From: Planctomycetota bacterium
Lineage (GTDB): Bacteria; Planctomycetota; UBA1135; UBA2386
Direction: 5' to 3'
Length of the DNA: 64,000 bases
NCBI GenBank assembly: GCA_044230075.1
Contig: JBGARS010000016.1
Span: 533 to 64,532, forward strand
Part shown: piece by piece, positions 1 to 64,000 of the stretch
Layout of the letters: the number at the start of each line of letters is the position of its first letter
Position numbering within the stretch: the stretch's first letter is position 1
The notes under the pieces: model-generated
The model's input: the letters and a program-made list of their open reading frames with translations, nothing else
Databases searched by the model: none
What the model was told of the DNA's origin: nothing
Made by a program: the position numbers and the translations under genes

Positions 1-150
1 ACCCAACAGGTCCCCTTCACGATCCCGGGCTTCACGACCCCCGGCTTCCTGTTCTACTCGCAGGCGGCAGCGCTGATCTGCCCGGCGGCGCCGAACAACG
101 CCGGCATCATCCTCAGCAACGGTCTGCGTAGCTACTGCAACACGTTCTGA
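1..150 (+). CDS. 3' end of a probably secreted protein carrying the shared C-terminal domain (partial)
   Basis: Frame 1 reads TQQVPFTIPGFTTPGFLFYSQAAALICPAAPNNAGIILSNGLRSYCNTF* with stop at 148-150. The ...F.Q......SNG... ending resembles the C-termini at 23664, 25214 and 27430. Confidence 0.7.
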   Translation, partial: TQQVPFTIPGFTTPGFLFYSQAAALICPAAPNNAGIILSNGLRSYCNTF

Positions 151-161
151 CCGCGGGGGTC

Positions 162-229
162 GCCGGTCGCCATGCGACCGGCAGCCCGACAACGAGCCCG
201 ACGACCCTGATGGATCGCCGGGCTCGTTG
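162..229 (+). terminator. Two tandem hairpins, probable intrinsic terminator
   Basis: GCCGGTCGC-cat-GCGACCGGC (162-182) and CAACGAGCCCG...CGGGCTCGTTG (190-200/219-229) followed by cgtttc, immediately after the stop at 150. Confidence 0.55.
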
Positions 230-491
230 CGTTTCGGGCCGGGTATCGTGCGCCCCTACGCCCTCGGCCATGTCGACCCCGCTTGCTGCCATGCCGACGC
301 GCGGATCCCGACGCCGCGGCCGCTGACCCCAGTCGCGCCTTGCACGCGCACCCACGTAACGGTCGGAAATCTCAGTGGCAGCGGGGGATCCGCGTTCGGC
401 CGCCTCGATTCCGCAGCCGCTTTCTGCAACACTGCCAACGCGGGAATCGTTGCTTCGGCTCGAACCACTTACTCCAACAAGGACAACGACA

Positions 492-980
492 ATGGCCTCC
501 ACCATCTTCTGCAAGATCGACGGTATCAAGGGCGAGAGCACCGACGCCAACCACAAGGACGAGATCGAACTGCTCTCCTACAGCCACGGCGTGAGCCAGC
601 CTCGCTCCGCCACCGCCAGCACCGCCGGCGGCGGCACGACCGGGCGCTGCAACCACACCGACTTCTCCGTCGTCAAGACGATGGACAGCTCGAGCCCGGT
701 GCTGAACCAGCAGTGCTGCACCGGCAAGCACATCAAGGAGATCGTCATCACGCTGCGACGCGCCGACGGCGACAAGAGCGTGCCCTACATGATCTACAAG
801 ATGAGCGACGTCGTGATCTCGAGCGTCAGCATCGGCGGCTCGTCGGACAGCGTGCCGACCGAGAGCGTGACCTTCAACTACGCCAAGATCGAGTGGGAGT
901 ACACCAAGCAGAGCCGCGCGGGCGGTGCTGGTTCCGGCAAGACGAACGGCAGCTGGGACCTGGCCAAGAACAGCACGTGA
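492..980 (+). CDS. hcp: Hcp1-family type VI secretion tube protein
   Basis: MASTIFCKIDGIKGESTDANHKDEIELLSYSHGV...DSSSPVL...ESVTFNYAKIEWEY...SWDL are typical Hcp motifs. SD AAGGA at 479-483, ATG at 492. Confidence 0.93.
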   Translation: MASTIFCKIDGIKGESTDANHKDEIELLSYSHGVSQPRSATASTAGGGTTGRCNHTDFSVVKTMDSSSPVLNQQCCTGKHIKEIVITLRRADGDKSVPYMIYKMSDVVISSVSIGGSSDSVPTESVTFNYAKIEWEYTKQSRAGGAGSGKTNGSWDLAKNST

Positions 981-1095
981 GCGGGCTGTAGCCTGGTGCA
1001 CCGCCGCGGCGGCCGGCCTTCACGAGAAGGTGGCCGCCGCGGTTGCGTACCCGCCCTGCGGTTGCGCCGTGCGCCCGGTGCGGCATAGTCGCGGC

Positions 1096-1575
1096 ATGCG
1101 CGCCAGCACCGACGACCTGAGCCCCGCCGAACAGAAGCTGCTCGCCGACGTCGACGCGTCGGGTGTGCACGTCGTGCACGTGCCGGCGAACGACTCCCTG
1201 CCCGCGCACTCGTGTTCGGTCGGCATGTGGGACAGCTTCGAGCAGCCCGAGGTCGTGGTGTTCGGTCTGCCCGCCGAGGTCGCCGGGGAACTCATCGAAC
1301 TGATCGCCGACGAGGCGGACGAAGGCCACCGCTTCCTCGACGGCTCGCGCCACGAAGGGCTGCTGCAGGAGTATCCGGTGCGGTTCGTCGAGGTGCCGAA
1401 ATCGCGCTACGCCGAGACCCTGGCTGCCGCCTGCTGGGCCTACCAAGGCGACGACTTCCCCGCCGTGCAGCTCGTGTGGCCCGACAAGCAGGGGCGCTGG
1501 CCGTGGGACCCCGAGGCGCGCGAGGGCTTTCGTGCGAGCCAACCGGTGCTCGGTCGGACCGGGCCGGCCACGTGA
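1096..1575 (+). CDS. DUF4262-like protein
   Basis: SVG.W..FEQPEVVVFGL and C-terminal VQLVWPDKQGRWPWD motifs. Confidence 0.75.
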   Translation: MRASTDDLSPAEQKLLADVDASGVHVVHVPANDSLPAHSCSVGMWDSFEQPEVVVFGLPAEVAGELIELIADEADEGHRFLDGSRHEGLLQEYPVRFVEVPKSRYAETLAAACWAYQGDDFPAVQLVWPDKQGRWPWDPEAREGFRASQPVLGRTGPAT

Positions 1576-1751
1576 CCGAAGGGTCGCCGAAACCGCAGCG
1601 CATCGCCGCCACGTGGTACCTCGGCGCGGTGTTCGCGGTGTTGCTGCTGCTCGTCGTGTTGCGCGGCGCCGGCCGGCCGCTGCTGCTCGCCGGCCTGGTC
1701 GTCTTCGCCGTGGTCAAGATCGTGCGCGCCGTGCTGCGGCCGCTGCCGTGA
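1572..1751 (+). CDS. Small two-helix membrane protein
   Basis: GTGA overlap with the upstream stop; 59 aa with two hydrophobic stretches. Confidence 0.5.
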   Translation: MTEGSPKPQRIAATWYLGAVFAVLLLLVVLRGAGRPLLLAGLVVFAVVKIVRAVLRPLP

Positions 1752-1766
1752 CGGCCGGCGGCGGAG

Positions 1767-2672
1767 TCACGGATACAGCGCCGTGACTGCGCTGGTATGA
1801 GCGAAGCCGTCGACCGCCATCGGGTCGAACACGCCCCACTGGAACGACAGCGGAAAGCCCTGCCAGATCGGGTCGTTCGGAATGAACAGCGTGTGGGTGG
1901 CGCCGCCGACGAACGGACTCGTGTGGGACTTGGTGACGACCGGCAGCAGGATCTCCGGCGTGACCCATACGTCGGCCCAACCGATCGATACGCCGCCTGG
2001 GATGGGCACGCCGAGCACGAGCACGGCGAGCACGTTGCGAGCCGCATCGTCGAGCCAGACGTCGATCGGACTCTGGACCGCTGGCCAGCCGGTGACGCCG
2101 ATCGTCGGCACGCCATACTGCCCCGGCTTGCCGGTGCCGTAGTTGGTGATCGTGCCGGCCGCGAACGGTGCGAACAGCCGGTACTTGCCGGGCACCATGC
2201 CCATCGCGTGCCAGGTGTTGCCGTCGGAGTAACGCGTCTCGATCAGCACGTTCGCCGGGTCGTTGTCGGCACTGACCGAGTGCTGCGGGAACATGCCCTG
2301 CACGCGCCACACCAGGAAGTAGTCCTGGCCCGCCTGCACGGGGGCCACCTGCGCGAACGTCGCGCCTTGCCAGCAGCGCGCGTGCGTCGTCGTCCAGTTG
2401 CCGGCCTGACCGACCAACATGTCCGGCAGGCCGGTCGCCGCATTGCGGGTCCGGATCTCCACCGAGTGCAGCGCCGGCGGCTGGTTGCCGGTGAACACCT
2501 GCGCCGCGGCCAGCGACGTGGTCGCCGATGCCGTGAAACGGAAGGCGATCACGCTGCTGGGCCAGCCGACGGCGTAGCTGCCGTAGGAGAGGTTGTCGTT
2601 CGCGGCGTCGAGAAGCTGTTGGGCAGGCAGGCAGCCAGCCGCGCACAGCACCAGTGGCAGGAGAGGGCGCAT
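1767..2672 (-). CDS. Secreted protein with beta-sandwich-like domain and shared C-terminal domain
   Basis: Signal peptide MRPLLPLVLCAAGCLPA|QQ; C-terminal region starts YGTGKPGQYGVP and ends FQWGVFDP...HTSAV. Confidence 0.75.
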   Translation of the reverse strand: MRPLLPLVLCAAGCLPAQQLLDAANDNLSYGSYAVGWPSSVIAFRFTASATTSLAAAQVFTGNQPPALHSVEIRTRNAATGLPDMLVGQAGNWTTTHARCWQGATFAQVAPVQAGQDYFLVWRVQGMFPQHSVSADNDPANVLIETRYSDGNTWHAMGMVPGKYRLFAPFAAGTITNYGTGKPGQYGVPTIGVTGWPAVQSPIDVWLDDAARNVLAVLVLGVPIPGGVSIGWADVWVTPEILLPVVTKSHTSPFVGGATHTLFIPNDPIWQGFPLSFQWGVFDPMAVDGFAHTSAVTALYP

Positions 2673-2729
2673 GCCCAGCAGTCTGGCCGCGGACCGTGTC
2701 GGCGGGCAAGGGGGTGGTGCGCCGAACCG

Positions 2730-3593
2730 TCACGCGATCGCCGTGCGGCGGTGCGACAGCACGCTCGCGGCGACGACGCTGCCGATGATCGAGGCGCCGC
2801 CGGCGACGGCCAGCGGGTGCGGTGTCTCGCCGAGCACGACGAAGGTGATCACCGGATTCAGCGCCGGCTCGATCATCAGCAGCAGCGAGGTGCGCACCGC
2901 GGCCACGTGTCGGATCGCCGAGGCCAGCACGACGTAGGCGATGCCGACCTGGAACACGCCCAGCACGCCGATGACGATCCAGTCGTGTGCGGTGCCGAGC
3001 ACCGGCGTCTGCCCGGCGAATGGCATCAGCAGAAACGCCAGCGGCATCGCGAACGTGTTGCTCCAGGCCAGCGCGGCACTGGTCTCGTCGGGACCACTCC
3101 GGGTGAGCCACCGCATGCCCATCAGCAGCAGCGCGAAGCTGATGCCCGAGGCGAGCGCGAACAGATCGCCCGTGCGCGGATCCGGCGCCGTGCGCTGCAC
3201 GGTCGTCGGCGCCAGGAAGCACAGCGACATGCCTGCGGCGACACCGGCGAACACCAACAGGTCGCGGCGTGTCGCGCGTTCGCGGAGCAGCAGAGGTGCG
3301 AACACCAGCACCCACATCGGCGCCGTCGACTGCAGGAAGATGGCGTTCGCGGAGGTGGTCAGTGTGTTGGCGATCACGAACAGCACCGTGGCGCCGAAGT
3401 ACGGCAGCACGAGCCGGAGGATGCGCAGGTTCGGCCATCGCCGCGCCGTTGGCAGCAGCACGAACAGCGTCACCGCGGCGATGCCGGTACGCAGGCCCGC
3501 ACGCTGCAGGGACGGGAAGTCGCAGCTCTTCAACAGCGCCCCGCCGGAGGCGAACAGGGCGCCGGCGAGCAGTACGCGCAGGGTCGGCGGCAC
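2730..3593 (-). CDS. EamA/DMT family transporter
   Basis: About ten hydrophobic segments; ANAIFLQSTAPMW and SLLLMIEPALNPV motifs; GTG start at 3593 chosen. Confidence 0.88.
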   Translation of the reverse strand: MPPTLRVLLAGALFASGGALLKSCDFPSLQRAGLRTGIAAVTLFVLLPTARRWPNLRILRLVLPYFGATVLFVIANTLTTSANAIFLQSTAPMWVLVFAPLLLRERATRRDLLVFAGVAAGMSLCFLAPTTVQRTAPDPRTGDLFALASGISFALLLMGMRWLTRSGPDETSAALAWSNTFAMPLAFLLMPFAGQTPVLGTAHDWIVIGVLGVFQVGIAYVVLASAIRHVAAVRTSLLLMIEPALNPVITFVVLGETPHPLAVAGGASIIGSVVAASVLSHRRTAIA

Positions 3594-3692
3594 GCGCGGC
3601 GTTCTCCCACAACCGCGTCCCGGAGTCCATCGGGGTGGCGCACCGGCCTGGACTGGAATCGGACTCCGCTCCCGGCCACCCTGGCGCTCGCC

Positions 3693-4478
3693 ATGAGCCA
3701 CTACCAGACTCTCGAGGTCGCGCAGGCAGGTCCGGTCCTGCACGTCCGGTTGAACCGGCCCGACGTGCGCAACGCCTTCAACGGGACCGTCGTCGACGAG
3801 CTGCAGGCGGCGTTCGCGGCCGCGGACGGCAACCAGGCGGCGCGTGTCGTCGTGCTCAGCGGCAACGGCAAGAGCTTCTCGGCCGGCGCCGATCTGGCGT
3901 GGATGCAGGAGCAGGCCGATCTGCCGCTGGCCGAGAACGAGCGCAGCGCGGCGAGCATGGCGCGCATGTTCCTCGCCATCGCCAGGTGCAAGAAGCCGGT
4001 GGTCGGCCGCATCCACGGCCACGCGCTCGGCGGTGGCACCGGCCTCACGGCGGCGGTGGACGTCGCGATCTGCACCGAGACGTGCCTGTTCGGCCTCACC
4101 GAGGCCAAGCTCGGCATCGTGCCGGCGGTGATCTCACCGTTCGTGCTGCAGAAGATCGGTGTCGGTCGCGCGCGCACACTGTTCCTCACCGGCGAACGGT
4201 TCGACGGCAACGAGGCGGAGCGCATCGGCCTCGTGCACCGCGCGGTCGACGAGCAGCACCTCGACGCGGCCGTGCAGCAGGTCACCGGCGAACTGCTGTC
4301 CTCCGGCCCGGCGGCGGTGGCCAGCGCCAAGGAGTTGATCCGCAGCGTCGGCCACCTGTCGCTCGAGGATGCGATCCCGGTGACGTCGAAGTGGATCGCC
4401 GCGCTGCGCGCGACGCCCGAGGCGCGCGAGGGCTTCGCGGCGTTCCTCGGCAAGAAGAAGCCGAACTGGATCGTCTGA
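3693..4478 (+). CDS. Enoyl-CoA hydratase/isomerase (methylglutaconyl-CoA hydratase-like)
   Basis: LNRPDVRNAF, SFSAGADL, ALGGGTGL, EAKLGIVPAVISP crotonase motifs. Confidence 0.9.
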   Translation: MSHYQTLEVAQAGPVLHVRLNRPDVRNAFNGTVVDELQAAFAAADGNQAARVVVLSGNGKSFSAGADLAWMQEQADLPLAENERSAASMARMFLAIARCKKPVVGRIHGHALGGGTGLTAAVDVAICTETCLFGLTEAKLGIVPAVISPFVLQKIGVGRARTLFLTGERFDGNEAERIGLVHRAVDEQHLDAAVQQVTGELLSSGPAAVASAKELIRSVGHLSLEDAIPVTSKWIAALRATPEAREGFAAFLGKKKPNWIV

Positions 4479-4498
4479 GCGTCGTCCCGGCGCGGCGA

Positions 4499-5815
4499 TC
4501 AGCGCCCGCCACGCAGCCGCAGCAGCGCCGCTTCCAGCACCGGATCCCGTTCGTCGAAGTCACCGGGTTTGGCCGCCACGTAGATGTGCGGCGTGATCCC
4601 CTCGCCTTCGAAGCAACTGCCGTCGGGGCGCAGCGCCTGCCAGCTCGGCAGCAGCACCGCGAGTCCCGGCAGCAGCGTGTGTGCCTGTGGGTTGCCGGAA
4701 CTGCCGTACGTCGTGGCGCCGACCAGCAGCGCGCGCGGCGACTGCTTCATCATCAACAGGAACGCCTCGCTGCTCGACATGTTCAGCGGCCCCGTCAGCA
4801 CGGCGACCTGGCCCTGGAACACATCCGGTGGCCCGTTGCCACGCAGACGCCGATCCTGCCGTTCGCCGAAGCCGTCGGCCGCCTTCGGATCGCACGAACG
4901 GTGCGCGGCGTAGACGACCTCGCCCTCGACGAAGAACCCCGCCAGCCGCTGCGCCAGCTGTTCGTCGCCGCCGGTGTTGCCGCGCAGGTCGAGCACCATG
5001 GCCTTGCAGGTCATCAGGCTGCGCAGCGCCTCGAGCAGGCGATCGAACTCGTCGCGCTGTTCGCGCGCAAACGTGCCGACGAACAGGTAGCCGATCTCGT
5101 CGTCGGTACGCGCCAGGAGGCCGACGCGGCCGATCTGCTGCAGCTTCGGCAACGCGCGCTGCAGCGCGCGTGCGTCGAAGTTCGCGACCACCTCGCGGCG
5201 CGCGGTCGGCAGCGTGGCGCCTTGCCACTGCACCGCGACGTGTACGTCCTGGGCGGTCGCCAGCAGCTCGCTGATGTGCAGCGCGAGCGAAGCGCCGCTG
5301 CGCGAGGCCTCCAGTCGTTCCCGGTGCGTGCGGTCGAGTTCGCTCCAGTCGATGCCGAGGCGATCGCGGTAGGCATACTGATCGTGCAGGGCGACGAACA
5401 GGCGGTCCACGGCGGCCCGCGCGGCGCCTTCGGCCAGTGCCGCGCCCTTGGTCGCGATGCGCCAGGGCGTCGCCGCCAGTCGTCGACCGCCCGCGCTGCG
5501 GAAGCCGGCTGACTCGGCGCAGGCGAGGTCCATCGCGTAGACGTGATCGGGCTCCAAGGTGGCGTCGAGCAGGAACGTGCGATCGTTCTCCCAGCTCGGC
5601 GTGCCGGCGTTCGGGAAGCTCGGGCCGCCGCCGCACAGGCCGTAGACTCCCGGATCCATCGCCTGATCGAACTGCACCAGCAGCTGTCGCACGATCGTGG
5701 CATCGACTTCCGCGGCGAGGTGGGGTGGGTCGAGTCGCACCACGGCTGGTGGTGCCTGCGCGACCGCGAACGAGGCGGCGAGGGCCACACTGACCACGGT
5801 CGGGAAGTGGTTCAT
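4499..5815 (-). CDS. Secreted S41-family peptidase with N-terminal Ig-like (Big_5/SbsA-like) domain
   Basis: Signal peptide ...SFAVA|QAP; DLRGNTGG, MSSSE (catalytic Ser), TYGSSGNP, FEGEGITP. ATG overlaps the tgpA stop at 5812-5815. Confidence 0.85.
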   Translation of the reverse strand: MNHFPTVVSVALAASFAVAQAPPAVVRLDPPHLAAEVDATIVRQLLVQFDQAMDPGVYGLCGGGPSFPNAGTPSWENDRTFLLDATLEPDHVYAMDLACAESAGFRSAGGRRLAATPWRIATKGAALAEGAARAAVDRLFVALHDQYAYRDRLGIDWSELDRTHRERLEASRSGASLALHISELLATAQDVHVAVQWQGATLPTARREVVANFDARALQRALPKLQQIGRVGLLARTDDEIGYLFVGTFAREQRDEFDRLLEALRSLMTCKAMVLDLRGNTGGDEQLAQRLAGFFVEGEVVYAAHRSCDPKAADGFGERQDRRLRGNGPPDVFQGQVAVLTGPLNMSSSEAFLLMMKQSPRALLVGATTYGSSGNPQAHTLLPGLAVLLPSWQALRPDGSCFEGEGITPHIYVAAKPGDFDERDPVLEAALLRLRGGR

Positions 5816-7776
5816 GTTCTCCGCGTTCCTTGGCCGGGTCGGGTGGCGACCGGGCCGTAGCGCAGGCGTTCGTGGTCGTGCGCGGCCTGCTGGAGGCTCG
5901 CGAGCGGGGCCGGATCGACGCTGGCCGCCTCTGCTCGGAGCAGCAGTTCGCGCGGCGTCTCGCCAGCCTGCAACGAGAGCCCGGCAGCACGGACCGCGCG
6001 TTCGAGGTCGGCGATCGCCGGCTCGTCCTGCCGCCGCCGCCGCCGACGGTAGGCGACCAGCACGCCGACCGCCAGGATCGCAAGCGTCGCGAACGGATTG
6101 GCCAGCGCCGCGCGGGCCAGTGCGCCGGGAAGTTCGACGACGCGCTGCAGCCACGCCGCCCGGCGGCTGCCGTTGAAGCCGACGACCTCGCTCCAGAGCC
6201 CCTCGAGCTGGCGCCAGCAGGCGGCCGACCACGAAGTCGCCTCCCCGCGCGTCGCCATGACGTCGGCCGGCGGCGTCGCGTCCAGGGTCAGCCAGCGGCC
6301 GTCCCGGGCGAGTGCTTCGACCCAGGCGTGCGCGTGCCGCGACCGCACCACCACGCTGGCACTCGCCGGATCCCACTCGTGGGCCAGGTAGCCGCCGACG
6401 ACCCGGCACGGCACGCCCTGCAGGCGCAGCAGCATCGCCAGCGCGGTGGCGAAGTACTCGCAGTGGCCGGCGCCGGCGCCGATCAGGAACTCGCCGAGAT
6501 TGCGGGCGAAGCCCGGCTCACCGGGCAACTGGTAGCGGCGGTGGTCGCGCAACCAGTCGCAGCTGGCGGTGGCGATCGTCGTTCTGTCGGCATCTGGCGG
6601 CAGCTGGCGCTGCACCTGCGCGGCGAGGTCGTGCAGCACGCGCGGCAGGTTCTGCGCCGGCAGGTTCGTCAGCTCTGCCAGCTGGCGGCGCGAGGGCGTC
6701 ACGCGTCCGGAATGCGCGGCGATCTCCACCACGTACTCGAGCGCGCGCGAAGGCGCGTCGTCGAGCCGATCGGCACGGATCGCGCCGCTCGCCTCGTCGT
6801 GCAGCAGCAGCCCCGGACCGTGCGTCAGCCGCAGCGCGCGCGCGGTGAGCGGGTGCGGCAGGCGCACGTCACCGGTCTCCGGCAGCTGCACGTGCACGAG
6901 GGCGACCGCTGGGCCGATGTCGCGCCGCCACCAACCATCGGCGGCACGGTCCCAGCCGACGTCGAGCGTCGGCCGATCGTCGCCGCGGGAAGTCGTCGGC
7001 GACCACTGCAGGCCGTCGAAGTCCGCGAAGGTGATCGACCGCCAGTGGCTCGGCACGTCGGTCTCGTGACCGCCAGCGGGGGACAGCCGCATCACGACCG
7101 CATCGCTGAGGTGCGTCGGCATCTCGTCGTCGATGCGGATCCGGTCGGCGACGCCGGACTCGGCACCCTGTTGCTGGGCGATCGCCTCGCCGAGCCAGCC
7201 CGGGCGCGCGAAGTCGCGCGGCAAGGTCACGAACAGCAGCGCCGTGACGGCACCGATCACGACCGAGTGCACGCACGCGTGCCGGACCACGCCACGCACT
7301 GGCGTTGCCTCGACCGGCGTGCCGCGGCGCACGAGCACGTTCACCTGCAGTGCCGCGATCAGCACGACCGCGTGCCCGACGAACAGCAGCGACCAGCCCA
7401 GATCCGGCGCGAAGAAGCTGGTGACGAACGCGACCAGCAGCGAGTTGAAGAACACCAGGTCCGGCCGCTGCCGCTCGCCGATGTTGTTCAGCAGGTGCAC
7501 CTGGCACAACACGGCCAGCACGAGGCCGTCTTCGAGCATGTGCAGCAGGCCGGTCGTCGTCGCGTGCCGCACCAGCAGCGCGAACACCAGCAGCACACCC
7601 ACGTTCCAGGTGACGCGGCAGGCGAGGTGCCGCTGCAGGCGCCGCAGCCACGGCGCCGCGATCGTCAGCAGCCACAGCGGCAGCAGGCCTTGGCCGCCGA
7701 CGATGCCGGTCGCCTGCACGAACGCGAGGTCGAGCAGCGTCAGCAGCAACAGGAACGGCAGCAGCCGGTCACGCAC
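5812..7776 (-). CDS. TgpA-like transglutaminase (DUF3488 membrane domain + transglutaminase core)
   Basis: N-terminal TM helices; GHCEYFATA (Cys), HAHAWVE (His), LDATP (Asp). Confidence 0.9.
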   Translation of the reverse strand: MRDRLLPFLLLLTLLDLAFVQATGIVGGQGLLPLWLLTIAAPWLRRLQRHLACRVTWNVGVLLVFALLVRHATTTGLLHMLEDGLVLAVLCQVHLLNNIGERQRPDLVFFNSLLVAFVTSFFAPDLGWSLLFVGHAVVLIAALQVNVLVRRGTPVEATPVRGVVRHACVHSVVIGAVTALLFVTLPRDFARPGWLGEAIAQQQGAESGVADRIRIDDEMPTHLSDAVVMRLSPAGGHETDVPSHWRSITFADFDGLQWSPTTSRGDDRPTLDVGWDRAADGWWRRDIGPAVALVHVQLPETGDVRLPHPLTARALRLTHGPGLLLHDEASGAIRADRLDDAPSRALEYVVEIAAHSGRVTPSRRQLAELTNLPAQNLPRVLHDLAAQVQRQLPPDADRTTIATASCDWLRDHRRYQLPGEPGFARNLGEFLIGAGAGHCEYFATALAMLLRLQGVPCRVVGGYLAHEWDPASASVVVRSRHAHAWVEALARDGRWLTLDATPPADVMATRGEATSWSAACWRQLEGLWSEVVGFNGSRRAAWLQRVVELPGALARAALANPFATLAILAVGVLVAYRRRRRRQDEPAIADLERAVRAAGLSLQAGETPRELLLRAEAASVDPAPLASLQQAAHDHERLRYGPVATRPGQGTRRT

Positions 7777-8698
7777 GGCTCGGCTCCCGGCCGCGTCGGC
7801 GCGGCAGTTCGGGGGCGGCTGCGTCGGCGGGCAGCACGTCGGCCTGCGCCAGCCAGCGCAACACAGCTCGCGGCGGCGGCTGGCTACCCGGCACGAGCAC
7901 GGTGTAGCCCTGGCTGACGAGCTGAACGCCGTGCAGCGAAGTGGCGGCAGCCAACACCGCGCCGGTCGCGACGGCGAGGGCCTGTTCGAGATCGGCGGGC
8001 GAACACCGGCGGTCGACGACGATGGTGCGCGCGTCGCCGACCTCACCGTCGCGTTCCTTGACGATGGGCACGCCGCGGCGCGCCGTCGCCTTCCAGTGCA
8101 CGTCGCGCACCGCGTCGCCGGTGCGGAACGGACGCAGGCCGCTGACCGTCGCCGGTTGTGCGCTGGCGCCGTCGTGCTGCCCCGCCGGGCGCCGCAACGC
8201 GCTCGCCGGCGGCGCGCTCGCCGGCAGCGGATGGGTGACGACCTCGAGCTGCAGCGGCCGCCGCACGGTCAGTTCGAACAGGCCGAACGGGAAACGCGAC
8301 GCGATGCGCAGCCGGTGGATGTCGTGCACGCCGCGCGGCAGGGCGGGCAGCGACGACGGCGGCGGAGCCCGACCGTCGAGCATGGCGAGCGGTGACAGCG
8401 GGATGCCGGGCCCAGCGTCTTCCAGCGTCAGCACGACGTCGAACACGCGCCGTGCGGCGGCGATGCCGAGGTGCACCGGCCGCGTCGTGTCGGCGGGACC
8501 TGGTGGCACGTCCAGGCCGAGCACGCGCACGGCGCGCAGGTTGCGGATGCCCGTGACGAGCCCGACGCCGCCGAGCACACAGCAGAACACGATCAGCAGG
8601 AAGAAGAGGTTGCTGTAGCTCGTGGCCAGGAACGCCAGCTCGAGCGTTGCCAGCAACAGCAGGCCCTTCAGGCCGAGTTCCGTTGGGCGGATGCGCAT
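7769..8698 (-). CDS. DUF58 domain protein
   Basis: SRFPFGLF and LRPFRTGDAVRDVHWKATARRG motifs. Confidence 0.9.
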   Translation of the reverse strand: MRIRPTELGLKGLLLLATLELAFLATSYSNLFFLLIVFCCVLGGVGLVTGIRNLRAVRVLGLDVPPGPADTTRPVHLGIAAARRVFDVVLTLEDAGPGIPLSPLAMLDGRAPPPSSLPALPRGVHDIHRLRIASRFPFGLFELTVRRPLQLEVVTHPLPASAPPASALRRPAGQHDGASAQPATVSGLRPFRTGDAVRDVHWKATARRGVPIVKERDGEVGDARTIVVDRRCSPADLEQALAVATGAVLAAATSLHGVQLVSQGYTVLVPGSQPPPRAVLRWLAQADVLPADAAAPELPRRRGREPSRA

Positions 8699-8708
8699 GA
8701 TGGCGCCG

Positions 8709-9665
8709 TCAGAGCGGCACCTCGGTCGAGCGCACGGCGTCCGCGACCAGCTCGACCGACGGCTGCGCGTCGCGCCGGAACACGCGGTGGGCGAGCGCTG
8801 GTCCTGCGAGTGCCTTCAGGTCGTCAGGCAGCACGTAGGTGCGTCCGTCGAACGCCGCCCGTGCCTTCGCCGCGCGCAGCCAGGCCAGCGCGGCGCGCGG
8901 GCTGGCGCCCAGTTGCACGTCGGGATGCAGACGCGTCGCCTGCACCACGCGGTAGACGTACTCGGCGACCGCCGGCCGCACCTGCACCTCGTCGACCGCC
9001 GCGCGCAGCAGCAGCAACTGTTCGCAGTCGACGACCGGCTGGATGTCGGCCAGGCGCGCTTCGCAGTCGCGGCCGCTGTAGAGCGCCAGCTCGAACTCCG
9101 CCGCCGGGTACTCGAGTTCGACGCGCACGAGGAAACGATCCAGCGCCGCCTCGGGCACCGGGAAGGTGCCGTGGAACTCGACCGGGTTGCGCGTCGCCAG
9201 CACCAGGAACGGCCGGCCGAGGTCCAGCGTGCGCCCGTCGATCGACACGCGGCCGCTCTCCATCGCCTCGAGCAGGCACGACAGCGTGCGCGGGCTGGTG
9301 CGGTTGATCTCGTCGGCCAGCACGACGTTGGCGAACAGGGGACCGCGCACGAACGTGAAGCGGCCGAGGTCGGCGCGCCACACGGCGCTGCCGGTCACGT
9401 CGCTCGGCATCACGTCGTTGGTGAACTGGATGCGGCGAAACTCGCCGGCGATGCTCTGCGCGATCGTGCGCGCCAGCAGGGTCTTGCCGATGCCGGGAAT
9501 GCCCTCCAGCAGCACGTGACCGCCGGCGATCAACGCGCACAGGATCGGTTCGACGGCAGTGGCCGGTACGGCGACGACCGCGGTGAGGTTGCGTTGCAGT
9601 TCGGCGCGCACGGTGCGCACGTCGACGGTGGGGCTGTTGGCGGGCAAGGTGCGGTCTCCGACCAC
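8709..9665 (-). CDS. moxR: MoxR-family AAA+ ATPase
   Basis: HVLLEGIPGIGKT, RIQFTNDVMPSD, LADEINRTSPRT, PEAALDRF, GASPRA. Confidence 0.93.
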   Translation of the reverse strand: MVGDRTLPANSPTVDVRTVRAELQRNLTAVVAVPATAVEPILCALIAGGHVLLEGIPGIGKTLLARTIAQSIAGEFRRIQFTNDVMPSDVTGSAVWRADLGRFTFVRGPLFANVVLADEINRTSPRTLSCLLEAMESGRVSIDGRTLDLGRPFLVLATRNPVEFHGTFPVPEAALDRFLVRVELEYPAAEFELALYSGRDCEARLADIQPVVDCEQLLLLRAAVDEVQVRPAVAEYVYRVVQATRLHPDVQLGASPRAALAWLRAAKARAAFDGRTYVLPDDLKALAGPALAHRVFRRDAQPSVELVADAVRSTEVPL

Positions 9666-9750
9666 CTTTTCGACCGCTGGCTCCGGCCTGGTGAGCGTTC
9701 GCCGCGGCGCTCGATGGCATCGACGGATCCGCCGATCCCAGGCGACCCGT

Positions 9751-10290
9751 CTACTCGTCGCCGTCGCCGTCGTGCGCGCCGGGCTGCAGGCGCAGCAGCG
9801 CCCGGAAGCGCGGGTCCTTGCGCAGGGCGTCGAGGTCGGGTTCGTCGCGCGCGAAGTCGCGGAACTCGGCGTTCATGCCGCAGGCGATCGTCACTTCGTC
9901 GACCGCGCGGTCGAGTTCGCCGGCGAGCGCGAGGTAGCAGCCGAGGTTGAAGTGACCGATGTCGGAGCGCGGCGTGCGCGCCAGCAGCTGCTCCATGCAG
10001 CGGACCGCGCCGCGCAGGTCGCCGGTGCGCTTGCGGCACCAGGCCTCCGTCAGATCGACCCAATCGTCCGGCTGGTGGCCGAGCCGCAGTTCGCCGAGGT
10101 CCGCCAGGGCATCGCCGTAGCTACCGAGCCGCACATGGGCGCGCACGCGCAGGCAGAGCCCGGCTGCGCGCCCCTCCGGATCGGCCAGCAGCGGTGGCAG
10201 CAGGTCGAGGGCGCGTTCGGGGCAGCGCAGGTCCAGCCAGCCATCGATCTGGTCGGCGAGGCGCTGCAGGGAGGTAGGCACGGGGAACAC
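9751..10290 (-). CDS. Tetratricopeptide-repeat protein
   Basis: Helical repeats ending in FNLGCYLAL...ARDEPDLDALRKDPRF. Confidence 0.75.
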   Translation of the reverse strand: MFPVPTSLQRLADQIDGWLDLRCPERALDLLPPLLADPEGRAAGLCLRVRAHVRLGSYGDALADLGELRLGHQPDDWVDLTEAWCRKRTGDLRGAVRCMEQLLARTPRSDIGHFNLGCYLALAGELDRAVDEVTIACGMNAEFRDFARDEPDLDALRKDPRFRALLRLQPGAHDGDGDE

Positions 10291-10339
10291 GGGCGGGGCA
10301 GTCTCACCCAGTCACAGCGCTGCCGCAACGGCGTGGGAT

Positions 10340-11044
10340 TCAGTTCGCCGCGATCAGGTTGTCGAGGCGCGGCCAGACCTCGGCCGCCACGGTGTTGAGG
10401 CGGTGGTCGCCGTCGGGCACCAGCCAGAGTTCCTTCGCCGCATGCGGGATGGCGCGGAAGAAGCGCTCGCTGTTCTGCTGCGACACGACCGTGTCGGCGG
10501 TGCCGTGCACGAGCAGGACGGGCATCGACAACTGCTCGGGCAGGTGGCGCTCTTCGAGCCGCCGGGCGTCGGCGAGCACGCGCGCCGAGACCCGGAAGCC
10601 GATGCCGTTGCTGGTCCACAGCTTGCCATCGGCGTCGAGGTGGCGTTCGAGGTCGGTCAGGAAGCCGAGTGCCGGCGCCATCAGGCACAGGCCTGCCACC
10701 AGTTCCGGACGAGCTGCCGCCGCGAACGCCGCCACCAGGCCGCCCAGGCTGGAGCCGACGATCCGCCGCGGTCCCGTGCGCTCGAGCACGCGCTGCAGGT
10801 CGGTGATCAGCTCGCCGATCGTGACCTCCCCGATCTGGCCAGTCGATGCGCCGTGGCCGCGCTGGTCGACGCGCAGGAATGCGCGACCGCAGGTCCGGGC
10901 ATGGACGAGCAGGGAGTTGCTCTTCTCACCTTGCCGCACCGAGCCGAGGCCGTGCAGGTACAGGTAGCCGGGTTCGTCGCCGGCCAGCGCGTCGCCGCGC
11001 ACGGTGTCGCCGTCACCGACCGGGAGTTCGAACGGCGTCGTCAC
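10340..11044 (-). CDS. Alpha/beta hydrolase
   Basis: YLHGLGS, GSSLGG nucleophile elbow, VHGTADTVV, DGDHRL. Confidence 0.88.
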   Translation of the reverse strand: MTTPFELPVGDGDTVRGDALAGDEPGYLYLHGLGSVRQGEKSNSLLVHARTCGRAFLRVDQRGHGASTGQIGEVTIGELITDLQRVLERTGPRRIVGSSLGGLVAAFAAAARPELVAGLCLMAPALGFLTDLERHLDADGKLWTSNGIGFRVSARVLADARRLEERHLPEQLSMPVLLVHGTADTVVSQQNSERFFRAIPHAAKELWLVPDGDHRLNTVAAEVWPRLDNLIAAN

Positions 11045-11068
11045 CGCGCGGCAGGATCGCACACGAGA

Positions 11069-13246
11069 TCAGACGATGCGCTCGATGACGTCGACGCGAA
11101 CGCGGATCGGCCCCGTCGGCGAAGGCATCTCGCCGAACTCACCGACTGCCTTGCCGAGCAGCCCCTGCGCCATCGGCGCCAGGTAGTTGATCGTGTGGTC
11201 GTCGGTGATGTCCCACGGACCGAGCACCCGGTAGGTGTGCTTGCGGCCGGAGGTTTCCTCGGTCAGCGTGATCTTCGTGCCGGGGGCGACGCGATCGTCG
11301 GGCACGTCCTGCTCTTCGATCAGCCGCACGCTGCGCAGCTGTTGGTCCATCGTCTGCGCGCGACCGGTGAGGTTGCGCTGCTCTTCCATCGCCGACTCCC
11401 ACTCGCTGTTCTCGCTGAGGTCGCCGAGTGAGGCTGCGGCACCGATGGCCTTGCTGTTGGCGGGGATCTTCTCCTCGACCAGGTCGCGGTAGTCGTCGCG
11501 CAGCCGCCGCAGACCCTCGCGCGTGGTGAAGATCTGGTCGCGTTCCCAGAACGGCACGTCGGGCTTGGCGTGGATGTCCGGGTAGTGGTCCGCGACGGTC
11601 CGGTCGATCATGTCGACGATCTCGAGCGGGAAGTCCTCGCCGGCGCGCACGCAGATGCCGACGTACTGCGTGAGGTCGTCGCGCGAGATGCCGTCGAGCG
11701 AGAGGTTCAGCAGACCGCGTTTGCCGGTCAGCAGGCTGGTCAGGCGCCCGAGCAGGCGGCTGTGCAGCTGGTTCTTCTTGCGGTCGGCGTTCAGCACGCG
11801 GCCGAGGTGCAGCAGCACGCGGCCGACGGCGACCGGGTTCGGCCGCAGCTCGGCGCCCTCGAAGACGCCGTCGCAGTACAGCTTGCCGAGCAGGTAGATC
11901 AGCATCGGGAAGCGGTTCGGGTAGGGCGCAACCCGATCCCACATCGGCAGGCACAGCATGCCGTTGCCGGTCGACGTCAGCTTGTCGACGATGTTCTCGA
12001 CCACCGAGTTGGGCCACTCGGTGAGCATGACCGCGCACTGGTCGGCCCAGTTGTCGCCGAGCGACTTCGGCAGCAGTTCGACCGCGTGCACGCGCGAAGC
12101 CTGCGTCGCCAGCCGGTCGATCGCGACCGGGACCAGCGTGCCGTCTTCCTTCAACAGCAGCTGCTTCAGCTCGTCCGCGGCTGCGATCGAGGCGCGGCGA
12201 CCGTTCTCTTCGAGGAACAGGATGCCGTCGAGGATGTGCGCGTGCGTGGCCTTCTTCTCCTCGATCGCCTGCTCGACGACCTTGGTCGCGAGTCCGAGGA
12301 TCTGCGTGCGGACCTCCTCGTCCTGGCCGCGCGCGAGGTAGTCGCGCAGCACGCCGATGCGCTGGCCGAGGTCGTTCTGGTGCCGCAGCGTGTTGGTGGC
12401 CTCTTCGACCAGGCCGACCGGCTTGTCGCGCAGCAGGAACACGGGGCGCGTCGTCGAACCCTCGACCTTCAGCCACGGATCCTTCGCCGCGGCTGCCTTG
12501 GCGCGCTTCCAGAACGCTGGCCAGGCCTTCTCTTCGATGATCGTTCCGCACAGCTCGGTCTTCACCTGGGCACTCGTGATGGTGCCGCGGTAGAGCGTCG
12601 CGGTGCGCCGGATCAGGCCGCTCGGGTCCTGCGCCGCTTCGACCCGCAGCGCGTCCATGTGCTGCAGCTTCATCGCCCGCAGGTCTTCGGCGTCGAGCGC
12701 CTTGAAGCGCGTGAGCAGCGTGTCGAGCGGGAAGTGCTCACGCCGGCCCGTGGCGAAGCGCACCGTCGTGTCCTCGGTCTCGGCCGAGAAGCCCTCGACC
12801 TGGCCTTCGCCCCAGCCGGCGCCGTGGTAGACGACGTGGCCCTTGGTGTAGCGGCGCAGGCGGTCGAACTCGAGGATCGCCTGCACGCTTGCCGACTGCA
12901 GGCCGGCGCGCGTCTTCAGCACCGAGAACCACGGCTCCTCGCCGTAGCTCTTCTCGATCAGTCCGGCGACCGTGATCGTCAGCGCTTCGTTGTGCGCGCT
13001 GCGGCGCATGACGCGGAAGCCGAGCTCCATCGCGGCGTCGGTGTGACCCTTCGCCGCGAGCGCATCGATCATCGTGCTGGCAAGGCCCAGGGCGCGGCTC
13101 GCCATGTCCTGGTCGCACAGAAGGTCGATCGCCTTGGCGTAGAGACCGGTGTCCTCGGCCCGGGGGGCCTTCGCAGCCTGCCCCCAAGCGGTGTCGAGGT
13201 CGTCGAATTGGAGGGAACGGGCGAGCTGGACGAGGTCGTTCGTCAC
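11069..13246 (-). CDS. greA: Extended GreA/GreB transcription elongation factor (~725 aa)
   Basis: C-terminal GDLSENSEW, VAPGTKI, INYLAPMAQGLLGK; about 570-aa helical N-terminal extension; GTG start at 13246 chosen. Confidence 0.88.
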   Translation of the reverse strand: MTNDLVQLARSLQFDDLDTAWGQAAKAPRAEDTGLYAKAIDLLCDQDMASRALGLASTMIDALAAKGHTDAAMELGFRVMRRSAHNEALTITVAGLIEKSYGEEPWFSVLKTRAGLQSASVQAILEFDRLRRYTKGHVVYHGAGWGEGQVEGFSAETEDTTVRFATGRREHFPLDTLLTRFKALDAEDLRAMKLQHMDALRVEAAQDPSGLIRRTATLYRGTITSAQVKTELCGTIIEEKAWPAFWKRAKAAAAKDPWLKVEGSTTRPVFLLRDKPVGLVEEATNTLRHQNDLGQRIGVLRDYLARGQDEEVRTQILGLATKVVEQAIEEKKATHAHILDGILFLEENGRRASIAAADELKQLLLKEDGTLVPVAIDRLATQASRVHAVELLPKSLGDNWADQCAVMLTEWPNSVVENIVDKLTSTGNGMLCLPMWDRVAPYPNRFPMLIYLLGKLYCDGVFEGAELRPNPVAVGRVLLHLGRVLNADRKKNQLHSRLLGRLTSLLTGKRGLLNLSLDGISRDDLTQYVGICVRAGEDFPLEIVDMIDRTVADHYPDIHAKPDVPFWERDQIFTTREGLRRLRDDYRDLVEEKIPANSKAIGAAASLGDLSENSEWESAMEEQRNLTGRAQTMDQQLRSVRLIEEQDVPDDRVAPGTKITLTEETSGRKHTYRVLGPWDITDDHTINYLAPMAQGLLGKAVGEFGEMPSPTGPIRVRVDVIERIV

Positions 13247-13462
13247 GTGGCCAGGTGCAGTTTGAAGGTGCGAGGAAATGGGCGGGAGACGATACCTGTC
13301 GCGTCCGCGCATGGCCAGTCTCAACCGAGGCTCCTGCCAAGGTCACAGGAAATGCTCCCCCGCGGCGGCTTCGGCGGTGGCCGGCGGCGCTCCCTGGGCG
13401 CGTTCCGCGCGCATGCGCCCGGTTTCCCGGGGTCGTGGCCGGCCGACCCCGCCTGCGGGCCG

Positions 13463-14191
13463 CTATTCCGCGAGCCGCGCGATCAGCGTGTTCACGTTCG
13501 TTGCCGAGCAGGACTCGTCGAACGACGCCAGCGGCACCTCGTCGAGCACCTCGTCTTCGGCGACCATGATCACGTAGAACTCCTGCCCATACTGGCCGCG
13601 GAACGCGACGATCTTGCGCAGGATCGGCGTCTTGGCGTCCTCGACGCCTTCGATGACCACGCTCTTGCCTTCGCGGCCGCGGCCGCGCAGCACGATCATC
13701 GGTGCGTAGGCGGCCACCAGGCCTTCGCTGTAGCGCACTTCGTAGTGGCGGGGGCTGTGGCTGTGCACCACGCCGGCGATGCCGAGCCGGTTGCAGAGCT
13801 GCTGTTCGAGGCGATTCGACAGCAAGCGGCCGCCACAGCGGCCGTAGCCGGCGCCGCCGCCACCGTGTGCCATCAGGACGTCGTCGTCGTCCAGGTTCGC
13901 CACCGCACGCGGCACGAACGCCGGCCGTGCCGCCGCGGCACGGGCGCCGGCCTTGGGCTGGCGCAGCGCGGCGGGGCCGCTCCGAGCCTTGCGGGTGCCG
14001 TTGCCACCGGTTGCCGGCGGGGTCTTGCTGGCTTCGGACTTGCCACCGGCAGGCCTGGGCGTGCGCGACTTCGCGCTCGGAGTCTTCGTGCTCGGGGACT
14101 TTGCGACGCCGAGGGCGCCGTCGGCCTTCGCGGGCTTCGGGCTGGGTTTGCTGGCCTTCGTTGGGGACTTGCTGGGTGCTCTCGTCGGCAT
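13463..14191 (-). CDS. Hypothetical protein: Lys/Ala/Pro/Ser-rich basic N-terminus plus degenerate PD-(D/E)XK-like C-terminal domain
   Basis: ATG at 14191; low-complexity basic first ~95 aa, then SNRLEQQLCNRL...YAPMIVL...VVIEGV. Confidence 0.7.
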   Translation of the reverse strand: MPTRAPSKSPTKASKPSPKPAKADGALGVAKSPSTKTPSAKSRTPRPAGGKSEASKTPPATGGNGTRKARSGPAALRQPKAGARAAAARPAFVPRAVANLDDDDVLMAHGGGGAGYGRCGGRLLSNRLEQQLCNRLGIAGVVHSHSPRHYEVRYSEGLVAAYAPMIVLRGRGREGKSVVIEGVEDAKTPILRKIVAFRGQYGQEFYVIMVAEDEVLDEVPLASFDESCSATNVNTLIARLAE

Positions 14192-14435
14192 GGAGGTGTG
14201 TGTGGTGTGTGTGTCGGTGCCGGTCGGTCCTCGCCGGCGATGCGCCATGCCGCAACCAAACAGTGTGGCTTGGGCGGCTGGGAGGCGAGGATCCGGCGGC
14301 GGTCCCGAGGCAGGTGCGTCGGCGAGCAGCGTAGCAGAATCGAACCCACCGGGAAGCCCCGACGCAGCGTGCGTAGGCTCACCGCCGGTGCCATCGGCAG
14401 TGGTTTCCGCCGCGTTCTGCCCGCACACTGCGCGC

Positions 14436-14984
14436 ATGACGAAGGCCACCGGCCCGACTTCGGAGCCGACCCCGGCCCCGCGGCAACGCGTGCTGACGCT
14501 GCCGCTGGTGGTGTTCCTGGTCGGCGTGCTGCTGGTGCTCGGTTACGCGGCGCGGCTGGCGCTGGTGCCGCCGACGGCGGCGCAGGCGATCGTGCTGTTG
14601 GCGGACGGCGACGCCGACGCCGAGGAGCGGCAGCGGTTGCTGCGCATCCTGGTGCAGCAGGGGCAGGTGAGTCCTTCGATCGGTGAGCGTTGGGCAGGCG
14701 CAGTGGCCGCGGTCGCGCTCGAAGACCGCGACGGACTGGCCGCAGTGCGGCATGGATTGGGTGACGGCGATGTTCTCAAACCGTTGCCAGCAAGCCAGGA
14801 ACGAGAGTTCCTCCACCTGGGTGACCCGCTGCTCGGCAACCTCGCCGCCGCCTGGCTCGCCGAGGCTGCCGGTGACCGCGAAGCAGCGCTCGTGCACTGG
14901 CGCCAGCTGGCGGCCCAGTGCCGGTTCGTGCCCCACCCGTTGGCCGCCGAACTCGCCGCCGCCGGGGTCCAGCGGACCGGCTGA
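14436..14984 (+). CDS. Hypothetical single-pass membrane protein
   Basis: One TM helix LPLVVFLVGVLLVLGYAA followed by a helical domain; CACACT-N6-ATG start context. Confidence 0.65.
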   Translation: MTKATGPTSEPTPAPRQRVLTLPLVVFLVGVLLVLGYAARLALVPPTAAQAIVLLADGDADAEERQRLLRILVQQGQVSPSIGERWAGAVAAVALEDRDGLAAVRHGLGDGDVLKPLPASQEREFLHLGDPLLGNLAAAWLAEAAGDREAALVHWRQLAAQCRFVPHPLAAELAAAGVQRTG

Positions 14985-15076
14985 AGCCCGGCCGACACGG
15001 CCGGTGACCAGCCCCGGTCGCCCTCAAGGCCGATGTGCCGCAACGCCGATGCTGTCGGACGGAGGCACGCTGGCGC

Positions 15077-16369
15077 ATGGAAGACATCAGGTTGGGAGCA
15101 ATCCTGCTGGAGGGCGGGGTCGTCGACGAAGCCGGGCTCGAGCGGTGCCTGGCCATCCAGTCCCTGACCGGCGGGGCGCGTCCGCTCGGTCAGGTGCTGG
15201 TCGAACAGGGCCTGATCGGGACCGAGGACCTGCAGCGCATCCTCGATTTGCAGCGCACGCGGGTCGCGCGGCGGGCGGCCGAGGTGCAGGACACCGACGT
15301 CGGCTGTGGCGCCCTGCTGCAGGCGGCGGGTTGCCAGCGCGCGACCGAGATCGTCGTCAGCGAAGGGCGCCCCGTGCGCATGCGCGTCGCCTGTGAATGG
15401 CGCCAGCTGACCAACGAGTCGCTGCGTGGCCCCGAGGTGTGGGAGTTCGTGCGCGAGCTGATGGGCACCGAGGTGCTCGAGATGCTCGCCGAGCGGCACT
15501 TCGTCGTGCACGCGTGGGATCGCGGTGACATCGGCCGCGGCTCCGCGACCGCGTTCCGCCAGTTCGACGGCGTCGCCGTGCGCGTGACCTTCGCCGCCGC
15601 CGAGGCCCCGACCGCCGAAGCCGCCAGCCTGCCCGCGAGCCTCGTGCAGATCGTGCAGGGCGGCAAGGGCCTCGTGCTGATCACTGGCGAACGTGGCATC
15701 GGCCGCGCTGATGCGCTGGCGCCGATGGTGCAGCTCGCGGCGCGCCAGAACGACCACTACGTCGTCGTGATCGACGACGAGCCGCTGCCGCTGCCGACCA
15801 CCGGGGCGCTGGTCGTGCGCCGGCGCTTCGGCATCTCGCCGGCCGAACGCGCGGCGACGCTGCGCAATGTCGTGCGCGAGGATCCGGACACCCTGGTCAT
15901 CGCCGACGTCGGCAGTCCCGAGACGTTCGAGCTGGCGCTGCGTGCGGCCGAAGGCGGCCGGCTCGTGATCGCCTACATGGACGCCTGCACGGCGCCCGCC
16001 GCGCTCGTGCGCGCACTGAACTTCTACCCGACCTACGACCTGCCGCGCGTGCGTTCGACGCTGGCTGCCGTGCTGCGCGCCGTGCTGGTGCGACAGATGC
16101 TGCCCGACGTGGCGCACGAGGGCACCGTCGCCGCCACCGAGTTCCTGCTGGTCGACGACGCGGTGCGCGAGGTCGTTCGCAGCGGCGAACTGATGGACCT
16201 CGGTCTGCTGATCCGCGCCGAGGGCAGCCGCTGTGGCCACTCGCTGGATCGTTGCATGCTCGAACTGCTCGTCGCCGGCCGCGTGCGCATGGAAGACGTC
16301 TTCGCGCGGGCCGAGGAGAAGGCCTGGCTGCTCGAGCGCACCAAGGACCTGCAAGCCAACACCAGGTGA
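15077..16369 (+). CDS. MshEN-domain PilT-family protein with degenerate ATPase motifs
   Basis: Tandem RLGAILLEGGVVDEAGLERCLAIQ / PLGQVLVEQGLIGTEDLQRILDLQ. PilT-like body with GERGIGRAD in place of Walker A. SD GGAGG at 15061-15065. Confidence 0.85.
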   Translation: MEDIRLGAILLEGGVVDEAGLERCLAIQSLTGGARPLGQVLVEQGLIGTEDLQRILDLQRTRVARRAAEVQDTDVGCGALLQAAGCQRATEIVVSEGRPVRMRVACEWRQLTNESLRGPEVWEFVRELMGTEVLEMLAERHFVVHAWDRGDIGRGSATAFRQFDGVAVRVTFAAAEAPTAEAASLPASLVQIVQGGKGLVLITGERGIGRADALAPMVQLAARQNDHYVVVIDDEPLPLPTTGALVVRRRFGISPAERAATLRNVVREDPDTLVIADVGSPETFELALRAAEGGRLVIAYMDACTAPAALVRALNFYPTYDLPRVRSTLAAVLRAVLVRQMLPDVAHEGTVAATEFLLVDDAVREVVRSGELMDLGLLIRAEGSRCGHSLDRCMLELLVAGRVRMEDVFARAEEKAWLLERTKDLQANTR

Positions 16370-16372
16370 CCC

Positions 16373-17452
16373 GTGGACACGCAACGACTCGAAACCCTGC
16401 TCGCAGCCATGACCCGTGTCGGCGCCTCGGCGCTGCACCTCGTGCCCGGCCGTTCGCCGGCCTTGCGCGTCCAGCGCCGCTTCGTCGCCGGTGACGAGAT
16501 GCCGGTGCAGGCGACCGACATCGACGAGCTGACGCGGGACATGCTGTTCTCCGATCACCGCGACCGACTGGAACACAGCGGTCACGTCGAAGTGCTCTAC
16601 GTCGCGCGCAGCGGCAAGCGGTACCGGGCGACGGTCGCCGACATCGGTGGCGCGGGTTCGCTGGTGCTGCGGCCGCTGCCCGAGGGCACGCCGAAACTGG
16701 ACAACCTCGAACTGCCGGAGCAGGTCGGCTCGTTCGCACGCGGCCGCAGTGGCTTCGTGCCGGTCGCCGGCTTCTTCGGCTCCGGCAAGAGCACGACGCT
16801 CGCGGCGCTGGTCGGCGTGCTGAACCAGGACCCGACGCGGCACATCGTGACGATCGAGGACACGATCGAGTTCGTGCACGAGAACGGCGCCGCACTGCTG
16901 CACCAACGCGAGGTGGGCACGCACGTCGCGACCGCGGCAGCAGGCATCCAGCAGGCCGTGGCCACGGGCGTCGATGCGATCGTCGTCGGCGAGATCCGTG
17001 ACGGCGAGACGCTCGACGCAGCGATCACGGCCGCCGAGTCGGGCTGCCTCGTCTTCGGCGGCGTCGAGGCCGGCTCGATCGTCGGCGCGCTCACCGAACT
17101 GTCCCTGATGGTGCCCGTCGAGGAGCGGCCGCGGTTGCGCGTTCGCCTGTCGCGCGTGCTGCGCGGCGCCCTGGCGCAGAGCCTGCTGCAGCGTTCCCAC
17201 CGTGCCGGGCGCGTCGCGGTCGTCGAGATCCTGGTCGCCAACCCCGCCGCGCGCGCCGCGATCCGCAATGGCAACCTGCAGGACCTGCACGCGATCATGC
17301 AGCGCTGCCGTGGCCTCGGCATGCAGACGTCGGACATCGCCCTGCGCGCGCTGCTGGCGCGGCACCTGGTCACGCAGGAAGAGGCGCTGCTGCACGCGAC
17401 CGACCGCGACGAAGTGCTCGCCCGCGGTCCGATGTCGGCCCCCGGTCGCTGA
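16373..17452 (+). CDS. pilT: PilT/PilU-family ATPase
   Basis: ASALHLVPG.SP, Walker A GFFGSGKST, TIEDTIEF, QREVG, Walker B IVVGEIRD, AAESG. Confidence 0.85.
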   Translation: MDTQRLETLLAAMTRVGASALHLVPGRSPALRVQRRFVAGDEMPVQATDIDELTRDMLFSDHRDRLEHSGHVEVLYVARSGKRYRATVADIGGAGSLVLRPLPEGTPKLDNLELPEQVGSFARGRSGFVPVAGFFGSGKSTTLAALVGVLNQDPTRHIVTIEDTIEFVHENGAALLHQREVGTHVATAAAGIQQAVATGVDAIVVGEIRDGETLDAAITAAESGCLVFGGVEAGSIVGALTELSLMVPVEERPRLRVRLSRVLRGALAQSLLQRSHRAGRVAVVEILVANPAARAAIRNGNLQDLHAIMQRCRGLGMQTSDIALRALLARHLVTQEEALLHATDRDEVLARGPMSAPGR

Positions 17453-17625
17453 ACCGCACCCGGTGCGGGCTGCGTGCCGCCGGCGGCCATCCGGTCGATG
17501 GCATCGGTCTCACGGCGCCAACGCTCCCGGCCGACGAGTGTCGTCGATCCCGACGGTGTGGATGCGCCGCCGGTGACATGGGGTTCTCCCGCATGCCGCG
17601 AGCGACGATTCTCGGCGATCGACTC

Positions 17626-17652
17626 TCAAGCGGTGGCTCGGAAGGCCGAACA
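17626..17652 (+). promoter_or_regulatory. Sigma28 (FliA/SigD)-type promoter of flagellin
   Basis: TCAA (17626-17629)-N15-GCCGAACA (17645-17652) versus consensus TAAA-N15-GCCGATAA, 65 nt before the flagellin ATG. Confidence 0.75.
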
Positions 17653-17717
17653 TCCCATGGAGCCGGGGAATCGAAGCCCTGGTTCGACAGTCGGCGAACA
17701 CGGAGAGGCAAAGGAAC

Positions 17718-18548
17718 ATGGGACTCAGGGTCAACACGAACATCGCATCGATCAATGCGCAGCGGAACACGGCGCAGGTGACGACGCGACTTGCACGCAA
17801 CTACCAGCGGCTGTCCACCGGCCTGCGCATCTCGACCGCCGCGGACGACGCGGCCGGTCTCGCGATCTCCGAACGGCTGCGGGCGCAGGTCCGTTCGTTG
17901 GGACAGGCGTCGCGCAACGCCAACGACGGCATCTCCCTCGTGCAGGTGGGCGAAGGCGCGCTCAACGAGGTCAGCAACATCCTGGTGCGGTTGCGCGAGC
18001 TGTCCATCCAGTCGGCGAACGGATCGTCCTCGAACCAGGATCGCAACACGATCAAGGAGGAGTTCGACAGCCTCGTCGGCGAGATCAACCGCATCGCGCA
18101 GTCGACCGAATTCAACGGCGTCAAGCTGCTGGACGGGTCGTCGAGCACGGTCACCTTCCAGGTCGGCATCAACTCGATCGCCGGCATCGACACGCTCAAC
18201 GTGTCGCTGGCGCCGTCGCTCAGCACCTCGCTCGGCCTGTCGACGCTCGACATCGGCTCGGGCGGCAACACGTCGTTCGCGATCGCACAGATCGACAACG
18301 CCGTCAACTCGGTGTCCGGTCTGCGCGGCAAGTTCGGTTCGCTGCAGAACCGCCTGCAGTCGACGATCGCCAACCTAGGTGTCGCCGCCGAGTCGCTGTC
18401 GGCCGCCGAGAGCCGCATCCGCGACGTCGACGTCGCCTACGAGACCGCGGAACTGACGCGCAACAACATCCTGCAGCAGGCATCGATCTCGATCTTGTCA
18501 CAGGCCAACGCGCAGCCGCAGGCCGCCCTGCAGCTGCTGCAGCGCTAG
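17718..18548 (+). CDS. fliC: Flagellin, minimal (276 aa)
   Basis: MGLRVNTNIASINAQR, QRLSTGLRISTAADDAAGLAISE, NANDGISLVQ, SRIRDVDVAYE, ILQQA...QANAQP. Confidence 0.97.
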   Translation: MGLRVNTNIASINAQRNTAQVTTRLARNYQRLSTGLRISTAADDAAGLAISERLRAQVRSLGQASRNANDGISLVQVGEGALNEVSNILVRLRELSIQSANGSSSNQDRNTIKEEFDSLVGEINRIAQSTEFNGVKLLDGSSSTVTFQVGINSIAGIDTLNVSLAPSLSTSLGLSTLDIGSGGNTSFAIAQIDNAVNSVSGLRGKFGSLQNRLQSTIANLGVAAESLSAAESRIRDVDVAYETAELTRNNILQQASISILSQANAQPQAALQLLQR

Positions 18549-18560
18549 TCACCTGAGCCC

Positions 18561-18591
18561 GCCCGGTAGCGACGCTGTCGTCGCGCCGGGC
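18561..18591 (+). terminator. Hairpin downstream of fliC
   Basis: GCCCGG-ta-GCGACG-ctgt-CGTCGC-g-CCGGGC; no clear U tract. Confidence 0.45.
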
Positions 18592-18637
18592 GCCGATCGC
18601 TTGCGCCGATCGCCCGCGCGTCGTCTGCTTCGCCGGC

Positions 18638-19153
18638 GTGCGACGACCCGACCCGAACGATCACCCGCCGTCCTTCCAGCCGTACATCGATCGTGTGCCC
18701 GACGGCGACCTGCTGCAGCATCTCGAGCGGCAGGGTCTGGCGACGGTGGCGCTGCTGGGGACCGTCGACGAGGCCCGCGGCGCGTCAACCTACGCGCCCG
18801 GCAAGTGGAGCATCAAGCGCGTGCTGCAGCACGTCACCGACGGCGAACGCATGTTCTGCTACCGCGCGCTGTGCATCGCGCGCGGCGAACAGGGCAACCT
18901 GCCGCCGTTCGACGAGGATCGCTACGCCGCCCTGGACGGCAGCGACGGCCGCACGCTGACGGACATCACAGCCGAGTTCGCCAGCGTGCGGCGCGCGACG
19001 CTGCTGTTGTTCGCGGGCTTCGACGCAGCCGCGTGGCAGCGCCGCGGCACCGCGAACGGCAAGCCGGTCGCCGCGCGCAGCCTGCCGTGGATCGTCGCTG
19101 GCCACGAGCTGCACCACCTGACGGTGCTGCGCGAGCGCTACGGCGTCGGCTGA
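18638..19153 (+). CDS. DinB-family protein
   Basis: YAPGKWSIK.VLQHVTDGER and AGHELHH motifs. Confidence 0.88.
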   Translation: MRRPDPNDHPPSFQPYIDRVPDGDLLQHLERQGLATVALLGTVDEARGASTYAPGKWSIKRVLQHVTDGERMFCYRALCIARGEQGNLPPFDEDRYAALDGSDGRTLTDITAEFASVRRATLLLFAGFDAAAWQRRGTANGKPVAARSLPWIVAGHELHHLTVLRERYGVG

Positions 19154-19184
19154 CGGTCGGAACGGGCCGCTGGCCCGCAGTTCG

Positions 19185-19973
19185 TCAATCCAGCTCGAGC
19201 CCGCGCTCTTCCTCTTCGGTGATGCCTTCGCCGAACGAGCTGCCGAGGTAGACGCGGCGCACCTGTTCGTCGTTGACGATCGTCTGCGCGTCGCCGTCGG
19301 CGATCACCTTGCCCTGGTTGATGATGTAGGCGCGGTGGGTGATGCGCAGCGTGGCGATCACGTTGTGCTCGGTGATCAGGATCGCGATGCCGGTACGCGC
19401 CAGCGCGGCGAGGATCTGCTGGATCTCCTCGACCGTGATCGGATCGACGCCGGCGAATGGTTCGTCGAGCAGCAGCAGCGCCGGCTCGGTGGCCAGCGCG
19501 CGGGCGATCTCCAGCCGCCGCTTCTCGCCACCCGACATCGTCTCCGCGATCGAGCCGGCGACGTGCGTCAGCTGCAGGTCGTGCAGCAGCGCGCGGGCGC
19601 GTTCCTCGCGTGGCTTCTTGCGCATGCCGCGCGCCTCGAGCACGCAGCGGATGTTGTCGAGCGCCGACATCTTCTTGAACACCGACTCCTGCTGCGCGAG
19701 GTAGCCGAGGCCCCGGCGCGCGCGGCGGTACATCGGCTGCTTCGTCACGTCCTGGCCACCGAGCATCACCGTGCCGGCGTTGGGTGTGACCATGCCGACG
19801 ACCATGCGGAAGGTGGTCGTCTTGCCGGCGCCGTTCGGGCCGAGCAGGCCGACGATCTCGCCCTCGTTGACGCAGATGCTGACCTGGTCGACGACGCGGC
19901 GGCCGCCGTAGGACTTGACCAGCGCGTTGGTGCGCAGGATCTCGTCGCCGGGAGCGGCGTCGCGATCGCTCAT
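19185..19973 (-). CDS. lptB: LPS export ABC transporter ATP-binding protein
   Basis: LVKSYGGRRVV, GLLGPNGAGKTTTF, GLGYLAQ, SGGEKRRLEIARAL, LDEPFAGVDPI, ITEHNV. Confidence 0.92.
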   Translation of the reverse strand: MSDRDAAPGDEILRTNALVKSYGGRRVVDQVSICVNEGEIVGLLGPNGAGKTTTFRMVVGMVTPNAGTVMLGGQDVTKQPMYRRARRGLGYLAQQESVFKKMSALDNIRCVLEARGMRKKPREERARALLHDLQLTHVAGSIAETMSGGEKRRLEIARALATEPALLLLDEPFAGVDPITVEEIQQILAALARTGIAILITEHNVIATLRITHRAYIINQGKVIADGDAQTIVNDEQVRRVYLGSSFGEGITEEEERGLELD

Positions 19974-21631
19974 CGCACGAACCCGAAGCGGTCCGGCCAG
20001 TTGCTGCCGAGCAGCCAGGACAGTGGCCGCGAGGGGTAGAACACGAGGATCGCGCGGCCCTGGATGTCGTCGCGCGGCACGAACGGCACCTTGGTCTCGG
20101 GCGGCGTCCAATCCCCGTCCTGCGAGCCGGGCTTGACGAAGCTGATGCGCTGGCCCCAGTCCGGGCCGACCTCGGCCTGGAGGCGCAGCAGTTCGCCGAA
20201 CTCGTCGATCATGACGATGCAGTGCCGGCTCGGGATGCCGATCGGCGTCTCGTCGCGGTCGGGCTGCCGATCCAGTGGCATCGCGCGCTTGTTGCCGCGC
20301 ACGATGCGCGCGCCCGGCGTGTCCGGCGGCACGACCTGGTCGTCGGCGTCGACGCCGATCGTGACCGCGGTCCAGTCGCGCGAGTCGATCGACTGCAGCG
20401 TGTTGTCGCCCATCATGAAGTAGTGCCCGTCGGGCACCTCGATGACCTCGGGCGAGCCGGCGCGCGTGTAGTGCTGGTCGCGATCGAGCCGCAGGTCGTC
20501 GAGGCGGACCTTGCCCTTGCCCTTCATCGCGATCTGCGGCACGACGCAGTGTTCGGGCTTGGCGGCGCCGGGCACGCCGAGTTCGCAACCTTCGCGGCAG
20601 GCCCACTGCGCCGTGTCGAAGCGCTGCACCTCGGCGCCGTCGCGCCAGGCGATCAACTGGTCGTCGACGTGGGCGAAACCGAGTTCGGCGCCGCTGTCCG
20701 GCGCCACGTCACAGGCGAACTCGGATGACTCACCGAGCACCTGCGTATCCTTGGCGCGCACCTGCAGGCGCCCCTTGCCGGCGCGCACGACCAGCGCGAA
20801 GGTCAGCTTGTCCTTGCCCGGGCGGCGCACCTCGATCTCGAGCGCCAGTTCGTCCAACTGCTGCTCCGGCACCACGCGCACCTGCAGCCGCGCGTCGGGC
20901 ACGATCTCCTGGGGCCGTTCGCTCGGGTTCTTGTCGCGGATCTGGCGGGCCGTCGCCTCCGGGTAGCCGTCCCAGACGCGGTCGACGAAGCCGCCGTCGT
21001 CCTCGTCGCGGAAGAACAGGCGCGCGGTGCCGTCGAGCGCGACCGCGAAGCCGGCGTCGTCCTCGCTGAACGCGCGTGACGGCGAACCCGCGAACGAGTT
21101 GCCGAGCGCCCTGCTCTCGGCACGCACGATCCGTCGCGCGGGATAGACGTTCTTCCACATCACCGCCTGCACGTCGTCGGGCTTGCGCAGGATGGTGTAG
21201 CTGCGCTCGCCGCCCTGGTCGGCGACCTGGTAGACGTTGCCACCGGCGATGTGCAGGTGATCGTTCGGCATGCCGACCATGCGCTTGACGTAGAGCTGGT
21301 TCTTCTGCAGCGGGTACTGGAACACCGTGATGTCCCAGCGCTTCGGCTCGCGGATCGTCGGCAGGAACTTGTCGACCAGGATGCGATCGAACACCTGCGC
21401 CTCGCTGCTGCCCATCAGCGTCGGCTGCATCGACGAGGTCGGGATCTGGTAGGCCTCGATGCAGAACCACTTCAGCAGCACGGCGGCGAGGATCGCGACG
21501 CCGAATGCCTCGAGGTTGGTGCGGATCGGCCCCATCGTCGGCGCCTTCTTCTGCTTGCCGCCGGTGGCGGCGACGGCGACTGCTGCCTCCGCCACCGCGA
21601 GGCTCACCGCTTCGCTGTCTGGTCCTGCCAT
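19970..21631 (-). CDS. lepB: Signal peptidase I, enlarged (553 aa)
   Basis: IPTSSMQPTL (Ser), YVKRMVG (Lys), YFMMGDNT..S.DSRDW, IQGRA; large insertion between the catalytic boxes. Confidence 0.9.
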   Translation of the reverse strand: MAGPDSEAVSLAVAEAAVAVAATGGKQKKAPTMGPIRTNLEAFGVAILAAVLLKWFCIEAYQIPTSSMQPTLMGSSEAQVFDRILVDKFLPTIREPKRWDITVFQYPLQKNQLYVKRMVGMPNDHLHIAGGNVYQVADQGGERSYTILRKPDDVQAVMWKNVYPARRIVRAESRALGNSFAGSPSRAFSEDDAGFAVALDGTARLFFRDEDDGGFVDRVWDGYPEATARQIRDKNPSERPQEIVPDARLQVRVVPEQQLDELALEIEVRRPGKDKLTFALVVRAGKGRLQVRAKDTQVLGESSEFACDVAPDSGAELGFAHVDDQLIAWRDGAEVQRFDTAQWACREGCELGVPGAAKPEHCVVPQIAMKGKGKVRLDDLRLDRDQHYTRAGSPEVIEVPDGHYFMMGDNTLQSIDSRDWTAVTIGVDADDQVVPPDTPGARIVRGNKRAMPLDRQPDRDETPIGIPSRHCIVMIDEFGELLRLQAEVGPDWGQRISFVKPGSQDGDWTPPETKVPFVPRDDIQGRAILVFYPSRPLSWLLGSNWPDRFGFVR

Positions 21632-21634
21632 GCG

Positions 21635-23446
<1,812 letters not shown>

Positions 23447-23663
23447 GTCAGGTGGCGGCGGGGAAGCGGCAGTGTCGGCGGCGGTCGCGTCCGGTGCCAG
23501 CCGGAACGGCGGGCCTGGACCACGAGGGCGTAGCAGGATAGCGAGTGGGGCAGCCCGGAGCAGGGGCGAGGTGGGTGGTTTTGACGGCTGCCGCGCGGCG
23601 TCGCGCACGGCTGTGCCGCGGCGGCAGCGCCCGCGAGCCGGCGACTGGCGGCGCGCCGGTCGA

Positions 23664-25214
23664 TCAGAAGCTGCCGGCGGTCAGCAGCAGCGCGTTCGTC
23701 GCGGTGATCGCGACCCAGCCGCCGAGAGCGTCGATCTCGATAGGCACCATCTGATGGTGGAAGCTCACGCCGACCAGCGGCGGCGTGCCGGGAAGGAACA
23801 GTGTCGACTGCGCCATGCCCGTCGAGGTCGAGAGTAGTTGGACGATGTCGGGGGCGACCAGTACGTCACAGCCGGCTACGCCCTCGGCGAACAGTGAGGA
23901 CAGCGGCGCGCTGCCTTGCGGGATCGCAGTCACGCTGGTCAGCGCGACGACGAGCGCGATCGTCGGCAGGCCGCTGCCCGTCGCGCGAAACGTCGTGTCG
24001 ACCCACGGCAGCGTCGCCGCCGCCAACGTGTTGTCGCCGCCGCTGCCGGGGCAGCCGAAGCCACCGACCGTGGCGGTGGCCGGACATGTGGTCGTCAGCC
24101 GAGCGAGTTCACAGCTGGTGGTCGCGGCGTAGTTGCCGCTCCCGACCAGGTCGCCGTTCGGCAGCACCGTCAGCGCGCTGACGGTGAACTGCCAGCCGGT
24201 CCCGAGCGCACTCCACGTGCCGGTGCCGGCGTTCCAGCGGGCGATGCTCATGGCCGGCACTCCGCCGGCGCTCGTGAACGTGCCGGCGACGGCGAGGTCG
24301 CCGCCGGCCAGCGTGGTCAGCGCGCTGACGCTGGCGGCCAGCGGAAAGCCCTGTTCGACGCCTAGCCCCAGCGGTGCCCAGGTCGAGCCGCTCCATCGCG
24401 CGATGCGGCGCGCGGTGGCGCCACCTGCGGTCGTGAACGTGCCACCGACGACGATGTCGCCGTTCGCGAGGCTGGCCAGTGCGTTGGCCTGGGCGAGGGT
24501 GCCGGCCGGAAAGACGCCGAGGCCGGTGCCGAGCGGCGCCCACGTCGCGCCGTTCCAGCTCGCGATGTGGTTCATCGTGACGCTGCCGGAGTTCGTGAAG
24601 CTGCCGGCCACGATCACCTCGCCGGTCGATCGCGCCGTGATCGCCCGGACCCAGCCATAGGTGTTGATGCCGCCGCCGAGCGGGCTCCACGAGCTGCCGT
24701 CCCAGCGCGCGACGTTGGCGGCCAGAAAGCCGCCTGCCTGGCTGAAGTGGCCACCGGCGATCAGGTCGCCGTTCGGCAGCACGTGCAGCGCCAACACTTC
24801 TCCGTTCATGCCGACACTCATCGGCGCCCACGCGGAACCGTCCCAGCGCGCGACATGGTTGGACCGCAGGCCGCCGGCGTGTTCGAAGTAGCCGCCGGCG
24901 ACGACGTCGCCATTCGGCAGCACCGCGAGCGCGGCGACGATGTCGTCCATGCCGCTGCCCATCGGGGTCCAGTTCGCGCCGTCCCAGCGGGCGACGTACG
25001 CGGCGGCGACGCCACCGAACGTGGTGAAGGTGCCGCCGGCCACGATGTCGCCGTTCGGCAGCGCGGCGAGTACCAATGGTGCCGAGCCTGGGCACTGTGG
25101 CCACTCGGACCATTGCGTCGCGCACTGGGCATGCACGTCGGCGGCGAGCGACAACACGGCGGCCAGCAGCGGGACGGACGAGCGACGGATGGACGGGATC
25201 ATGGGCGAGATCAT
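23664..25214 (-). CDS. Secreted beta-propeller-like repeat protein (W..G.G.N..V.AL..LPNGD.VAGG.F repeats) with shared C-terminal domain
   Basis: Signal peptide ...ADVHA|QC; about seven ~48-aa repeats; C-terminal region starts GFGCPGSGG. TGATG overlap with the upstream stop. Confidence 0.85.
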   Translation of the reverse strand: MISPMIPSIRRSSVPLLAAVLSLAADVHAQCATQWSEWPQCPGSAPLVLAALPNGDIVAGGTFTTFGGVAAAYVARWDGANWTPMGSGMDDIVAALAVLPNGDVVAGGYFEHAGGLRSNHVARWDGSAWAPMSVGMNGEVLALHVLPNGDLIAGGHFSQAGGFLAANVARWDGSSWSPLGGGINTYGWVRAITARSTGEVIVAGSFTNSGSVTMNHIASWNGATWAPLGTGLGVFPAGTLAQANALASLANGDIVVGGTFTTAGGATARRIARWSGSTWAPLGLGVEQGFPLAASVSALTTLAGGDLAVAGTFTSAGGVPAMSIARWNAGTGTWSALGTGWQFTVSALTVLPNGDLVGSGNYAATTSCELARLTTTCPATATVGGFGCPGSGGDNTLAAATLPWVDTTFRATGSGLPTIALVVALTSVTAIPQGSAPLSSLFAEGVAGCDVLVAPDIVQLLSTSTGMAQSTLFLPGTPPLVGVSFHHQMVPIEIDALGGWVAITATNALLLTAGSF

Positions 25215-27433
25215 CAGCGCACGCCGATCGTGCCGGTTAGCAGGTTGCCAGTGGCGATGCGCGGCTGCGCGAAGTCCCAGCTGAAACCCTGCAGGAACAG
25301 CCGGTCGCCGACGAAGCCAGGTTCTTCGGGCAGGTCGAGCGACACGGTCGCGGCGCCGCCGCCGGTCGCCTGCATGTAGAGCGGAACGATCGGCTGGGTC
25401 CGCAGCGCGCAGTCCGGCGAGCCGAGCACGTCGAGCAACAACGGCAACGGCACCCCGTCCCATTGCTGGTCGTCGAAACCGACCCAGGCGATCGGCAGCA
25501 CGAAGAACGTGTCCGGCAGGTTGGTCAACTCGAGGCGCGTCACCGTGCCGATCGCCAGCGGGTCGAGCGCCGTCAGCGTCAGCGACCCGTTGCCGCTGTT
25601 ACAGCCCGGACCTGTGCTCGTCCAGCTGCCGAGCGTCGTGTCGCGCAGCCGCCACATCTCACCGCGCGCGACCGAGCCGCCGAACAGCACCACCTCGCGC
25701 CGCACGGGGTCGTAGGCGGCGGTGGCGTCCGATCCGGCGTCGGGGTGGTGCGCGGTGGACAGCAGCGTCCAGTCGAGGCCGTCCCACAGCCACGTGTCGT
25801 GCAGCTGCGTTCCATTGGTGCCGCCGTAGACGATCGTGCGCTGCAGATGGCTGTCGTAGACCTGCACGTGGCCCGATCGCGCCGGCGGCGACGTCATGGG
25901 TGTGATCGGCAGCCATTGCACGCCGTCGAATTCCCACGTATCGCCGAACGTCGCGCCGACGCCGTTCGTGCCGCCGAACAGCACCACGCGGTCGCGCGCC
26001 GCGTCGTAGCTCATGCCCGCGTCCCGGCGCGGCGCCGGTCCGGTCGCCGGGGTCAGCTCCGACCACGTCAGGCCGTTCCAAGCCCAGAGATCCGCGACCG
26101 CCGGCTGCAGGGCCTGACCGCCGAAGATCAGCATCCTGGCGCGCAGGCGGTCGTAGACAGCCGAGTGATTGCGGCGCCCCTGCGGCGCGAACGAAGGCGT
26201 CGCGTAGTTCCAGGTGCCGTTGCCGTTCCACTCCAGGACGTAGCTCGCGTACTGCGATTCGCCGCCGAGCAGCACGGTGACCGCGCGGCTCTCGTCGTAC
26301 ACCATCGTGTGGCCGGCGCGGCCGGTGCCGCCACTGCCGCTGCTGCCGAGGAACCACTGGCGGTCCGCCAGCTCCCATGTCTCGTAGAGGTCCGAGTTGG
26401 CGCGTCCGCCGTAAAGCACCATGCGCTGCCGTGCAACGTCGTAGGCCATCGCGGCGTTGGCCCGACCCATCGGCGGCCCCAGCGCGACCAGCTTCCAGGC
26501 CATGGCCTCGAGTTCCCATGTGTTCGTGAGCTGCCGGGTCGCCGAGAACGACAGGACGTCGAGCGCGACGACGCGTTGGCGTGCGACGTCGTAGACGCGC
26601 AGCTGCGAAGCGAGCGGCGTGATCGGCGTGCCGACCAGCGTCCAGCCGTTGCCTGCCCACGCGTAGACCGTCGCCTCCTCGTTGAACCCGACCCGGGGGT
26701 GCGGCAACAGGACACGCTGCGAGCCGGCGTCGTAGATCGGCTGTCCCGACGCGCCGGCCGGCAGACCGCTGTTGTCGCGGCTCTGCCAGGAGATGCCGTC
26801 CCACGCGCGCAGGCCCGTGCCGTTCGAGCTGAGCAGCTCGCCGCGGGCTTCGTCGTAGACGAGCCGACCGAACGACGATGGCTCGGACCCCGGTACCGAG
26901 AGAGTCCACGTCGCCCCGTCGAACTCCCACATCGTCACCGAGGAGCCGCCACTGGCGGACACGGAGCCTCCGATCAGGACGACACGATCGCGCCCGGGGT
27001 CGTAGGCCATGGCGTGACCTGCCGTCGGCGGCGGCGACGCCGTCGGCGCGAGCTGGGTCCAGCCGTTTGCGTCGAACGCCCAGGTGTCGTTGCGCAGACC
27101 CGAGGCATCGTTGCCGCCGAACAGCACCAACCGTTGCCGCATCGAATCGTAGGCTGTCGCGTGGCTGCTGCGCGGCGACGGAGATACGTCGAGGTCGAGG
27201 CGGCGCCATCCACCGTCGTAGAGCCAGGTGTCGCCGTATGGTTCCTGTTGGCTGCCGCCGAACAGCACCGTCGTCGCCATCGCCGCATCGTACGTGAACG
27301 TGGCTCCCGTTCGCCCGGGGGGCGATTCATCGAGCTGCCAGTCGATATCGGCGAACGACTGCGCTGACAGTGCGCCTGCGAACATCACGAACGCGGCGAG
27401 GCACAGTGCGGACAGGTTGGAGTTCGTCATCAC
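25214..27433 (-). CDS. Secreted kelch-like repeat protein with shared C-terminal domain
   Basis: Signal peptide ...ALSA|QS; repeats of PP.R..HAMAYD..R.RVVLFGG...DTW.FDG..W; C-terminal region starts GPGCNSGNG. Confidence 0.87.
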   Translation of the reverse strand: MMTNSNLSALCLAAFVMFAGALSAQSFADIDWQLDESPPGRTGATFTYDAAMATTVLFGGSQQEPYGDTWLYDGGWRRLDLDVSPSPRSSHATAYDSMRQRLVLFGGNDASGLRNDTWAFDANGWTQLAPTASPPPTAGHAMAYDPGRDRVVLIGGSVSASGGSSVTMWEFDGATWTLSVPGSEPSSFGRLVYDEARGELLSSNGTGLRAWDGISWQSRDNSGLPAGASGQPIYDAGSQRVLLPHPRVGFNEEATVYAWAGNGWTLVGTPITPLASQLRVYDVARQRVVALDVLSFSATRQLTNTWELEAMAWKLVALGPPMGRANAAMAYDVARQRMVLYGGRANSDLYETWELADRQWFLGSSGSGGTGRAGHTMVYDESRAVTVLLGGESQYASYVLEWNGNGTWNYATPSFAPQGRRNHSAVYDRLRARMLIFGGQALQPAVADLWAWNGLTWSELTPATGPAPRRDAGMSYDAARDRVVLFGGTNGVGATFGDTWEFDGVQWLPITPMTSPPARSGHVQVYDSHLQRTIVYGGTNGTQLHDTWLWDGLDWTLLSTAHHPDAGSDATAAYDPVRREVVLFGGSVARGEMWRLRDTTLGSWTSTGPGCNSGNGSLTLTALDPLAIGTVTRLELTNLPDTFFVLPIAWVGFDDQQWDGVPLPLLLDVLGSPDCALRTQPIVPLYMQATGGGAATVSLDLPEEPGFVGDRLFLQGFSWDFAQPRIATGNLLTGTIGVR

Positions 27434-29685
27434 CGGGCTCCGAATGTCAGCGTGACACCGTTGCTCGTGGTCAGCTCACCTGTCAGCGGCTCGAACACGA
27501 AGCCCTGGCAGTGGATTGCCGTGCCGAGGAACGAAGGCTCGTAAGGGATCGCGATGTCGGCGATCGCCCCGCCGTGTCCGTCGTTGACGGCCGGCAGCGG
27601 CGCATCGAGCGAGATCAGGACCGAACGGCCTGGCCAGCCGAGCCAGCCGAGGTCGACCGTCGGCTGCAATCGGGCCGCGCCGAACCACAGGCCGGGCAGT
27701 GGCAGGCCCGGTAACGGACCGTAGGCGAGACGGCAGGTCTCGCCGAGCCACGGTTGCGCGCCGGTGCCGTGCAGCACCAGCGGACCGAGCGGGCTGACCG
27801 ATGCCTCGCCGAACGACTCGAGGTCGGCCACGAATGGCGTGCGCAGCAACCACTCGGTGGCGTTCAGCGCCGGACTGCCGACGAATCCGGGCAGCGTGCC
27901 GCCCAGCAGGTGGATGCCGTCCGGAGCGCCGACGAGCACGGGCTGGTTCGCCTGCGGCGTCGTGATCACGGCGATCTGCGTCCACGCGATTCCATCCCAT
28001 TGCCACACCTGCTGTGGCTGGTTGTACACGTAGAGATGCGCGACGACGGCCTGCCGCGCGAGGTCGTAGGCCATCGAAACCACTGTGCTCCCCGGCAGCG
28101 CGCCGCCCGAGAACACCTGCCAGTTCTGACCATCGAACTCCCAGGTGTCGTTCGTGGCGCCCCCGGACTGCTGTCCACCGAGCAGCACGATGCGGTCTCG
28201 CCGAGCATCGTATGCCATGCCCGGGGCCGCGCGCGGATGCGGCCGGAAGGTCGGGTGCAGTTCGGTCCAGGCGGTTCCGTCCCATGCCCACATGTCGTCG
28301 AGCTTCGAAGACGGCGACGACGCGGCGACGCCACCGAACATCACGACCCGCTCGCGCTGTCGGTCGTAGACGACGCCGACATCGTGACGCCCCGTGGGAC
28401 CGGCCGCGGTGATCTTCTGCCATTGGCTGCCATTCGCGCGCCACAGCTCGAACACGCTGTCGGCGCCGCCGACCAGCAACACGGCGTCACGCGCTTCGTC
28501 GTAGACGAGCCGGTTGCCGGACGACGTCGACGGATGTTGCCCGGGCAGCGTGAACGAGGGCTTCGGGATGCGCAGATCCCAACGCCCCTCTTCGCGCACC
28601 CAGAGGTCGGTCAGTGAGCCGTTCAAGCCGCCGAACACGAACGTGCGATCGTGCACGGTGTCGGTTGCGGCCGTATGGCCGTACCGCGCACCGGGTGGGG
28701 CCCAACTGCGCCGTTGCCACTGCACGCCGTCCCACTCCCACACGCTGGAGTCCAGCGACGTCCCGGGTCGGCTGGCACCCACGAACACGAGGCGAGCACG
28801 CGCCGTGTCGAACACGACGATCGGCTGAAAGGAATACGGCCCGTCCGCGGTCAATGGCTGCCACGAGAAATCGCTCGCCTGCCACGCGTAGACGGTCGGA
28901 GGCGCAGCGGAGCCGAAGCTCTGCCCCGCCACCAAGAGCAGCCGTTGCTGGGCCGCGTCGAATGCCAGCCGGTATCCCGACAACGACGAGAACGACGGGC
29001 CGACTTGCTGGGTCCAGCTCGTGCCGTTCCAGCGCCACAAGCCGCCGTTGCTGCCAGGACCACGGAACAGCGCCGTCGTCGCCGTGCTCGGGTCGTAGAC
29101 CATTGCCAGTGGCGTCACCCACTGCGGCCAGTTCGGTCCCTGGGTCGGCACCTGTGCCCAGTCTGTACCGTCGAATTCCCAAACCTGCCCGTAGCTGCCG
29201 CCGCTGGTGCCACCCCACAGCATGACGCGATCGCGCGCCGCGTCGTACACCATGGCCGAGTCGAGCAGTGATCCCGGCGCGTGCGCGGTGACGATCTCGG
29301 TCCAGTCGGCGCCGTCCCACGCCCAGGTGTCGAAGGTCGTGTGGGCCTGCGACGAGGGCGGCGGGTTCGGCGTCTCCCCGCCGAACAGCACGACCCGCTG
29401 TCGCAAGGAGTCGTAGGCCATCACATGACGGCGGCGCGCGCTCGGTCGGTGCGCGGGCGACAGCTCCGTCCACGTGGATCCGTCCCAGACCCAGCAGTCG
29501 TCGCGCGGCACACCGTCGTCACCCCCGAACAGGATCGTGTATCCATGCGCCTGGTCGTAGACCGCGTCGCTCTGACTGCGACTGGTCAGATCGTGACGCT
29601 GACTCCATTGCGCCTGCGCAGCGATGCTCGCGCACGCCACGAACTGCAGAAAGGCAGTGATTCCGACTCTCCACAGCGGATTCAT
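27430..29685 (-). CDS. Secreted kelch-like repeat protein with shared C-terminal domain
   Basis: Signal peptide ...AAQA|QW; same repeat type; ends HCQGFVFEP...TSNGVTLTFGAR. ATGA overlap with the downstream gene. Confidence 0.87.
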   Translation of the reverse strand: MNPLWRVGITAFLQFVACASIAAQAQWSQRHDLTSRSQSDAVYDQAHGYTILFGGDDGVPRDDCWVWDGSTWTELSPAHRPSARRRHVMAYDSLRQRVVLFGGETPNPPPSSQAHTTFDTWAWDGADWTEIVTAHAPGSLLDSAMVYDAARDRVMLWGGTSGGSYGQVWEFDGTDWAQVPTQGPNWPQWVTPLAMVYDPSTATTALFRGPGSNGGLWRWNGTSWTQQVGPSFSSLSGYRLAFDAAQQRLLLVAGQSFGSAAPPTVYAWQASDFSWQPLTADGPYSFQPIVVFDTARARLVFVGASRPGTSLDSSVWEWDGVQWQRRSWAPPGARYGHTAATDTVHDRTFVFGGLNGSLTDLWVREEGRWDLRIPKPSFTLPGQHPSTSSGNRLVYDEARDAVLLVGGADSVFELWRANGSQWQKITAAGPTGRHDVGVVYDRQRERVVMFGGVAASSPSSKLDDMWAWDGTAWTELHPTFRPHPRAAPGMAYDARRDRIVLLGGQQSGGATNDTWEFDGQNWQVFSGGALPGSTVVSMAYDLARQAVVAHLYVYNQPQQVWQWDGIAWTQIAVITTPQANQPVLVGAPDGIHLLGGTLPGFVGSPALNATEWLLRTPFVADLESFGEASVSPLGPLVLHGTGAQPWLGETCRLAYGPLPGLPLPGLWFGAARLQPTVDLGWLGWPGRSVLISLDAPLPAVNDGHGGAIADIAIPYEPSFLGTAIHCQGFVFEPLTGELTTSNGVTLTFGAR

Positions 29686-29805
29686 GGTCGCGGATCATGG
29701 CGAGGTCTGCGATGCCGATCAATCCGCTGCGCACGTGTCGGTCGGGGCATCGGCCCGACTTGCGTAGGCCCGCATGTGCATGGCCCGATTCTGCGCCGCG
29801 TTCCC

Positions 29806-30180
29806 TCATCGGGCGCGATGTTCGTTGCCGAGCGGGCGCGGCGGCACCGGCAGCGGCTCGGACGCGCACCACGAGCGTTGCGTCGTCGCGCGTTCCAGCT
29901 CGAAGCAGTAGGTAACGGCCGGGTCGAACCGGCCCCGATCGGCGGCGTCGAACAGCACCACGACGAGCGCGTGGTCGTGCTTCCACCACTGCCAGCGGCT
30001 GTCGAGAGCGACGTCGAGTGGCGGCTTGCCGGACCGACATCGCGGGGCTGGGACGGCATGACGCGCGGCCCATGCGCGGCAGACGAACCGCATCGGATCG
30101 ACGCGATCCATGGGCGGATCCTGGGCGGCCATCGACGTCGTGATCGCGACGAGAACGAGGGTGCCGAGCGGGCGCAGTGT
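29806..30180 (-). pseudogene. Remnant paralog of the 30871-32505 gene (signal-peptide-like start plus C-terminal segment)
   Basis: Reads LRPLGTLVLVAITTSMAA|QDPP...PPLDVALDSRWQWWKHDHALVVVLFDAADR...SEPLPVPPRP. The catalytic core is absent and there is no ATG/GTG at the signal peptide. Confidence 0.6.
29832..30030. repeat. 199-bp imperfect direct repeat, copy A
   Basis: Collinear with 30876-31074 (offset 1044, no indels). 29832-29861 identical, 29934-30018 84/85 identical. Confidence 0.92.
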
Positions 30181-30257
30181 GGCTTCTTCGGCCGTGGCTC
30201 CTGCGCCGGGTCCGCGCCGTGGCGATTCGGTCGCCGGGGTAGGCAGCGCGTGCGTGC

Positions 30258-30569
30258 CTACGGTCGCTCTTCGATCTCTCGCCGCACGACGCCCGGATCC
30301 CGGGCGCCATGCAGCACGCGAACTACCTCGAGCGGGTCGGCCTCGGCGCGGTAGACGACGAGATACCGGTGTACGACCCAGAATCGCACGCCGCGGTCGG
30401 CCAGGTCCATGCTCACGTGCCCGATCCTCGGCCACTGGGACAGGCGTACGATCGCTGCGAGGATGTCGTCGAGGACCTTGCTCGCACGCTCGGGGCCGGC
30501 TGCGCTGCAGAGGTAGTCGACGATCTCCTCGAGGTCCCGCTCGGCCAGCGAGGTGATCCGAAACCGCAT
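30258..30569 (-). CDS. parE: ParE/RelE-family toxin
   Basis: AERDLEEIVDY...P.IGH...YLVVYR...VVRVLHGARD; TGATG overlap with the antitoxin. Confidence 0.88.
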   Translation of the reverse strand: MRFRITSLAERDLEEIVDYLCSAAGPERASKVLDDILAAIVRLSQWPRIGHVSMDLADRGVRFWVVHRYLVVYRAEADPLEVVRVLHGARDPGVVRREIEERP

Positions 30570-30820
30570 CAATCGCCCGGGCGATGCGAGTCGATGCGCG
30601 CGCGCAACCGTTCGAACGCGCGTTCACCATGCACGAGCTTTCCGGCTTTGGCCTCGGCGACTCCGTCGCTGATCTTGCATCGGACTTCTTCACGCCAGCG
30701 ACGCTCCTCCAGCAGCAGCCGAAGGCCCTCGCGGATCACCTCGCTGGCGGAGGCGTACTGACCGGAGGCCACCTCGTCCTCGACGAGCTTCTTGAGCTCG
30801 GGGGTCAGATGCACGTTCAT
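30569..30820 (-). CDS. parD: ParD-family ribbon-helix-helix antitoxin
   Basis: MNVHLTPELKKLVEDEVASGQYASASEVIREGLRLL. Confidence 0.9.
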   Translation of the reverse strand: MNVHLTPELKKLVEDEVASGQYASASEVIREGLRLLLEERRWREEVRCKISDGVAEAKAGKLVHGERAFERLRARIDSHRPGD

Positions 30821-30826
30821 GTGCCC

Positions 30827-30832
30827 AGGCTA
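30827..30832 (-). promoter_or_regulatory. -10 hexamer TAGCCT, 6 nt before the parD ATG (leaderless type)
   Basis: Minus strand reads TAGCCT-gggcac-ATG with no SD. Confidence 0.55.
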
Positions 30833-30870
30833 GCTCGTATGGCCAGATGTGTCCAGATCGGACATCCAGC

Positions 30871-32505
30871 TCAGCGCGGGCGCGGCGGCACCGGCAGCGG
30901 CTCGGCCTCGACCCACGAGCGTTTCGTCGCGTCGGGTCCCGGCTCGAAGCCGTAGCTGGCCGCCGGGTCGAACGCGGCCCGATCGGCGGCGTCGAACAGC
31001 ACCACGACGAGCGCGTGGTCGTCCTTCCACCACTGCCAGCGGCTGTCGAGAGCGACGTCGAGCGGCGGGTTCCCGTCGGCGGTCAGTCGCCCGCTGCGGT
31101 CGGTGTCGGCCAGGAAGCGCGTCACCGCATCGAGGTCGGGCAGGCCCTCGACGCGCGCCACCAGGCCGAATGCCCGGTTGCGGCGGAACCACTGGTGCAC
31201 GTCCTCCGGCACGTCGGGGCCGTCGCCCCAGTGCACCGCGGTGAGCCGCGCCCCCGGCGGCGGCAGCGGCGGATTCGCCTGCGTGCAGTGCGGCCCGAAC
31301 GCGTCGCGCAGCGTCAGCGTCGAGTACGGGTTTCTGCCGCCGAAGTGATCGTCGTAGCGGCGCAGCGTCTGGCGGCGACCGATTGTGTCGGCCATGCGCG
31401 CATCGGCCCAGTCGGAGAACGTCGCCACGTGCGTGATGAGCCCGAACAGTTGCGGGTCGGCGATGTCCTGGCCGAGGTGGTCGGAGTTCAGCCGGCGCCA
31501 GCGGCCACCGACGAACACCTCGTTGAACGAATGCGACGACCACGCCCCGATCTGCTTGGCGATCGCGGCGGTGACACTGGCGTGCAGGGCGTGATGTGTG
31601 ATGCCGCGAGCGAGCATGGCGCGTTGCCGTGCGTCGTTGGCGTCGACGACCGGGATGCACAGCACGGTGCGTGTCGGCACGCCGAGCGCGCGCAGGCAGC
31701 CGTTCAGGTAGATCGACGTCGACGAGCAGCTGCCGCGCCGGCGCTGCTCGAACATGCCGCGCGCCGAGATGTCGTGCTGCCACTGCTGCGCCATCTCTGC
31801 CGGATCGCTCGGCAGCGCCGCGGCGAGTTCGGCCGGCACGAATGGCTTGCCCGCGGCGTCGAACGCGGTCGCGAACGCCAGGAAGCAGTCGTTCGGTCGC
31901 GTGCGCTGACACAGCCAGCGCGAGACTCGTTCGACCAGCGTGCGGTCGTCGAGCTGTGCCACGTCGATGCCGTCCGCGGCCAGCGCGGCGACCAGCGCGT
32001 CGCGCATCGCCGGCGTCCAGTCCGCGGTCGGACCGGGGCGCGTCCATTCGGTCATGCCGGCCGCCGTGCGGCGCCAGTTCGCGTCGGCGGGAATCGACCC
32101 GGCGACGGTGGTGAACGGGTAGTGGATCACCTCCAGCTCGACGTAGTCGTCGGTCTCGTCGAGCACGCGCGCGTCCTGGTGATCGTCGCACAGGTAGTCG
32201 ATCGTCACCGGCCGCATCACCTGCACGACGCTGCGCACCATGTACTGGTACTCGCGCCGTTCGCGCCAGTCCCCGTCGGGCACGCCGTCGCCGTCGCTGT
32301 CGGCCTTGGCCGGGTCTGTCCGGTACTTGTGGACCTCGGCGAAGTCCGAGAGCCCGTCGCCGTCGCTGTCACGATCGGCATTGCCTTGTGCCACCACCGC
32401 GCTGGCCAGCGCGAACACCACCACCGCGCTGACCAGCGCGCTCACCGTCACCGCGCTGGCCAGCGCGAACACCACCAACGCGGCACAGCTTGTCGTGGCA
32501 CTCAT
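30871..32505 (-). CDS. Secreted transglutaminase-like protein with DxDxDG Ca-binding repeats
   Basis: Signal peptide ...SAVVA|QG; DRDSDGDGLSD and ADSDGDGVPD; GSCSSTS...LRALGVPTR; HSFNEVFVGGRWRRLN. Confidence 0.8.
   Translation of the reverse strand: MSATTSCAALVVFALASAVTVSALVSAVVVFALASAVVAQGNADRDSDGDGLSDFAEVHKYRTDPAKADSDGDGVPDGDWRERREYQYMVRSVVQVMRPVTIDYLCDDHQDARVLDETDDYVELEVIHYPFTTVAGSIPADANWRRTAAGMTEWTRPGPTADWTPAMRDALVAALAADGIDVAQLDDRTLVERVSRWLCQRTRPNDCFLAFATAFDAAGKPFVPAELAAALPSDPAEMAQQWQHDISARGMFEQRRRGSCSSTSIYLNGCLRALGVPTRTVLCIPVVDANDARQRAMLARGITHHALHASVTAAIAKQIGAWSSHSFNEVFVGGRWRRLNSDHLGQDIADPQLFGLITHVATFSDWADARMADTIGRRQTLRRYDDHFGGRNPYSTLTLRDAFGPHCTQANPPLPPPGARLTAVHWGDGPDVPEDVHQWFRRNRAFGLVARVEGLPDLDAVTRFLADTDRSGRLTADGNPPLDVALDSRWQWWKDDHALVVVLFDAADRAAFDPAASYGFEPGPDATKRSWVEAEPLPVPPRPR
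30876..31074. repeat. 199-bp imperfect direct repeat, copy B (3' end of the transglutaminase-like gene)
   Basis: See copy A. Confidence 0.92.
32395..32475. repeat. 3 x 27-nt tandem repeat within the signal-peptide coding sequence
   Basis: caccgcgctggccagcgcgaacaccac / caccgcgctgaccagcgcgctcaccgt / caccgcgctggccagcgcgaacaccac. Confidence 0.9.
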
Positions 32506-32590
32506 CGCCGCATTGTCGCCGTTGCCACGCTGCGTCGGGAAGGTGGTGTGACCGCTGGTCGGCGATATGTTGCGCCGGGCAGCGACCGCC

Positions 32591-34543
32591 ATGGGAACCA
32601 ACCGCCGTCTGATGGACCTACACGCTGCCAGCTGGCGCCGCGCCTTCGTCGGGATCGCTGTGGTCGCCTTCGCAGCCGTCGCGGTGCGCCTCGCGTGGGT
32701 CGGTGACGATGCCTACATCACGCTGCGTTGCGTCGAGAACTGGGTGACCGGCAACGGCCTGCGCTGGAACGTCGACGACCGTGTGCAGACCTACACGCAT
32801 CCGCTGTGGATGCTGCTGCTGGCGCTGGGCCGCGTGCTCAGCGGCGAGGTGTTCCACACCACGATCTGGATCGGCGTGACCCTCTCGGTCACGACCGTGG
32901 CGTGGTTGCTGCTGCGGTGCCGCGGACTCCTCGGCGCCGTGATGGTCGGGCTGTGCGTGCTCTTGGCGCAGACGTTCGGCGACTACGCGACGTCGGGCTT
33001 GGAGACATCGCTGACCTACCTGCTGCTGGTCGCGTTCGCCTTGGTCGTCACCGGCGAACCGTCGCCGCGCCGCTACTTCGTCTCGGTGCTGCTGGCGTCG
33101 TTGCTGGCGACCAACCGCATGGACCTCGCCCTGCTGTGCGCGCCGGCGGTGGTGGCGGCGATGCGCTCGCTGTCGTGGCGCACGATCGTCGGCCGCGGGC
33201 TGCTCGGCGCGCTGCCGTTCGCGGGTTGGCTCGTGTTCGCGACGATCTACTACGGCACGCCGCTGCCGGTGACGGCACTGGCGAAGGCGTTCGGCCTCGG
33301 CATCCCCGCCGGCGACCTCGCGATGCAGGGCTTGCGCTACCTGTGGGACGCGGTCGTACGCGACCCGGTGCTGGTGGCGGTGATCGTGCTCGGGTTCGTG
33401 CTCGCGGCGCGCGACCGCGCCTGGCGCTGGCTCGCGCTCGGCATGCTGCTCTACCTCGGCTACGTGGTGAAGGTCGGCGGCGACTTCATGGCGGGGCGAT
33501 TCCTGCTGCCGCCGTTCGTGCTGGCGGTGGCGCGGCTCGCGGATGTATCGCGCGTGCCGGCCGCGCTGCTGGCGGTGCCGCTGCTCGGGGCGCTGCTGGC
33601 GCCGCCCGGATGGCTGCGCCCTCCCGCCGACGATCCGGTGCAGTTCAAGCCGGCGGACATCATCGCCGCCCACGGCATCGTCGACGAACGGCGCGCCTAC
33701 TACGGCACGCAGGGACTGCTGAGTCCGCAGCGCACTGGTTCGATCGAGTGGGGCGCGATGAACCGCTTCCCGATCGTCTGGCCCGAGCCGCGCACCTCGC
33801 GCTGGATCGCGATCGGCGGCGCGACCGGCGTCTTCGGTTTCGGCGCCGGCGACCTCGGTCACCTGGTCGACCCGCTGCTCTGCGATCCGCTGCTGGCGCG
33901 CCTGCCGGCCGCCGATCCCGGCAATTGGCGCATCGGCCACGTGCTGCGCCGCATCCCCGAGGGCTACCTCGAGAGCATCGCGTTCGGCGGCAACCGGATC
34001 CGGCATCCGGGCCTGCACCGCTACTACGACGCGCTGGCAACGGTGCTGACCGCGCCGGTGTTCGCGAGCGAACGGTGGCGCGCGATCTGGTCGCTGTGGC
34101 GCGGCGACCACGACGCCGACCTGCGCGCGTTCGTCGCCGAACAGTACCGCACGCCGCCGCGGCTGCCGGTCACCGCTGCCGCAGTGGCGGCCGCACTGCC
34201 GAACGGCAACTACTGGTTCGACGAACCCCGGGTGCACCTCGTCTACGACGGCGGCCTCGAGATCGCATTCCCGTCGCCGGTCACCTGCGGGTCGCTGCAC
34301 GCGCAGATCAGCGGCCTCTACCGGTTCCGCTTCACGTTCCGTCGCGATGGCGCCGAGGTCGGCCAGAGCGAGGTGACGCCGTCGGGCCACGCGCTGGAGA
34401 TGCAGCGCCTGCAGTCGGTGGTGGTGCCGGTGCCGCCCTCGGCCGGCGCGTTCGACCAGGTCTGGATCGACCTCGTCACCGTCGATGGCTCCGAACTCGC
34501 GGTCACGCGGCCGGCGCTGGGTTCGCTGCAGCCGGCTCCCTGA
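32591..34543 (+). CDS. GT-C fold membrane glycosyltransferase (AftB-like)
   Basis: WVGDDAYITLR..EN..GNGLRWN..DRVQTYTHPLW, SGLET, GGDFMAGRF; many TM helices. Start uncertain (32591 or 32612). Confidence 0.75.
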   Translation: MGTNRRLMDLHAASWRRAFVGIAVVAFAAVAVRLAWVGDDAYITLRCVENWVTGNGLRWNVDDRVQTYTHPLWMLLLALGRVLSGEVFHTTIWIGVTLSVTTVAWLLLRCRGLLGAVMVGLCVLLAQTFGDYATSGLETSLTYLLLVAFALVVTGEPSPRRYFVSVLLASLLATNRMDLALLCAPAVVAAMRSLSWRTIVGRGLLGALPFAGWLVFATIYYGTPLPVTALAKAFGLGIPAGDLAMQGLRYLWDAVVRDPVLVAVIVLGFVLAARDRAWRWLALGMLLYLGYVVKVGGDFMAGRFLLPPFVLAVARLADVSRVPAALLAVPLLGALLAPPGWLRPPADDPVQFKPADIIAAHGIVDERRAYYGTQGLLSPQRTGSIEWGAMNRFPIVWPEPRTSRWIAIGGATGVFGFGAGDLGHLVDPLLCDPLLARLPAADPGNWRIGHVLRRIPEGYLESIAFGGNRIRHPGLHRYYDALATVLTAPVFASERWRAIWSLWRGDHDADLRAFVAEQYRTPPRLPVTAAAVAAALPNGNYWFDEPRVHLVYDGGLEIAFPSPVTCGSLHAQISGLYRFRFTFRRDGAEVGQSEVTPSGHALEMQRLQSVVVPVPPSAGAFDQVWIDLVTVDGSELAVTRPALGSLQPAP

Positions 34544-34549
34544 CCGGCG

Positions 34550-36298
34550 TCAGTGCGTCGGCGGCGCGCGGCGGATGCGCAGCGGTGCGCTGGTGGGCAT
34601 CCACTCGCGGCGCTCGCCGTCGGCCCAGTTGGGCACGCAGCGCAGTTCGAAGAACACGTCGCGGTCGGTCGGCAGGAAGGCCCAGGCGCCGTCGGGCACG
34701 GTCGTGCTGTTGCCGACGATCTCGAAGTGCCATTCGTGCGATGCGAGCCAGATGCGGCCGCGTTCGTCGTAGGCGTAGAGCGAATAGTGCTCGCTGTGGC
34801 TGGCGTCGGGATCGCGCCAGTGCAGCGTCGGTGGCGCGGTGAGCGGCGCCGTCGGCGGTGGCGATTCCCAGGTGATGCCGGGCTCCGTGTCCTCGCTGAG
34901 GATGCCGCCGACGAGCGTCGCGTAGTACGGGTCGCCCTGCGCGTTGGCGGCGCGGAACTCGGGCGCGAACCAGCCGAACAGCACCACCGTCGCCACCGCC
35001 GGCGGCACGATGCAGAGCCAGCGCGCCGCCGGCGGCAGGCGCAGCAGCGTGCCGATGTGCACGAGGCCGGCGGCGAACAGCACGGCCGCGGGACCGATCG
35101 CCGGGAACAGCAGTCGTCCTTGCGGCTGCGGCGCCGACAGGTTGAACCACGCGGCGCCGGCGAACACGAGCACGCACGCGGTGAGCAACAGCCACAGCGG
35201 TTGCGGCAGCACTTCGCGGCGGCGGGCGACACGATGCGCGACGAGGCCTGCACAGGCGATGCCGGCGAGTGCCGCACCGAACCAGGCCAGGGCGGGAGCC
35301 GGCTCGAGCGAGAACCAGCCGAAGCGGCCGAGCAGCGACGAGAACACCTGCGGCAGGAAGCTGCCCCACATCCAGCTCGACACGTATTCCGGCGGGATGC
35401 GGGCGAACGTCGCGTCGTGCGCGTGCAGCGCCAGCGGATCGCCGTAGAGCGACCAGTTGCGCAGCATCACCGGCGCGAACATCGCCGTTGCGACCAGCAG
35501 CGAGACGATGGCCGGTACGAGCGCGCTGCGCTGCCGTCGGATGACCTTCACGAACACCAGCAGCGCCAGCGGCACGAGGAACAACGTCGTCGCCTTCGTC
35601 AGCATCGCGAGGCCCAGCAGGATGCCGAGCAGGATGCCGCGCAACAGCGACAGGCCGCCGCGCTTCGCCACGCGGGCGAGCACGACCAGGGTCGCCGTGC
35701 ACACGAGGGTGGCGAGGTTGTCGCTGTTCAGCACCGCGTGCTGGAACGACCACATCGGCAGGCATGCGACCAGCAGCGCTGCCAGGTCGGCGATGCGCGG
35801 GCGATCCGGGCACGTGACCTGTGCGAGCCGGTGCACGGCCAGCACCGACAGCAGCCCGAGCAACACCGAGACGAAGCGCAGCATCGACAGCACGAACTGG
35901 TCGATCGAGCGCGGCGGCAGTTCGTCGCCGCCGTGCAGCCAGTACAGATGGCTGCCCGGCACAGTCGCGTTGTCGTCGCCGTCCCGCTTGCCGAAGTTCG
36001 GGTTCGCGAGGGTGCTGAACACGGTGTCGGTGGTGTCCGTCGCCAGCATGATCGCCGCCAGGAACGCGTAGTACAGCGGCGGGTGGTGCGCGAGCACCGC
36101 TTCGTCGAGCACCGGGTGCCCGTGCTGGACCGCGAACCCGCTCGCCAGCGGCAGCTCGCCGGTGTTGGCCATGTGCCACGCGTACTGGTAGTGCGCGACC
36201 TCGTCGGGGCCTTCGAAGCTGGGCGTCAGCAGCAGGTAGCCCGTGGCGAAGAACAGGTGGCACGCGAGGGCGAGCCAGAGCAGCGGGTGACGCGTCAC
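34550..36298 (-). CDS. ArnT/PMT-like (GT-C) glycosyltransferase
   Basis: PSFEGPDEVAHYQY, HHPPLYY, LNSDNLA, LTKAT, PQGRLLFP; many TM helices. Confidence 0.8.
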   Translation of the reverse strand: MTRHPLLWLALACHLFFATGYLLLTPSFEGPDEVAHYQYAWHMANTGELPLASGFAVQHGHPVLDEAVLAHHPPLYYAFLAAIMLATDTTDTVFSTLANPNFGKRDGDDNATVPGSHLYWLHGGDELPPRSIDQFVLSMLRFVSVLLGLLSVLAVHRLAQVTCPDRPRIADLAALLVACLPMWSFQHAVLNSDNLATLVCTATLVVLARVAKRGGLSLLRGILLGILLGLAMLTKATTLFLVPLALLVFVKVIRRQRSALVPAIVSLLVATAMFAPVMLRNWSLYGDPLALHAHDATFARIPPEYVSSWMWGSFLPQVFSSLLGRFGWFSLEPAPALAWFGAALAGIACAGLVAHRVARRREVLPQPLWLLLTACVLVFAGAAWFNLSAPQPQGRLLFPAIGPAAVLFAAGLVHIGTLLRLPPAARWLCIVPPAVATVVLFGWFAPEFRAANAQGDPYYATLVGGILSEDTEPGITWESPPPTAPLTAPPTLHWRDPDASHSEHYSLYAYDERGRIWLASHEWHFEIVGNSTTVPDGAWAFLPTDRDVFFELRCVPNWADGERREWMPTSAPLRIRRAPPTH

Positions 36299-36485
36299 GG
36301 CGCGCACTCTACGCGCTCAGCGTGCCAGCACGCAGTGCGCACTGCCGATGGCGTGTGCGGCCGGTGGCACCGTAGGGTCGTGCGTGGTGAACGAACGGCA
36401 TGCTCGCCGTCGCTCCGATGCCGGTCGGTTGCGTCGGCTTGACCGTTGGCTCGGGGCTGCGTAGGGTCCGCGCGCGGCCGTCGCC

Positions 36486-37748
36486 ATGCCCTCGAACACC
36501 CGCGAACTCCTGCTGCGTGGCCTTTGGGCAGGCCTGCTCGCGATCGGCGTCGGCCTCGTCGCGTACCTGGTGTCATGCCTCGTCGTTCCGCCCGACCAGG
36601 TGGCCAAGGGCTTCGGCATCGACTGGCAGCAGATGGCGCAGGATCCGTTCGCCCTCTCGGGTCGGTTGCCGAACCGGATCCTGACGCCGCTGCTGGCCTG
36701 GGCGCTCGGGTTCGGTAGCGAGCACTACGTGCTGTTCGTCCGCGGGCTGTCGGTGCTGCTGCTGGCGACCGTGTTCGTGTTCGGCCGCCGCCGCGGTCTC
36801 GGCGTGCCGGATGCCGCACTGATCACGCTGACGGTCGCGCTGATCTCGCCGGTGCAGATGTACAAGCTCAACTGGGTCGGCTACTGCGATGCGCTGACCT
36901 ACACGCTGTTCTTCTGGATGCTGCTGGCGGCAGGTTCGCCGTGGGTGTTCTGGAGCCTGTTCTTCTGCAACCTGCTGAATCACGAACTGGCGGGCTTCCT
37001 CCTGCCGTGGCTCTGGTTCGTGCGGCGCGAGGCGGACGACCGGTGGCGCGCCGACGTCGTCGGTGCGGGCGCGGCGGTCGTGCTGTATGCGGCCTACTAC
37101 TTCGCCGTGAAGGCGGCGGCGCCGACGCAGCTGTATTCGAACGACTACTTCCTCTCGCACCCGCTGTTCCCCGGCGGCGCGTTCGCGGTCGGCGTCACGG
37201 CGATCGTGCACTGGGTGGTCGCGTTCGGGCCGATCCTGGCCGTGCTCGCCTGGCACCAGCACGCGCCGACCCGCGGGCGCGAGCGCTGGCACCTATGGCT
37301 CGTGCTGCTCGGCATCGCCGTGATCTTCTGCATCGCGTTCGACTGGAGCCGGCACAGCAACCTGCTCGTGCTGCCGTTGGTGATCGCGTCGGTGCGCTTC
37401 CTGCAGCCGGGTCCACTGCAAGTGGGGCACCGCCTCGCGTTCGTCGGGCTGACCGCGCTCGGCGCCGCGCTGATGGTGGTCTGGCCGCCGTGGCCGTCGG
37501 TCTCCTGGCCGACCGTAGCGTTCACCGAGCCGCAGCTGCTGGTCGACACCCACGTGGTCGTATCCGGTCCCAACAACGAGCCGGGCTTCGGCACGCTGTC
37601 GGCGGCAACCAACGAGTGGCTGCCGCGCGTCTGGCCGACGTTGTGGCCGATCCTCTGCGTCGTCGTCGCGATCTGGTGCGGCGGCGCGCTGCTGGCCCGG
37701 TGGCGGCCAGCCGACGAACCCCTACAGCAATCCGCGCCGCTTCAGTAG
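36486..37748 (+). CDS. Multi-pass membrane protein, possibly GT-C-like
   Basis: About ten TM helices; early loop motif NRILTPLLA; flanks the other GT-C genes. Confidence 0.65.
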   Translation: MPSNTRELLLRGLWAGLLAIGVGLVAYLVSCLVVPPDQVAKGFGIDWQQMAQDPFALSGRLPNRILTPLLAWALGFGSEHYVLFVRGLSVLLLATVFVFGRRRGLGVPDAALITLTVALISPVQMYKLNWVGYCDALTYTLFFWMLLAAGSPWVFWSLFFCNLLNHELAGFLLPWLWFVRREADDRWRADVVGAGAAVVLYAAYYFAVKAAAPTQLYSNDYFLSHPLFPGGAFAVGVTAIVHWVVAFGPILAVLAWHQHAPTRGRERWHLWLVLLGIAVIFCIAFDWSRHSNLLVLPLVIASVRFLQPGPLQVGHRLAFVGLTALGAALMVVWPPWPSVSWPTVAFTEPQLLVDTHVVVSGPNNEPGFGTLSAATNEWLPRVWPTLWPILCVVVAIWCGGALLARWRPADEPLQQSAPLQ

Positions 37749-39884
37749 CGCCGTCGTGTCCAGCGGCCGGCCGCGGAACGCCGCGAACATCGCCATCGGG
37801 TCGCGCGTCAGGCCGCGCGACAGGATCGCGTCGCGGAACTGCGCACCGTTCTTGCCGGTCATGCCGCCGCGTTCCATCACCGCGGCGAACGCGTCCGCCG
37901 CCAGCGCTTCGCTCCACAGGTAGGCGTAGTAGCCGGCCGAGTAGCCGCCCGGCCAGACGTGCGAGAAGTAGGTGGTGCGGTAGCGCGGCGGCACCAGCGC
38001 GTTGGCGACGCCGGCCTTGGCCAGGGCCTCCTTCTCGAACGTCTCGACGTCCTTGACGACCGTGCCCGCCGGCAGCATGTGCCAGGCCATGTCGAGCAGC
38101 GCGGCCTCGATGTACTCGAGCGACGCGAAGCCCTGGCCGAACGTGCGCGCGCGGTGGATCTTCTCGATCAGCTCCTTTTGCATCGGCGCGCCGGTCTGCC
38201 AGTGCTTGGCACAGCGGTTGAGCACGGCAGGGTCGAAGGCGAAGTCCTCGTGGAACTGCGACGGGAACTCGACGAAGTCGCGCGGCACCGAGGTGCCCGA
38301 GATCATCGGGTAGCGCACCTTGCTGAACAGCCCGTGCACGCCGTGGCCGAACTCGTGGAACAGCGTCGTCACCTCGTCGAACGTGACCAGCGTCGGCTGG
38401 CCCGCGCTCGGCTTGCCGATGCTCAGCACGTTGACGACCACCGGCTTCGTTCCCAGCAGCCCGCTCTGGTCGACGAAGTTGTCCATCCAGGCGCCGCCGC
38501 GCTTCGCGGGCCGTGCGTAGTAGTCGGCGTAGAACAGGCCGATCGAGCTGCCGTCCCCATTCCCGGTGGCGCCGTCGAACACCTCGAACACGCGCACGTC
38601 GGGGTGGTAGACCGGCAGGTCCTTCCGCTCGCGCAGCTCGATGCCGTACATCTGCTTCGCCATGAAGAACAGGCCGTTCTTCAGCACCGAGTCGAGCTCG
38701 AAGTACTGCTTGACCTCGTTCTCGTCGAAGTCGTAGCGCTGCTTGCGCACCTGCTCGGCGACATACGACCAGTCCCACGGCGCCAGCTTGGTGCCCGGCT
38801 GCGTCTGGTCGAGATACGCCTGCAGTTCGGCGGCTTCGTCGTTGGCCTTCTTGACGATCGCCGGCGTCATGCTGGCGAGCATCTTCATCACGGCTTCGGG
38901 CGTCCCGGCCATCTGGTCGGCGAGCACGTAGGCAGCGTGGTTCGGGAAGCCGAGCAGCTGCGCACGCTCGGCGCGCAGCTCGGCGAGCCGCAGCACCGCG
39001 GCCTTGGTGTCGTTGTCGTTGCCGCGGCTGCAGCGTGCCAGCGACGCCTCGTAGACGCGCTGCCTCGTGCCGCGGTCCTGCAGCGACGACAGCACGCCCT
39101 GCGAACTGGGCAGCTGCAGCGGCAGCAGGAACATGCCCGGCTTGCCGGCCGCCTTGGCAGCGTCGGCGGCGGCGGAGATCGCACTGTCGTCGAGCCCGGC
39201 CAGCAGTTCCTTCGACTCGACCAGGACCGCGAGCGCTTTGGTGTCGGCGAGCAGCTGCTCCTGGAACTTCGTCGTCAGCTTCGACTGCTCCTCGTTGATC
39301 TTGCGCAGGCGCTGTTGGTCGGCGGCGCCGAGCAGCGCGCCGTTGCGCACGAAGCTGGTCTGGTAGCGCTCGACCAGGCGCTGCGTCTCGGGTGCGGTCA
39401 GCTCGGTGCGTGCGTCGTAGACGGCCTTGATGCGCGCGAACAACGGCGCGTCGAGGAAGATCGTGTCCTGGTGCGCCGCGAGCAGCGGTGCGACCTTGGC
39501 CTGGATCGCCTGGATCGTCGGGTTGGTGTTCGACTCGGTGAGGTTGAAGAACACCTTCGACACACGCGTCAGCAAGGCACCGCTCTTCTCGAGCGCCTCG
39601 ATCGTATTGGCGAACGTCGGTGGCTCCTTCTGGTCGGCGATCGCGCGCACCTCGGCCAGGTGCTGGCGCATGCCCTCTTCGAACGCGGGCAGGTAGTGCT
39701 CGTCGCGGATCCGGTCGAAGGGTGGCGTCTGGTAGGCGAGCGCACTCGGCGCGAAGAATGGATTGTCGGCCAGCGTGGCGGCCGCGGAGGCGTTGGCGTT
39801 CGGCATGGAGTTCGGTTCGCCGGTCGAGGTGGAACAGGCCGCGAGGGCCGCGGCGACGACAACGGCAGTGGATATCGGTCGCAT
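37722..39884 (-). CDS. dcp: M3-family peptidyl-dipeptidase Dcp, lipoprotein
   Basis: Lipobox LAAC; KRGGAWM, TLFHEFGHGVH, PRDFVEFPSQ, PPRYRTTYFSH, YSAGYYAYLWSE. Confidence 0.93.
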   Translation of the reverse strand: MRPISTAVVVAAALAACSTSTGEPNSMPNANASAAATLADNPFFAPSALAYQTPPFDRIRDEHYLPAFEEGMRQHLAEVRAIADQKEPPTFANTIEALEKSGALLTRVSKVFFNLTESNTNPTIQAIQAKVAPLLAAHQDTIFLDAPLFARIKAVYDARTELTAPETQRLVERYQTSFVRNGALLGAADQQRLRKINEEQSKLTTKFQEQLLADTKALAVLVESKELLAGLDDSAISAAADAAKAAGKPGMFLLPLQLPSSQGVLSSLQDRGTRQRVYEASLARCSRGNDNDTKAAVLRLAELRAERAQLLGFPNHAAYVLADQMAGTPEAVMKMLASMTPAIVKKANDEAAELQAYLDQTQPGTKLAPWDWSYVAEQVRKQRYDFDENEVKQYFELDSVLKNGLFFMAKQMYGIELRERKDLPVYHPDVRVFEVFDGATGNGDGSSIGLFYADYYARPAKRGGAWMDNFVDQSGLLGTKPVVVNVLSIGKPSAGQPTLVTFDEVTTLFHEFGHGVHGLFSKVRYPMISGTSVPRDFVEFPSQFHEDFAFDPAVLNRCAKHWQTGAPMQKELIEKIHRARTFGQGFASLEYIEAALLDMAWHMLPAGTVVKDVETFEKEALAKAGVANALVPPRYRTTYFSHVWPGGYSAGYYAYLWSEALAADAFAAVMERGGMTGKNGAQFRDAILSRGLTRDPMAMFAAFRGRPLDTTALLKRRGLL

Positions 39885-40029
39885 GCGGGCAGTCTACGGA
39901 GCGCGGCCCGAGAACGATGGTGTGTGGGGCAGGTTCGTGCGATCGCGCAGCAGAACCTGGATCGCGCTTGCACAGCCGAGATGTGCGCGTCCAATGCCCG
40001 CGCACCTCACCACTCTCGGAGGCTCTCAG

Positions 40030-40500
40030 ATGTCGGAAGGGAAACGCCCAGGCGGGCTCACGGCGCTCGCGGTCCTCAACTTCGTCGGTGGTGGCTTCCT
40101 GACCCTCGCAGTGCTGGCCAATGTCGGCATGCTGCTGGGCCACCCGGCTCTCCTGAAACAGGCACAGGAGCGAGGTGACGAGAAGGCGGTCGAGGCGCTG
40201 CAAGCATTTGCCGATCTGGACAAGACGCCCTTCGTCGTCACGATCGTGCTGTTGACGCTGGCAGTCGCGCTGTTGATCGTGTCCGGGGTCGGCTACCTCA
40301 AGCAGCGGCGATTCCTCGGGCGGATCCTCGGCAGCGCGTGGGCCGGGCTCGCAATCCTCGCGACCGTCTACTCCTTGTTGAGCATCAAGGAGGGGGCTGG
40401 TGGCGGCGGCGTGACGCTGGGGGTCATCCTCATGCTCATCTATCCGGTGCTGACCTTGATCCTGCTCAACGGCACGTTCAAGGAAGACTTCACGCGCTGA
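40030..40500 (+). CDS. Hypothetical four-TM membrane protein
   Basis: SD GGAGG, ATG at 40030; RPGGLTALAVLNF start and four hydrophobic helices. Confidence 0.75.
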   Translation: MSEGKRPGGLTALAVLNFVGGGFLTLAVLANVGMLLGHPALLKQAQERGDEKAVEALQAFADLDKTPFVVTIVLLTLAVALLIVSGVGYLKQRRFLGRILGSAWAGLAILATVYSLLSIKEGAGGGGVTLGVILMLIYPVLTLILLNGTFKEDFTR

Positions 40501-40518
40501 TCGCACGCACACCTCGCC

Positions 40519-41442
40519 GTGAAGACCCGCCACGTCCTGCTGATCGCGAAGTACTCCGCGCGCTATTCGGTGCGCGGCGGCATCGGCCTCGTGTTCCTGC
40601 TGCTGTCGTTGTCGTTCGGCCTCCTGGTCGCGCAGGCGATGCTGCAGCCGGTCGAACTCGGGGCGAGCCAGTTCGCGAAGCGCTCGCGCAGCGGCGACCA
40701 GCAGGAGGCGCGGCAGTACGTGCTGGAGCAGCTGACCGAACGCAGCAAGCCAGTGATCGCGTGGATGCTGAAGCCGAGCAGCGCCGAGCCGGATGCGGCG
40801 GCGGACCGCGCCGCCGACGACTGGACCGATTACCTGCTCGACGACCGGCCGGGCATGTTGTCCGCGATCTTCCTGATCCTGCTGTTCGGCTGGCCGCTGG
40901 TGGTGGCGTTCGGTGCGTTCGACCTCTACTCCGGTGACATCGGCTCGCGGCAGCTGCGCTACCAGCTGCTGCGCACGGACCGCAGCAGCATCTACTTCGG
41001 CCGGTTGCTCGGCATGCTGGCGACGTTCGTGATCGTGCTGGTGCTGCTGGGCACGACGGTGACCGCCTACATGGGGCTGAAGTTGGGGCTGTACCCGTGG
41101 CCGGCGCTGCTGGGCTGGGGCGCCTACTGCACGCTGGCGATGGTCGTCGTGTCGGTGCCCTACATCGCGTTGTGCGCGTGGATCTCGACCGGCTTCGGCT
41201 CGTCGTTCGCGTCGCTGACGATCGCCTCGCTGGTGGTCAGTGGCGTGCCGTTGTTCGCCCTGCTCGGCCAGCGGCTGCACGAATCCGCCGCCTACGTGAA
41301 CTACGTGCTGCCGTGGGGCTTCCAGATGCGCCTGTTCCACCACGATCCGGTGCAGGTGGCGCTGGCCGTCAGCGGCTGCGTGCTGCAGACGGCGCTGTTC
41401 CTGTGGCTCGGCTACCGCAAGTTCACCCGGCGCGATCTCTGA
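40519..41442 (+). CDS. ABC-2 type transporter permease
   Basis: FDLYSGDIGSRQLRYQLLRTDRSSIYFGRLLG motif; about six TM helices. Confidence 0.8.
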   Translation: MKTRHVLLIAKYSARYSVRGGIGLVFLLLSLSFGLLVAQAMLQPVELGASQFAKRSRSGDQQEARQYVLEQLTERSKPVIAWMLKPSSAEPDAAADRAADDWTDYLLDDRPGMLSAIFLILLFGWPLVVAFGAFDLYSGDIGSRQLRYQLLRTDRSSIYFGRLLGMLATFVIVLVLLGTTVTAYMGLKLGLYPWPALLGWGAYCTLAMVVVSVPYIALCAWISTGFGSSFASLTIASLVVSGVPLFALLGQRLHESAAYVNYVLPWGFQMRLFHHDPVQVALAVSGCVLQTALFLWLGYRKFTRRDL

Positions 41443-41452
41443 CCCGTTCGCC

Positions 41453-42391
41453 ATGACCGAACCCGCCCTCTGCATCCGCGACCTGAGCAAGCGCTTCGAC
41501 CAGACGAAGGCGCTCGATGCGGTCAGCTTCGACGTGCCGCAGGGATCGATCTTCGGCCTGCTTGGGCCCAACGGGGCCGGCAAGACGACCCTGTTCTCGA
41601 TTGCCGCGGGCTTCCTGAGCGCCGACGCCGGCAGCCTGCGCGTGCTCGGCGTCGACATCGCCCACGTCGCCGAGCTGCAGGGGCGCATGACGATCCTGCC
41701 GCAGGATGCGTCGTTCCAGAAGAACGTGCCGATCCTCGAACAGCTCGCATTCCTGCGCCAGCTCGACGGCAGTGACCGCAAGACCGCCGAACGCGAGGTC
41801 ACCGAGGCGCTCGAGCTGGTCGGCATCGCCGAATACAAGAAGCGCGGCATCCACGCGCTGTCGCACGGCATGCTGAAGCGCATGGGCATCGCGCAGGCGT
41901 TCCTCGGCCAGCCCGAGGTGATCCTGCTCGACGAGCCGACGTCGGGCCTCGATCCGAAGAACGCGCGGCAGATCCGCGACCTGGTGCGCGAGCTGCAGCA
42001 GCGGCGCCAGGTGACGACCGTGATCAGCTCGCACAACCTGGCCGAGATCCAGGAACTGTGCGACCACGTCGCGATCCTCGACCACGGCCGCGTGATGGCG
42101 GCCGGCGCGGTCGACGAGATCACGCGCGCCGGGCGGCGGCTCGACCTCGAGCTGCCGCGCGAACTGACCGCGGACGAACGCGCGCGGCTCGGTGCGCTTG
42201 CCGGCGTGCAGGCGATCGAGGCCAAGGCGGCGCGGCGCTACCGGCTCTTGTTGGCCGACGGCGACGACCAGGTCGTGATCGCAGCGTTGCGGCTGCTGCT
42301 CGACGCCGGCATCGCGCCACGCAACGTCACCACGGCGAACAGCCTCGAAGAGTTCTTCCTGTCGGTGACCGGCGGCGACGAAGCGGCGTGA
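41453..42391 (+). CDS. ABC transporter ATP-binding protein
   Basis: GLLGPNGAGKTT, LSHGMLKRMGIA, LDEPTSGLDP, SSHNL. Confidence 0.92.
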   Translation: MTEPALCIRDLSKRFDQTKALDAVSFDVPQGSIFGLLGPNGAGKTTLFSIAAGFLSADAGSLRVLGVDIAHVAELQGRMTILPQDASFQKNVPILEQLAFLRQLDGSDRKTAEREVTEALELVGIAEYKKRGIHALSHGMLKRMGIAQAFLGQPEVILLDEPTSGLDPKNARQIRDLVRELQQRRQVTTVISSHNLAEIQELCDHVAILDHGRVMAAGAVDEITRAGRRLDLELPRELTADERARLGALAGVQAIEAKAARRYRLLLADGDDQVVIAALRLLLDAGIAPRNVTTANSLEEFFLSVTGGDEAA

Positions 42392-42398
42392 GGCGTTC

Positions 42399-43802
42399 TC
42401 AGCGGCCGAGCACCAGCGCCCGGCGTACGGCGGCGAGTGGCGCCTCGTCGTCGAACTGCACGTGCCCACCTTCGAGCCGCACGCCGAGGTCGCGCCACAG
42501 CGACTGCAGGTCGTGCGGTCCGGGTGAGCTGCGCATCGCCGCGTAGAGATCGGTCAGCACCGTCGTGCCGGTGGCGTCGTCGGCCAGGCGCAGCACTTCT
42601 TCGATCGGCCACATCGTGGTGATGTTGCCGCCGGCGGCGACGATCTTGCGCATCGCGTCCTGCAGCGAGCGGCGGTTGTCGGTCAGGCGGCGGATCTCGA
42701 CGTCGGCGCGCAGGCAGAAGATCGCGCCGCCGTAGTAGGTGCGGCCCCAGCTGTGGTCGTCGTCGAGCCCAGAAGCCCCTGCTGCCGCCAGCCCCTGGTC
42801 GTAGTCCTCGAGCATCGCTTGCCACACCTGCTGCTCGGTGACGCGGCCGGCACGCGCCTGCAGCAGCGGTTCGATGTAGGTCGCGCTGCCTTCTTCGAGC
42901 CAGTGGTGCTGCGGCGCCAGCGACGGCAACGCCAGGTGCACCATCTCGTGGAACAGCACCCAGTCGCCGCGGAAGTCGTCGGCAGAGAACCGCAGCGGCA
43001 CGTCGACGAAGATGCGCGCGCCGCCGCCGATGCCGCGCGCGGAGCCACCGGTGATCGTGCGCCGATGGCCGGGCGTCACCATCAGCAGCAGGCGTGGCAC
43101 CGGGAAGGTGCCGCAGTAGTCGCGGATCGAGGCGGCGGCGTCGGCGACCCAGGCGTCCAGCGCGCGAGCGTTCGCTTCGCGGCGTGGACCGAGTTCGGCG
43201 ACCTCGATCGCGACGTCGCCGGACTTCACGGTGCGAGGCGCGAACGTGCCGAAGGTGCAGGGCGGCAGCATGCCCAGATCCTGCAGCGACCCGGCCCAGC
43301 CGGTCGTTGTCCGCGGCGAGGCACACAGGAACGTCTGCGCGCCGGCGTCGACCTGCAGCGTGAACTGCGTGTCGTCGGTGCCGTCCGCCGGCCGCAGCAG
43401 GAACGCGCCGAGCGAGCCTGTGAACTGGCCGCCACGCCGCGCTGCCACCTCGATGTCGTCGATGGCCGCAGAGGCCTCGCGGGCACGGAAGCGCCAGTGC
43501 AGCTCGCGCGGCAGCGCCGCGGTGGGAACGGCGAACGCGCCGTCGACCGGTTGCAGCCGCTGCGAGCCACCGTTGCCGATCGCTTCGACGTCGGCGAGGA
43601 ACGGTCGCGCTGCTGGCGCCACGGTGACGCGCAGCGACGGACCCGCCGGCAGCGTCAGCCGCACACCGAGGACCGCACCGTCCTCGGGCAGCGTGACGCG
43701 GTAGGCCCAGCCATCGCTGGGCGTGCTCGGCGCTGGGGCCGAGCAGGCGCTCCCGAGCAGCAGCGCGCAGGCGGCGGCGCGGAAGCGCGGGGTGGCGGAC
43801 AC
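42399..43802 (-). CDS. M61-like zinc metallopeptidase, probable lipoprotein
   Basis: LLGSAC lipobox-like; HEMVH...WLEEGSATY gluzincin motif; YYGGA..CL..D..IR. GTG start 7 nt after the upstream stop. Confidence 0.78.
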   Translation of the reverse strand: MSATPRFRAAACALLLGSACSAPAPSTPSDGWAYRVTLPEDGAVLGVRLTLPAGPSLRVTVAPAARPFLADVEAIGNGGSQRLQPVDGAFAVPTAALPRELHWRFRAREASAAIDDIEVAARRGGQFTGSLGAFLLRPADGTDDTQFTLQVDAGAQTFLCASPRTTTGWAGSLQDLGMLPPCTFGTFAPRTVKSGDVAIEVAELGPRREANARALDAWVADAAASIRDYCGTFPVPRLLLMVTPGHRRTITGGSARGIGGGARIFVDVPLRFSADDFRGDWVLFHEMVHLALPSLAPQHHWLEEGSATYIEPLLQARAGRVTEQQVWQAMLEDYDQGLAAAGASGLDDDHSWGRTYYGGAIFCLRADVEIRRLTDNRRSLQDAMRKIVAAGGNITTMWPIEEVLRLADDATGTTVLTDLYAAMRSSPGPHDLQSLWRDLGVRLEGGHVQFDDEAPLAAVRRALVLGR

Positions 43803-43809
43803 GGACCGA

Positions 43810-44226
43810 TCAGTGCTTGACCGGGACCGCGCAGCCGCCCTTGCCCTTGCACGAGTTCTTGCCGGCGCAGCCTGCGTCACCGGCCTTGCAGCCGCCCTGG
43901 CCCTTGCACGAGTTGGTGCCCTTGCAGCTGTGGTGCGCGGCGGTCGCGCAGCCACCCTTGCCCTTGCAGCTGTTCTTGCCGGCGCAACCGGCGTCGCCGG
44001 TCTTGCAGCCGCCCGTGCCCTTGCACGAGTTCAAGCCCTTGCAGGCGTTCTTGTCGGTGGTGGCGGCCGGCGTGGGGTTGGCGGCCGGCGTCGGCGCGGC
44101 GTGCGGGGCGGGCGTCGTGGTCGGCGCCGCTTCCTTCTTGCTGCAGGAGGTCAGCGACGTGGCGGCGCCGCCGAGCAGCAGGCCCGAGACGGCGGCGGAG
44201 AGGAGGACGGACTTGGTGGTCTTCAT
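43810..44226 (-). CDS. Cys-rich lipoprotein resembling BufA2-type bufferin precursors
   Basis: MKTTKS...SLTS|C lipobox; Pro/Ala/Thr linker; four C[KA]GxNSCKGxGGC units (12 Cys); HH and terminal H. Confidence 0.85.
   Translation of the reverse strand: MKTTKSVLLSAAVSGLLLGGAATSLTSCSKKEAAPTTTPAPHAAPTPAANPTPAATTDKNACKGLNSCKGTGGCKTGDAGCAGKNSCKGKGGCATAAHHSCKGTNSCKGQGGCKAGDAGCAGKNSCKGKGGCAVPVKH
43830..44043. repeat. 117-nt (39-aa) internal tandem duplication in the Cys-rich gene
   Basis: gcagccgcccttgcccttgcacgagttcttgccggcgca at 43830 recurs as gcagccacccttgcccttgcagctgttcttgccggcgca at 43947. Confidence 0.85.
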
Positions 44227-44258
44227 GTGAGTAGTGGTTGCGAGAGAGATGCGCACAT

Positions 44259-44390
44259 CGTCGGATGGACGAAGGGGCGCGAGTTACGACCGGTTTCCCG
44301 ACTCGGTCCCGGCGGCGCGGCAATATTCGGCGCGGGACAGGTCGCCGTCCAGCGGAGAGTCGTAACACCGGCCCGCTTCTCTCCACGTCG
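44259..44390. promoter_or_regulatory. Twin divergent motif GTCGTAAC-N19-CG(A/T)CG, possibly ECF-sigma promoters
   Basis: Minus strand: GTCGTAAC 44290-44283, CGACG 44263-44259. Plus strand: GTCGTAAC 44359-44366, CGTCG 44386-44390. Confidence 0.55.
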
Positions 44391-44404
44391 TCCCGCTCGC
44401 CGCC

Positions 44405-46099
44405 ATGAATCGTTTCCTTCGTCGTGCGCTGCTCGGCGCTCTGTCCGGTCTCGTCGCCAGCCCGATCCTGGGTCTGACCGTCGGTCGAGACACGGGGTCT
44501 TGGGTGGCGTTCCTCCTGGCGATCGTGGTCGCCAGCGCCCTGGCGCTGCCGCGGCGCCCGGCCGGCCGGCCGCGGCCCGAACTGCTGATGGAGGTCGCCG
44601 CGCTCGGTGTGCCGCTGTGGGCGCTGGTGGACGTGGTGCTGGTGCCGCTGCTGGCCGGCGATGCGCCGCGCTGGACCGCCGCGGCGATGCGAGACGTGTT
44701 CCCGGCGCTGGCCGGCTGGATGCTGTTCCAGGCGGCGGTCGGCCTCGTGCTGCATCTCGTCGATGGCCTCGCCGAGCGTTGGCTCGGCGCCGAGTTCGTG
44801 CCGGCGCCGCCGGTCGCTGGGGCGCCGCAGCGCATCCTCATTCTCGGCGGCGGCTTCGCCGGCGTGTCGACGGCCGAACACCTCGAACACCGGTTCGGCG
44901 CCAGCGCCGAGGTCGAACTGACCCTGGTCAGCGAGACCAACGCGATGTTGTTCACGCCGATGCTGGCCGAAGTCGCCGCCAGCAGCCTCGAGGCGGCGCA
45001 CATCACCAGCCCGCTGCGCACGGGGCTGCGGCGCACCGAGGTCGTGCGCGGCCGCGTCGTCGGCGTCGACCTCGAGCAGAAGGTCGCGCGCGTGCAGCTG
45101 GCGGTCGGTGACGAACGCGAACTCGCCTACGACCACGTCGTGTTCGCACTCGGCGCGGTGTCGAACTACCTCGGCATGGCCGGTGTCGAGGCGCACGCGT
45201 TCGACTTCAAGTCGATCGCCGACGCGATGGCGATCCGCAACCACGTCATCGACTGCTTCGAGCGCGCCGACGGCGAACAGGATCCGGTCGAGCGGCGGCG
45301 GCTGGTCACGTTCGTGGTCGCCGGCGGCGGCTTCGCCGGCGCCGAGCTGGCCGGCGGCCTCAACGACTTCACGCGCGGCATGCTGGCGTTCTATCCGCGC
45401 GTGCCGCGCGAGGAGCTGCAGGTCGTGCTGGTGCATGGCCGCGACCGCATCCTCAACGAACTCAGCGAACCGCTGGCGCTGCACGCGCAGCAGCGCATGA
45501 CCGAGCGCGGCGTCACGTTCCGGCTGGGCACGCGCCTGAAGGACGCGGATGCCGAGCGGGTCGTGCTGTCCGATGGCGAGGTCGCGTCGCGCACGCTGGT
45601 GTGGACCGCGGGCACGGCGCCGAATCCGCTGCTGCGCGCGCTCGGCGTCGAGGTCGACAAGCGCGGTGCCGTGCTGACCGACGCGATGATGCGGGTGAAG
45701 GGCCGCAGCGACGCGTGGGCGGTCGGTGATGCGGCATCGATCCCGAACGCCGCCACCGGCACGTCGTGTCCGCCGACGGCGCAGTTCGCGATCCGGCAGG
45801 CGGCGCAACTGGCGCAGAACCTGCAGGCGACGGTGCGCGGCCGCGCGCTGCGCCCGTTCCGCTTCGCGCCGCTCGGTGCTTTGTGCGTGGTCGGCCACCA
45901 CACCGCGTGTGCGGAGATCAAGGGCCTGCGCTTCTCGGGCCTGCTCGCGTGGGTGATGTGGCGTGGCATCTACCTCAGCAAGCTGCCGAGCATCGAACGC
46001 AAGGTGCGCGTCGTCGTCGACTGGACCATCGAGCTGTTCTTCCCGCGCGACATCGTGCAGACGATCGACCTGGCGCCGCGCACCGGGAGCAGCCGATGA
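44405..46099 (+). CDS. ndh: Type II NAD(P)H dehydrogenase-like flavoprotein with N-terminal membrane domain
   Basis: ILILGGGFAG, LFTPMLAEVA, YDHVVFALGA, VVAGGGFAGAELAG, WAVGDAA, PPTAQFA; about 125-aa hydrophobic N-terminus. Confidence 0.85.
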   Translation: MNRFLRRALLGALSGLVASPILGLTVGRDTGSWVAFLLAIVVASALALPRRPAGRPRPELLMEVAALGVPLWALVDVVLVPLLAGDAPRWTAAAMRDVFPALAGWMLFQAAVGLVLHLVDGLAERWLGAEFVPAPPVAGAPQRILILGGGFAGVSTAEHLEHRFGASAEVELTLVSETNAMLFTPMLAEVAASSLEAAHITSPLRTGLRRTEVVRGRVVGVDLEQKVARVQLAVGDERELAYDHVVFALGAVSNYLGMAGVEAHAFDFKSIADAMAIRNHVIDCFERADGEQDPVERRRLVTFVVAGGGFAGAELAGGLNDFTRGMLAFYPRVPREELQVVLVHGRDRILNELSEPLALHAQQRMTERGVTFRLGTRLKDADAERVVLSDGEVASRTLVWTAGTAPNPLLRALGVEVDKRGAVLTDAMMRVKGRSDAWAVGDAASIPNAATGTSCPPTAQFAIRQAAQLAQNLQATVRGRALRPFRFAPLGALCVVGHHTACAEIKGLRFSGLLAWVMWRGIYLSKLPSIERKVRVVVDWTIELFFPRDIVQTIDLAPRTGSSR

Positions 46100-47487
46100 A
46101 CGCCCATCCCTCCCTGTTGCTGCAACTGGGCGTTGCGACGCTGATCGGCTGCCTCGGCGGCGGTGCCTGCCTCGCGCTCGGCTACGCCGACGCGGTCTCC
46201 GGTCCGATCGCCGGCGCCGGCGGTGGACTCGTGTTCGCGTGGCTGCTGCAGGGTCGCGCGATCGACGCTGGCGAAGGGCTGATCTGGGGCCTCGCGTTCG
46301 CGTTCTTGTGGTGGCTCGCGCTGCCGGCCGGCCTGCTCGCCGCCGCGTCGGCCGGCGAGGCCGCCTGCCAGCTGTCGACCGTGCGCACGCAGGTGCCGAT
46401 GCTGATCGGCTACCTCGTGTGCCTCGGCGCACCGCTCGGACTGGGCATGGGGCTGTGGGCGTCCTGGCGGGGGAGTTCGGGGCGCAGCGTTTTCCGCGTC
46501 TCGCGCGCGCTGGTCGTCGGCGGCCTCGCCGGCCTCGTCGGCAGCCGCGTGTTCGCGTCGGTCGGCGACTCGATGCTGTCGCCGCTGCCCGGCGGCGATG
46601 CCAGCCGCGTGCTGCAGCACTTCGCTACCGCGATCGCGATCGGTGCCGTCTACGGGCTGCTGTTCCAACGCGCCGTGCGCGGGCTCGGCTCCTGCATGGG
46701 TTGGGGCATGGCCTACGGCATGTTGTGGTGGTGCCTCGGCCCGATGACGGCGAGCCCGCTGCTGCGCGGCGAAGCCATCGACTGGAGCGTGGATCGCGCG
46801 GCGTCGGCGTACGGGCTGTTCGTCGCGCATGTGTTCTTCGGCCTGCTGCTCGGGCTGCTCTACGAGGCGGTCGACAAGGTCTGGCAGGCGCTGTTCGTCG
46901 AGTCGGACCCGCTGCACCGCGAACCGGAAGGCATCGGCACGCGCTTCACGCTGGCACTGCTGTGGGGCGCGGTCGCGGGGCTGGCCGGCGGCCTCGTGTT
47001 CAGCCTGCCGATGCTCGACACCGGCATCCTGCCGTACGTCGCGAGCCTCGCCGGCGGCACCAGCGAATGGCTCGGCTTCGGCCTGCACCTGTCGATCAGC
47101 GTGCTGATCGGCATGCTCTACGGCGCGCTGTTCGCACGGCAGACGCCGGACCTCGGCATCGCCTTCGGCTGGGGCCTGCTGTACGGCTTGATCTGGTGGT
47201 ACCTGGGGCAGCTGACCCTGTTTCCGCACCTGCTCGGCGAAGCGTTCGACTGGTCGATCCTCGGCGCCAGCACCGCGCTGCCGTCGCTGGTGGGGCATCT
47301 CGCGTATGGCGCGACCACGGCGGGCGTGTTCGTCGCGTTCGAGTTGTGGTACGGCCGACGCCGCGCCGTCGATCCGCGGTATCGGGCCCGGGTGGCGCGC
47401 GCGCGGCGTGGTGGCGGCAGTCCCGCGGCGGCGCTGTGGGTGTTCGCGCTGGGACTTGGCGTGCTGCTGCCTATCGTGCTGGGCTGA
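46096..47487 (+). CDS. Polytopic membrane protein with three internal repeats and TM His pairs
   Basis: WG..(Y/F)(G/A)..WW repeated three times; His in QHF/AHV (repeat 2) and LHL/GHL (repeat 3). ATGA coupling to ndh. Confidence 0.8.
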   Translation: MNAHPSLLLQLGVATLIGCLGGGACLALGYADAVSGPIAGAGGGLVFAWLLQGRAIDAGEGLIWGLAFAFLWWLALPAGLLAAASAGEAACQLSTVRTQVPMLIGYLVCLGAPLGLGMGLWASWRGSSGRSVFRVSRALVVGGLAGLVGSRVFASVGDSMLSPLPGGDASRVLQHFATAIAIGAVYGLLFQRAVRGLGSCMGWGMAYGMLWWCLGPMTASPLLRGEAIDWSVDRAASAYGLFVAHVFFGLLLGLLYEAVDKVWQALFVESDPLHREPEGIGTRFTLALLWGAVAGLAGGLVFSLPMLDTGILPYVASLAGGTSEWLGFGLHLSISVLIGMLYGALFARQTPDLGIAFGWGLLYGLIWWYLGQLTLFPHLLGEAFDWSILGASTALPSLVGHLAYGATTAGVFVAFELWYGRRRAVDPRYRARVARARRGGGSPAAALWVFALGLGVLLPIVLG

Positions 47488-47495
47488 CGGGCGGC

Positions 47496-47520
47496 GGAAC
47501 GGTTGTTCTGCGGGCCCGTA
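47496..47520 (+). promoter_or_regulatory. ECF-type promoter candidate upstream of doxX
   Basis: GGAAC (47496-47500)-N16-CGTA (47517-47520). Confidence 0.45.
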
Positions 47521-47558
47521 TCAGCCGCGCCTCCACTCTCCAACCCTCGGTTCGTCGC

Positions 47559-48035
47559 ATGAGTTCTTCGCAAGGTCGTCTGCAGTCTGTCTACCGCCTG
47601 ATGGATTCGGTGTGCACGCCACTGGGCCAGCTGGTCGCGCGCATCGTGTTCGGCCAGGCCTTCCTGATCACCGGCTGGGGCAAGCTGCACAACCTCGACG
47701 GGGTCGTGAAGTTCTTCACCGACCTCGGCATCCCGGCCGCCAACGTGCAGGCGCCGTTCGTCGCCGGCGTCGAGTTCGTCGGCGGCATCTTCCTGCTGCT
47801 GGGACTCGGCACCCGCATCTCGGCGCTGTTCCTGGCCAGCACGATGGTGGTCGCGCTGTTGACTGCGCATCGCGCCGACTTCGAACCGGCACTGCTGTTC
47901 GACAAGAGCTTCGCCGACATCACGCCGTTGCCGTTCCTCGTCGCTCTGCTCTGGCTGATGGCGAAGGGTGGCGGGACGGTGAGCGTGGACCGACTGTTCG
48001 CATCGCGCTCGGGCGGCGGCTCGGGCGGGAAGTAA
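47559..48035 (+). CDS. DoxX-family membrane protein
   Basis: VARIVFGQAF...GWGKL, F..LGIP, VEFVGG.FLLLGLGTR, G.G.VSVD. Confidence 0.9.
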   Translation: MSSSQGRLQSVYRLMDSVCTPLGQLVARIVFGQAFLITGWGKLHNLDGVVKFFTDLGIPAANVQAPFVAGVEFVGGIFLLLGLGTRISALFLASTMVVALLTAHRADFEPALLFDKSFADITPLPFLVALLWLMAKGGGTVSVDRLFASRSGGGSGGK

Positions 48036-48038
48036 CGC

Positions 48039-49301
48039 CTACTTGCTGCCGCGGGCGTCGGGCGGCGTCGGCAACGTCGCGGCAGCCGGTGTTTCGCCGG
48101 CCGGCCGAGGCAGCGTGAGCGTCGAGCGCGCTGCGGTCACCGCACCGACCTCCGGCACCAGGAAGCCACCGTTCTGCAGGTAGAAGCGCTCGCCGCGCAC
48201 CCCCGCCGAACGATCGAGCCGCTGCGCGTCGCCGTGGCCGTCGTGCGTGAAGCGCGCCGTCGTCAGCGGCAGCCATTCGCCGGCCGTCGTGCGCGCCCAG
48301 GCGTTGCCGAACTCGCAGTCGCGCAGCAGATCGCCGTTGCTGCCGGAGAAGTTCTCGTTGAACGAGTAGAGCCCGCGCAGCAGCTTGCCGTCCTTCGGCG
48401 CGCGGAAGCTCGCGATCAGTCCCCAACGCTGTTCGGCATCGAACCAGAACCAGCCGGTGTACGTCGTGTGCGTGCCGTCGGCGGCCGCGTGCAGCAGGAA
48501 GCGGAACGTTCTGCCGAGCTGCCAATCGTGCACCAGGTGGCTGTGCCCGCCGGTGCCTTCGTGGCCGAAGCCGCTCGCGACCACGTCCTCGCCCTTCGCG
48601 ACCAGCGTGACCCGGTCGTCGGCCGCGACCTTGTCCCGATCCACGCCTTCGTTGCCGGCGTCCCACACGCTGAAGATCAGCCGCCGTTCGGTCGGACTGT
48701 TGACCTGCATGCCGAAGTAGCCGCGCTGCCAGCCCGCCGCCATGTAGTACGTGTAGAGCGGGTCCGTGCGCGGCGTGACCTCGCAGTAGAACCACTCGAT
48801 GTCCTGCTGGTGTTCCTTCGGCAGCGGGTAGCCGAGGTGCACCGACGCCGCGTTGCGCCGTTCGACGTCGCTCACGTGCGCGTTCGCGACCGCGGGGCCG
48901 GCCAGGTGGAGGCGCGCCAGCGAAGCGATGGGCGAGCCGTCCTTCGTGCGCACCGTCAGGCAGTGGTAGCCGGTGGTCGTGATCGCGAACGCCCGCTCAT
49001 CGTCGTCCGCGGTTGCGCACGCTGTGCCAGCTGGATGCGCCGCGCACGTGACCACCAGGCCCGCGGCCGCCACCTGGCTGGCGGTCCGGAGTTCGACCTG
49101 CAGCGCGCCGGTCTGCCGCAACAGCACGTAGAACCGCAGTTCTCCCTGGCAGTTCGCGACCGTGCCGTCGTCGTGCCGTTCCACCGCGTTGGCATCCGGG
49201 TGCGCGAACCCCGTGAACGCTGGCAGCGTCAGTTCCTGCGCGCGCGGCGCCGCGAGAGCCAGGGTCGGAAGCAGGCAGAGGAGCGCGGCAGACGGCCTCA
49301 T
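48039..49301 (-). CDS. Secreted DUF3472/DUF5077-like protein
   Basis: Signal peptide ...APRA|QE; ASVHL.Y, WFYCEV, TYYMA.GW..GYFGMQVNSPTERR.IFSVWD, SF.ENF. Confidence 0.82.
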   Translation of the reverse strand: MRPSAALLCLLPTLALAAPRAQELTLPAFTGFAHPDANAVERHDDGTVANCQGELRFYVLLRQTGALQVELRTASQVAAAGLVVTCAAHPAGTACATADDDERAFAITTTGYHCLTVRTKDGSPIASLARLHLAGPAVANAHVSDVERRNAASVHLGYPLPKEHQQDIEWFYCEVTPRTDPLYTYYMAAGWQRGYFGMQVNSPTERRLIFSVWDAGNEGVDRDKVAADDRVTLVAKGEDVVASGFGHEGTGGHSHLVHDWQLGRTFRFLLHAAADGTHTTYTGWFWFDAEQRWGLIASFRAPKDGKLLRGLYSFNENFSGSNGDLLRDCEFGNAWARTTAGEWLPLTTARFTHDGHGDAQRLDRSAGVRGERFYLQNGGFLVPEVGAVTAARSTLTLPRPAGETPAAATLPTPPDARGSK

Positions 49302-49323
49302 GCACGAGACACTACGCCGACGC

Positions 49324-49351
49324 TTGTTCGATCCGAGGCACCTGCTACCAT
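49324..49351 (+). promoter_or_regulatory. Sigma70-like promoter of tRNA-Pro
   Basis: TTGTTC-N16-TACCAT, 45 nt upstream of the tRNA. Confidence 0.5.
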
Positions 49352-49396
49352 TCCCGACCCCCTGAGCCCGCAAGGGCTCGAACGTCGGTCTTGGGT

Positions 49397-49473
49397 CGGA
49401 GCGTAGCGCAGCCTGGTAGCGCACCTGCATGGGGTGCAGGGGGTCGGAAGTTCAAATCTTCTCGCTCCGACCA
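49397..49473 (+). tRNA. tRNA-Pro(GGG)
   Basis: CGGAGCG acceptor stem pairing with CGCTCCG-A-CCA; anticodon arm CCTGC-ATGGGGT-GCAGG; T loop TTCAAAT; CCA encoded. Confidence 0.97.
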
Positions 49474-49669
49474 TTTTCGCGCCGCTGCCGCGCGGCTCTC
49501 GCCTCCACGGGCAATATCCCCGCACCGGATCCTTGATCCGAGCGATCGCGCGACGCGAAAGCCGATGCGGTTGCTACCGGTGTGCGGGCCACCAGCGTCG
49601 CGCGCGGCGGCGCGACCGGAGCATTCGACCGTGACCCCCGCATCCGATCCGATGATCTCCACCGCAGCG

Positions 49670-50287
49670 ATGCACCACCTCCCGTGCCGTGTCCGGCTGC
49701 GCGCCAGCGTGATCCTGCTGCATGGCTATGCGGCCAGGGCCGATACCCAGCTCGGTGATGGCGCGGCGTTCGTCGGCGACGGCATCGAGGTCGTGCTGCC
49801 CGATGCGCCCGGCCACGGTGGCCGCGAGGACGGACGCCTCGCGCGCATCGCCGCGCTGCCCGAGCAGCAGCGCATGGCGGCGATCCTCGACATCGCACGC
49901 GAATGGGTTGCGGAGCTGCCGGCGCTGGCGGCGCGATGTCGCGAACGCGGTGCCGAGCGGGTCGGGCTTGTGGGCGTTTCCATGGGCGGCTTCGCGGCGC
50001 TGGGTGCCTTGGCCGAGCCGTGTGTGTTCGACGCGGTCGCCGCGGTGCTTGCGGCGCCGGCGCTGGTCGACGCGGCGCGCCTGCTGGACGGGCGTCCGCC
50101 GCTGCTGCTCGGGTTGGCGGGACGGGATGTCGCGGTGCCGCCCGAGGCAGGGCGTCGCTTCGCGCGCGACTACGGCGCCGACTTGCACGAGTACCCGGAG
50201 TCCGGGCACTTCTTGCGCGGCGAAGACTGGTGTGACCTGTGGGATCGCACCGGCGCTTTCCTGCGCCGGCATCTCGTTGGTGGCTGA
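49670..50287 (+). CDS. Alpha/beta hydrolase
   Basis: LLHGY, PDAPGHGGR, GVSMGG, DVAVP, GHF. Start may be 49652. Confidence 0.75.
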   Translation: MHHLPCRVRLRASVILLHGYAARADTQLGDGAAFVGDGIEVVLPDAPGHGGREDGRLARIAALPEQQRMAAILDIAREWVAELPALAARCRERGAERVGLVGVSMGGFAALGALAEPCVFDAVAAVLAAPALVDAARLLDGRPPLLLGLAGRDVAVPPEAGRRFARDYGADLHEYPESGHFLRGEDWCDLWDRTGAFLRRHLVGG

Positions 50288-50410
50288 CGCGCGCGCCCGT
50301 GGACTGACCTGGGGTCATCCAGTCGCGGAGGGCACGATCGCTTCACCGGTGCAAGACACCGGGTGAGAGCGCTTGGCACCCGCGGTGAATGACGGTAAGG
50401 AGCACGACCC

Positions 50411-50590
50411 ATGAAGGAACGTTTCGAACGGCATCGCCAGGCTTGGACCGACAGCGAGATCCAGAAGCTCCGCTTCTTGGTCGAGAAAGGCATGAGCCTG
50501 AAGGCGATCAGCAAGTCGCTCACGCGCAGCGAGGAGTCCATCCTCGTCCGAGCCAAGCTCGACAAGTTGGTGATCGCGAAGAAGCGCTGA
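50411..50590 (+). CDS. Small basic protein with Myb/HTH-like WT.SE..KL motif
   Basis: SD TAAGGAG; 59 aa, WTDSEIQKLRFLVEKGMSLKAISKSLTRSEESI. Confidence 0.7.
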   Translation: MKERFERHRQAWTDSEIQKLRFLVEKGMSLKAISKSLTRSEESILVRAKLDKLVIAKKR

Positions 50591-50621
50591 CAACCGGCCC
50601 CGGCACAGCGCGCGTGTGAAC

Positions 50622-51491
50622 TCAGCCGCCCGCGGCCAGCCGGATCAGTGCACGCAACCGTTCGGGCGCCGTCGCCGTGGTCTTGCACACGAAGCCGCTC
50701 TTGTGCGCGAAGTGCACATCCGGCTCCGCTTCGACGCGCGAGAAGTCGAGGCGCGGGTCGTCCTCGTAGCGGCTGATGCCGTAGCCGGGGCCGCGGCGGT
50801 CCGGGTAGACGGTGGCGCCGATCTCGTTCTCGATGCCGGTGGCGCGCACGAAGCGCGCGACCGATCCGGACGGTTCGTCGGGCATGACATCGCCGCGCGG
50901 CAGGAACACGGTCCCGATCGCGTCGGCGCCCACGGCGACCGACCAGCGTTCGCAGCGTTCGGCGATCTCGTCGATGCTGCTGCGCACCTCGCGCAGGAAG
51001 TCGAGCAGGTCTTGGCCGACGAGGCGCATGTACTCGTAGAGCACCTCGCCGGGCACGTGCTCCGGTTGCTGGGCGAAGCGCCGCAGCAGGGTGGCGTCGA
51101 TCGGGGAGTGGAGTTGGGACACCGCGCGCCGCGGCACGCCGAGCCATTCGGCGGTCGCCTTGGGCCCGCGCGAATCGAACCACTCGGCGGGTTCGAGCCA
51201 ATCGCAGAAGGTGAGAGCGTCCTGGTAGACACCGAACGCATCCAGTACGAGGCTCAGCGAGCAGGTCGGCGCATGTTTGCGCGGGAAGTGGTGGTGGTCG
51301 TAGTTGTGCAGCGCCGGGTCGTGCGAGCCGCCGATGTCGACCAGTGCCACCGAGGGGTCGAGCCGTTCGGCCTCGGTCGGATCGCGCCGCACGACCGGGC
51401 AGCCGTGCTTCGCGATCAGCACGCAGCAGGCGAGCAGGTCGTCTTTGTGGGCGCCGCCGGGGTGGGTGACGATTCTCTGGAGCTCTGGCAT
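50622..51491 (-). CDS. MYG1/UPF0160-family (DHH-like) protein
   Basis: THPGGAHKDDLLAC, VDIGG.HDP..NYDHHH motifs. Confidence 0.8.
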   Translation of the reverse strand: MPELQRIVTHPGGAHKDDLLACCVLIAKHGCPVVRRDPTEAERLDPSVALVDIGGSHDPALHNYDHHHFPRKHAPTCSLSLVLDAFGVYQDALTFCDWLEPAEWFDSRGPKATAEWLGVPRRAVSQLHSPIDATLLRRFAQQPEHVPGEVLYEYMRLVGQDLLDFLREVRSSIDEIAERCERWSVAVGADAIGTVFLPRGDVMPDEPSGSVARFVRATGIENEIGATVYPDRRGPGYGISRYEDDPRLDFSRVEAEPDVHFAHKSGFVCKTTATAPERLRALIRLAAGG

Positions 51492-51697
51492 CGGCTGTGG
51501 GGGCTGGTTCTCGGGCGGGGGCTTCGGCGGCGATCAGACAGGGTGCCGGCGCGCACCTCCACTGCCGCTCGCCGGAGTTGCCGGGCCACCGGCACGCGAG
51601 CGCGACCCGCCGATGCGAACGGCAAGACGGCCGCAACGGGCCCTGCAGCGACAAGCATCTGCCCACAAGCTCCCTGCGTTCTGCGCCAAACAGATAC

Positions 51698-51726
51698 TTG
51701 ACTTAGTCCAGAATCAGAGTAAATCT
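51698..51726 (+). promoter_or_regulatory. fur promoter and probable FurA operator
   Basis: TTGACT (51698-51703)-N17-AAATCT, 7 nt before GTG. TTGACTTAGTCCAGAA resembles the mycobacterial furA operator as recalled. Confidence 0.6.
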
Positions 51727-51733
51727 TGGTCCC

Positions 51734-52177
51734 GTGGACGACCCTGTCTCTCGCCTGCGCGCCCACGGGCTGCAAGTCACCGCCCAGCGCATCGCCGTGC
51801 TGCGGGCTGTGGCAGTTCGCCCGCACTGCACGGCGGATGCGATCGCCGACGAAGTCCGCAGCGAGATCGGCGCGATCTCGCGCCAGGCGGTCTACGACTC
51901 GCTGCGGGTGCTGACCGAGAAGGGGCTGATCCGGCGCATCCAGCCCGCCGGCTCGCCCGGTCTCTACGACCCGCGGGTCGGCGACAACCACCACCACGTC
52001 ATCTGCCGCACCTGCGGCAAGACCGTCGACGTCGACTGCACCGTCGGCGTCGCGCCCTGCCTGACCGCCGACCAGTCCGATTTCCGGATCGACGAGGCGG
52101 AAGTGATCTTCTGGGGCACCTGTTCGGGATGTCTGGCGGCCGGAGATCCGGCGCCGACCTCCGACGCGGGTGCCTAG
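51734..52177 (+). CDS. furA: Fur-family regulator, FurA/PerR type
   Basis: [48 protein letters not shown]. Confidence 0.9.
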
Positions 52178-52234
52178 CAAAGGACCGTGAGACCGAACCA
52201 CACCGTCGCCTTTCCAGGCAACCACGAGGAGTAG

Positions 52235-54673
<2,439 letters not shown>

Positions 54674-54681
54674 CGCGCGCC

Positions 54682-54708
54682 GTGGAGCCTCGCCTGCGGG
54701 GGCTCCAC
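54682..54708. terminator. Hairpin between convergent katG and arsG
   Basis: GTGGAGCC...GGCTCCAC stem. Confidence 0.55.
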
Positions 54709-54735
54709 GTTCGCCAGCATGCGCCGCGGCGCGCG

Positions 54736-55431
54736 TCAGCCCGGCAGCACGCCGAGCGTGTCGCGCGCGACCAGATACAGGCCGAGCAACAGCAGGACCG
54801 TGCCGGTGACGACGCGAATGCGCGGTTGCCAACGCACGATGCCGGCGCCGAAGCGACTCGCGAAGCCGGCGCCGATGGCGACGGCCACCGCGAAGACCCC
54901 GATCGGGATCGCCGTGCCGATGCCGTAGGCGATGACGGACGGGACCGCGGTCGGGCCGGCCAACGCCTGCGGCAGCAGGCTGCCGAAGAACAACGCCGCC
55001 GAGGTGGGGCAGAACGTCAGTGCGAACAGGCAGCCGAGCGTGAACTCGCCGAGCACGCCGAAGCGCGCCAGCCGTTCGGCGGTGCCCTGGCTCATGCCCT
55101 TGCCGCCCCACGGCAGCGGCAGCAGTTCGAGCAACACCATCGCCGTCAGCACCAGCAAGGGGCCGACGAACGGTGGCAGCCACTCCTGCAGCGAACGCGA
55201 CACCGTCGGTGCTCCCAGCGCGCCGAGGGCCAGGATGGCGGCGATCGCGCCGTAGGCGACGACGCGGCCGGCGGTGTAGGCCAGCGCGCCGAGCAGTGCG
55301 CGGCGCCGCGAAGCCGCATGGCGGGACAGCCACACGGTGGCCGCGAGATTGGTCGCCAACGGACACGGGCTCACGGCCGTGATCAGGCCGAGTACGAGAC
55401 CGCTGCCGGTGGTTGCCAGGATGCCGTGCAA
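54736..55431 (-). CDS. arsG: ArsG/CcdA-like membrane protein
   Basis: GLITAVSPCPLATN and ALTFCPTSAALFFG TM Cys motifs. Confidence 0.75.
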   Translation of the reverse strand: MHGILATTGSGLVLGLITAVSPCPLATNLAATVWLSRHAASRRRALLGALAYTAGRVVAYGAIAAILALGALGAPTVSRSLQEWLPPFVGPLLVLTAMVLLELLPLPWGGKGMSQGTAERLARFGVLGEFTLGCLFALTFCPTSAALFFGSLLPQALAGPTAVPSVIAYGIGTAIPIGVFAVAVAIGAGFASRFGAGIVRWQPRIRVVTGTVLLLLGLYLVARDTLGVLPG

Positions 55432-55435
55432 CCGG

Positions 55436-55903
55436 TCAGTTCCTGCCCAGGTAGTGCTCTACGGGTTCGCGCACGTAGGCGAAGAACTCGTCCGGCTCGT
55501 CGAGCAGCAGCCAGACGTCCTGCTGATTCGTCCACTCCGTCTCCGTGCCGTTCTCGTGGTGCGAGACGATCACCGTCTTGTTGGCGATCTCGTAGTCGTC
55601 GACGAAGTGCCGATTCTCGGGGCGATCGGTGTTCAGTACCCGGAACACGACGGCGCCGCTGGCGACCTCGTCCGGGAAGCCCGCCTCGATTGCCTGGCGA
55701 CTCAGCCTCTCGATCGTGCGGCACGAGTCGCAGCGCACATCGGTCGTGAAGTAGGTGACGACCACCGTCGCCGCCGTGTTCTCGGCATCGGATCCCGTGG
55801 CCGGCAGGGTGTCGCGCGGCTGTGCCTTCTGCAGCGCGTAGACACCGAGGCTGCCGAACACGATCCCCAGCAGCACCCAGCGCAGCACGGACTTGGCGGG
55901 CAT
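55436..55903 (-). CDS. arsF: ArsF-like thioredoxin-fold protein
   Basis: N-terminal TM helix; VVTYF...RCDSCRTIE CxxC. Confidence 0.75.
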   Translation of the reverse strand: MPAKSVLRWVLLGIVFGSLGVYALQKAQPRDTLPATGSDAENTAATVVVTYFTTDVRCDSCRTIERLSRQAIEAGFPDEVASGAVVFRVLNTDRPENRHFVDDYEIANKTVIVSHHENGTETEWTNQQDVWLLLDEPDEFFAYVREPVEHYLGRN

Positions 55904-55911
55904 CGGGGCCT

Positions 55912-56151
55912 TCAGCTCTTGGGCAGCAGTGCGAGCAATTCGTCGTGCTTGGGGACCTTGCCGGCGACGACGACCTTGCCGTCGACGACGAGGGCCGGAG
56001 TGACCATCACGCCGAAGTCGGCGAACTTCAGGAAGTCGGTGACCTTCTCGAGTTCGTAGGGAATGCCCAACTCGTCGGCGGCGGCCGTCGCCGCCTTGGT
56101 CAGGTTGACGCACTTGGTGCAGCCGGTGCCCAGGATCTGGAGTTTGTGCAT
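55912..56151 (-). CDS. arsE: MTH895/ArsE-family small thioredoxin-like protein
   Basis: ILGTGCTKC, YELEKVTD, GVMVTPALVVDG..V.AGKVP. Confidence 0.88.
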   Translation of the reverse strand: MHKLQILGTGCTKCVNLTKAATAAADELGIPYELEKVTDFLKFADFGVMVTPALVVDGKVVVAGKVPKHDELLALLPKS

Positions 56152-56160
56152 GATCGATTC

Positions 56161-57471
56161 TCAGGGGTTGGCCACGAGTCCGAATGCCCAGCCGGTGGCG
56201 GTGGCCAACAGGACCACGAGCAGGGCGAACGTGAGGGTCTTCTTCCAACCCAGGATGGAGGACAGCACCAGCATGCTCGGCAGGCTGAGTGCGGGGCCGG
56301 CGAGCAGCAGTGCCAACGCCGGGCCCTTGCCCATGCCGCTGCCGAGCAGACCCTGCAGGATCGGGATCTCGGTGAGCGTCGCGAAGTACATCAGCGCGCC
56401 GCACAGCGAGGCGAGGAACGTCGCGAGCAGCGAGTTGCCGCCGACCGCCACAGCGATCCAATCGCTCGGGATCAGTGCCTCGTGCCCCGGGCGTCCCAGC
56501 AGAAAACCAGCGACGAGCACGCCACCGATCAGCAGCGGGAAGATCAGCTTGGCGTAGCTCCAGGTCTGGTCGAACCACTCGCCGGCTTCGCCATCCTGGC
56601 CGCACGTGCTGACGGCCAGGCCGCCGACGGCGACCAGCATCGCGAGTTCGGGATGATCGGGAACGGCGATCGCCACCAGGGCGACGGCGGCGATCGACAG
56701 CAACAGGCGCTTGCCCGGCAACCCGATCCAGCGCCACGCCATGCCGGCGAAGGCGAGCCCCGCGACCGCCGTCAGCGGCCACTTCACCGCGAACACGGCG
56801 GCGAAGAAGCCCTCCGGCTGCCGCGGGTTGGCCCAGTTCGCGAACACCAGCACGGCGACCATCGACGCGAAGAACAGCGCCGTCTGCCAGAGCGGTCGGG
56901 ACGCTGGCGGCACCGGCAGCGCCGCCATCTCGGCGGTGCGTTGCTGCTGTTCGCCGCGGAACAAGCGTGCCATCAAGAGGCCGATCACGACGCTGAACAG
57001 CACGGCAGTGACCGCGCGCGCGAATCCCAGTTCGAAGCCGAGGATCTTCGCCGTCAGCACGATCGCGAGCACGTTGATCGCCGGTCCGGAGTAGAGGAAG
57101 GTGCTCGCCGGGCCGAGGCCGGCTCCCATGCGGTAGATGCCGGCGAACAGCGGCAGGACCGTGCAGGAGCAGACGGCGAGGATCGTGCCCGAGACGGATG
57201 CGACACCGTAGGCCAGCGTGCGGTTGGCCTTCGGGCCGAGGTAGCGGATCACCGAGGACTGCGACACGAAGGCGGCGATCGCGCCCGCGATCCAGAACGC
57301 CGGCAGCAGGCACAGCACGACGTGTTCGCGCGCGTAGTCGTGCGCGAGGTGCAGCGACTCGGCGACGGCGCCGTCGAAGCGCGCGGTGCCGATCGGCAGG
57401 AAGTACAGCCCGGCGAAGATCGCGGCGTAGAGCAGCAGGCGCAGCCATTCCCGGCGGGTCTCGGGGCTCAT
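56161..57471 (-). CDS. arsP: ArsP/DUF318-family permease
   Basis: AVCSCTVLPLF, FLYSGPAIN, MYFATLTEIPI, LLLAGPALSLP. Confidence 0.85.
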   Translation of the reverse strand: MSPETRREWLRLLLYAAIFAGLYFLPIGTARFDGAVAESLHLAHDYAREHVVLCLLPAFWIAGAIAAFVSQSSVIRYLGPKANRTLAYGVASVSGTILAVCSCTVLPLFAGIYRMGAGLGPASTFLYSGPAINVLAIVLTAKILGFELGFARAVTAVLFSVVIGLLMARLFRGEQQQRTAEMAALPVPPASRPLWQTALFFASMVAVLVFANWANPRQPEGFFAAVFAVKWPLTAVAGLAFAGMAWRWIGLPGKRLLLSIAAVALVAIAVPDHPELAMLVAVGGLAVSTCGQDGEAGEWFDQTWSYAKLIFPLLIGGVLVAGFLLGRPGHEALIPSDWIAVAVGGNSLLATFLASLCGALMYFATLTEIPILQGLLGSGMGKGPALALLLAGPALSLPSMLVLSSILGWKKTLTFALLVVLLATATGWAFGLVANP

Positions 57472-57487
57472 CGCGTCGCTCCGTTCG

Positions 57488-57802
57488 TCAGCTGCAACAC
57501 GTGCGCACCTCGACCTGCCGGCCCCTGGCCGCAGCCAGAAGGCAATTCGCGAAGGTCGCCACGCATGGCAGCGCCAGACGGTAGACGACCCGGTTGCCCT
57601 GCTTCGTGCTGGCGACGATGCCGGCGTCACGCAGCACGGCGAGATGCTCGGAGACGGTGCTCCACGACGATCCCACCAGTTCGCGCAGCTCGTGGACGCA
57701 GGCGTCGCTGTGGGCCAGTGCCTGTGCGATCTGCAGGCGCGCGTCGTGCCCGAGGGCGCGGAACACGCGCACGGGATCGATGGTGAGACCGCTCGAAGTC
57801 AC
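57488..57802 (-). CDS. arsR: ArsR/SmtB-family repressor
   Basis: FRALGH.ARL, CVHEL, STVSEHLAVLRDAGIV, VVYRL; C-terminal CCS. Confidence 0.9.
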   Translation of the reverse strand: MTSSGLTIDPVRVFRALGHDARLQIAQALAHSDACVHELRELVGSSWSTVSEHLAVLRDAGIVASTKQGNRVVYRLALPCVATFANCLLAAARGRQVEVRTCCS

Positions 57803-57887
57803 GCCGGGATCGTGCGCCGTTTCGCCAGATGACGAAATGCGGACTAGAGCCCCTTCGCGCGGTGACTTGGGAGCAGCCGCACCGGGA

Positions 57888-59204
57888 TCAGCCCTGCGGC
57901 TGGATCATGTGCACGTCGCGCTGCGGGAACGGGATCGAGATCCCCTCCTTGTCGAAGCGCTGCTTGACGGCCTTGTGGAACTCCCAGTGCAGCGCCCAGT
58001 AGTCGCTCGTCTTGACCCACGGCCGGGCGACGAAGTTCACCGACGAGTCGCCCAACTCGTGCACCTCGACGACCGGTGCCGGGTCCTTCAGCACCTTCGG
58101 GTGCGTGGTGAAGATCTCGGTCAGCACGGCCTTCACCTTGTCGAGGTCGTCGCCGTAGCTGACGCCGAATTTCAGGTCGAGGCGGCGCGTCGGGTTGGCG
58201 GTGACGTTGGTGATGACGCCGCCCCAGATCGAGCCGTTCGGCACGACGATCAGCTGGTTGTCGGGCGTCTTGATCGACGTCGACACCAGGTTCATCGACG
58301 CGACGGTGCCCGACACGCCGGCCGCGGTGACGTAGTCGCCGATGTCGTACGGGCGGTAGATCAGCACCATGATGCCGGCGGCGAAGTTCTGCAGCGTGCC
58401 CTGCAGCGCGAAGCCGATGATGAAGCCGGCGGCGCCGATCGCGGCGACCAGCGGCGCGATGTTGACGCCGATGTAGGACAGCGCGATCACGATGCCGACG
58501 AACGACACCAGCTTGCGCGTCGCGTTGACGCAGAAGTCGCGCAGCAGATCGGAGGTCTTCTTCAGCCGCCGCACGGCACGATCGAGCAGCCCGGCGAGGA
58601 TCGCCGCGAGGATGCGGAACGCAATCAGCACGCCGAGGAACTGACCGATGCTGATCAACAGGCGCAGGCCGCCGTCGACGGAGAACAGCCAGGCCTTGGC
58701 CTCGGACCACGCGGACTGCAGGCCGGTCACCTCGAGCTGCACGCCGCCGCTGATCGAGTCGACGTACTTCCGGGCCTCCTCGGTGTCGACGCCCTTGTCC
58801 TTCGCAGTCTCGATCACCGCGCGGACCCGCTCGACGATGGCGTCGCGCTCGGCGCGCAGTGCGACGAGTTGCTGGCTCAGGCGATCGATGTCGGCGTTGT
58901 TGCCAGCGGCCTCCGTCGTGCGGCGCCCGATCTCGGTCGCGGCGAGTTCCATGGCCTTGGCCTGCAACGTGCCGAGCCACGCTTCGAGCCGCTGCTCGAT
59001 CTCGGCCTTGCGCATCGGCCGCAGCTCCGACCGGAGGTTCGCGGGGTCGACCTTCGGATCCTGGACGATCGCCGGCACCGACGCGGCGGGCTTCGCTTCG
59101 GGCGGCGGCTGTTGCGGTGCGGCCTGCGCGCCGGCGGGCAGGGCGAAACAAGCCAGGGCGAACGCCGTGGCGACGGCGACGCTCACGCGACGGGGGCTGG
59201 GCAT
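57888..59204 (-). CDS. mscS: MscS-family mechanosensitive channel with exported N-terminal domain
   Basis: Signal peptide ...PAGA|QA; GFIIGFALQGTLQNFAAG, RPYDIGD, VPNGSIW, FDKEGISIPFPQRDVH. Confidence 0.9.
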   Translation of the reverse strand: MPSPRRVSVAVATAFALACFALPAGAQAAPQQPPPEAKPAASVPAIVQDPKVDPANLRSELRPMRKAEIEQRLEAWLGTLQAKAMELAATEIGRRTTEAAGNNADIDRLSQQLVALRAERDAIVERVRAVIETAKDKGVDTEEARKYVDSISGGVQLEVTGLQSAWSEAKAWLFSVDGGLRLLISIGQFLGVLIAFRILAAILAGLLDRAVRRLKKTSDLLRDFCVNATRKLVSFVGIVIALSYIGVNIAPLVAAIGAAGFIIGFALQGTLQNFAAGIMVLIYRPYDIGDYVTAAGVSGTVASMNLVSTSIKTPDNQLIVVPNGSIWGGVITNVTANPTRRLDLKFGVSYGDDLDKVKAVLTEIFTTHPKVLKDPAPVVEVHELGDSSVNFVARPWVKTSDYWALHWEFHKAVKQRFDKEGISIPFPQRDVHMIQPQG

Positions 59205-59350
59205 GTGGGTTCCTGGTCGAGAATCGGGGGGTTGTGGCATGGCGGTCCGTGACGGCGGGCGGCGCCGCGAGGGCCGGACATCCTCTGTTTGCGGTCGGCG
59301 AGGGCAAGGTCGAAATCGCCGGGCGCACGATCCGACGCCGGCGGCAGCGA

Positions 59351-60931
59351 CTACCAGACGCGCTTCGGCATGCCGAGTCGCTCGCGTGCGTCGTCGATCA
59401 ACGCGCGCAGCCATTCGGCGACGTACTTCCAGTCGGCACAGAGTTCTTCCGCGCGCTGCAGGTTGGTGCGCGCGGCCGCCGCGTCGGTGGCGGCGAGCAG
59501 ACCGGCAAGCCGTGCGGGATACTCCGGCGACTGGCTGTGGGCGGCGGCGAACGCGAGCACGACGATCGCCTGTTCCGGTTGCGTCGTCGACCAGTGGTAG
59601 CCGAATGCGCCGATGGACGTAAGGCTGCCGCCGCTCAGCATCGCCGCGACCGAGGCCGCTGCGGGACTCTCGTAGCTGCGTCCGTCCGCCGCGCGGATCA
59701 GCAGGACCTGGCCGACGTACAGCCCGAGTGCCAGGGTGCCGAACAGCAGTGCCTGGCCGACCCTGCGCTGCGGCGGCAGCGGGCGTTCGTAGTCGGGCGT
59801 GACGCCGGCGGCCAGCATGCGGTCGTAGAGGTGTGGGTGCGCGCGCCGCTTGCCCGGCATCACGGCCGGCACGAGGTTGAGTTCGTAGAGGCGTTCGAGA
59901 CTGCGCGCGTAGAGGCCGCCTTCGTGCTCCGTCTCGTGCTCGAGGGCGTGTTCGTCGGCCTGGGCCTCGAGGCGCCTGGCAGCTCGCGCGGCGAGCAATG
60001 CGCTGAGGAAGACGGCCAGCAGCAGGCCCGCCGACCCGACCGGACCGAGCACATCGACGAGCGGTCGTGCCAGACCGAGCATGGCGAAGAAGCCGACGGC
60101 GATCGCGCGTTTCCACCCGTCGCGGCGGGTCTCCTTCAGGTGTCCGAATTCGTGGAGCAGGATCGCCACAAGCTCGGCGTCCGTCATCACCGCGAGGGCG
60201 CGGGTCGTCACCAACACCTCGTTCGAACGCGGCAGGGCCGCCGCATTCGCCATCGGCGTGCGCACGATCCACGCGCGCCGGACGGTGTGGGCGCTGCGGC
60301 GTCCTGCCTCGTCGACGATCGCCTGCAGGCGCCGATCCGCCGGTGTCGCCATGCCGATTCCGCGCGCGAGCACGAGGCCGCCGCCACGCAGCAGCCAGGC
60401 CATCAGCGCCAGGCCGCCGCCGTAGACCAGCATGAACCGCCACTCGTTGCCGGGAAACGTCGAGGGGCCGCCGAGCAGCATCAGCAATGCCACCACGGGG
60501 ATCGGCAGGAAGATCACCAGCAGGAACAGCTGGCCGTGCACGTAGTCGCCCACGCTCAGCCACGGCATTACGCGGCGAGCGCGATGGTGGGCGATCACGC
60601 GACTGCCCAGCCAGACCAGCAGGCCGGCGAGTTCGGGCCGCAGGTGCGACGGGTCCGGGGTCAAGACGCCCGTCGCCAGTCCGGCTGTCAGCACTCCGGC
60701 CAGCATCGATTGCGTGAAGACCTGCGCCTGGAACAGCCGGTTGGCGGCGAAGTGCAGCCGGGCGACTTCGGTCCAGTGACGACCGGTGAGCGGCACGCGG
60801 TTGCAGCGCGCGCACAGCCAGATCGAGAGCCAGCCGATCGTGCAGGCCAGCAGCGGTGTGGCGATCCAGGCGCCGAGGTCGACCCACCACGGCAGCAGCG
60901 CACGGACGGCAGCGAGATCCGGGGTCGGCAA
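59351..60931 (-). CDS. M48-family membrane metalloprotease
   Basis: ANAAAL, ELVAILLHEFGHL, EAQAD, HP.LYDR; several TM helices. Confidence 0.85.
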   Translation of the reverse strand: MPTPDLAAVRALLPWWVDLGAWIATPLLACTIGWLSIWLCARCNRVPLTGRHWTEVARLHFAANRLFQAQVFTQSMLAGVLTAGLATGVLTPDPSHLRPELAGLLVWLGSRVIAHHRARRVMPWLSVGDYVHGQLFLLVIFLPIPVVALLMLLGGPSTFPGNEWRFMLVYGGGLALMAWLLRGGGLVLARGIGMATPADRRLQAIVDEAGRRSAHTVRRAWIVRTPMANAAALPRSNEVLVTTRALAVMTDAELVAILLHEFGHLKETRRDGWKRAIAVGFFAMLGLARPLVDVLGPVGSAGLLLAVFLSALLAARAARRLEAQADEHALEHETEHEGGLYARSLERLYELNLVPAVMPGKRRAHPHLYDRMLAAGVTPDYERPLPPQRRVGQALLFGTLALGLYVGQVLLIRAADGRSYESPAAASVAAMLSGGSLTSIGAFGYHWSTTQPEQAIVVLAFAAAHSQSPEYPARLAGLLAATDAAAARTNLQRAEELCADWKYVAEWLRALIDDARERLGMPKRVW

Positions 60932-60941
60932 CGGCAGCCCT

Positions 60942-61685
60942 CTATCGTCCCGCGAGAAAACCGAAGCGTTGGAACACGAACTCGGGCAGCGTGCGCACGA
61001 TCGCCATCACGATGGCCCACGAGCGCGGCAGGTAGACGACATGCCAGCGTCGTTCCATGGCGTCCACGATGCCGCGCGCGACGCGCCGTTTCTCGCCCCA
61101 GAGGAAGTTCTGCGGGTGACCGGCGGTCATCGGCGTCTCGACGGGGCCGAGCTTGATGTTGTGCACGCGTACGCCCTTGCCGTACAGGCGGCTGCGCAGG
61201 CCCTCGAGGTAGCAGCTCAGCGCGCGCTTCGATGCGCCGTAGGTGTAGTTGCGCGGGCGGCCGCGTTCGCCGGCGACCGAGGTGATCGCGGCGAGGTGCC
61301 CGCTGCCCTGGGACTCGAAGTGGTCGGCCAGCGGCAGCAGCAGGGCGACGGCGCTGACGAAGTTGGTGTCGACGAGTTCGCGCGCGTAGGCGACGTCGTG
61401 TTCGCTGCGAGCCTGGTCGCCGAGATCGCCGTGCGCGATCAGCGCGCGATCGAGACCACCGAGCGCGGCGATCGCTCGCTGCATCCGCGCACCCGCCTGG
61501 TCGAATGCGTTGAGATCGGCGCTCTCGTGCCCCACGACTGCGTCACCGAGGGAATCGAGCAACTGTCGCAGCTTGCGTGCATCGCGCCCGACGAGGTACA
61601 GGCGGTCGCCGCGGGCCGCGCAGATGGCTGCGACTTCCGCGGCGATCGCCGAGGTGGCGCCGAGGATCAGGGTTCTGCGTTGCAC
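60942..61685 (-). CDS. Short-chain dehydrogenase, DprE2-like
   Basis: ILGATSAIA, SVAGERGR..NYTYGASK, GPVETPMT. Confidence 0.85.
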   Translation of the reverse strand: MQRRTLILGATSAIAAEVAAICAARGDRLYLVGRDARKLRQLLDSLGDAVVGHESADLNAFDQAGARMQRAIAALGGLDRALIAHGDLGDQARSEHDVAYARELVDTNFVSAVALLLPLADHFESQGSGHLAAITSVAGERGRPRNYTYGASKRALSCYLEGLRSRLYGKGVRVHNIKLGPVETPMTAGHPQNFLWGEKRRVARGIVDAMERRWHVVYLPRSWAIVMAIVRTLPEFVFQRFGFLAGR

Positions 61686-61836
61686 GGGTGGTGAGGGGAA
61701 AGCGAGCGGTTGGTGATGGTCGGCGGCCGCAGGCGTCGCCGTGGCTGCAGGGGGAGGCTACCCTTCGCGGTCGCTGCCGCGCCGCCGGCGCCGAGCATTC
61801 CTCCTGGCGGGGCCGTTGCGCCGATACCCGATTGCC

Positions 61837-63915
61837 ATGCAGACACCTCGCTCGCCCACGCCCGCAACCAACGCGGTGAACACGGATGTCCTGGTGCTGG
61901 GCGGCGGCTTCGCCGGCACGCGCTGCGCGCAGCGGCTCGAACGGCTGCTGCCACGCGACTGCACGATCAAGCTGGTCAGCAGCGAGAACTACTTCGTGTT
62001 CCAGCCGCTGCTGCCCGAGGTCGTCGGCGCCAGCCTGGACCCGGCGCACGTGATCAGCCCGCTGCGCCACATGCTGCGGCGCACGCAGGTCGTGCGCGGT
62101 GAAGTCAGCCAGATCGAGCTGGCGCCGGCCGGGGCGGAGCACGCCGGCACCGTGACCGTGCGGGCCGATGGCGTCGCGCACCCGGTCGTGCTGACGGCTC
62201 GGCACATCGTGCTGGCGCTGGGCTCGGTCGTCGATGTCAGCCGCATTCCGGGCATGGCGGAGCAGGCGTTGATGATGAAGAACGTCGCCGATGCGCTGGC
62301 CCTGCGGCACGCGATCATCCATCGACTCGAGTGCGCCGTGCTCGAACCCGACCCGGCGGAACGGCAGGCGTTGTTGACGTTCGTCGTGGTCGGCGGCGGC
62401 TTCTCCGGCATCGAGACCGCGGCGGAGATGCACGACCTGGTGCACGGCGCGATGAAGTTCTTCCCGACGTTGGCGGCGGAGGCGAAGCGGGTCGTCTGCG
62501 TGCACTCCCGCGAGCGCATCCTGCCGGAGCTGGACGCGCGGCTCGGTGACTACGCCTTGCGGCTGCTGCAGAAGCGCGGCATCGAGTTCCGCCTCGAAGA
62601 GCGCACGCGTGCCGCATCCCGCGACGGGGTCTATCTCGGCAACGGCGACTTCATCGCCGCACGCACGATCGTCTGCACGATCGGCAACGCGCCGCACCCG
62701 ATCCTCGAGGGCGTCGCCGCGGCAGTGGAGGGCCGCCTGCCCACGACCGAGCATCTGCGACTGCAGGGCCATGAGAACGTGTGGGCGATCGGCGACTGTG
62801 CGCGGATCGCGGATGGCCGCGGCGGCACCTGCCCGCCGACCGCGCAGTTCGCGACGCGCCAGGGCGACGTCGTCGGGCGCAACATCGCCGCGAGCCTGCG
62901 CGGTGCGCCGCTGCAGAAGTTCCGGCACAAGAGCCTCGGCCAGCTGGCGACGCTCGGTCACCAGAACGCCGTCGCCTCGATCGGCAGGCTGCGGCTCTCC
63001 GGGTTCCTGGCCTGGTGGCTGTGGCGCACGATCTACCTGATGAAGCTGCCGCGCTTCGACCGCAAGTTGCGGGTGATGATCGACTGGACGCTCAACCTGT
63101 TCTTCCCGCGCGACCTCAACGCGCTCGATCTCGCGCCGACGAACCGGCACGCGACGATCCACCTCGAAGCCGGCGAGACCTTGTTCCACCAGGGCGATCC
63201 GAGCGCGGCGTTCTACGTGGTGCAGTCGGGCCGCATGGAGTTGATCCGCTGCGACGAAGCCGGCTGTGTGCTCGGCAACGACCAGCTCGGCCCGGGGGAG
63301 CACTTCGGCGAAGGCTCGCTGCTGCGCGGCGGCGTGCGTTCGACGACCGCGATCGCGGTGGAGTCGACGACGGTGTTGTCGTTCCCGGCGCGGGAGTTCC
63401 GGACGCTGACCGACAACTTCCTCGGGCTGCGGCGCCTGCTCGAAGCCACGTCGCGGCGCTTCCAGCCGGCGGCGAGCATCATTCCGGCCTGGGTGCCGAA
63501 GGCGCGCCTGCAGGTGCCGGTCGGCGAGGTGATGAGCAGTCCGGTCGTGACGATGCCGCAGAACGCGACGCTCGAGCTGTGCCTTGCCGAGTTCGTCGCG
63601 CGCAAGTTCAACTGCTTCCCGCTGGTCGGCACCGGCGGCCGGTTGATCGGGGTGGTGACCAGCACCGACCTGTTCGGCGCGTTGCGGCGCGACGTCGATC
63701 TCGCGCAACCCCTGCAGGCGATCGCCACCGCCGACGTGCAGTGCCTGCGCGTCACCGACCCGATCGAACGCGCCGTCGAGGTCATGCGCCGCCGCAACGT
63801 GAAGCACGTGATCGTCACCGACGCGGAGCAGCGCGTGGTCGGGCTGGTGTCGATGACGGACATCCTGCGATTGATCCTCGCTTCACCGAGGCCGGCGCAC
63901 GCCGGTCGCGCCTGA
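61837..63915 (+). CDS. Type II NAD(P)H dehydrogenase-like flavoprotein fused to cNMP-binding and tandem CBS domains
   Basis: VLGGGFAG, FQPLLPEV, VVVGGGFSGIETA, WAIGDCA; LFHQGD..FYVVQSG..FGEGSLL..RST; two CBS repeats. Confidence 0.88.
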   Translation: MQTPRSPTPATNAVNTDVLVLGGGFAGTRCAQRLERLLPRDCTIKLVSSENYFVFQPLLPEVVGASLDPAHVISPLRHMLRRTQVVRGEVSQIELAPAGAEHAGTVTVRADGVAHPVVLTARHIVLALGSVVDVSRIPGMAEQALMMKNVADALALRHAIIHRLECAVLEPDPAERQALLTFVVVGGGFSGIETAAEMHDLVHGAMKFFPTLAAEAKRVVCVHSRERILPELDARLGDYALRLLQKRGIEFRLEERTRAASRDGVYLGNGDFIAARTIVCTIGNAPHPILEGVAAAVEGRLPTTEHLRLQGHENVWAIGDCARIADGRGGTCPPTAQFATRQGDVVGRNIAASLRGAPLQKFRHKSLGQLATLGHQNAVASIGRLRLSGFLAWWLWRTIYLMKLPRFDRKLRVMIDWTLNLFFPRDLNALDLAPTNRHATIHLEAGETLFHQGDPSAAFYVVQSGRMELIRCDEAGCVLGNDQLGPGEHFGEGSLLRGGVRSTTAIAVESTTVLSFPAREFRTLTDNFLGLRRLLEATSRRFQPAASIIPAWVPKARLQVPVGEVMSSPVVTMPQNATLELCLAEFVARKFNCFPLVGTGGRLIGVVTSTDLFGALRRDVDLAQPLQAIATADVQCLRVTDPIERAVEVMRRRNVKHVIVTDAEQRVVGLVSMTDILRLILASPRPAHAGRA

Positions 63916-63923
63916 GCTCAGTC

Positions 63924-64000
63924 TCAGGCCGGCAGGCAGCCGGTGAACGAATGCCCGAGCGCCTCGAGCGCGCTGCGCGCGGCAGCAAGGTGCGCGGCCT
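63924..64000 (-). CDS. Probable 3' end of a convergent gene (partial)
   Basis: Reads AAHLAAARSALEALGHSFTGCLPA*; too short to assign. Confidence 0.3.
   Translation of the reverse strand, partial: AAHLAAARSALEALGHSFTGCLPA

Follow-up and report, generated by a model that had tools for sequence, protein, structure and literature searches.

A lineage-restricted terminal beta-sandwich domain on secreted proteins of Planctomycetota, a candidate envelope docking handle

Five genes in a stretch of Planctomycetota DNA (64,000 nucleotides, hereafter the window) encode proteins that differ in their N-terminal domains and resemble one another in their tails, which raises the question of what a common tail does on such different proteins. 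The original prediction, made from the sequence alone, was that of a lineage-wide C-terminal domain of secreted proteins that may act like the C-terminal domain of T9SS cargo or like a surface anchor, serving an undescribed export route. The reading frames of all five proteins were present at the predicted positions among the translated ORFs of the 64-kb window (Table 1). Clear signal peptides were noted in four of the five proteins and none was seen on heuristic inspection of the N-terminus of the remaining one, which is encoded by the ORF that starts 467 bases upstream of the window. The start of the propeller gene was placed at the ATG at 25214 and not at an upstream ATG at 25463; this start overlaps the preceding stop codon as TGATG, and the adjoining Kelch-repeat gene showed the same stop/start overlap at each of its ends. 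Immediately downstream of the three coupled tail-domain genes, and in the same orientation, come the genes for LepA and signal peptidase I (19970..23608, minus strand).

Table 1. Tail-domain genes and neighbouring genes of the window; slashes mark signal peptide cleavage sites called by heuristic, and bit scores refer to the leave-window-out profile
Feature	Position	Strand	Remarks
Last 49 residues and stop codon of a 205-codon ORF	1..150	+	ORF C77:65-679
Gene for a 301-residue exported protein	1767..2672	-	Signal peptide MRPLL...CLPA/QQ; weak DUF4082-like domain; tail domain
Tail domain of the 301-residue protein, residues ~178-301	1770..2141	-	58 bits
Gene for a 516-residue exported delta-60/DUF5122 beta-propeller with tail domain	23664..25214	-	Signal peptide ends DVHA/QC
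Tail domain of the propeller protein, residues 382-516	23667..24071	-	112 bits; the tail chosen for modelling
Gene for a 738-residue exported Kelch-repeat protein with tail domain	25214..27430	-	Signal peptide ends ALSA/QS
Tail domain of the first Kelch protein, last ~134 residues	25217..25618	-	65 bits
Gene for a 751-residue exported Kelch-repeat protein with tail domain	27430..29685	-	Signal peptide ends AAQA/QW
Tail domain of the second Kelch protein, last ~129 residues	27433..27819	-	63 bits
Context: lepA	21635-23608	-	Pfam GTP_EFTU/LepA_C
Context: long signal peptidase I gene, 553 residues	19970-21631	-	Pfam Peptidase_S26

The existence of a domain common to the five proteins was borne out by a leave-window-out profile, built from family members on other contigs only and searched against 42,388 ORFs. 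The five window proteins scored 112, 65, 63, 58 and 43 bits against this profile (E = 6e-32 to 2e-10), whereas 1000 shuffles of the tails with preserved composition reached at most 11.5 bits. Identity of the window tails to the first tail was 15-29% by alignment, and the motifs on which the prediction had been based corresponded to profile positions G1-x-G3-C4, G96, F/L99, Q102, D/E107 and S/T117-N118. The tail at the edge of the window was a divergent family member (42.7 bits, E = 1.6e-10) that kept the Gln, the Ser-Asn pair and both Cys residues. The tail of the 301-residue protein, which also gave a weak Pfam match to DUF4082 (E = 0.007), was divergent as well, with Lys instead of Cys4 and no terminal Gly, and the tail of the second Kelch protein contained neither consensus Cys.

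In the 5.3-Mb genome, the iterated HMM converged at 169-172 ORFs, i.e., at about 170 and not at a few. Exactly one copy was present in each of 169 matches, with no tandem copies, and in 148 of them the domain ended no more than 5 residues before the stop codon. Signal peptides and their cleavage sites were called with the authors' own heuristic, not with a trained predictor; by this measure 131 of the 144 assessable family ORFs (approximately 91%) had signal-peptide-like N-termini. Thus, the matches were not mostly cytoplasmic, and the genome encodes about 160 secreted proteins that carry a domain of approximately 125 residues.

No known domain accounted for the tails. Those of four window proteins gave no hits in Pfam at E ≤ 0.1 or in NCBIfam at E ≤ 1, and a sequence search of the PDB with the tail returned nothing credible (best E-value 0.019). 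The family is uncatalogued, i.e., without a database entry, structure or paper that could be found, and matches in public data nevertheless amounted to 31,438 representative clusters at 50% identity. The predicted lineage-wide occurrence was confirmed by the presence of the domain in 40 of 41 relatives, all genomes of the same order, usually in about 100 copies or more; a relative of 2.2 Mb still had 38. Beyond the order, the domain was found in 59 of 301 Planctomycetota and was absent from 201 Verrucomicrobiota and, within a set of 45 named genomes, from 36 genomes outside the phylum and from 7 Planctomycetota belonging to different lineages. It is restricted to a subset of Planctomycetota lineages.

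Mean pairwise identity within the family was 26%, and conservation was concentrated at few positions. Thus, Gln102 was invariant (146 of 146 sequences), Ser/Thr117 was nearly so (141 of 143), and Gly1 and Gly125 were each conserved at about 95% in the profile, with only 1-2 residues following Gly125, the last conserved Gly, in 90 of 93 cases. Both Cys4 and Cys62 were present in 95 sequences, neither in 29 and just one in 23; the two likely form a disulfide, since they co-occur. The propeller tail was modelled by AlphaFold2 with high confidence (pLDDT 97.7, pTM 0.90) as a compact beta-sandwich of eight strands and one short helix, for which no specific neighbour appeared among the 50 best Foldseek PDB matches (best TM-score 0.46). 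By the strand register of this model, the invariant Gln is probably positioned opposite the Ser/Thr in a hairpin. A Thr-Gln ester cross-link between these residues was considered and set aside, as Thr is less frequent than Ser and neither a His nor an acid is conserved alongside. The model of the full-length propeller protein (pLDDT 85.9, pTM 0.78) leaves open that the domain might pack on its cargo instead of hanging free.

The cargo was diverse. About 50 or more unrelated clusters carried the domain, including propellers and repeats (delta-60, Kelch, RCC1, FG-GAP), enzymes (S8 subtilases, sulfatase, BD-FAE esterase, beta-lactamase-family hydrolase, CCP_MauG and GSDH) and LTD, C-type lectin and LamG domains. 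Linkers between cargo and domain were short in the window proteins. Among the 169 matches in the genome, the domain was never seen internally between other domains. A few copies were N-terminal, directly after the signal peptide and before Kelch, alpha/beta-hydrolase or SASA esterase domains, and proteins made up of a signal peptide and the domain only were noted in this genome and, on short contigs, in metagenomes.

From these findings we infer that the domain serves as a shared envelope docking handle for its about 160 cargo proteins and that it has a single partner, a reading to which we assign a probability of roughly two in five. The precursor would cross the inner membrane through Sec and be cut by signal peptidase I so as to leave Gln at +1, as read from the sequence pattern. 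The domain would then fold outside the cytoplasm, usually with the Cys4-Cys62 disulfide suggested by Cys co-occurrence, and present Gly1, Gln102, Ser/Thr117-Asn118, Gly125 and the fixed 1-2-residue end as a common handle. These invariant residues may engage one shared envelope component, either a receptor protein or a glycan (LPS, for example) of the surface or periplasm, by which about 160 different cargo proteins would be held at the envelope. The same contact might also route cargo across the outer membrane. If Gln102, Ser/Thr117 and the Gly residues form a buried structural clasp, they are uninformative about any partner.

Dockerins offer a precedent for such a handle. These are small terminal modules of cellulosomal proteins, mostly C-terminal and occasionally N-terminal, which occur on dozens to hundreds of secreted proteins per organism and dock non-covalently to a shared partner, the cohesins. 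The present domain is likewise a small terminal module on many secreted proteins, mostly at the C-terminus and at times at the N-terminus. In contrast with dockerins, which consist of Ca-binding EF-hand-like helices, it is predicted to be all-beta; the window proteins gave no hit to the Pfam type I dockerin model (PF00404), and no cohesin-like partner was identified in this analysis. As a docking or sorting handle, the domain would determine the way in which the cell surface is built across an entire, poorly known clade of Planctomycetota, would add to the T9SS C-terminal domains a second, independent instance of a folded terminal domain that works as a shared address, and could serve surface display. 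With a Pfam-style model of the domain, tens of thousands of tails now listed as "hypothetical" would be annotated at once and the carriers' extracytoplasmic proteome would be marked.

A possible but doubtful alternative is that the domain is a dedicated export signal, read in folded form in the periplasm by an outer-membrane translocon, possibly a secretin system, that delivers cargo to the surface, where cleavage or covalent attachment may or may not follow, as a non-homologous analogue of the T9SS C-terminal domain. The strong preference for the C-terminus and the fixed end of 1-2 residues are equally expected of such a signal and count to that extent against docking; the single copy in each protein also fits it. 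The retention of 38 copies in a 2.2-Mb genome is also in its favour, and, in common with T2SS and T9SS, transport would follow folding and disulfide formation of the cargo. Resemblance to T9SS extends to the cargo, which in Bacteroidota similarly comprises adhesins, subtilases, sulfatases, esterases and lectins, and to the tails themselves. Both are folded beta-sandwiches that occur once per protein and close the chain of many unrelated Sec-exported proteins, with low overall identity and few conserved motifs that include the chain end. T9SS tails, however, consist of about 70-100 residues in a 3+4 sandwich with a functionally required C-terminal motif (PMC11285876), as opposed to 125-135 residues in eight strands and a short helix for the present domain, which in addition occurs N-terminally or alone and is, judging by its Cys pattern, usually disulfide-bonded.

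That the tails are of the T9SS type was ruled out by HMM, profile-profile, SprA and C25 results. No tails matching TIGR04183 were found in this genome or in genome G013, compared with 22 in a Flavobacterium control, and the tails of four window proteins matched neither the type A models (TIGR04183/PF18962; Pfam at E ≤ 0.1, NCBIfam at E ≤ 1) nor the type B model (TIGR04131; NCBIfam at E ≤ 1). Alignment of the family with 12 Flavobacterium tails by hhalign gave a probability of 0.05%, and none of the 50 best Foldseek PDB matches, all with TM ≤ 0.46, was described as T9SS. SprA (TIGR04189) was absent from this genome and 40 relatives in a search validated by a Flavobacterium positive control at 2790 bits. 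The C25 (PorU-family) peptidase PF01364, searched without a positive control genome, was absent from this genome and its genus, in which about 80-105 or more domain copies are nevertheless carried, and was present in 18 of the 41 relatives.

Other candidate machinery did not track the domain either, contrary to the expectation that outer-membrane components would co-occur with it. Seven secretin genes are present in this genome, which is compatible with an export signal, and each of the 41 relatives has 3-9 copies, the single domain-free relative no less than the others; as a discriminating conduit the secretin was therefore uninformative. Enrichment analysis of gene neighbourhoods around about 150 domain genes brought out no machinery. 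Outer-membrane export is not required by the data, because typically periplasmic enzymes (CCP_MauG, GSDH) are among the cargo, and the N-terminal and stand-alone copies speak for a docking handle rather than for an export signal tied to the C-terminus. Thus, of the proposed action like a T9SS domain or a surface anchor, the former part failed, whereas anchoring or docking fits the flexible position better; the undescribed export route is still a conjecture, no route or partner having been found.

A pattern of Gln at +1 after the signal peptide cleavage site was noted in the sequences of the host genome. The host in this respect resembles the Bacteroidota, the hosts of T9SS, in which signal peptides are likewise followed by Gln at +1 (PMC5837995), and the occurrence of this rule in the same genome as the domain hints at convergent envelope biology. 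Plant-type glutaminyl cyclase (PF05096) was considered as a link between the Gln rule and the domain and was dropped, being absent from the host's family; of the 24 carriers of PF05096 in the phylum sample, 14 also had the domain, a pattern confounded by phylogeny.

A module that binds to something beyond the cell (particles, polysaccharides or other cells, for instance) would also explain a beta-sandwich of CBM/Ig size that is found at either chain end or alone, that accompanies many cargo domains which are binding modules themselves, and for which no dedicated machinery (SprA, C25) was found. The common factor would then be a substrate affinity, lectin- or adhesin-like, as with carbohydrate-binding modules. 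Unlike most CBMs, however, the domain was never tandem and never internal, no known CBM or lectin matched its structure (best TM-score 0.46), and a common external substrate makes little sense for a peroxidase, a sugar dehydrogenase and a beta-lactamase-family hydrolase. This explanation is rather unlikely.

The PEP-CTERM sequence of exosortase systems is also a lineage-variable C-terminal tag of many secreted proteins and is common in Planctomycetota. In contrast with PEP-CTERM, in which a transmembrane helix and then a basic tail come after a short motif, the domain is a soluble fold of 125 residues, and no terminal hydrophobic helix was present in the tails of the window proteins or in the model. 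Exosortase (PF09721) was found in 132 of 301 Planctomycetota and, by a count made by hand, in about 27 of 59 domain-positive genomes, i.e., at the same rate, which indicates no coupling. A complementary distribution of the two was rejected on the same absence of association and on the presence of exosortase in this genome and its family; about three true PEP-CTERM proteins of this genome are encoded by other ORFs. A bolder proposal, and a distinctly improbable one, is that a sorting and attachment system awaits discovery in a deep-branching, high-GC Planctomycetota clade and uses the domain to tag its cargo. The invariant Gln/Ser-Thr/Gly cluster at the end of the chain would identify folded, disulfide-bonded cargo, amounting to 3-4% of the proteome, to machinery unrelated to T9SS, exosortase or sortase, which would move it to the surface and fix it there, perhaps covalently via the invariant Gln.

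A purely structural role (capping and stabilisation, oligomerisation or protection from proteases) with no addressing function, with which the full-length pTM of 0.78 (compatible with a fixed orientation on the propeller), the short linkers and an invariant Gln and Ser/Thr that could be purely structural are in agreement, is very unlikely for one domain that serves about 50 unrelated folds, also stands alone, and is lineage-restricted at about 100 or more copies per genome, which is unusual for a generic stabiliser.

The nearest long contig by RpoB (88% identity) was from a metagenome assembly. The carrier clade is possibly the "Saltatorellus" lineage, a suggestion made because the GC content of 70% fits. 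The sole signal noted in the neighbourhoods of domain genes was that of an ECF sigma family, four of whose seven members adjoin such genes.

Scored with a profile built solely from family members on other contigs, the five window proteins gave 112, 65, 63, 58 and 43 bits as compared with 11.5 bits for the best of 1000 shuffled tails. Thus, the likeness between these C-terminal tails, which were 15–29% identical to the first in an alignment, is real. All five ORFs named in the original prediction were present. Three of the genes follow one another with stop and start codons overlapping as TGATG, from which co-translation appears probable, with the ATG at 25214 (MISPMIPS...) as the most plausible start of the gene that ends at 23664. 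Directly downstream on the same strand are lepA and a signal peptidase I gene with an unusually long product (553 residues). Elsewhere in the window, a 751-codon ORF had GreA/GreB domains in its final ~150 residues alone and coding-like GC3 along its entire length, which suggests a GreA with an N-terminal extension of ~590 residues. A gene for a TgpA-like transglutaminase membrane protein (TgpA_N, Transglut_core, DUF4129) adjoins one for a MoxR AAA ATPase; since this pairing is widespread, no tie was drawn to the invariant Gln (Gln102) of the tail domain. Two T2SSE/PilT-family ATPase genes lie side by side.

Coordinates of tail-domain genes and other features (plain numbers, window positions; C-numbers, contigs of the same genome)
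Feature	Location	Strand	Remark
Partial tail-domain ORF	1-150	+	3' end of 205-codon ORF starting upstream of window (C77:65-679)
Tail-domain gene	1767-2672	-	
Tail-domain gene	23664-25214	-	coupled
Tail-domain gene	25214-27430	-	coupled
Tail-domain gene	27430-29685	-	coupled
Coupled genes, lepA and signal peptidase I gene	19970-29685	-	
Signal peptides followed by Gln (examples)	2622-2672, 25128-25214, 27362-27430, 29611-29685	-	
TgpA-like and MoxR genes	5812-9665	-	
GreA/GreB-domain ORF	11069-13324	-	
T2SSE/PilT-family ATPase genes	15035-17452	+	
Dense island	C171:1-57000		about 12 tail-domain genes
ORF with divergent tail	C171:8420-10534		
Exosortase gene	C98:8636-9349		
PEP-CTERM ORFs	C5:133-477, C112:36351-36962, C151:26939-28069		
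ECF-type sigma factors beside tail-domain genes	C115:35986-36603, C127:68239-68895, C137:21385-22146, C24:3661-5109		family named by eye from sequences

Iterative searches of the six-frame ORFs from the 5.3-Mb assembly, seeded with a family profile of the four complete window tails, converged at 169–172 ORFs, each with exactly one copy of the domain, and 148 of 169 copies ended within five residues of the stop codon. The true count is above 170, since the profile threshold missed a divergent tail (QAVALFDP...LSNGLLSSIYAQ) on contig C171. Signal-peptide-like N-termini, called by our own heuristic, were noted in 131 of the 144 strong members with 5' ends not cut by a contig edge, and a signal peptide was visible by eye in several of the other 13; the matches were thus neither few nor mostly cytoplasmic. 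Members were very divergent (mean pairwise identity 26%). Gln102 was present in 146/146 aligned copies and Ser/Thr117, usually with Asn next, in 141/143, while profile conservation of Gly1 and Gly125 was about 95% each. After the last Gly, the chain ran on for just one or two residues in 90 of 93 cases, its end being most often Phe, Leu, Arg, Trp or Tyr. Cys4 and Cys62 occurred together in 95 copies, singly in 23 and not at all in 29; this covariation reads as the signature of a disulfide, in which case the domain would fold outside the cytoplasm.

The AlphaFold2 model of the tail encoded by the gene ending at 23664, run with an alignment of 58 diverse copies from the same genome, was a confident beta-sandwich of eight strands and one short helix (pLDDT 97.7, pTM 0.90) in which the strand register would place Gln102 opposite Ser/Thr117 in the last hairpin. 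A model of the full-length propeller protein encoded by this gene (pLDDT 85.9, pTM 0.78) had a disordered signal peptide. Foldseek matches of the tail model in the PDB were generic Ig-like sandwiches only (TRAP subunits, antibody V domains, NIS1, neocarzinostatin), all with TM <= 0.46 and none at E <= 0.001, and a profile search of PDB sequences returned nothing credible. No Pfam-A or NCBIfam model matched the tail, no paper describing it was found in a literature search, and named homologues were all annotated "hypothetical protein [Planctomycetes bacterium]".

By RpoB, the genome falls in Planctomycetota, far from cultured classes (68% identity to an uncultured planctomycete MAG, 63% to Zavarzinella), with many uncultured relatives at 80–97%. 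The domain was found in 40 of 41 same-order genomes, most with at least 105 copies, the exception being a 2.9-Mb relative; a 10-Mb relative gave 810 first-look candidates. It occurred in 59 of 301 genomes sampled evenly across the phylum, in a limited set of families, and in 0 of 201 Verrucomicrobiota. Among 45 named genomes, the two positives were the nearest uncultured MAGs; it was absent from Zavarzinella, Candidatus Anammoxibacter, Aureliella, MAGs of Phycisphaerae, Sedimentisphaerales, Planctomycetaceae and Pirellulaceae, and 36 genomes of other phyla. A search of 1.84 billion representative proteins gave 31,438 matches at E <= 0.001 (14,060 at E <= 1e-10), and in all but one of the best 150 the domain was C-terminal. 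The tail is a genuine terminal domain that is extracytoplasmic, abundant and confined to certain lineages, and it forms a new sequence family with a generic sandwich fold.

That part of the original prediction held; its comparison with the T9SS C-terminal domain did not. A T9SS homologue was ruled out, as TIGR04183 detected 0 tails in the genome against 22 in a Flavobacterium control, profile-profile comparison with Flavobacterium T9SS tails gave a probability of 0.05%, SprA was absent from 41 genomes (control, 2790 bits) and C25 peptidases were absent from the genome and its genus. An exosortase gene is present, but classical VPEP-TM-Arg-rich PEP-CTERM tails were noted in about three ORFs as opposed to about 160 with the beta-sandwich tail, and exosortase distribution across the phylum was independent of the domain. 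The domain is not homologous to T9SS, PEP-CTERM or dockerin. Among genes neighbouring tail-domain genes, no candidate machinery recurred. Secretins, of which the genome has seven genes (contigs C105, C88, C107, C95, C111 and others), numbered 3–9 in every relative of the order, the domain-free one included, so that a secretin route is neither supported nor excluded.

Cargo, the protein part joined to the domain, formed about 50 unrelated BLAST clusters N-terminal to it, the largest being delta-60/DUF5122 propellers (31), Kelch (17) and RCC1 (10). Other Pfam matches were FG-GAP, lamin-tail, PPC, sulfatase, two S8 subtilases, a BD-FAE esterase with Calx-beta, beta-lactamase-family hydrolase, C-type lectin, LamG, PD40, di-haem cytochrome c peroxidase and glucose/sorbosone dehydrogenase. 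As the peroxidase and the dehydrogenase normally reside in the periplasm, these data can be explained without outer-membrane export of every carrier. In at least five proteins of the genome the domain directly followed the signal peptide; four continued with a Kelch propeller (two paralogues), an alpha/beta-hydrolase or a SASA esterase, and the C-terminal part of the fifth had no Pfam match. Several proteins, in the genome and in metagenomes, consisted of signal peptide and domain alone, and a small subfamily carried a 35–47-residue extension C-terminal to the domain. Thus, this terminal module strongly, though not invariably, favours the C-terminus.

The likeliest role, put tentatively at a probability of about 0.4, is that of a shared docking handle by which many different exported proteins would be held at one envelope component, because few residues are invariant in an otherwise freely drifting fold, each protein has one copy, either chain end and stand-alone forms are tolerated, carriers include periplasm-type cargo and no dedicated known machinery is evident. 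A dedicated export signal for a putative translocon would better explain why the chain end is fixed and copies are mostly C-terminal but accounts less well for N-terminal and solo forms, and is rather unlikely. A module that binds an external ligand is less likely again, and a purely structural role improbable.

Signal peptides ended in small-x-small followed by Gln in 122 of 131 tail-domain proteins, and, in an approximate set of the genome's other signal-peptide proteins, about half also had Gln+1 (background Gln frequency, 3.8%). A "Q-rule" of this kind is described in the literature as characteristic of Bacteroidetes (PMC5837995, PMC10653852). Plant-type glutaminyl cyclase (PF05096) was absent from the genome, and any glutaminyl cyclase here would therefore be of another type. 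Lastly, within an ECF-type sigma factor family of seven, four have tail-domain genes as immediate neighbours, which suggests that expression of some carriers may be regulated.

Follow-up and report, generated by a model that had tools for sequence, protein, structure and literature searches.

A glutamine-first rule for signal peptidase I substrates and tandem glutaminyl cyclase homologues in a planctomycete genome

Introduction

In Bacteroidetes, most substrates of signal peptidase I (SPI) expose Gln as their first mature residue (+1), an arrangement known as the Q-rule (Bochtler et al. 2018, PMC5837995; Szczesniak et al. 2023, PMC10653852) and described together with the lipoprotein glutaminyl cyclase that Porphyromonas gingivalis encodes, PgQC (PG2157). 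Published Q-values average 71% and reach at most 88%, the rule is stated to be exclusive to Bacteroidetes, and in P. gingivalis the pyroglutamate cap protects from aminopeptidases (PMC5837995, PMC10653852). The cyclase behind the Q-rule is described as essential and has been put forward as a target for drugs acting selectively on periodontal pathogens.

Two further groups of enzymes are relevant here. Among solved enzymes, the type II (M28-fold) cyclases from Fimbriiglobus ruber and Acidobacteriales (PDB 7d1b, 7d18; released 2021) lie nearest to QC1, one of the two cyclase homologues described below (7e-28 and 5e-31; TM about 0.8, normalised to target), with an identity of only 28–29%. Since this pair includes a planctomycete enzyme, M28-type cyclases are already known as enzymes in the phylum. 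These entries describe isolated enzymes, whereas we report a proteome-wide +1 Gln rule; a literature search combining pyroglutamate or glutaminyl cyclase with Planctomycetes returned nothing relevant, and no paper tying 7d1b or 7d18 to such a rule. Type I (plant/bacterial beta-propeller) cyclases (PF05096) carry out the same reaction and occur in some other Planctomycetota, including both Schlesneria genomes tested, but are absent from this genome, in which the Glu_cyclase_2 profile found no match while controls behaved as expected.

As judged from sequence matches and genome classification, the organism studied here belongs to Planctomycetota, and not to Bacteroidota or another FCB phylum; the closest orthologues of its cyclases come from MAGs named 'Planctomycetota bacterium' at NCBI, and the genome collection assigns the window to a class within that phylum. 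The best matches of its LepA are from Planctomycetia, but with 61% identity for the top one they carry little taxonomic information. Its export system resembles that of Bacteroidetes in that most SPI substrates, wherever they end up, carry Gln at +1, lipoproteins fall outside the rule and begin with Cys, and a type II cyclase homologue has a lipoprotein signal. It differs in its host phylum.

Results

Signal peptides in the window and in family-defined protein sets

The initial annotation of the window (the whole stretch of 64,000 nt analysed, from contig JBGARS010000016.1) had proposed that its SPI-type proteins uniformly expose Gln at +1, and listed nine such sites. We translated every listed site; below, each signal peptide is separated by a slash from the first mature residues, and the gene for signal peptidase I is included.

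2622..2672 (-), signal peptide of a 301-aa protein (1767-2672) with a weak DUF4082 match: MRPLLPLVLCAAGCLPA/QQLL; Gln codon 2619-2621
5759..5815 (-), signal peptide of an S41 (C-terminal processing) peptidase (4499-5815; PF03572, 7e-27): ...ASFAVA/QAPP; Gln codon 5756-5758
25128..25214 (-), signal peptide of a beta-propeller protein (23664-25214): ...AADVHA/QCAT; Gln codon 25125-25127
27362..27433 (-), signal peptide of a Kelch-repeat protein (25214-27433; GTG start): ...AGALSA/QSFA; Gln codon 27359-27361
29611..29685 (-), signal peptide of a Kelch-repeat protein (27430-29685): ...IAAQA/QWSQ; Gln codon 29608-29610
32389..32505 (-), signal peptide (39 residues) of a transglutaminase-like protein (30871-32505): ...ALASAVVA/QGNA; Gln codon 32386-32388
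49239..49301 (-), signal peptide of a DUF3472 protein (48039-49301; PF11958, 1e-89): ...LALAAPRA/QELT; Gln codon 49236-49238
59127..59204 (-), signal peptide of an MscS-family channel (57888-59204): ...FALPAGA/QAAP; Gln codon 59124-59126
55823..55903 (-), candidate signal peptide or signal anchor of a 155-aa protein (55436-55903), for which Pfam gave no family: ...VYALQKA/QPRD
19970..21607 (-), signal peptidase I (LepB, 545 aa; TIGR02227, 4e-28), adjoining lepA

Translation upheld eight of the nine listed sites, in which a small residue is followed by Gln; the ninth, given as a 'MAA/Q remnant', was not located in the window. The 155-aa protein is an extra Gln-first candidate beyond the original list. 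All eight verifiable SPI-type proteins, drawn from unrelated families, have Gln at +1, and no SPI-type protein without it was found in the window. The 1767-2672 protein contains a weak lipobox-like AAGC, so that the choice between SPI and SPII is ambiguous and SPII processing is possible. For the Kelch-repeat protein 27430-29685, the other possible cut (IAA/QAQ) likewise gives Gln at +1. The hydrophobic segment of the transglutaminase-like protein's signal peptide contains an internal duplication. The remaining exported proteins had been assigned a lipoprotein Cys instead, an assignment with which our translations agree: LAAC in the M3 peptidase, LTSC in the Cys-rich protein, GSAC in protein 42399-43802 and, if it is read from an upstream start, GAAC in KatG. 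LepB is the enzyme that would uncover the +1 Gln residues.

We then turned to sets of proteins picked by family, ignoring their N-termini. Gln occupies +1 in secreted M28 peptidases (7/7), sulfatases (4/4) and S9 peptidases (7/7; one of these also has a lipobox-like VLGC, and another is truncated at the edge of its contig). Together with the window proteins, 26 of 26 exported proteins begin with Gln, which, if these are independent draws, puts the lower 95% bound of the true Q-value near 0.89. The rule thus seems at least as strict as in Bacteroidetes (mean 71%, maximum 88%).

Genome-wide frequency of Gln at +1

Across the whole genome, signal peptides were called with a home-made gene caller and predictor rather than SignalP or LipoP; in this 70% GC genome the gene caller errs (antisense ORFs, shown by Pfam), and a GC3 criterion is a partial fix after which errors remain. 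Background Gln is ~4%. Among 534 strict signal-peptide candidates, 62% contain [AGS]Q within a 21-residue c-region window, compared with 19% for equal windows further down in the same proteins (binomial tail ~1e-105). Unsupervised expectation maximisation (EM) on 847 loosely defined candidates, run downstream of N-terminal hydrophobic regions, converged on L-x-A/Q with Q = 0.46. When the cleavage score ignored +1, and the residue frequencies at +1 were all that was learned, Q reached 0.57 of 484 candidates, a set containing false positives that dilute the value; most of the non-Gln candidates resemble cytoplasmic or membrane-anchored false positives. A Q-rule calls for Gln at +1 in ~50% or more of SPI substrates, and in this genome a majority of the predicted substrates has it.

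The logo of the aligned sites shows L at -8/-7, L/A/V at -3, A (78%) at -1 and P (25%) at +3; the preference for Leu at -3 sets the planctomycete apart from Bacteroidetes. The same pipeline returned Q = 0.48 for Bacteroidaceae as positive control, and 0.15 for Rhodopila, 0 for a Phycisphaerae MAG and 0 for the planctomycete genome G050 as negative controls. In 54% of candidates the first polar residue past the hydrophobic core is likewise Gln, compared with 2–17% for any other residue; this measure undercounts sites such as A-R-A/Q and was set aside in favour of the semi-blind EM and the c-region window comparison. Both genome-wide expectations that followed from the eight window sites therefore hold: Gln at +1 lies far above background and at least equals the Bacteroidaceae control, and a motif found without supervision puts Gln at the same position as cleavage sites assigned by eye.

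Tandem glutaminyl cyclase homologues

A glutaminyl cyclase had been postulated alongside the +1 pattern, and the genome encodes two tandem type II homologues with active-site motifs and conserved lipoprotein signals.

C165:7350-8363 and C165:8375-9388, QC1 and QC2, tandem M28-fold genes on a contig other than the window's

In an alignment to PgQC, whose residue roles we took from PMC7948796, QC1 residues D155, E187-E188 and H300 fall on D149, E182-D183 and H299, and a Trp-His pair falls on Trp298-His299. All 120 QC1 orthologues scanned keep these zinc-ligand, catalytic and Trp-His motifs unchanged, the ligands and catalytic Glu being invariant in 30 aligned orthologues as well, and QC2 carries the same zinc-ligand and catalytic motifs. 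A lipobox (G-L-x-A-C) occurs in 118/120 QC1 orthologues, and QC2 begins with the lipoprotein signal MPFATLLLLLAG/C; the cyclase homologues are accordingly predicted to lie on the periplasmic side of the membrane. Compared with the bacteroidal system, the cyclase is tandem-duplicated in the planctomycete's family, and its zinc-ligand pair is Glu-Glu, the form found in animal enzymes, rather than Glu-Asp.

These data suggest a strict Q-rule in which SPI cuts before Gln and QC1 and QC2 cap exported proteins as pyroglutamate, a reading to which we assign a probability of roughly 0.77. Sec substrates would carry signal peptides ending in (L/A/V)-x-A, and LepB would cut directly before Gln. The lipoprotein signals would tether QC1 and QC2 to the membrane on its periplasmic side, where they would turn each new N-terminal Gln into pyroglutamate. 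By analogy to Porphyromonas gingivalis, the cap would shield proteins of the periplasm and outer membrane, as well as secreted ones, from aminopeptidases. The genome's own exported exopeptidases number seven of family M28 and six or seven of family S9; such a large complement is a further likeness to Bacteroidetes, in keeping with the protection hypothesis. From the computed +1 Gln rule and the presence, conservation, active-site motifs and predicted location of the cyclases, we infer that cyclisation occurs, that QC1 and QC2 perform it and that the benefit is protection from exopeptidases.

Distribution across Planctomycetota

Cyclase orthologues are present in 39/41 close relatives and in 85/101 genomes of the class, compared with only 18/121 across the phylum. 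The rule is also found in a genome of the same family (G013; Q = 0.74) and in one of the same order (G028; 0.60, ~90% by inspection); samples from these and the other genomes are small (12–51 candidates each). Across the phylum, cyclase and rule do not always go together. G041, a complete genome from elsewhere in the phylum, is enriched in Gln (Q = 0.43 by the model, ~12/15 by eye), and neither an M28-type nor a PF05096 cyclase was found in it. Genomes of family f13 contain a cyclase homologue and show a Q of only 0.17–0.26. In 12 cyclase-negative genomes of the same order, a small sample, M28 peptidases differ at their N-termini, some having Gln and others Asp. A further genome first taken as cyclase-negative (G029) has a truncated small M28 gene at a contig edge, and its status is probably due to an assembly gap.

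Other +1 residues occur as well: G050 has Asp or Glu in ~11/12 signal peptides, and G047 shows a mixture of Asp, Glu and Gln. We consider it possible, though rather unlikely, that the +1 residue acts as a lineage-specific 'code' in Planctomycetota, being nearly always Gln in the class of the genome studied here, Asp or Glu for the most part elsewhere (G050 and, in part, G047) and Gln-rich in G041 despite no cyclase of either known kind there. If the small samples hold, they would point to a third class of glutaminyl cyclase, or to selection of the +1 residue by something besides capping, for which a co-evolving signal-peptidase specificity or a periplasmic stability code resembling the N-end rule are candidates.

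N-terminal Gln can cyclise slowly without an enzyme. Less probable than capping by QC1 and QC2 is the explanation that +1 Gln is selected for a reason independent of the cyclases, be it an SPI P1' or Sec preference or because spontaneous cyclisation is enough, while the tandem cyclases serve narrower substrates. G041, with its Gln enrichment and no detected cyclase of either type, fits this explanation, as do the f13 genomes, with a cyclase homologue and a weak rule; the Asp/Glu and mixed patterns of G050 and G047 suggest lineage-specific +1 selection generally. Weighing against it, the cyclase is nearly universal in the organism's own class, with an invariant active site and a strongly conserved lipobox, the samples behind the divergent genomes are small, and in Bacteroidetes the causal link is experimental (PMC5837995, PMC10653852). 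We judge this explanation unlikely.

Discussion

Enzymatic capping by QC1 and QC2, our preferred reading, amounts to an established system in a phylum where it had not been described, and it contradicts the published exclusivity of the Q-rule to Bacteroidetes. Because the same arrangement, at least as strict, is found in an unrelated phylum, the trait is either older than assumed or has evolved repeatedly. Within a single phylum, Planctomycetota include lineages that follow the rule, lineages that do not and lineages that favour other residues at +1, and so offer a natural comparative system in which the reason for capping, such as aminopeptidase load or secretion-system type, becomes testable. 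Signal-peptide predictors, searches of N-terminal proteomics data and work that expresses planctomycete enzymes in other hosts should allow for pyroglutamate at the mature N-terminus.

Capping by QC1 and QC2 presupposes that they are cyclases. They could instead be aminopeptidases, with the rule itself real and any cyclisation non-enzymatic or due to an unknown enzyme. NCBI labels the orthologues 'M28 family peptidase', NCBIfam gave weak aminopeptidase matches only, and QC1 lacks the loop that bears Phe294 in PgQC. This loop is, in the alignment, also absent from the Fimbriiglobus enzyme, and QC2 has F-E-Q-W-W-H. In aminopeptidases, the positions of PgQC Trp298 and Phe294 are taken by Tyr and a small residue (PMC7948796). 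QC1 (in 120/120 orthologues) and QC2 have the Trp before the His ligand, and the Trp-His of QC1 corresponds to Tyr-His in true M28 aminopeptidases such as that of G041. Several orthologues are named glutaminyl-peptide cyclotransferase at JGI. The best PDB sequence matches of QC1 and QC2 are solved glutaminyl cyclases (5e-31 to 1e-13), with ordinary aminopeptidases matching QC1 at 5e-11 or worse. In a Foldseek search with the AlphaFold model of QC1 (pLDDT 84), the top 24 PDB matches are all cyclases, those from Acidobacteriales and Fimbriiglobus ruber ranking highest, and the first aminopeptidase appears at rank 25. With experimentally named cyclases leading both the sequence and structure matches and aminopeptidases well below, the aminopeptidase assignment is highly improbable.

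Least probable, and largely refuted, is that the pattern is an artefact of choosing sites by eye or by A-x-A in a high-GC proteome rich in Ala: a simple predictor built on the -3/-1 rule and blind to +1, with or without a hydrophobicity step, does give Gln at +1 in only 22–32% of cases, smeared over +1 to +4, but this is because Ala-rich c-regions hold several A-x-A sites and make blind site choice ambiguous, so that we keep the value as a lower bound, and the strongest unsupervised EM motif is nonetheless A/Q, Gln leads as first polar residue, the control of similar GC content (Rhodopila, 65% GC) shows no excess and the family-defined sets are uniform.

The window's substrates of signal peptidase I expose Gln

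The initial annotation had listed nine proteins in the window whose cleavage by signal peptidase I (SPI) would leave Gln as the first mature residue (+1). Translation bore this out for all eight verifiable signal peptides, each with a small residue followed by Gln where it had been placed, while the ninth, a 'MAA|Q remnant' (the bar marks the cleavage site), was not found in the window. According to Pfam, the eight proteins are unrelated: an S41 peptidase, a beta-propeller protein, two Kelch proteins, a transglutaminase-like protein, a DUF3472 protein, an MscS channel and a small DUF4082-like protein. The protein at 1767-2672 also has a weak lipobox-like AAGC, leaving its assignment to SPI or to the lipoprotein route (SPII, Cys first) ambiguous. 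A further Gln-first candidate, absent from the original list, lies at 55436-55903 (…LQKA|QPRD). As claimed, Gln stands at +1 in all SPI-type proteins of the window, and the remaining exported proteins are lipoproteins with confirmed lipoboxes, that of KatG only when read from an upstream start.

For katG (52382-54673, plus strand), reading from the ATG at 52238 adds the upstream stretch 52238-52381 and with it a lipoprotein signal followed by |C, and the product would then be an exported, lipid-anchored catalase-peroxidase. The 39-residue signal peptide at 32389-32505 (minus strand) has an internally duplicated hydrophobic core (VVFALASAV…VVFALASAV). We rejected the long plus-strand ORF 2751-4478 as a single gene, as it is a chimera of reading frames: only its 3' part (about 3735-4478) encodes an enoyl-CoA hydratase, and an EamA transporter occupies the 3' part of a minus-strand ORF spanning 2730-4022.

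Gln at +1 is a genome-wide rule

The draft genome (5.3 Mb, 70% GC, 182 contigs), of which the window is positions 533-64532 of contig C77, was analyzed with a purpose-written codon-usage gene caller and a simple n-region plus h-region signal peptide detector, cross-checked against Pfam where it mattered. Several of its proteins have their nearest orthologues in NCBI 'Planctomycetota bacterium' MAGs, and LepA matches Planctomycetia best (61% identity). One of these Planctomycetia MAGs appears to belong to the window's order, since the contig coordinates of its cyclase are identical to those in genome G204.

Gln makes up ~4% of the proteome. In 54% of loosely defined candidates, the hydrophobic core is followed by Gln as the first polar residue; Ala precedes it in 250 of 327 such cases. 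Unsupervised EM on 847 candidates converged on L-x-A-Q from three of four random starts (Q = 0.46), and the fourth start recovered this A-Q core too, with its register shifted. Wholly blind -3/-1 predictors placed Gln at +1 in only 22-32%, smeared across +1 to +4, because Ala-rich c-regions hold several A-x-A sites. Given this ambiguity, we used a semi-blind model in which the site score ignores +1 and only the +1 distribution is learned. It returned Q = 0.57 for 484 stricter candidates genome-wide, well above the proteome background. Since 70 candidates lacking A-Q, drawn at random, were nearly all cytoplasmic proteins, membrane anchors or prepilins, this value is a diluted lower bound. The same pipeline gave 0.48 (n = 27) for 246 kb of Bacteroidaceae DNA, where inspection by eye gives ~70%, so the method is conservative. 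This control comprised two PLSDB 'plasmid' records taken as chromosome fragments. NZ_OY725905.1 (Bacteroides finegoldii) has rplS, rpoN, pnp, a SusC/SusD pair and a cyclase, gene content that suggests a piece of chromosome; OY726034.1 (Phocaeicola massiliensis), almost unannotated with a cyclase homologue, is probably another misfiled one.

Of 534 candidates, 62% contain [AGS]Q in the 21-residue window where cleavage is expected, versus 19% in equal windows downstream in the same proteins (tail probability ~1e-105). Aligned sites make up a coherent cleavage logo, Leu-rich at -8/-7, with L/A/V at -3 (Leu 39%, Ala 26%, Val 13%), Ala at -1 (78%) and Pro at +3 (25%), giving the consensus L-x-A|Q-x-P.

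We additionally scored exported members of sets picked by protein family, their N-termini not being consulted. Gln occupied +1 in 7/7 M28 peptidases, 4/4 sulfatases (a fifth is a polytopic membrane protein) and 7/7 S9 peptidases (one also with a lipobox-like VLGC, one cut by a contig end). Together with the window, this amounts to 26/26, or a true fraction of at least ~0.89 (95% bound, treated as independent draws). The rule is thus near-total, compared with published Bacteroidetes values averaging 71% with a maximum of 88% (PMC5837995, PMC10653852).

Two adjacent M28-fold glutaminyl cyclase homologues

Profile PF05096 (type I, beta-propeller cyclases) had no match in the whole genome. Among its nine M28 genes, two small adjacent ones on another contig (C165, 7350-8363 and 8375-9388; QC1 and QC2) find their best sequence matches in the PDB among solved glutaminyl cyclases, so that a candidate for the enzyme postulated in the initial annotation is at hand. 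QC1 is the stronger, matching 7d18 (5e-31), 7d1b (7e-28) and the Porphyromonas gingivalis lipoprotein enzyme PgQC (6qql, 3e-24); TfQC and the fly, human Golgi and human secretory enzymes are also among the matches.

With residue roles taken from PgQC (PMC7948796), QC1 Asp155 aligns with Asp149, Glu187-Glu188 with Glu182-Asp183, and Trp299-His300 with Trp298-His299. The Glu-Glu pair is as in animal cyclases, whereas bacteroidal enzymes have Glu-Asp, and the PgQC Phe294 loop is missing from QC1, as it is from the aligned Fimbriiglobus enzyme. The active-site motifs are kept in 120/120 QC1 orthologues. A G-L-x-A-C lipobox is conserved in 118/120, and the true start is therefore MRTGS…, making QC1 a predicted lipoprotein. 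QC2 carries F-x-x-W-W-H and a lipoprotein signal too (LLLLAG|C).

Structural matches to the AlphaFold model of QC1 (pLDDT 84, pTM 0.84) are headed by an 'Acidobacteriales bacterium glutaminyl cyclase' and a 'Fimbriiglobus ruber glutaminyl cyclase'; the latter's presence in the PDB means that M28-type cyclases were already known as enzymes in Planctomycetota. Our literature search found no link between them and a proteome-wide rule. The rule has been stated to be exclusive to Bacteroidetes (PMC10653852) and absent from related phyla (PMC5837995); the latter survey covered only Chlorobi, Spirochaetes, Chlamydiae and Cyanobacteria, leaving Planctomycetota outside, and noted scattered outliers such as Ignavibacterium. 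To this picture our data add the strictness of the rule, Leu at -3, the animal-like Glu-Glu site, a tandem cyclase duplication and +1 heterogeneity within a phylum.

A probable Bacteroidetes-like capping mechanism and its alternatives

The best reading is that the Bacteroidetes mechanism has been transplanted. The signal peptidase that would make the cut is encoded in the window:

19970-21607, minus strand: signal peptidase I, LepB (profile match TIGR02227)

LepB would expose Gln at the mature N-terminus, lipid-anchored cyclases on the periplasmic side would convert it into pyroglutamate, and this cap would shield exported proteins from the exopeptidases that the organism itself exports in abundance. 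Computation shows the rule, the cyclases and their predicted location; cyclisation and its benefit in this lineage we infer from experimental work in P. gingivalis. Exported peptidases of this genome include seven or more of family M28 and six or seven of family S9, a heavy exopeptidase load that fits capping as self-protection. LepB itself, directly downstream of lepA, is unusually long (545 aa), and the splitting of its profile match into two stretches points to a large insertion.

Cyclase homologues occur in 39/41 close relatives and in 85/101 genomes of the class (a single order, as sampled) versus 18/121 drawn evenly from the phylum. Nearly all genomes of the window's family, its own (C165, 7350-9388) among them, have two in tandem, paralogues of ~40% identity; most other families of the order have a single copy.

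Cyclase homologues and Gln at +1 (model values; small samples of 200-400 kb per genome)
Genome; relation; cyclase; Gln at +1
G013; same family; yes; 0.74
G028; same order, other family; yes; 0.60 (~90% by inspection)
G131; another family; yes; 0.58
G081, G107; family f13; weaker homologue; 0.17-0.26, mixed Glu/Ala/Gln
G047; another family; no QC1 match (E <= 1e-6), three small M28 genes; 0.29, plus ~50% Asp/Glu
G050; another family; no QC1-like match at E <= 1e-15; 0

On these small samples, cyclase and rule go together well within the window's class and less cleanly over the phylum as a whole. In a small set of M28 peptidases from 12 cyclase-negative genomes of the order, the first mature residues are mixed, Gln in some and Asp in others. 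The main alternative, selection of the +1 residue independently of any cyclase, is unlikely in our estimate, but draws on two observations. G041, a complete 3.1-Mb genome, has Gln at +1 at 0.43 (model; ~12/15 clear signal peptides by eye on contig C1) with neither a PF05096 match nor a small M28 cyclase; its M28 matches number only two, one being an aminopeptidase with a PA domain and Tyr-His, the other weak, partial and within a 1681-aa ORF. Other lineages prefer Asp/Glu: in the first 100 kb each of G050 contigs C1 and C2, ~11/12 clear signal peptides have Asp/Glu at +1 and none has Gln (…AGA|DTAG, …AAA|ENTV, …AAG|ESKG), which would be an 'acid rule'. Another genome, G029, is a doubtful cyclase-negative, since a small M28 gene in it is cut short where a contig ends.

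It is highly improbable that the two M28 lipoproteins are no more than aminopeptidases: ordinary enzymes of that kind match QC1 at 5e-11 or worse, and the top 24 structural matches are all cyclases, the first aminopeptidase ranking 25th. Least probable of all is that the Gln pattern is an artefact, the same pipeline yielding 0.15 and zero window excess in Rhodopila (65% GC), and 0 in both a Phycisphaerae MAG and G050.

What the first reader, a model, noticed from the sequence alone, without database searches (positions are those of the whole stretch)
15077..16369. MshEN c-di-GMP receptor fused to a catalytically dead PilT
Seen: a near-perfect tandem MshEN motif at the N-terminus. In the PilT body, Walker A is GERGIGRAD (no GKS/T), the Asp box is IDDEPL, Walker B is VIADVG (no catalytic Glu) and the His box is RLVIAYMDA (no His). 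Established: MshEN binds c-di-GMP and is normally found on extension ATPases (MshE/PilB/GspE), not retraction ATPases. Inference: a pseudo-ATPase subunit that gates its neighbour PilT in response to c-di-GMP, beside a sigma28 flagellin, i.e. a possible undescribed surface/swim switch.
Basis: partly seen in the sequence, partly recalled or inferred. Interest (0 to 1): 0.8.

Follow-up and report, generated by a model that had tools for sequence, protein, structure and literature searches.

The report
Dead PilT with c-di-GMP sensor head
An uncultured wastewater planctomycete carries a conserved copy of the pilus-retraction motor PilT that has lost its ATP-burning residues. It keeps a small c-di-GMP-sensor head, is always encoded with a second PilT-like gene, and sits behind a flagellar-type promoter, so it is probably a signal-sensing regulator rather than a motor.

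Summary
Window 15077-16369(+) encodes a 430-aa protein ("A"). Its first ~60 residues carry the tandem MshEN c-di-GMP-binding motifs, and the model superposes on c-di-GMP-bound MshE at about 1 Å. Its body has the PilT fold, but Walker A, Asp box, Walker B and His box are all replaced.

The loss is old and under purifying selection (dN/dS 0.05-0.37). A is a single-copy orthologue across one GTDB family of Planctomycetota.

- MshEN-PilT fusions are not unusual. Relatives with fully canonical motifs exist.
- In all 47 loci examined, A is followed directly by a second PilT-like gene ("B", 16373-17452). The dead form descends from an intact two-gene cassette.
- B is not a normal PilT. It has no His-box histidines, and in other lineages it also lacks the Walker B Glu or the Walker A Lys.
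- Flagellin adjacency is lineage synteny. The pair survives in relatives that lack FlhA and flagellin.
- A-B does carry a conserved promoter word, CTCAAG-N16-GCCGATGC. The same word precedes flgB-flgC-fliE.

Best reading: a c-di-GMP-sensing, non-catalytic PilT-like adaptor or regulator that works with B on type IV pilus dynamics. It is a new variant of a known kind. c-di-GMP binding, oligomer state and target are untested.

The parts
15023..15052 (+). Promoter-like word CTCAAG-N16-GCCGATGC, 24 nt upstream of the A start codon (sigma-28/FliA-WhiG-like, with a spacer 2 nt longer than the flagellin promoter)
   Evidence: Conserved upstream of A in all 27 close loci and in deep degenerate members. 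Not found upstream of the intact outgroup cassettes, except for an AGCAAG-N16-GCCGATAC variant that I saw by eye in L052. The exact word occurs 4 times in the genome against 0.06 expected. One copy lies directly upstream of flgB-flgC-fliE on contig C56.
15077..16369 (+). Gene A: 430-aa MshEN_N + PilT-fold pseudo-ATPase (the finding)
   Evidence: AF2 model pLDDT 81.5. Foldseek top hits are PilT/PilU, TM (target) 0.73-0.87. Single-copy orthologue in one GTDB family.
15089..15253 (+). Tandem MshEN c-di-GMP-binding motifs: motif I residues 5-28, spacer 29-35, motif II residues 36-59
   Evidence: Regex test. phmmer hits to PilF GSPII-C (25 bits) and MshE 5htl (E 9e-4). Domain model pLDDT 86; Foldseek top 9 hits are all c-di-GMP-bound MshE or PilF GSPII-B, rmsd 1.0-3.0 Å (six of them 1.0-1.3 Å) over 49-61 residues.
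15686..15712 (+). Former Walker A, now GERGIGRAD (no Lys, no Ser/Thr); E205 and R206 invariant in the family
15770..15787 (+). Former Asp box, now IDDEPL
15887..15916 (+). Former Walker B, now DTLVIADVGS (catalytic Glu replaced by Asp)
15953..15985 (+). Former His box, now GGRLVIAYMDA (both His lost); lies within the invariant ALRAAEGGR block
16373..17452 (+). Gene B: 359-aa PilT-like partner. Walker A GFFGSGKST, Asp box IEDTIEF and Walker B DAIVVGEIRD are intact; the His box is SGCLVFGGVEA (no His). It starts 3 nt after the A stop, in the same frame (TGA CCC GTG).
   Evidence: Always adjacent to A.
17625..17652 (+). Separate sigma-28-like promoter of the flagellin gene: CTCAAG-N14-GCCGAACA
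   Evidence: The CTCAAG -35 word and a CCGA-type -10 core align in nearly all of 20 loci. Coordinates checked.
17718..18548 (+). Flagellin (276 aa), one of about 5 flagellin paralogues in the genome
14415..14984 (+). Upstream single-pass membrane protein of unknown function. It is syntenic within the family but lies outside the A-B promoter; membership in the module is doubtful.
   Evidence: Absent from the outgroup cassettes.

Best explanation
A is a non-catalytic descendant of a PilT-type retraction ATPase. It keeps the PilT fold and an N-terminal MshEN_N four-helix module that most likely binds c-di-GMP.

A is made together with B, a PilT/PilU-like protein that in this genome still has Walker A and B motifs but no His-box histidines. 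The two genes form one operon behind a sigma-28-like promoter of the kind that also drives flgBC-fliE.

Proposed mechanism: the A ring, or an A/B assembly, docks where PilT docks at the base of a type IV pilus machine and acts as a c-di-GMP-dependent adaptor or competitor. It would recruit, position or block B, and through B (or in place of the true PilT or PilB) set pilus retraction and extension in the motile cell stage. This would parallel ATPase-dead PilT, which still lets PilU drive retraction.

Shown: the motifs, the folds, conservation under selection, the obligate A-B cassette, its descent from an intact cassette, and the promoter word.

Inferred: c-di-GMP binding, A-B contact, the pilus as target, and sigma-28 control.
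For: Dead motifs on a PilT fold.

MshEN_N module:
- Strict plus relaxed motifs, rare in the genome.
- The domain model superposes on c-di-GMP-bound 5HTL at 1.0 Å.

Functional, not decaying:
- Invariant replaced motifs and dN/dS 0.05-0.37.
- 75 of 91 family genomes have a match at E<=1e-30, about 60 of them full-length single-copy hits.
- Metatranscriptome contigs cover parts of the gene.

Obligate pair:
- A is followed by B in 47 of 47 loci, including distant intact cassettes in unrelated neighbourhoods.
- The A and B trees mirror each other.
- The genes are 3 nt apart.

Order of decay: L040 and L042 keep the Walker A Lys but have lost the Walker B Glu, and the whole family has lost the Lys.

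c-di-GMP and pili are present in the genome: 6 GGDEF genes, 3 PilZ genes, 5 PilB/GspE-like ATPases, 3 canonical PilT/PilU and about 5 PilC-like platform proteins.

Precedent: PilT Walker A/B mutants still support PilU-powered retraction, whereas a pilT deletion does not (PMC6821130; PMC6762196).

Promoter.
Against: - No binding, oligomer or phenotype data exist, and no cultured member is known.
- The module lacks the C-terminal subdomain of MshEN. Its spacer is 7 residues, not 5. It scores just under the NCBIfam cut-off.
- No pilus gene is near the cassette in any lineage, so the pilus target rests on homology alone.
- B is itself degenerating. It has no His-box histidines here. In other lineages the Walker B Glu is lost in about 13 of 46 B orthologues. 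The Walker A Lys is lost in L036, L058 and L063. A model in which A regulates B's ATPase therefore cannot hold everywhere.
- The spacer of the A promoter is 2 nt longer than the sigma-28 consensus and the flagellin promoter. The sigma factor is not identified, and the genome has two FliA/WhiG paralogues.
Confidence: 0.5

Rival explanations
1. A and B form one mixed hexamer (for example A3B3) in which dead A subunits alternate with live B subunits, like the non-catalytic and catalytic subunits of F1/V1-ATPases. c-di-GMP binding to A would then tune a three-site motor. A is a built-in subunit, not a separate adaptor ring.
For: - Obligate adjacency, likely translational coupling and mirrored phylogenies.
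- Both keep the PilT fold.
- The Walker B Glu was lost before the P-loop Lys, as in other non-catalytic paralogues that first keep nucleotide binding.
Against: - PilT and PilU, the closest studied pair, form separate homohexamers (PMC6821130).
- No mixed hexamers are known in this ATPase family.
- In some lineages B has also lost catalytic residues, which leaves such a motor without active sites.
- Multimer modelling was not possible with these tools.
Confidence: 0.2
2. The pair acts on the flagellum, as a c-di-GMP-controlled brake, clutch or export regulator. It would be functionally like YcgR/MotI, and the flagellin next door would be part of the same unit.
For: - Flagellin is immediately downstream in 20 of 24 close loci.
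- The A-B promoter word is identical to the one upstream of flgB-flgC-fliE.
- The promoter is found with the degenerate cassette and not with the intact outgroup cassettes, apart from a possible variant in L052.
Against: - Genomes G001 and G002 have no detectable flagellin or FlhA. On a single contig, the stretch between their two FliA-type genes is much shorter than in the flagellated genomes. Both still keep A-B and its promoter.
- Flagellin has its own promoter.
- The whole block, including GreA-like, signal peptidase and LepA genes, is syntenic, so adjacency carries little weight.
- No PilT-family protein is known to act on flagella.
Confidence: 0.12
3. The cassette has left motor work altogether. 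A and B together form a c-di-GMP-binding scaffold or sink, possibly with a new ligand site in the former P-loop (GERGxGR, an RxxxR pattern). Its target would be neither pilus nor flagellum, for example holdfast or polysaccharide secretion or a cell-cycle step.
For: - Catalytic residues of B are also lost in several lineages, while both proteins stay conserved.
- The replaced Walker A is itself invariant (E205, R206, G207, G209, R210).
- No pilus genes are nearby.
- The same promoter word also precedes sugar-modifying genes and a stand-alone MshEN-domain protein.
Against: - This is pure inference. No alternative target is indicated by gene context.
- In this genome B keeps intact Walker A, Asp box and Walker B.
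Confidence: 0.15
4. A is a decaying, functionless duplicate of pilT.
For: All four catalytic motifs are lost.
Against: - The frame is intact in about 60 species over deep divergence (31-90% identity).
- The replaced motifs are invariant.
- dN/dS is 0.05-0.37.
- The model is confident.
- Transcript fragments were found.
Confidence: 0.02

Closest known systems
PilT-PilU tandem retraction ATPases of type IVa pili (V. cholerae, P. aeruginosa, A. baylyi; PMC6821130, PMC6762196)
   Same: Two adjacent PilT-family genes. The first can be catalytically dead and still be needed for the second to work: engineered PilT Walker A/B mutants support PilU-driven retraction. Both share the PilT fold.
   Different: - Here the first member is naturally and anciently dead in all four motifs and carries a c-di-GMP-sensor head.
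- B does not group with the genome's PilU-like protein in the tree and lacks the His-box histidines.
- No link to a pilus has been shown.
MshEN-bearing extension ATPases: V. cholerae MshE (5HTL), T. thermophilus PilF GSPII-B/-C, PilB of Chloracidobacterium and Myxococcus (PMC5013675, PMC11731258, PMC6957770)
   Same: - The same tandem 24-residue motifs and four-helix bundle. The closest is PilF GSPII-C, which has the same Pro-initiated motif II.
- The module is N-terminal to a secretion-family ATPase.
   Different: - Those are active PilB/GspE-type extension motors with the full ~145-aa MshEN domain.
- Here only the ~60-aa N-subdomain is present. It is fused to a PilT-type body (no PilB N1 or zinc domains) that cannot hydrolyse ATP.
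Intact MshEN_N-PilT + PilT cassettes of Planctomycetota and Myxococcota MAGs (e.g. P0158/L041, L047, L052, L056, L057; P0173 and P0257 named only 'PilT')
   Same: Same architecture, same two-gene order, and the same A clade in the tree.
   Different: - Their A subunits have canonical Walker A, Asp, Walker B and His boxes and AISNLIRE.
- They lack the CTCAAG-N16-GCCGAT promoter word, apart from a possible variant in L052.
- None has been studied.
Dead MshEN-PilB-like protein upstream of PilT
   Same: The theme is the same: a c-di-GMP-sensor head on a catalytically dead secretion-family ATPase, encoded directly upstream of a PilT-like gene.
   Different: - Those are PilB/GspE-type bodies; this one is PilT-type.
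- The paper only reports the gene arrangement. The dead motifs are claims of earlier AI notes that I did not test.
c-di-GMP receptors built on degenerate enzymes (FimX, LapD, PelD, FleQ)
   Same: The same general logic: an enzyme fold that has lost catalysis and serves as a c-di-GMP-controlled regulator of surface organelles.
   Different: The folds and binding sites differ. In those proteins the dead domain itself binds the ligand, whereas here a separate MshEN_N head does. This comparison rests on my own knowledge, not on a tool result.

Membership tests
MshEN c-di-GMP-binding domain (Wang et al. 2016; Pfam PF05157; NCBIfam NF053729) | Two tandem 24-residue motifs RLGxx(L/V/I)(L/V/I)xxG(L/V/I)(L/V/I)xxxxLxxxLxxQ | tested here: met
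   Motif I is strict. Motif II fits the authors' relaxed motif with Pro at position 1. Key residues are invariant or >=90% conserved in the family.
MshEN c-di-GMP-binding domain (Wang et al. 2016; Pfam PF05157; NCBIfam NF053729) | Five-residue spacer between the motifs | tested here: not met
   The spacer is 7 residues (SLTGGAR). PilF GSPII-C aligns without gaps and also has a Pro-initiated motif II, and it binds c-di-GMP (PMC11731258).
MshEN c-di-GMP-binding domain (Wang et al. 2016; Pfam PF05157; NCBIfam NF053729) | Four-helix-bundle N-subdomain fold | tested here: met
   Domain model pLDDT 86 with four helices. The Foldseek top 9 hits are all c-di-GMP-bound MshE or PilF GSPII-B, rmsd 1.0-3.0 Å (six at 1.0-1.3 Å), 36-41% identity. 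E-values are weak because the domain is short.
MshEN c-di-GMP-binding domain (Wang et al. 2016; Pfam PF05157; NCBIfam NF053729) | C-terminal alpha/beta subdomain of the ~145-aa domain | tested here: not met
   The PilT N-domain match begins at residue ~80. Pfam PF05157 gives no hit.
MshEN c-di-GMP-binding domain (Wang et al. 2016; Pfam PF05157; NCBIfam NF053729) | Profile score above the curated cut-off | tested here: inconclusive
   NF053729 scores 37.6 bits against a cut-off of 38.
MshEN c-di-GMP-binding domain (Wang et al. 2016; Pfam PF05157; NCBIfam NF053729) | Binds c-di-GMP | not testable with these tools
   Needs DRaCALA or ITC.
PilT/PilU type IVa pilus retraction ATPase (TIGR01420) | PilT two-domain fold | tested here: met
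   Foldseek: PilT/PilU TM (target) 0.73-0.87, probability 1.0.
PilT/PilU type IVa pilus retraction ATPase (TIGR01420) | Family profile score above the cut-off | tested here: not met
   160 bits against a cut-off of 319 for A. B scores 276, also below the cut-off.
PilT/PilU type IVa pilus retraction ATPase (TIGR01420) | Walker A GxxGxGK(S/T), Asp box, Walker B hhhhGE, His box with two His | tested here: not met
   All four are replaced in A. B keeps the first three and lacks both His.
PilT/PilU type IVa pilus retraction ATPase (TIGR01420) | AIRNLIRE motif of PilT | tested here: inconclusive
   A has AVREVVRS and B has AARAAIRN. Intact outgroup A subunits have AISNLIRE.
PilT/PilU type IVa pilus retraction ATPase (TIGR01420) | Powers or supports pilus retraction | not testable with these tools
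   No genetics are possible, and no pilus genes lie in the neighbourhood.
Sigma-28 (FliA/WhiG) dependent promoter | TAAA-N15-GCCGATAA-like -35 and -10 elements with about 15-nt spacing, upstream of flagellar genes | tested here: inconclusive
   The flagellin promoter (TCAA-N15-GCCGAACA) fits. The A promoter has the same elements with a spacer 2 nt longer. It is identical to the flgB-operon word and strongly over-represented. The sigma factor was not identified, and two FliA-type genes are present.

The most novel reading that the evidence does not exclude
A whole two-ATPase PilT cassette has been converted into a pseudoenzyme signalling module and moved into the flagellar (sigma-28-type) regulon. 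In the swimming cell stage the dead, c-di-GMP-gated PilT mimic would occupy or release the pilus platform, linking 'stop swimming' to 'start pulling'. The invariant GERGxGR that replaced the P-loop may be a second ligand site. This would be an undescribed class of pilus regulator (a 'motor mimic'). It would be related in logic to the dead MshEN-PilB + PilT pairs that this scan has seen in several phyla.
Probability: 0.25. Interest if true: 0.75.

Novelty: new variant of a known kind. Interest (0 to 1): 0.6.

Why it matters
How c-di-GMP reaches the retraction side of type IV pili is poorly understood. The known MshEN receptors are active extension motors.

A naturally dead PilT carrying an MshEN head, co-inherited with a second PilT-like protein, is the natural counterpart of the laboratory finding that ATPase-dead PilT can still serve PilU.

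The family shows a graded series, which makes it a good case of pseudoenzyme evolution in a hexameric motor family:
1. An intact cassette.
2. Loss of the Walker B Glu.
3. Loss of the P-loop Lys.
4. Decay of the partner.

The shared promoter word with flgBC-fliE gives a testable link between swimming and surface organelles in planctomycetes. These bacteria are reported to have a swarmer/sessile life cycle (my own knowledge).

In practical terms, these genes are currently named 'PilT' or 'TadA' in databases, which is misleading.

Tried and rejected
- Pfam gave no MshEN hit for A. The module was established through NCBIfam, PDB sequence search and a domain model instead.
- Literature searches for MshEN + PilT, for PilT + c-di-GMP + Planctomycetes, and for degenerate PilT paralogues found no description of this protein. 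The Leptospira MshEN survey was irrelevant.
- Flagellum-dedicated role: weakened by the FlhA- and flagellin-less relatives that keep the pair.
- Conserved third gene: the neighbours of the outgroup cassettes are unrelated (SMC, EF-P, SOD, PfkB, acyl-CoA dehydrogenase), so none exists. The upstream membrane protein is family-specific and lies outside the promoter.
- Sigma-70 promoter and intrinsic terminator scans found nothing in 14300-18800.
- M. xanthus MXAN_6705/6706 are adjacent PilT paralogues, one with a long N-terminus (PMC13584747). They could be the same cassette. My search from a Myxococcales MshEN-PilT returned mostly Polyangiales and Sandaracinus proteins. The three cultured-type sequences I read (P0371, P0389, P0353) have a different N-terminal extension. 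The lead is unresolved.
- RNA evidence: only short metatranscriptome contigs over parts of A, none spanning the A-B junction. Co-transcription is not shown, and DNA carry-over cannot be excluded.
- Modelling an A-B complex was not possible, because the tool is single-chain and reports no PAE. I considered folding the in-frame read-through fusion and rejected it as uninformative.
Full report
**What is there**

Window 15077-16369(+) is a 430-aa ORF, here called A. A longer frame opens at GTG 15035. All orthologues begin M-[ED]-[DE]-x-R-L-G at the ATG. A GGAG lies at 15061-15064. The GTG falls inside a conserved promoter word (see below).

Pfam sees only T2SSE (PF00437, 56 bits). NCBIfam gives the PilT/PilU family at 160 bits, against a cut-off of 319. 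It also gives the 53-residue 'c-di-GMP_motif' model NF053729 at 37.6 bits, against a cut-off of 38, on residues 5-58.

phmmer against PDB aligns residues 80-413 to PilT and PilU:
- Walker A: GPTGSGKST -> GERGIGRAD.
- Asp box: IEDPIEF -> IDDEPL.
- Walker B: DVIMVGEMRD -> DTLVIADVGS.
- His box: TGHLVLSTLHT -> GGRLVIAYMDA.

The AF2 model (pLDDT 81.5) has the PilT fold. Foldseek puts PilT, PilU and PilT4 on top, with TM (target) 0.73-0.87.

**The N-terminal module**

- Motif I (residues 5-28) meets the strict MshEN motif.
- Motif II (residues 36-59) meets the authors' relaxed motif. It starts with Pro and follows a 7-residue spacer rather than a 5-residue one.
- The closest solved sequence is T. 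thermophilus PilF GSPII-C. It aligns without gaps, its motif II also starts with Pro (P335), and it binds c-di-GMP about as well as MshEN.
- A 72-residue domain model (pLDDT 86) is a four-helix unit. Its nine best PDB matches are all c-di-GMP-bound MshE (5HTL, rmsd 1.0 Å over 56 residues) or PilF GSPII-B.
- In the six-frame translation of the whole genome, the strict motif and the tandem relaxed motif each occur only twice.
- The C-terminal subdomain of the full MshEN domain is absent.

**Conservation**

Homologues of 57-90% identity, all from uncultured Planctomycetota, keep the replaced motifs. E205, R206 and ALRAAEGGR are invariant, as are the MshEN key residues.

Pairwise dN/dS is 0.05-0.37 for A and 0.05-0.32 for the next gene.

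In GTDB-based genome searches the orthologue is confined to the window's own family:
- 75 of 91 family genomes have a match at E<=1e-30.
- About 60 of these are full-length single-copy hits, at 31-90% identity.
- No genome of the other families of the same order has a match at 1e-40.

The organism occurs in wastewater, sludge and bioreactor metagenomes. Short metatranscriptome contigs cover parts of A.

**The partner and the cassette**

Gene B (16373-17452) starts 3 nt after the A stop (TGA CCC GTG, same frame). It is PilT-like, with an intact Walker A, Asp box and Walker B, but its His box reads SGCLVFGGVEA.

In every one of 47 loci examined, the MshEN_N-PilT gene is directly followed by a B-type gene.

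A profile search of 1.8 billion representative proteins showed that the architecture is much wider than this family. Many ~430-460-aa MshEN_N-PilT proteins have fully canonical motifs. Where context could be read, these too are followed by a B gene, among unrelated housekeeping genes.

A tree puts all A subunits in one clade (SH-aLRT 90). Five intact members are sister to a degenerate clade (support 99). The A and B subtrees mirror each other.

The motif table shows an order of decay:
- L040 and L042 keep the P-loop Lys but lack the Walker B Glu.
- All members of the window's family lack the Lys (GE.GSG[VILR], and GERGxGR in the crown group).
- B lacks the first His everywhere and the second His in most of the family.
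- B lacks the Walker B Glu in about 13 of 46 loci.
- B lacks the Walker A Lys in at least three loci (L036, L058, L063).

A few genomes of the family hold an intact cassette, either alone or beside the degenerate one. The window's genome has none. Its three canonical PilT/PilU genes lie elsewhere.

**Flagellin and promoters**

The block from the alpha/beta-hydrolase, GreA-like and hypothetical genes, through the membrane protein, A, B and flagellin, to signal peptidase and LepA is syntenic across the family. Adjacency to flagellin therefore says little. Flagellin is missing at this position in 4 of 24 close loci.

Two of those genomes (G001, G002) have no detectable flagellin. One weak FlgL-like hit is the only exception. 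They also have no FlhA. Their two FliA/WhiG-type sigma genes lie only 2-6 kb apart on one contig. In the window's genome they are 16 kb apart, with FlhA between them. Yet both genomes keep A-B. The pair is thus not dedicated to the flagellum.

Flagellin has its own conserved promoter, CTCAAG-N14-(G/T)CCGA.CA (window 17625-17652).

- The word CTCAAG-N16-GCCGATGC (15023-15052) is conserved in all 27 close loci and in deep degenerate members.
- It was not found before the intact outgroup cassettes, apart from a possible AGCAAG variant in L052.
- The exact word occurs 4 times in the genome against 0.06 expected.
- One copy lies directly upstream of flgB-flgC-fliE.
- Near-identical words precede a methyltransferase, an RmlC-type epimerase and a stand-alone MshEN-domain protein.

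A-B is therefore probably its own operon in a sigma-28-like regulon shared with flagellar genes. This rests on motifs only.

**Mechanism**

The genome has c-di-GMP turnover and pilus machines:
- 6 GGDEF genes
- 3 PilZ genes
- 5 PilB/GspE-like ATPases
- about 5 PilC-like platform proteins

The best precedent comes from V. cholerae and A. baylyi. There, PilT Walker A/B mutants still allow PilU-powered retraction, whereas a pilT deletion does not. PilT and PilU form separate interacting hexamers.

I therefore read A as a natural, c-di-GMP-sensing, ATPase-dead PilT that serves as an adaptor or competitor at a pilus platform together with B. The decay of B in some lineages argues that catalysis is not the conserved core of the module. 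It keeps a pure scaffold or regulator reading alive.

**Novelty**

I found no paper describing this protein. Earlier notes of this scan report dead MshEN-PilB-like proteins upstream of PilT in several phyla, and the same planctomycete pair in another genome. The Geobacter mshE-pilT3 arrangement is in the literature as a gene order only.

This is a new variant of known parts and logic, not a new kind of system.

Noticed in passing
G000 contig C112:37185-40907 (-), outside the window: The only other protein in the genome with a tandem MshEN motif. It is a ~1200-aa protein. By eye it reads as a DUF4388/PatA_N-like N-terminus, then MshEN_N (also with a Pro-initiated motif II), then TPR-like helices, a membrane segment and a C-terminal beta-propeller-like region. 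It is a possible second c-di-GMP receptor of unknown output.
   Followed up: partly
G000 contig C147:~24815-25460 (+), outside the window: A 203-aa stand-alone protein with a weak MshEN (PF05157) hit. It is preceded by the promoter word CTCAAG-N16-GCCGATGA, the same class as upstream of A and flgB.
   Followed up: partly
window 17653-17717: The flagellin 5' leader has blocks conserved across 20 loci (GGATCGAAGCCGG..., CAGTCGGCGAATCA, AGGCAAAGGA at the ribosome-binding site). The GGA-containing leader could be a CsrA/FliW-type translational control site.
   Followed up: no
G000 contig C11:56713-73880, and G001 C42 / G002 C123: Each genome of the family that I checked has two FliA/WhiG-family sigma genes above the curated cut-off. 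Relatives that have lost FlhA and flagellin keep both, so these sigma factors probably control more than flagella.
   Followed up: partly
window 16367-16375: A and B are in the same reading frame, separated only by TGA CCC. Read-through of the TGA would give an A-B fusion. The gap and frame differ in other loci, so this is probably incidental.
   Followed up: partly
window 11069-13324 (-): A 751-aa protein with GreA/GreB N- and C-domains only at its C-terminus (residues 599-748), behind a long N-terminal region. It is conserved and syntenic across the family, and its orthologues are annotated with HTH_GRAD.
   Followed up: no
window 13463-14449 (-): A 328-aa protein with no Pfam hit. Its Lys/Ala/Pro-rich N-terminal half is followed by a conserved C-terminal domain. 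It is divergently oriented to the membrane-protein/A-B side and syntenic in all loci. Another first-reader note discusses it.
   Followed up: no
loci L036, L058, L063 (related genomes): In these lineages both A and B lack the Walker A lysine (for example A TDRREPRSW with B GGFGSRRDD in L058). There the whole cassette is non-catalytic, yet both frames remain intact.
   Followed up: partly

What the first reader, a model, noticed from the sequence alone, without database searches (positions are those of the whole stretch)
42399..44226. Bufferin-like Cys-rich lipoprotein with no MNIO maturase, coupled instead to a metallopeptidase
Seen: a lipid-anchored 138-aa protein with four C[KA]GxNSCKGxGGC units from a 39-aa duplication, 7 nt upstream of an M61-like lipoprotein peptidase. 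Established: CxGxNxCKG precursors (BufA2 type) normally sit with DUF692/MNIO, DUF2063 and DoxX and become copper-binding RiPPs. No DUF692 or DUF2063 is in the window, though a DoxX is 3.3 kb away. Inference: an unmodified membrane-tethered metallothionein-like buffer, or a RiPP modified in trans and released by the peptidase.
Basis: partly seen in the sequence, partly recalled or inferred. Interest (0 to 1): 0.75.

Follow-up and report, generated by a model that had tools for sequence, protein, structure and literature searches.

The report
Bufferin precursor copy with dedicated peptidase
The cysteine-rich lipoprotein is a second copy of a known copper-binding "bufferin" precursor whose modifying enzymes sit on another contig, and the unnamed periplasmic metallopeptidase beside it recurs in such gene clusters across several phyla, where no dedicated protease has been described.

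Summary
Window 43810-44226(-) encodes a 138-aa lipoprotein with two 6-Cys Buf2-type bufferin domains. A 467-aa HExxH metallopeptidase (42399-43802, -) starts 7 nt after its stop.

"No MNIO maturase" holds only for the window. Contig C144 of the same genome carries a canonical bufA2-MNIO(BufB)-DUF2063 operon. Its own 12-Cys lipoprotein precursor is about 90% identical to the window copy in the Cys-rich core, so modification in trans is the simplest reading. 12-Cys, lipid-anchored and stand-alone Buf2 precursors are already published.

The peptidase link appears to be new. Pfam and NCBIfam have no model for this family, which has an M61/M1-like fold and at least 1483 clusters at 50% identity.
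- 42 of 80 homologues from one-genome-per-species contigs lie within 8 kb of buf genes.
- The usual order is bufA2-MNIO-DUF2063-DoxX-peptidase, seen in Acidobacteriota, Verrucomicrobiota, Planctomycetota and others.
- All 20 genomes with an unlinked copy still have a bufferin-type MNIO.
- In a Terriglobia-class sample, peptidase and BufA2 co-occur (odds ratio 58, p=6e-6).

I infer, without proof, that the peptidase processes the exported bufferin, probably its N-terminal linker. The precursor is ordinary; the peptidase makes this a new variant of a known system.

The parts
43810..44226 (-). bufA2 paralogue: a 138-aa lipoprotein precursor with two 6-Cys Buf2 domains (12 core Cys) behind a 33-aa Pro/Thr/Ala linker
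   Evidence: Translation. NF050166 at 53.4 bits. 117-nt duplication. 68% identity to the C144 precursor, with a near-identical core.
42399..43802 (-). 467-aa exported, probably lipid-anchored gluzincin metallopeptidase. It has an M61/M1-like N-terminal beta-sandwich and catalytic domain and no PDZ domain. HExxH lies at residues 285-289, with E303/E304 in WLEEG.
   Evidence: invariant H285, E286, H289, W301, E303, E304, Y309. AlphaFold2 model at pLDDT 87.8. Foldseek hits 4fgm, 8j9c and 7xyo at E 1e-18 to 1e-19. Synteny.
44259..44290 (-). Putative ECF-type promoter GTCGTAAC-N19-CGACG facing bufA2-peptidase
   Evidence: The strict motif occurs only twice in the 5.3-Mb genome, both in this intergenic region. 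It is conserved upstream of the bufA2 orthologues in L033, L034 and L036. Its -35 resembles the Caulobacter SigF site GTAACC-N16-CGAA (PMC3511200).
44359..44390 (+). Second copy of the same promoter-like motif, GTCGTAAC-N19-CGTCG, facing the ndh-like operon
44405..46099 (+). NDH-2-like FAD oxidoreductase with an N-terminal extension of about 140 aa before the Pyr_redox_2 domain; first gene of the divergent operon
   Evidence: Pyr_redox_2 at 157 bits and NDH2_C. The same trio follows bufA2-MNIO-DUF2063 in Terriglobia locus L093 and flanks bufA2-peptidase in L033 and L034.
46096..47487 (+). Protein with a weak DUF1440 match; its start overlaps the ndh stop (ATGA)
   Evidence: DUF1440 at 29.7 bits, below the cut-off. 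Start mapped.
47559..48035 (+). DoxX (BufD/HvfX-type) membrane protein
   Evidence: Pfam DoxX at 80 bits. NCBIfam HvfX family at 69.9 bits against a cut-off of 80.

Best explanation
The locus is the envelope-side half of a split Buf2 bufferin system.

Shown:
- Gene A is a 12-Cys, lipobox-bearing Buf2-type precursor.
- It is a paralogue of the precursor in a canonical bufA2-bufB(MNIO)-bufC(DUF2063) operon on contig C144 of the same genome.
- Gene B belongs to a large, unnamed family of exported M61/M1-like zinc metallopeptidases. This family is found almost only in genomes with bufferin-type MNIOs, and in about half of the cases lies inside or beside Buf2 clusters.
- The window locus also carries a divergent ndh-like/DUF1440-like/DoxX operon under an identical promoter-like motif.

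Inferred:
- The C144 BufB/BufC pair converts central cysteines of both precursor copies to thiooxazoles in the cytoplasm.
- The Sec and lipoprotein pathway exports and anchors the product.
- The peptidase then acts on the exported bufferin in the periplasm. The most likely action is cutting or trimming the long N-terminal linker between the anchor or signal-peptide site and the Cys-rich domain, which would release or shorten the copper-binding module.
For: Paralogy and the trans maturase. MNIO_BufB scores 351.5 bits against a cut-off of 310. DNA similarity is confined to the coding sequence.

The split layout is stable in relatives. G398 (the genome of L033) and G399 (the genome of L034) each have a bufA2-peptidase pair and, on another contig, a bufA2-MNIO pair.

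Peptidase-buf linkage:
- 42 linked, 4 partial and 34 unlinked among 80 species-level loci.
- 28 of the 46 linked or partial loci have the order bufA2-MNIO-(DUF2063)-DoxX-peptidase on one strand, and at least 6 other arrangements occur.
- Linkage appears in all three major clades of the peptidase tree.
- 20 of 20 genomes with an unlinked copy have a bufferin-type MNIO.
- Terriglobia-class counts are 7/12/1/100, Fisher p=6e-6.

The peptidase is exported. Window and short-form proteins have signal peptides or lipoboxes.

Fold and active site.

Linker clue: peptidase-adjacent precursor copies have linkers of 26-33 aa, against 14-17 aa in the MNIO-adjacent paralogues, in 4 of 4 pairs. In Terriglobia, peptidase-positive genomes carry the long-linker Sec-type subtype.

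Literature: stand-alone precursors are proposed to be modified from another locus (PMC12452194).
Against: No experiment or transcript data exist for any member. No RNA run holds the locus. The substrate of the peptidase is unknown.

Its most frequent immediate neighbour is DoxX (31 of 46 loci), not the precursor, so it may work with or on something else.

If it is an aminopeptidase like M61 and M1, an N-acylated lipoprotein would be a poor substrate.

The link is clade-restricted. Only 2 of 21 other BufA2-bearing genomes of the same phylum have the peptidase, and there it is not adjacent. It is therefore not needed for Buf2 function in general.

The strict promoter motif is absent from the roughly 270 bp available upstream of the C144 operon, so co-regulation of the two loci is unproven.

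Almost all the genomes are MAGs, so contig breaks limit the synteny calls.
Confidence: 0.55

Rival explanations
1. The peptidase belongs to the bufferin system but does not mature the precursor. Together with DoxX it could remove copper-damaged envelope proteins. Alternatively it could degrade apo- or copper-loaded bufferin for turnover or metal release.
For: Its commonest immediate neighbour is DoxX (31 of 46 loci). Some relatives have only a peptidase-DoxX pair (L110, and L030 and L031). Buf2 systems work without it in most lineages (PMC11626156 shows that signal peptidase suffices in Caulobacter).
Against: In the window's clade it is translationally close (7 nt) to a precursor copy rather than to DoxX. 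Peptidase-adjacent precursor copies differ systematically in their linker. Peptidase-positive Terriglobia carry a particular precursor subtype.
Confidence: 0.3
2. Gene A is an unmodified, membrane-tethered, metallothionein-like thiol buffer that never meets the MNIO, and the peptidase releases or recycles it.
For: There is no MNIO or DUF2063 in the locus. The literature leaves open that stand-alone precursors are not modified (PMC12452194).
Against: The core is about 90% identical to the precursor that sits with BufB/BufC in the same genome. 0 of 864 complete genomes with Buf2 precursors lack an MNIO (PMC12452194). In close relatives (L035, L037) the same precursor-peptidase pair lies directly beside MNIO-DUF2063.
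Confidence: 0.1
3. The peptidase adjacency is inherited synteny or chance, without a functional link.
For: Within Myxococcota-type long forms only 4 of 30 are linked. Many loci come from related soil MAGs.
Against: Linkage occurs in at least 5 phyla and at least 7 gene orders, and on both sides of the deepest splits of the tree. All 20 unlinked cases checked still co-occur with a bufferin-type MNIO. Co-occurrence is significant in an evenly drawn Terriglobia-class sample (p=6e-6). My own estimate of the chance of a random gene lying within 8 kb of a buf cluster is below 1%.
Confidence: 0.04

Closest known systems
Buf2 (BUF_6/12Cys, BufA2) bufferins of Caulobacter vibrioides and relatives (PMC11626156, PMC12452194)
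   Same: Signal-peptide-bearing precursor with the CxGxNxCKG-type 6-Cys module, here duplicated to 12 Cys. The genome encodes BufB-type MNIO, DUF2063 and DoxX. Lipoprotein forms (about 16%), 12-Cys forms (about 10%) and stand-alone precursor genes are all described.
   Different: The system is split over two loci, each with its own precursor copy. An exported metallopeptidase, an NDH-2-like oxidoreductase and a DUF1440-like membrane protein accompany the envelope-side copy. The published model uses only signal peptidase for proteolytic maturation.
M61 glycyl aminopeptidases (PDB 8j9c, 7xyo, 4fgm) and M1 aminopeptidases
   Same: N-terminal beta-sandwich plus thermolysin-like catalytic domain. 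HExxH and a WLxEG glutamate are present. These are the best structural matches (Foldseek E 1e-19, TMq 0.52-0.65).
   Different: About 14% identity. Pfam M61 scores below threshold. There is no PDZ domain. HExxH-x14-E replaces the M1 spacing of x18. No conserved acidic residue lies where M1 has GAMEN. The short forms lack the N-terminal domain altogether.
Leader-trimming M1-family peptidases of class III lanthipeptides (AplP type; recalled from memory, not tested here)
   Same: A zinc peptidase of the M1 clan used to remove an N-terminal region of a RiPP.
   Different: Those enzymes are cytoplasmic and often encoded outside the cluster. This one is exported and would act after Sec export on a small folded protein.
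adjamnio-III HExxH proteins next to MNIO|nitroreductase fusions (PMC12452194)
   Same: A HExxH protein encoded beside an MNIO gene.
   Different: Those 11 proteins have no predicted signal peptide, precede an MNIO-nitroreductase fusion and come from non-bufferin clusters. The present family follows DoxX in Buf2 clusters and is exported.

Membership tests
Buf2 / BufA2 bufferin precursor | N-terminal export signal (Sec or lipoprotein) | tested here: met
   Signal peptide with lipobox LTSC at residues 25-28. Orthologues and paralogues keep it.
Buf2 / BufA2 bufferin precursor | 6 or 12 conserved Cys in the Buf_6/12Cys pattern | tested here: met
   12 core Cys in two 39-aa repeats. This matches the description in PMC12452194.
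Buf2 / BufA2 bufferin precursor | Scores over the curated cut-off of NCBIfam NF050166 (60 bits) | tested here: not met
   53.4 bits in two stretches. The C144 paralogue scores 59.8. The model is built for single 6-Cys domains, so the shortfall is marginal.
Buf2 / BufA2 bufferin precursor | Encoded with MNIO (BufB) and DUF2063 (BufC) | tested here: inconclusive
   Not met in the locus or on the window's contig. Met in the genome on contig C144. Met locally in relatives L035 and L037.
Buf2 / BufA2 bufferin precursor | Cys-to-thiooxazole modification and copper binding | not testable with these tools
   Needs mass spectrometry and metal-binding assays.
Peptidase family M61 | Pfam PF05299 over the gathering score | tested here: not met
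   15.6 bits against 22. Short forms score 13.7-14.6 or show no hit.
Peptidase family M61 | Gluzincin active site (HExxH plus a downstream Glu) on an M61/M1-like fold | tested here: met
   H285, E286, H289, E303 and E304 are invariant in 18 sequences. Foldseek top hits are M61 structures at E 4e-19 to 4e-18. The profile matches 8j9c at E 0.011.
Peptidase family M61 | C-terminal PDZ domain | tested here: not met
   No PDZ hit in Pfam. The model's C-terminus is helical with one hairpin.
Peptidase family M1 | GxMEN exopeptidase motif and HExxH-x18-E | tested here: not met
   The strand before the HExxH helix reads GGSARG-GGGARI with no conserved acidic residue. The Glu lies 14-15 residues after the second His. 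This is a sequence-level judgement and was not checked on superposed coordinates.
ECF sigma (SigF-like) promoter | -35 GTAAC(C) and -10 CGAA at N16 | tested here: inconclusive
   The -35 GTCGTAAC is present twice and is unique in the genome. The downstream element is CG(A/T)CG at N19, not CGAA at N16.

The most novel reading that the evidence does not exclude
This unnamed M61/M1-like family is a dedicated periplasmic processing protease of Buf2 bufferins. It would clip or trim the N-terminal linker after export, releasing lipid-anchored forms. That would make a post-export proteolytic step part of bufferin biosynthesis in soil and sludge Acidobacteriota, Verrucomicrobiota and Planctomycetota.
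Probability: 0.35. Interest if true: 0.75.

Novelty: new variant of a known kind. Interest (0 to 1): 0.6.

Why it matters
Bufferins are a recently defined and very widespread class of copper-binding RiPPs. Their accepted gene set is precursor, MNIO, DUF2063 and DoxX, with signal peptidase as the only protease.

Recent papers state that no protease is encoded near such clusters, and that it is unclear whether the products are cut further (PMC12538549, PMC13097082).

A peptidase family with thousands of members is invisible to Pfam-based cluster surveys, yet it tracks Buf2 clusters across phyla. It gives a concrete candidate for such a step. It also assigns a likely biological context to a large family of "hypothetical" soil proteins, and it can be tested with ordinary co-expression and mass spectrometry.

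Tried and rejected
- **Link to the lipid anchor or the 12-Cys form.** I asked whether the peptidase goes specifically with either. It does not. Acidobacteriota and Verrucomicrobiota partners are 6-Cys precursors with ordinary signal peptides.
- **General Buf2 partner in the window's phylum.** It is not. Only 2 of 21 BufA2-bearing genomes have it, and there it is not adjacent.
- **Shared promoter with C144.** I looked for the strict promoter motif upstream of the C144 operon. It is absent; only a CGTATC variant is shared with L035 and L037. Co-regulation remains a guess.
- **Second MNIO on C94.** It is divergent (111 bits) and sits among genes without family hits. It is probably another RiPP system and not the maturase.
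- **Literature.** The bufferin papers held in the searchable library (PMC11626156, PMC12452194, PMC8692599, PMC13097082, PMC12538549) mention no dedicated peptidase. One search for M61 structure papers gave nothing useful.
- **Expression data.** No RNA run holds the locus.

Full report
**What is in the window.** Gene A (43810-44226, minus strand) encodes 138 residues: a signal peptide ending in the lipobox LTSC, a 33-residue Pro/Thr/Ala-rich linker, and 12 cysteines in four CxGxNSCKGxGGC-like units. Tandem Repeats Finder shows a 117-nt period (1.9 copies, 87% matches) and an inner 57-nt period. The protein is therefore two copies of one 6-Cys module. NCBIfam's BufA2 model scores 53.4 bits against a cut-off of 60.

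Gene B starts at a GTG 7 nt after the stop of gene A and ends at 42399. It has FHEMVH and WLEEGSATY and only a sub-threshold Pfam M61 hit. Contigs from four independent sludge or wastewater metagenomes cover both junctions at 99% identity or more.

**The missing maturase is elsewhere in the genome.** A whole-genome search for the MNIO family finds two hits, neither on the window's contig. On contig C144 the order is precursor, MNIO, DUF2063, all on one strand.
- The MNIO passes NCBIfam's BufB equivalog cut-off (351.5 against 310).
- The precursor there is also a 12-Cys lipoprotein. It is 68% identical to gene A overall and nearly identical through the Cys-rich region.
- DNA similarity begins at the start codon and ends at the stop codon.
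- The second MNIO, on C94, is divergent and lies among genes with no family hits.

The published surveys already describe 12-Cys Buf2 precursors (about 10%), lipoprotein forms (about 16%) and a sizeable proportion of precursor genes away from any MNIO. They suggest that these are modified from another locus, and none of 864 complete genomes with Buf2 precursors lacked an MNIO (PMC12452194). Gene A on its own is thus an ordinary member of a known family, and "no MNIO" is a window artefact.

**The split layout is stable.** Two relatives have the same bufA2-peptidase pair divergent from ndh-like/DUF1440-like/DoxX genes: L033, labelled Planctomycetota and probably the window's genus, and L034. Their genomes carry a separate bufA2-MNIO pair on another contig. 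In two further relatives (L035, L037) MNIO and DUF2063 lie convergent, directly after the peptidase. The ancestral state in this clade was probably one cluster.

**The peptidase is the interesting part.** It has no Pfam or NCBIfam model over threshold. Sources call it "hypothetical" or "predicted metalloprotease with PDZ domain".

An alignment of 18 homologues down to 35% identity keeps H285, E286, H289, W301, E303, E304, Y309 and E311 invariant, and most sequences have a lipobox-like cysteine near the N-terminus. The AlphaFold2 model (pLDDT 87.8) has an N-terminal beta-sandwich, a thermolysin-like catalytic domain and a helical tail. Its best structural matches are M61 peptidases (4fgm, 8j9c, 7xyo; E about 1e-19), followed by M1 aminopeptidases.

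It differs from those families in four ways:
- It has no PDZ domain.
- The Glu follows the second His by 14 residues, not 18.
- There is no conserved acidic residue where M1 has GAMEN.
- A short form of about 300 aa lacks the N-terminal domain but keeps its own signal peptide.

The family is large. It has 1483 clusters at 50% identity with E<=1e-30, and the short form saturates a search of soil metagenome proteins.

**Linkage to bufferin genes.** I fetched the 80 best loci out of 545 hits in a one-genome-per-species collection and searched their flanks for the buf genes.
- 42 loci carry a precursor and/or MNIO within 8 kb. Four more carry only DoxX or DUF2063, three of them at contig ends. 34 carry none.
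- 28 of the 46 have the order bufA2-MNIO-(DUF2063)-DoxX-peptidase on one strand, and at least six other orders occur.
- Linked loci come from Acidobacteriota, Verrucomicrobiota, Planctomycetota, Myxococcota, Methylomirabilota and Eremiobacterota-type MAGs. They fall in all three major clades of the peptidase tree.
- All 20 genomes whose peptidase is not next to buf genes have a bufferin-type MNIO elsewhere.
- An evenly drawn sample of 120 genomes of a Terriglobia-type class gives 7 with both, 12 with BufA2 only, 1 with peptidase only and 100 with neither (odds ratio 58, p=6e-6).

The reverse does not hold. Most Buf2 systems lack the peptidase, including 19 of 21 other BufA2-bearing genomes of the window's phylum. 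The peptidase depends on the bufferin system, and the bufferin system does not depend on the peptidase.

**What it may do.** The peptidase is exported, so it meets the bufferin only after export. The link is not tied to lipid anchoring or to 12 Cys, because acidobacterial partners are 6-Cys precursors with ordinary signal peptides.

Two patterns point to the N-terminal linker. In 4 of 4 paralogue pairs the peptidase-adjacent copy has a linker of 26-33 residues, against 14-17 in the MNIO-adjacent copy. In Terriglobia the peptidase-positive genomes carry a Sec-type subtype with a long linker and a GGC[AR]TDG tail, whereas peptidase-negative genomes mostly carry other subtypes.

I therefore favour linker clipping or trimming, which in the window organism would release the module from its anchor. 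This step is inference. The commonest immediate neighbour of the peptidase is DoxX (31 of 46 loci), so a role with DoxX, or in turnover, is a serious rival.

**Regulation.** I confirmed that GTCGTAAC-N19-CG(A/T)CG occurs exactly twice in the genome, once facing bufA2-peptidase and once facing the ndh-like operon. It is conserved upstream of the orthologues. Its -35 resembles the Caulobacter SigF site that drives the buf operons there (PMC3511200; PMC11626156). The C144 operon has only a weaker variant in the 270 bp available.

**Comparison with the literature.** None of the bufferin or related MNIO papers I could read mentions a dedicated peptidase. Two say that no protease is encoded nearby, or that proteolysis of the product is an open question. 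The published cluster survey relied on Pfam names and a 10-bp intergenic rule. That approach would miss a family with no Pfam model.

**Verdict.** The precursor is known biology. The conserved peptidase partner is a new variant of the bufferin system and is worth a bench test.

Noticed in passing
Own genome contig C144, locus L008 5381-6283 (+), convergent with the bufA2-MNIO-DUF2063 operon: A secreted EF-hand plus iodothyronine-deiodinase-like protein (PF00837, E=1e-13) has an in-frame TGA in the motif FGSYT-U-PPFR. A perfect 7-bp hairpin (CGCAGCC-GGTC-GGCTGCG) follows about 20 nt downstream. It is probably a selenoprotein with a bacterial SECIS element.
   Followed up: partly
Own genome contig C94:117639-118436 (-), locus L009 5625-6506: A second, divergent MNIO (PF05114, 111 bits) whose neighbours have no Pfam hits. 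It may be a different, uncharacterised MNIO RiPP cluster.
   Followed up: partly
Window 44405-48035 (+); also L033, L034 and L093: An NDH-2-like oxidoreductase with an N-terminal extension, a DUF1440-like protein (start overlaps the ndh stop) and DoxX form an operon. The same trio directly follows bufA2-MNIO-DUF2063 in a Terriglobia genome (L093). These two genes may be further accessory members of some Buf2 clusters.
   Followed up: partly
Loci L121-L127 and L132 (Terriglobia-class genomes without the peptidase): A BufA2 subtype, mostly 12-Cys, begins MDRRKFTQVMGAAVAGMVAGSKA. This looks like a twin-arginine (Tat) signal rather than the Sec signal described for bufferins.
   Followed up: no
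Window 43815-43975: Assembler word depth in four sludge metagenomes is several-fold higher over the 3' repeat of gene A than over its flanks, and contigs break at 43828-43872. This fits the near-identical paralogues and internal repeats collapsing in short-read assemblies.
   Followed up: no
Window 37722-39884 (-) and 48039-49430 (-): A secreted M3 oligopeptidase (416 bits) and a DUF3472 protein (301 bits) flank the region. No link to the buf genes was seen in relatives.
   Followed up: no
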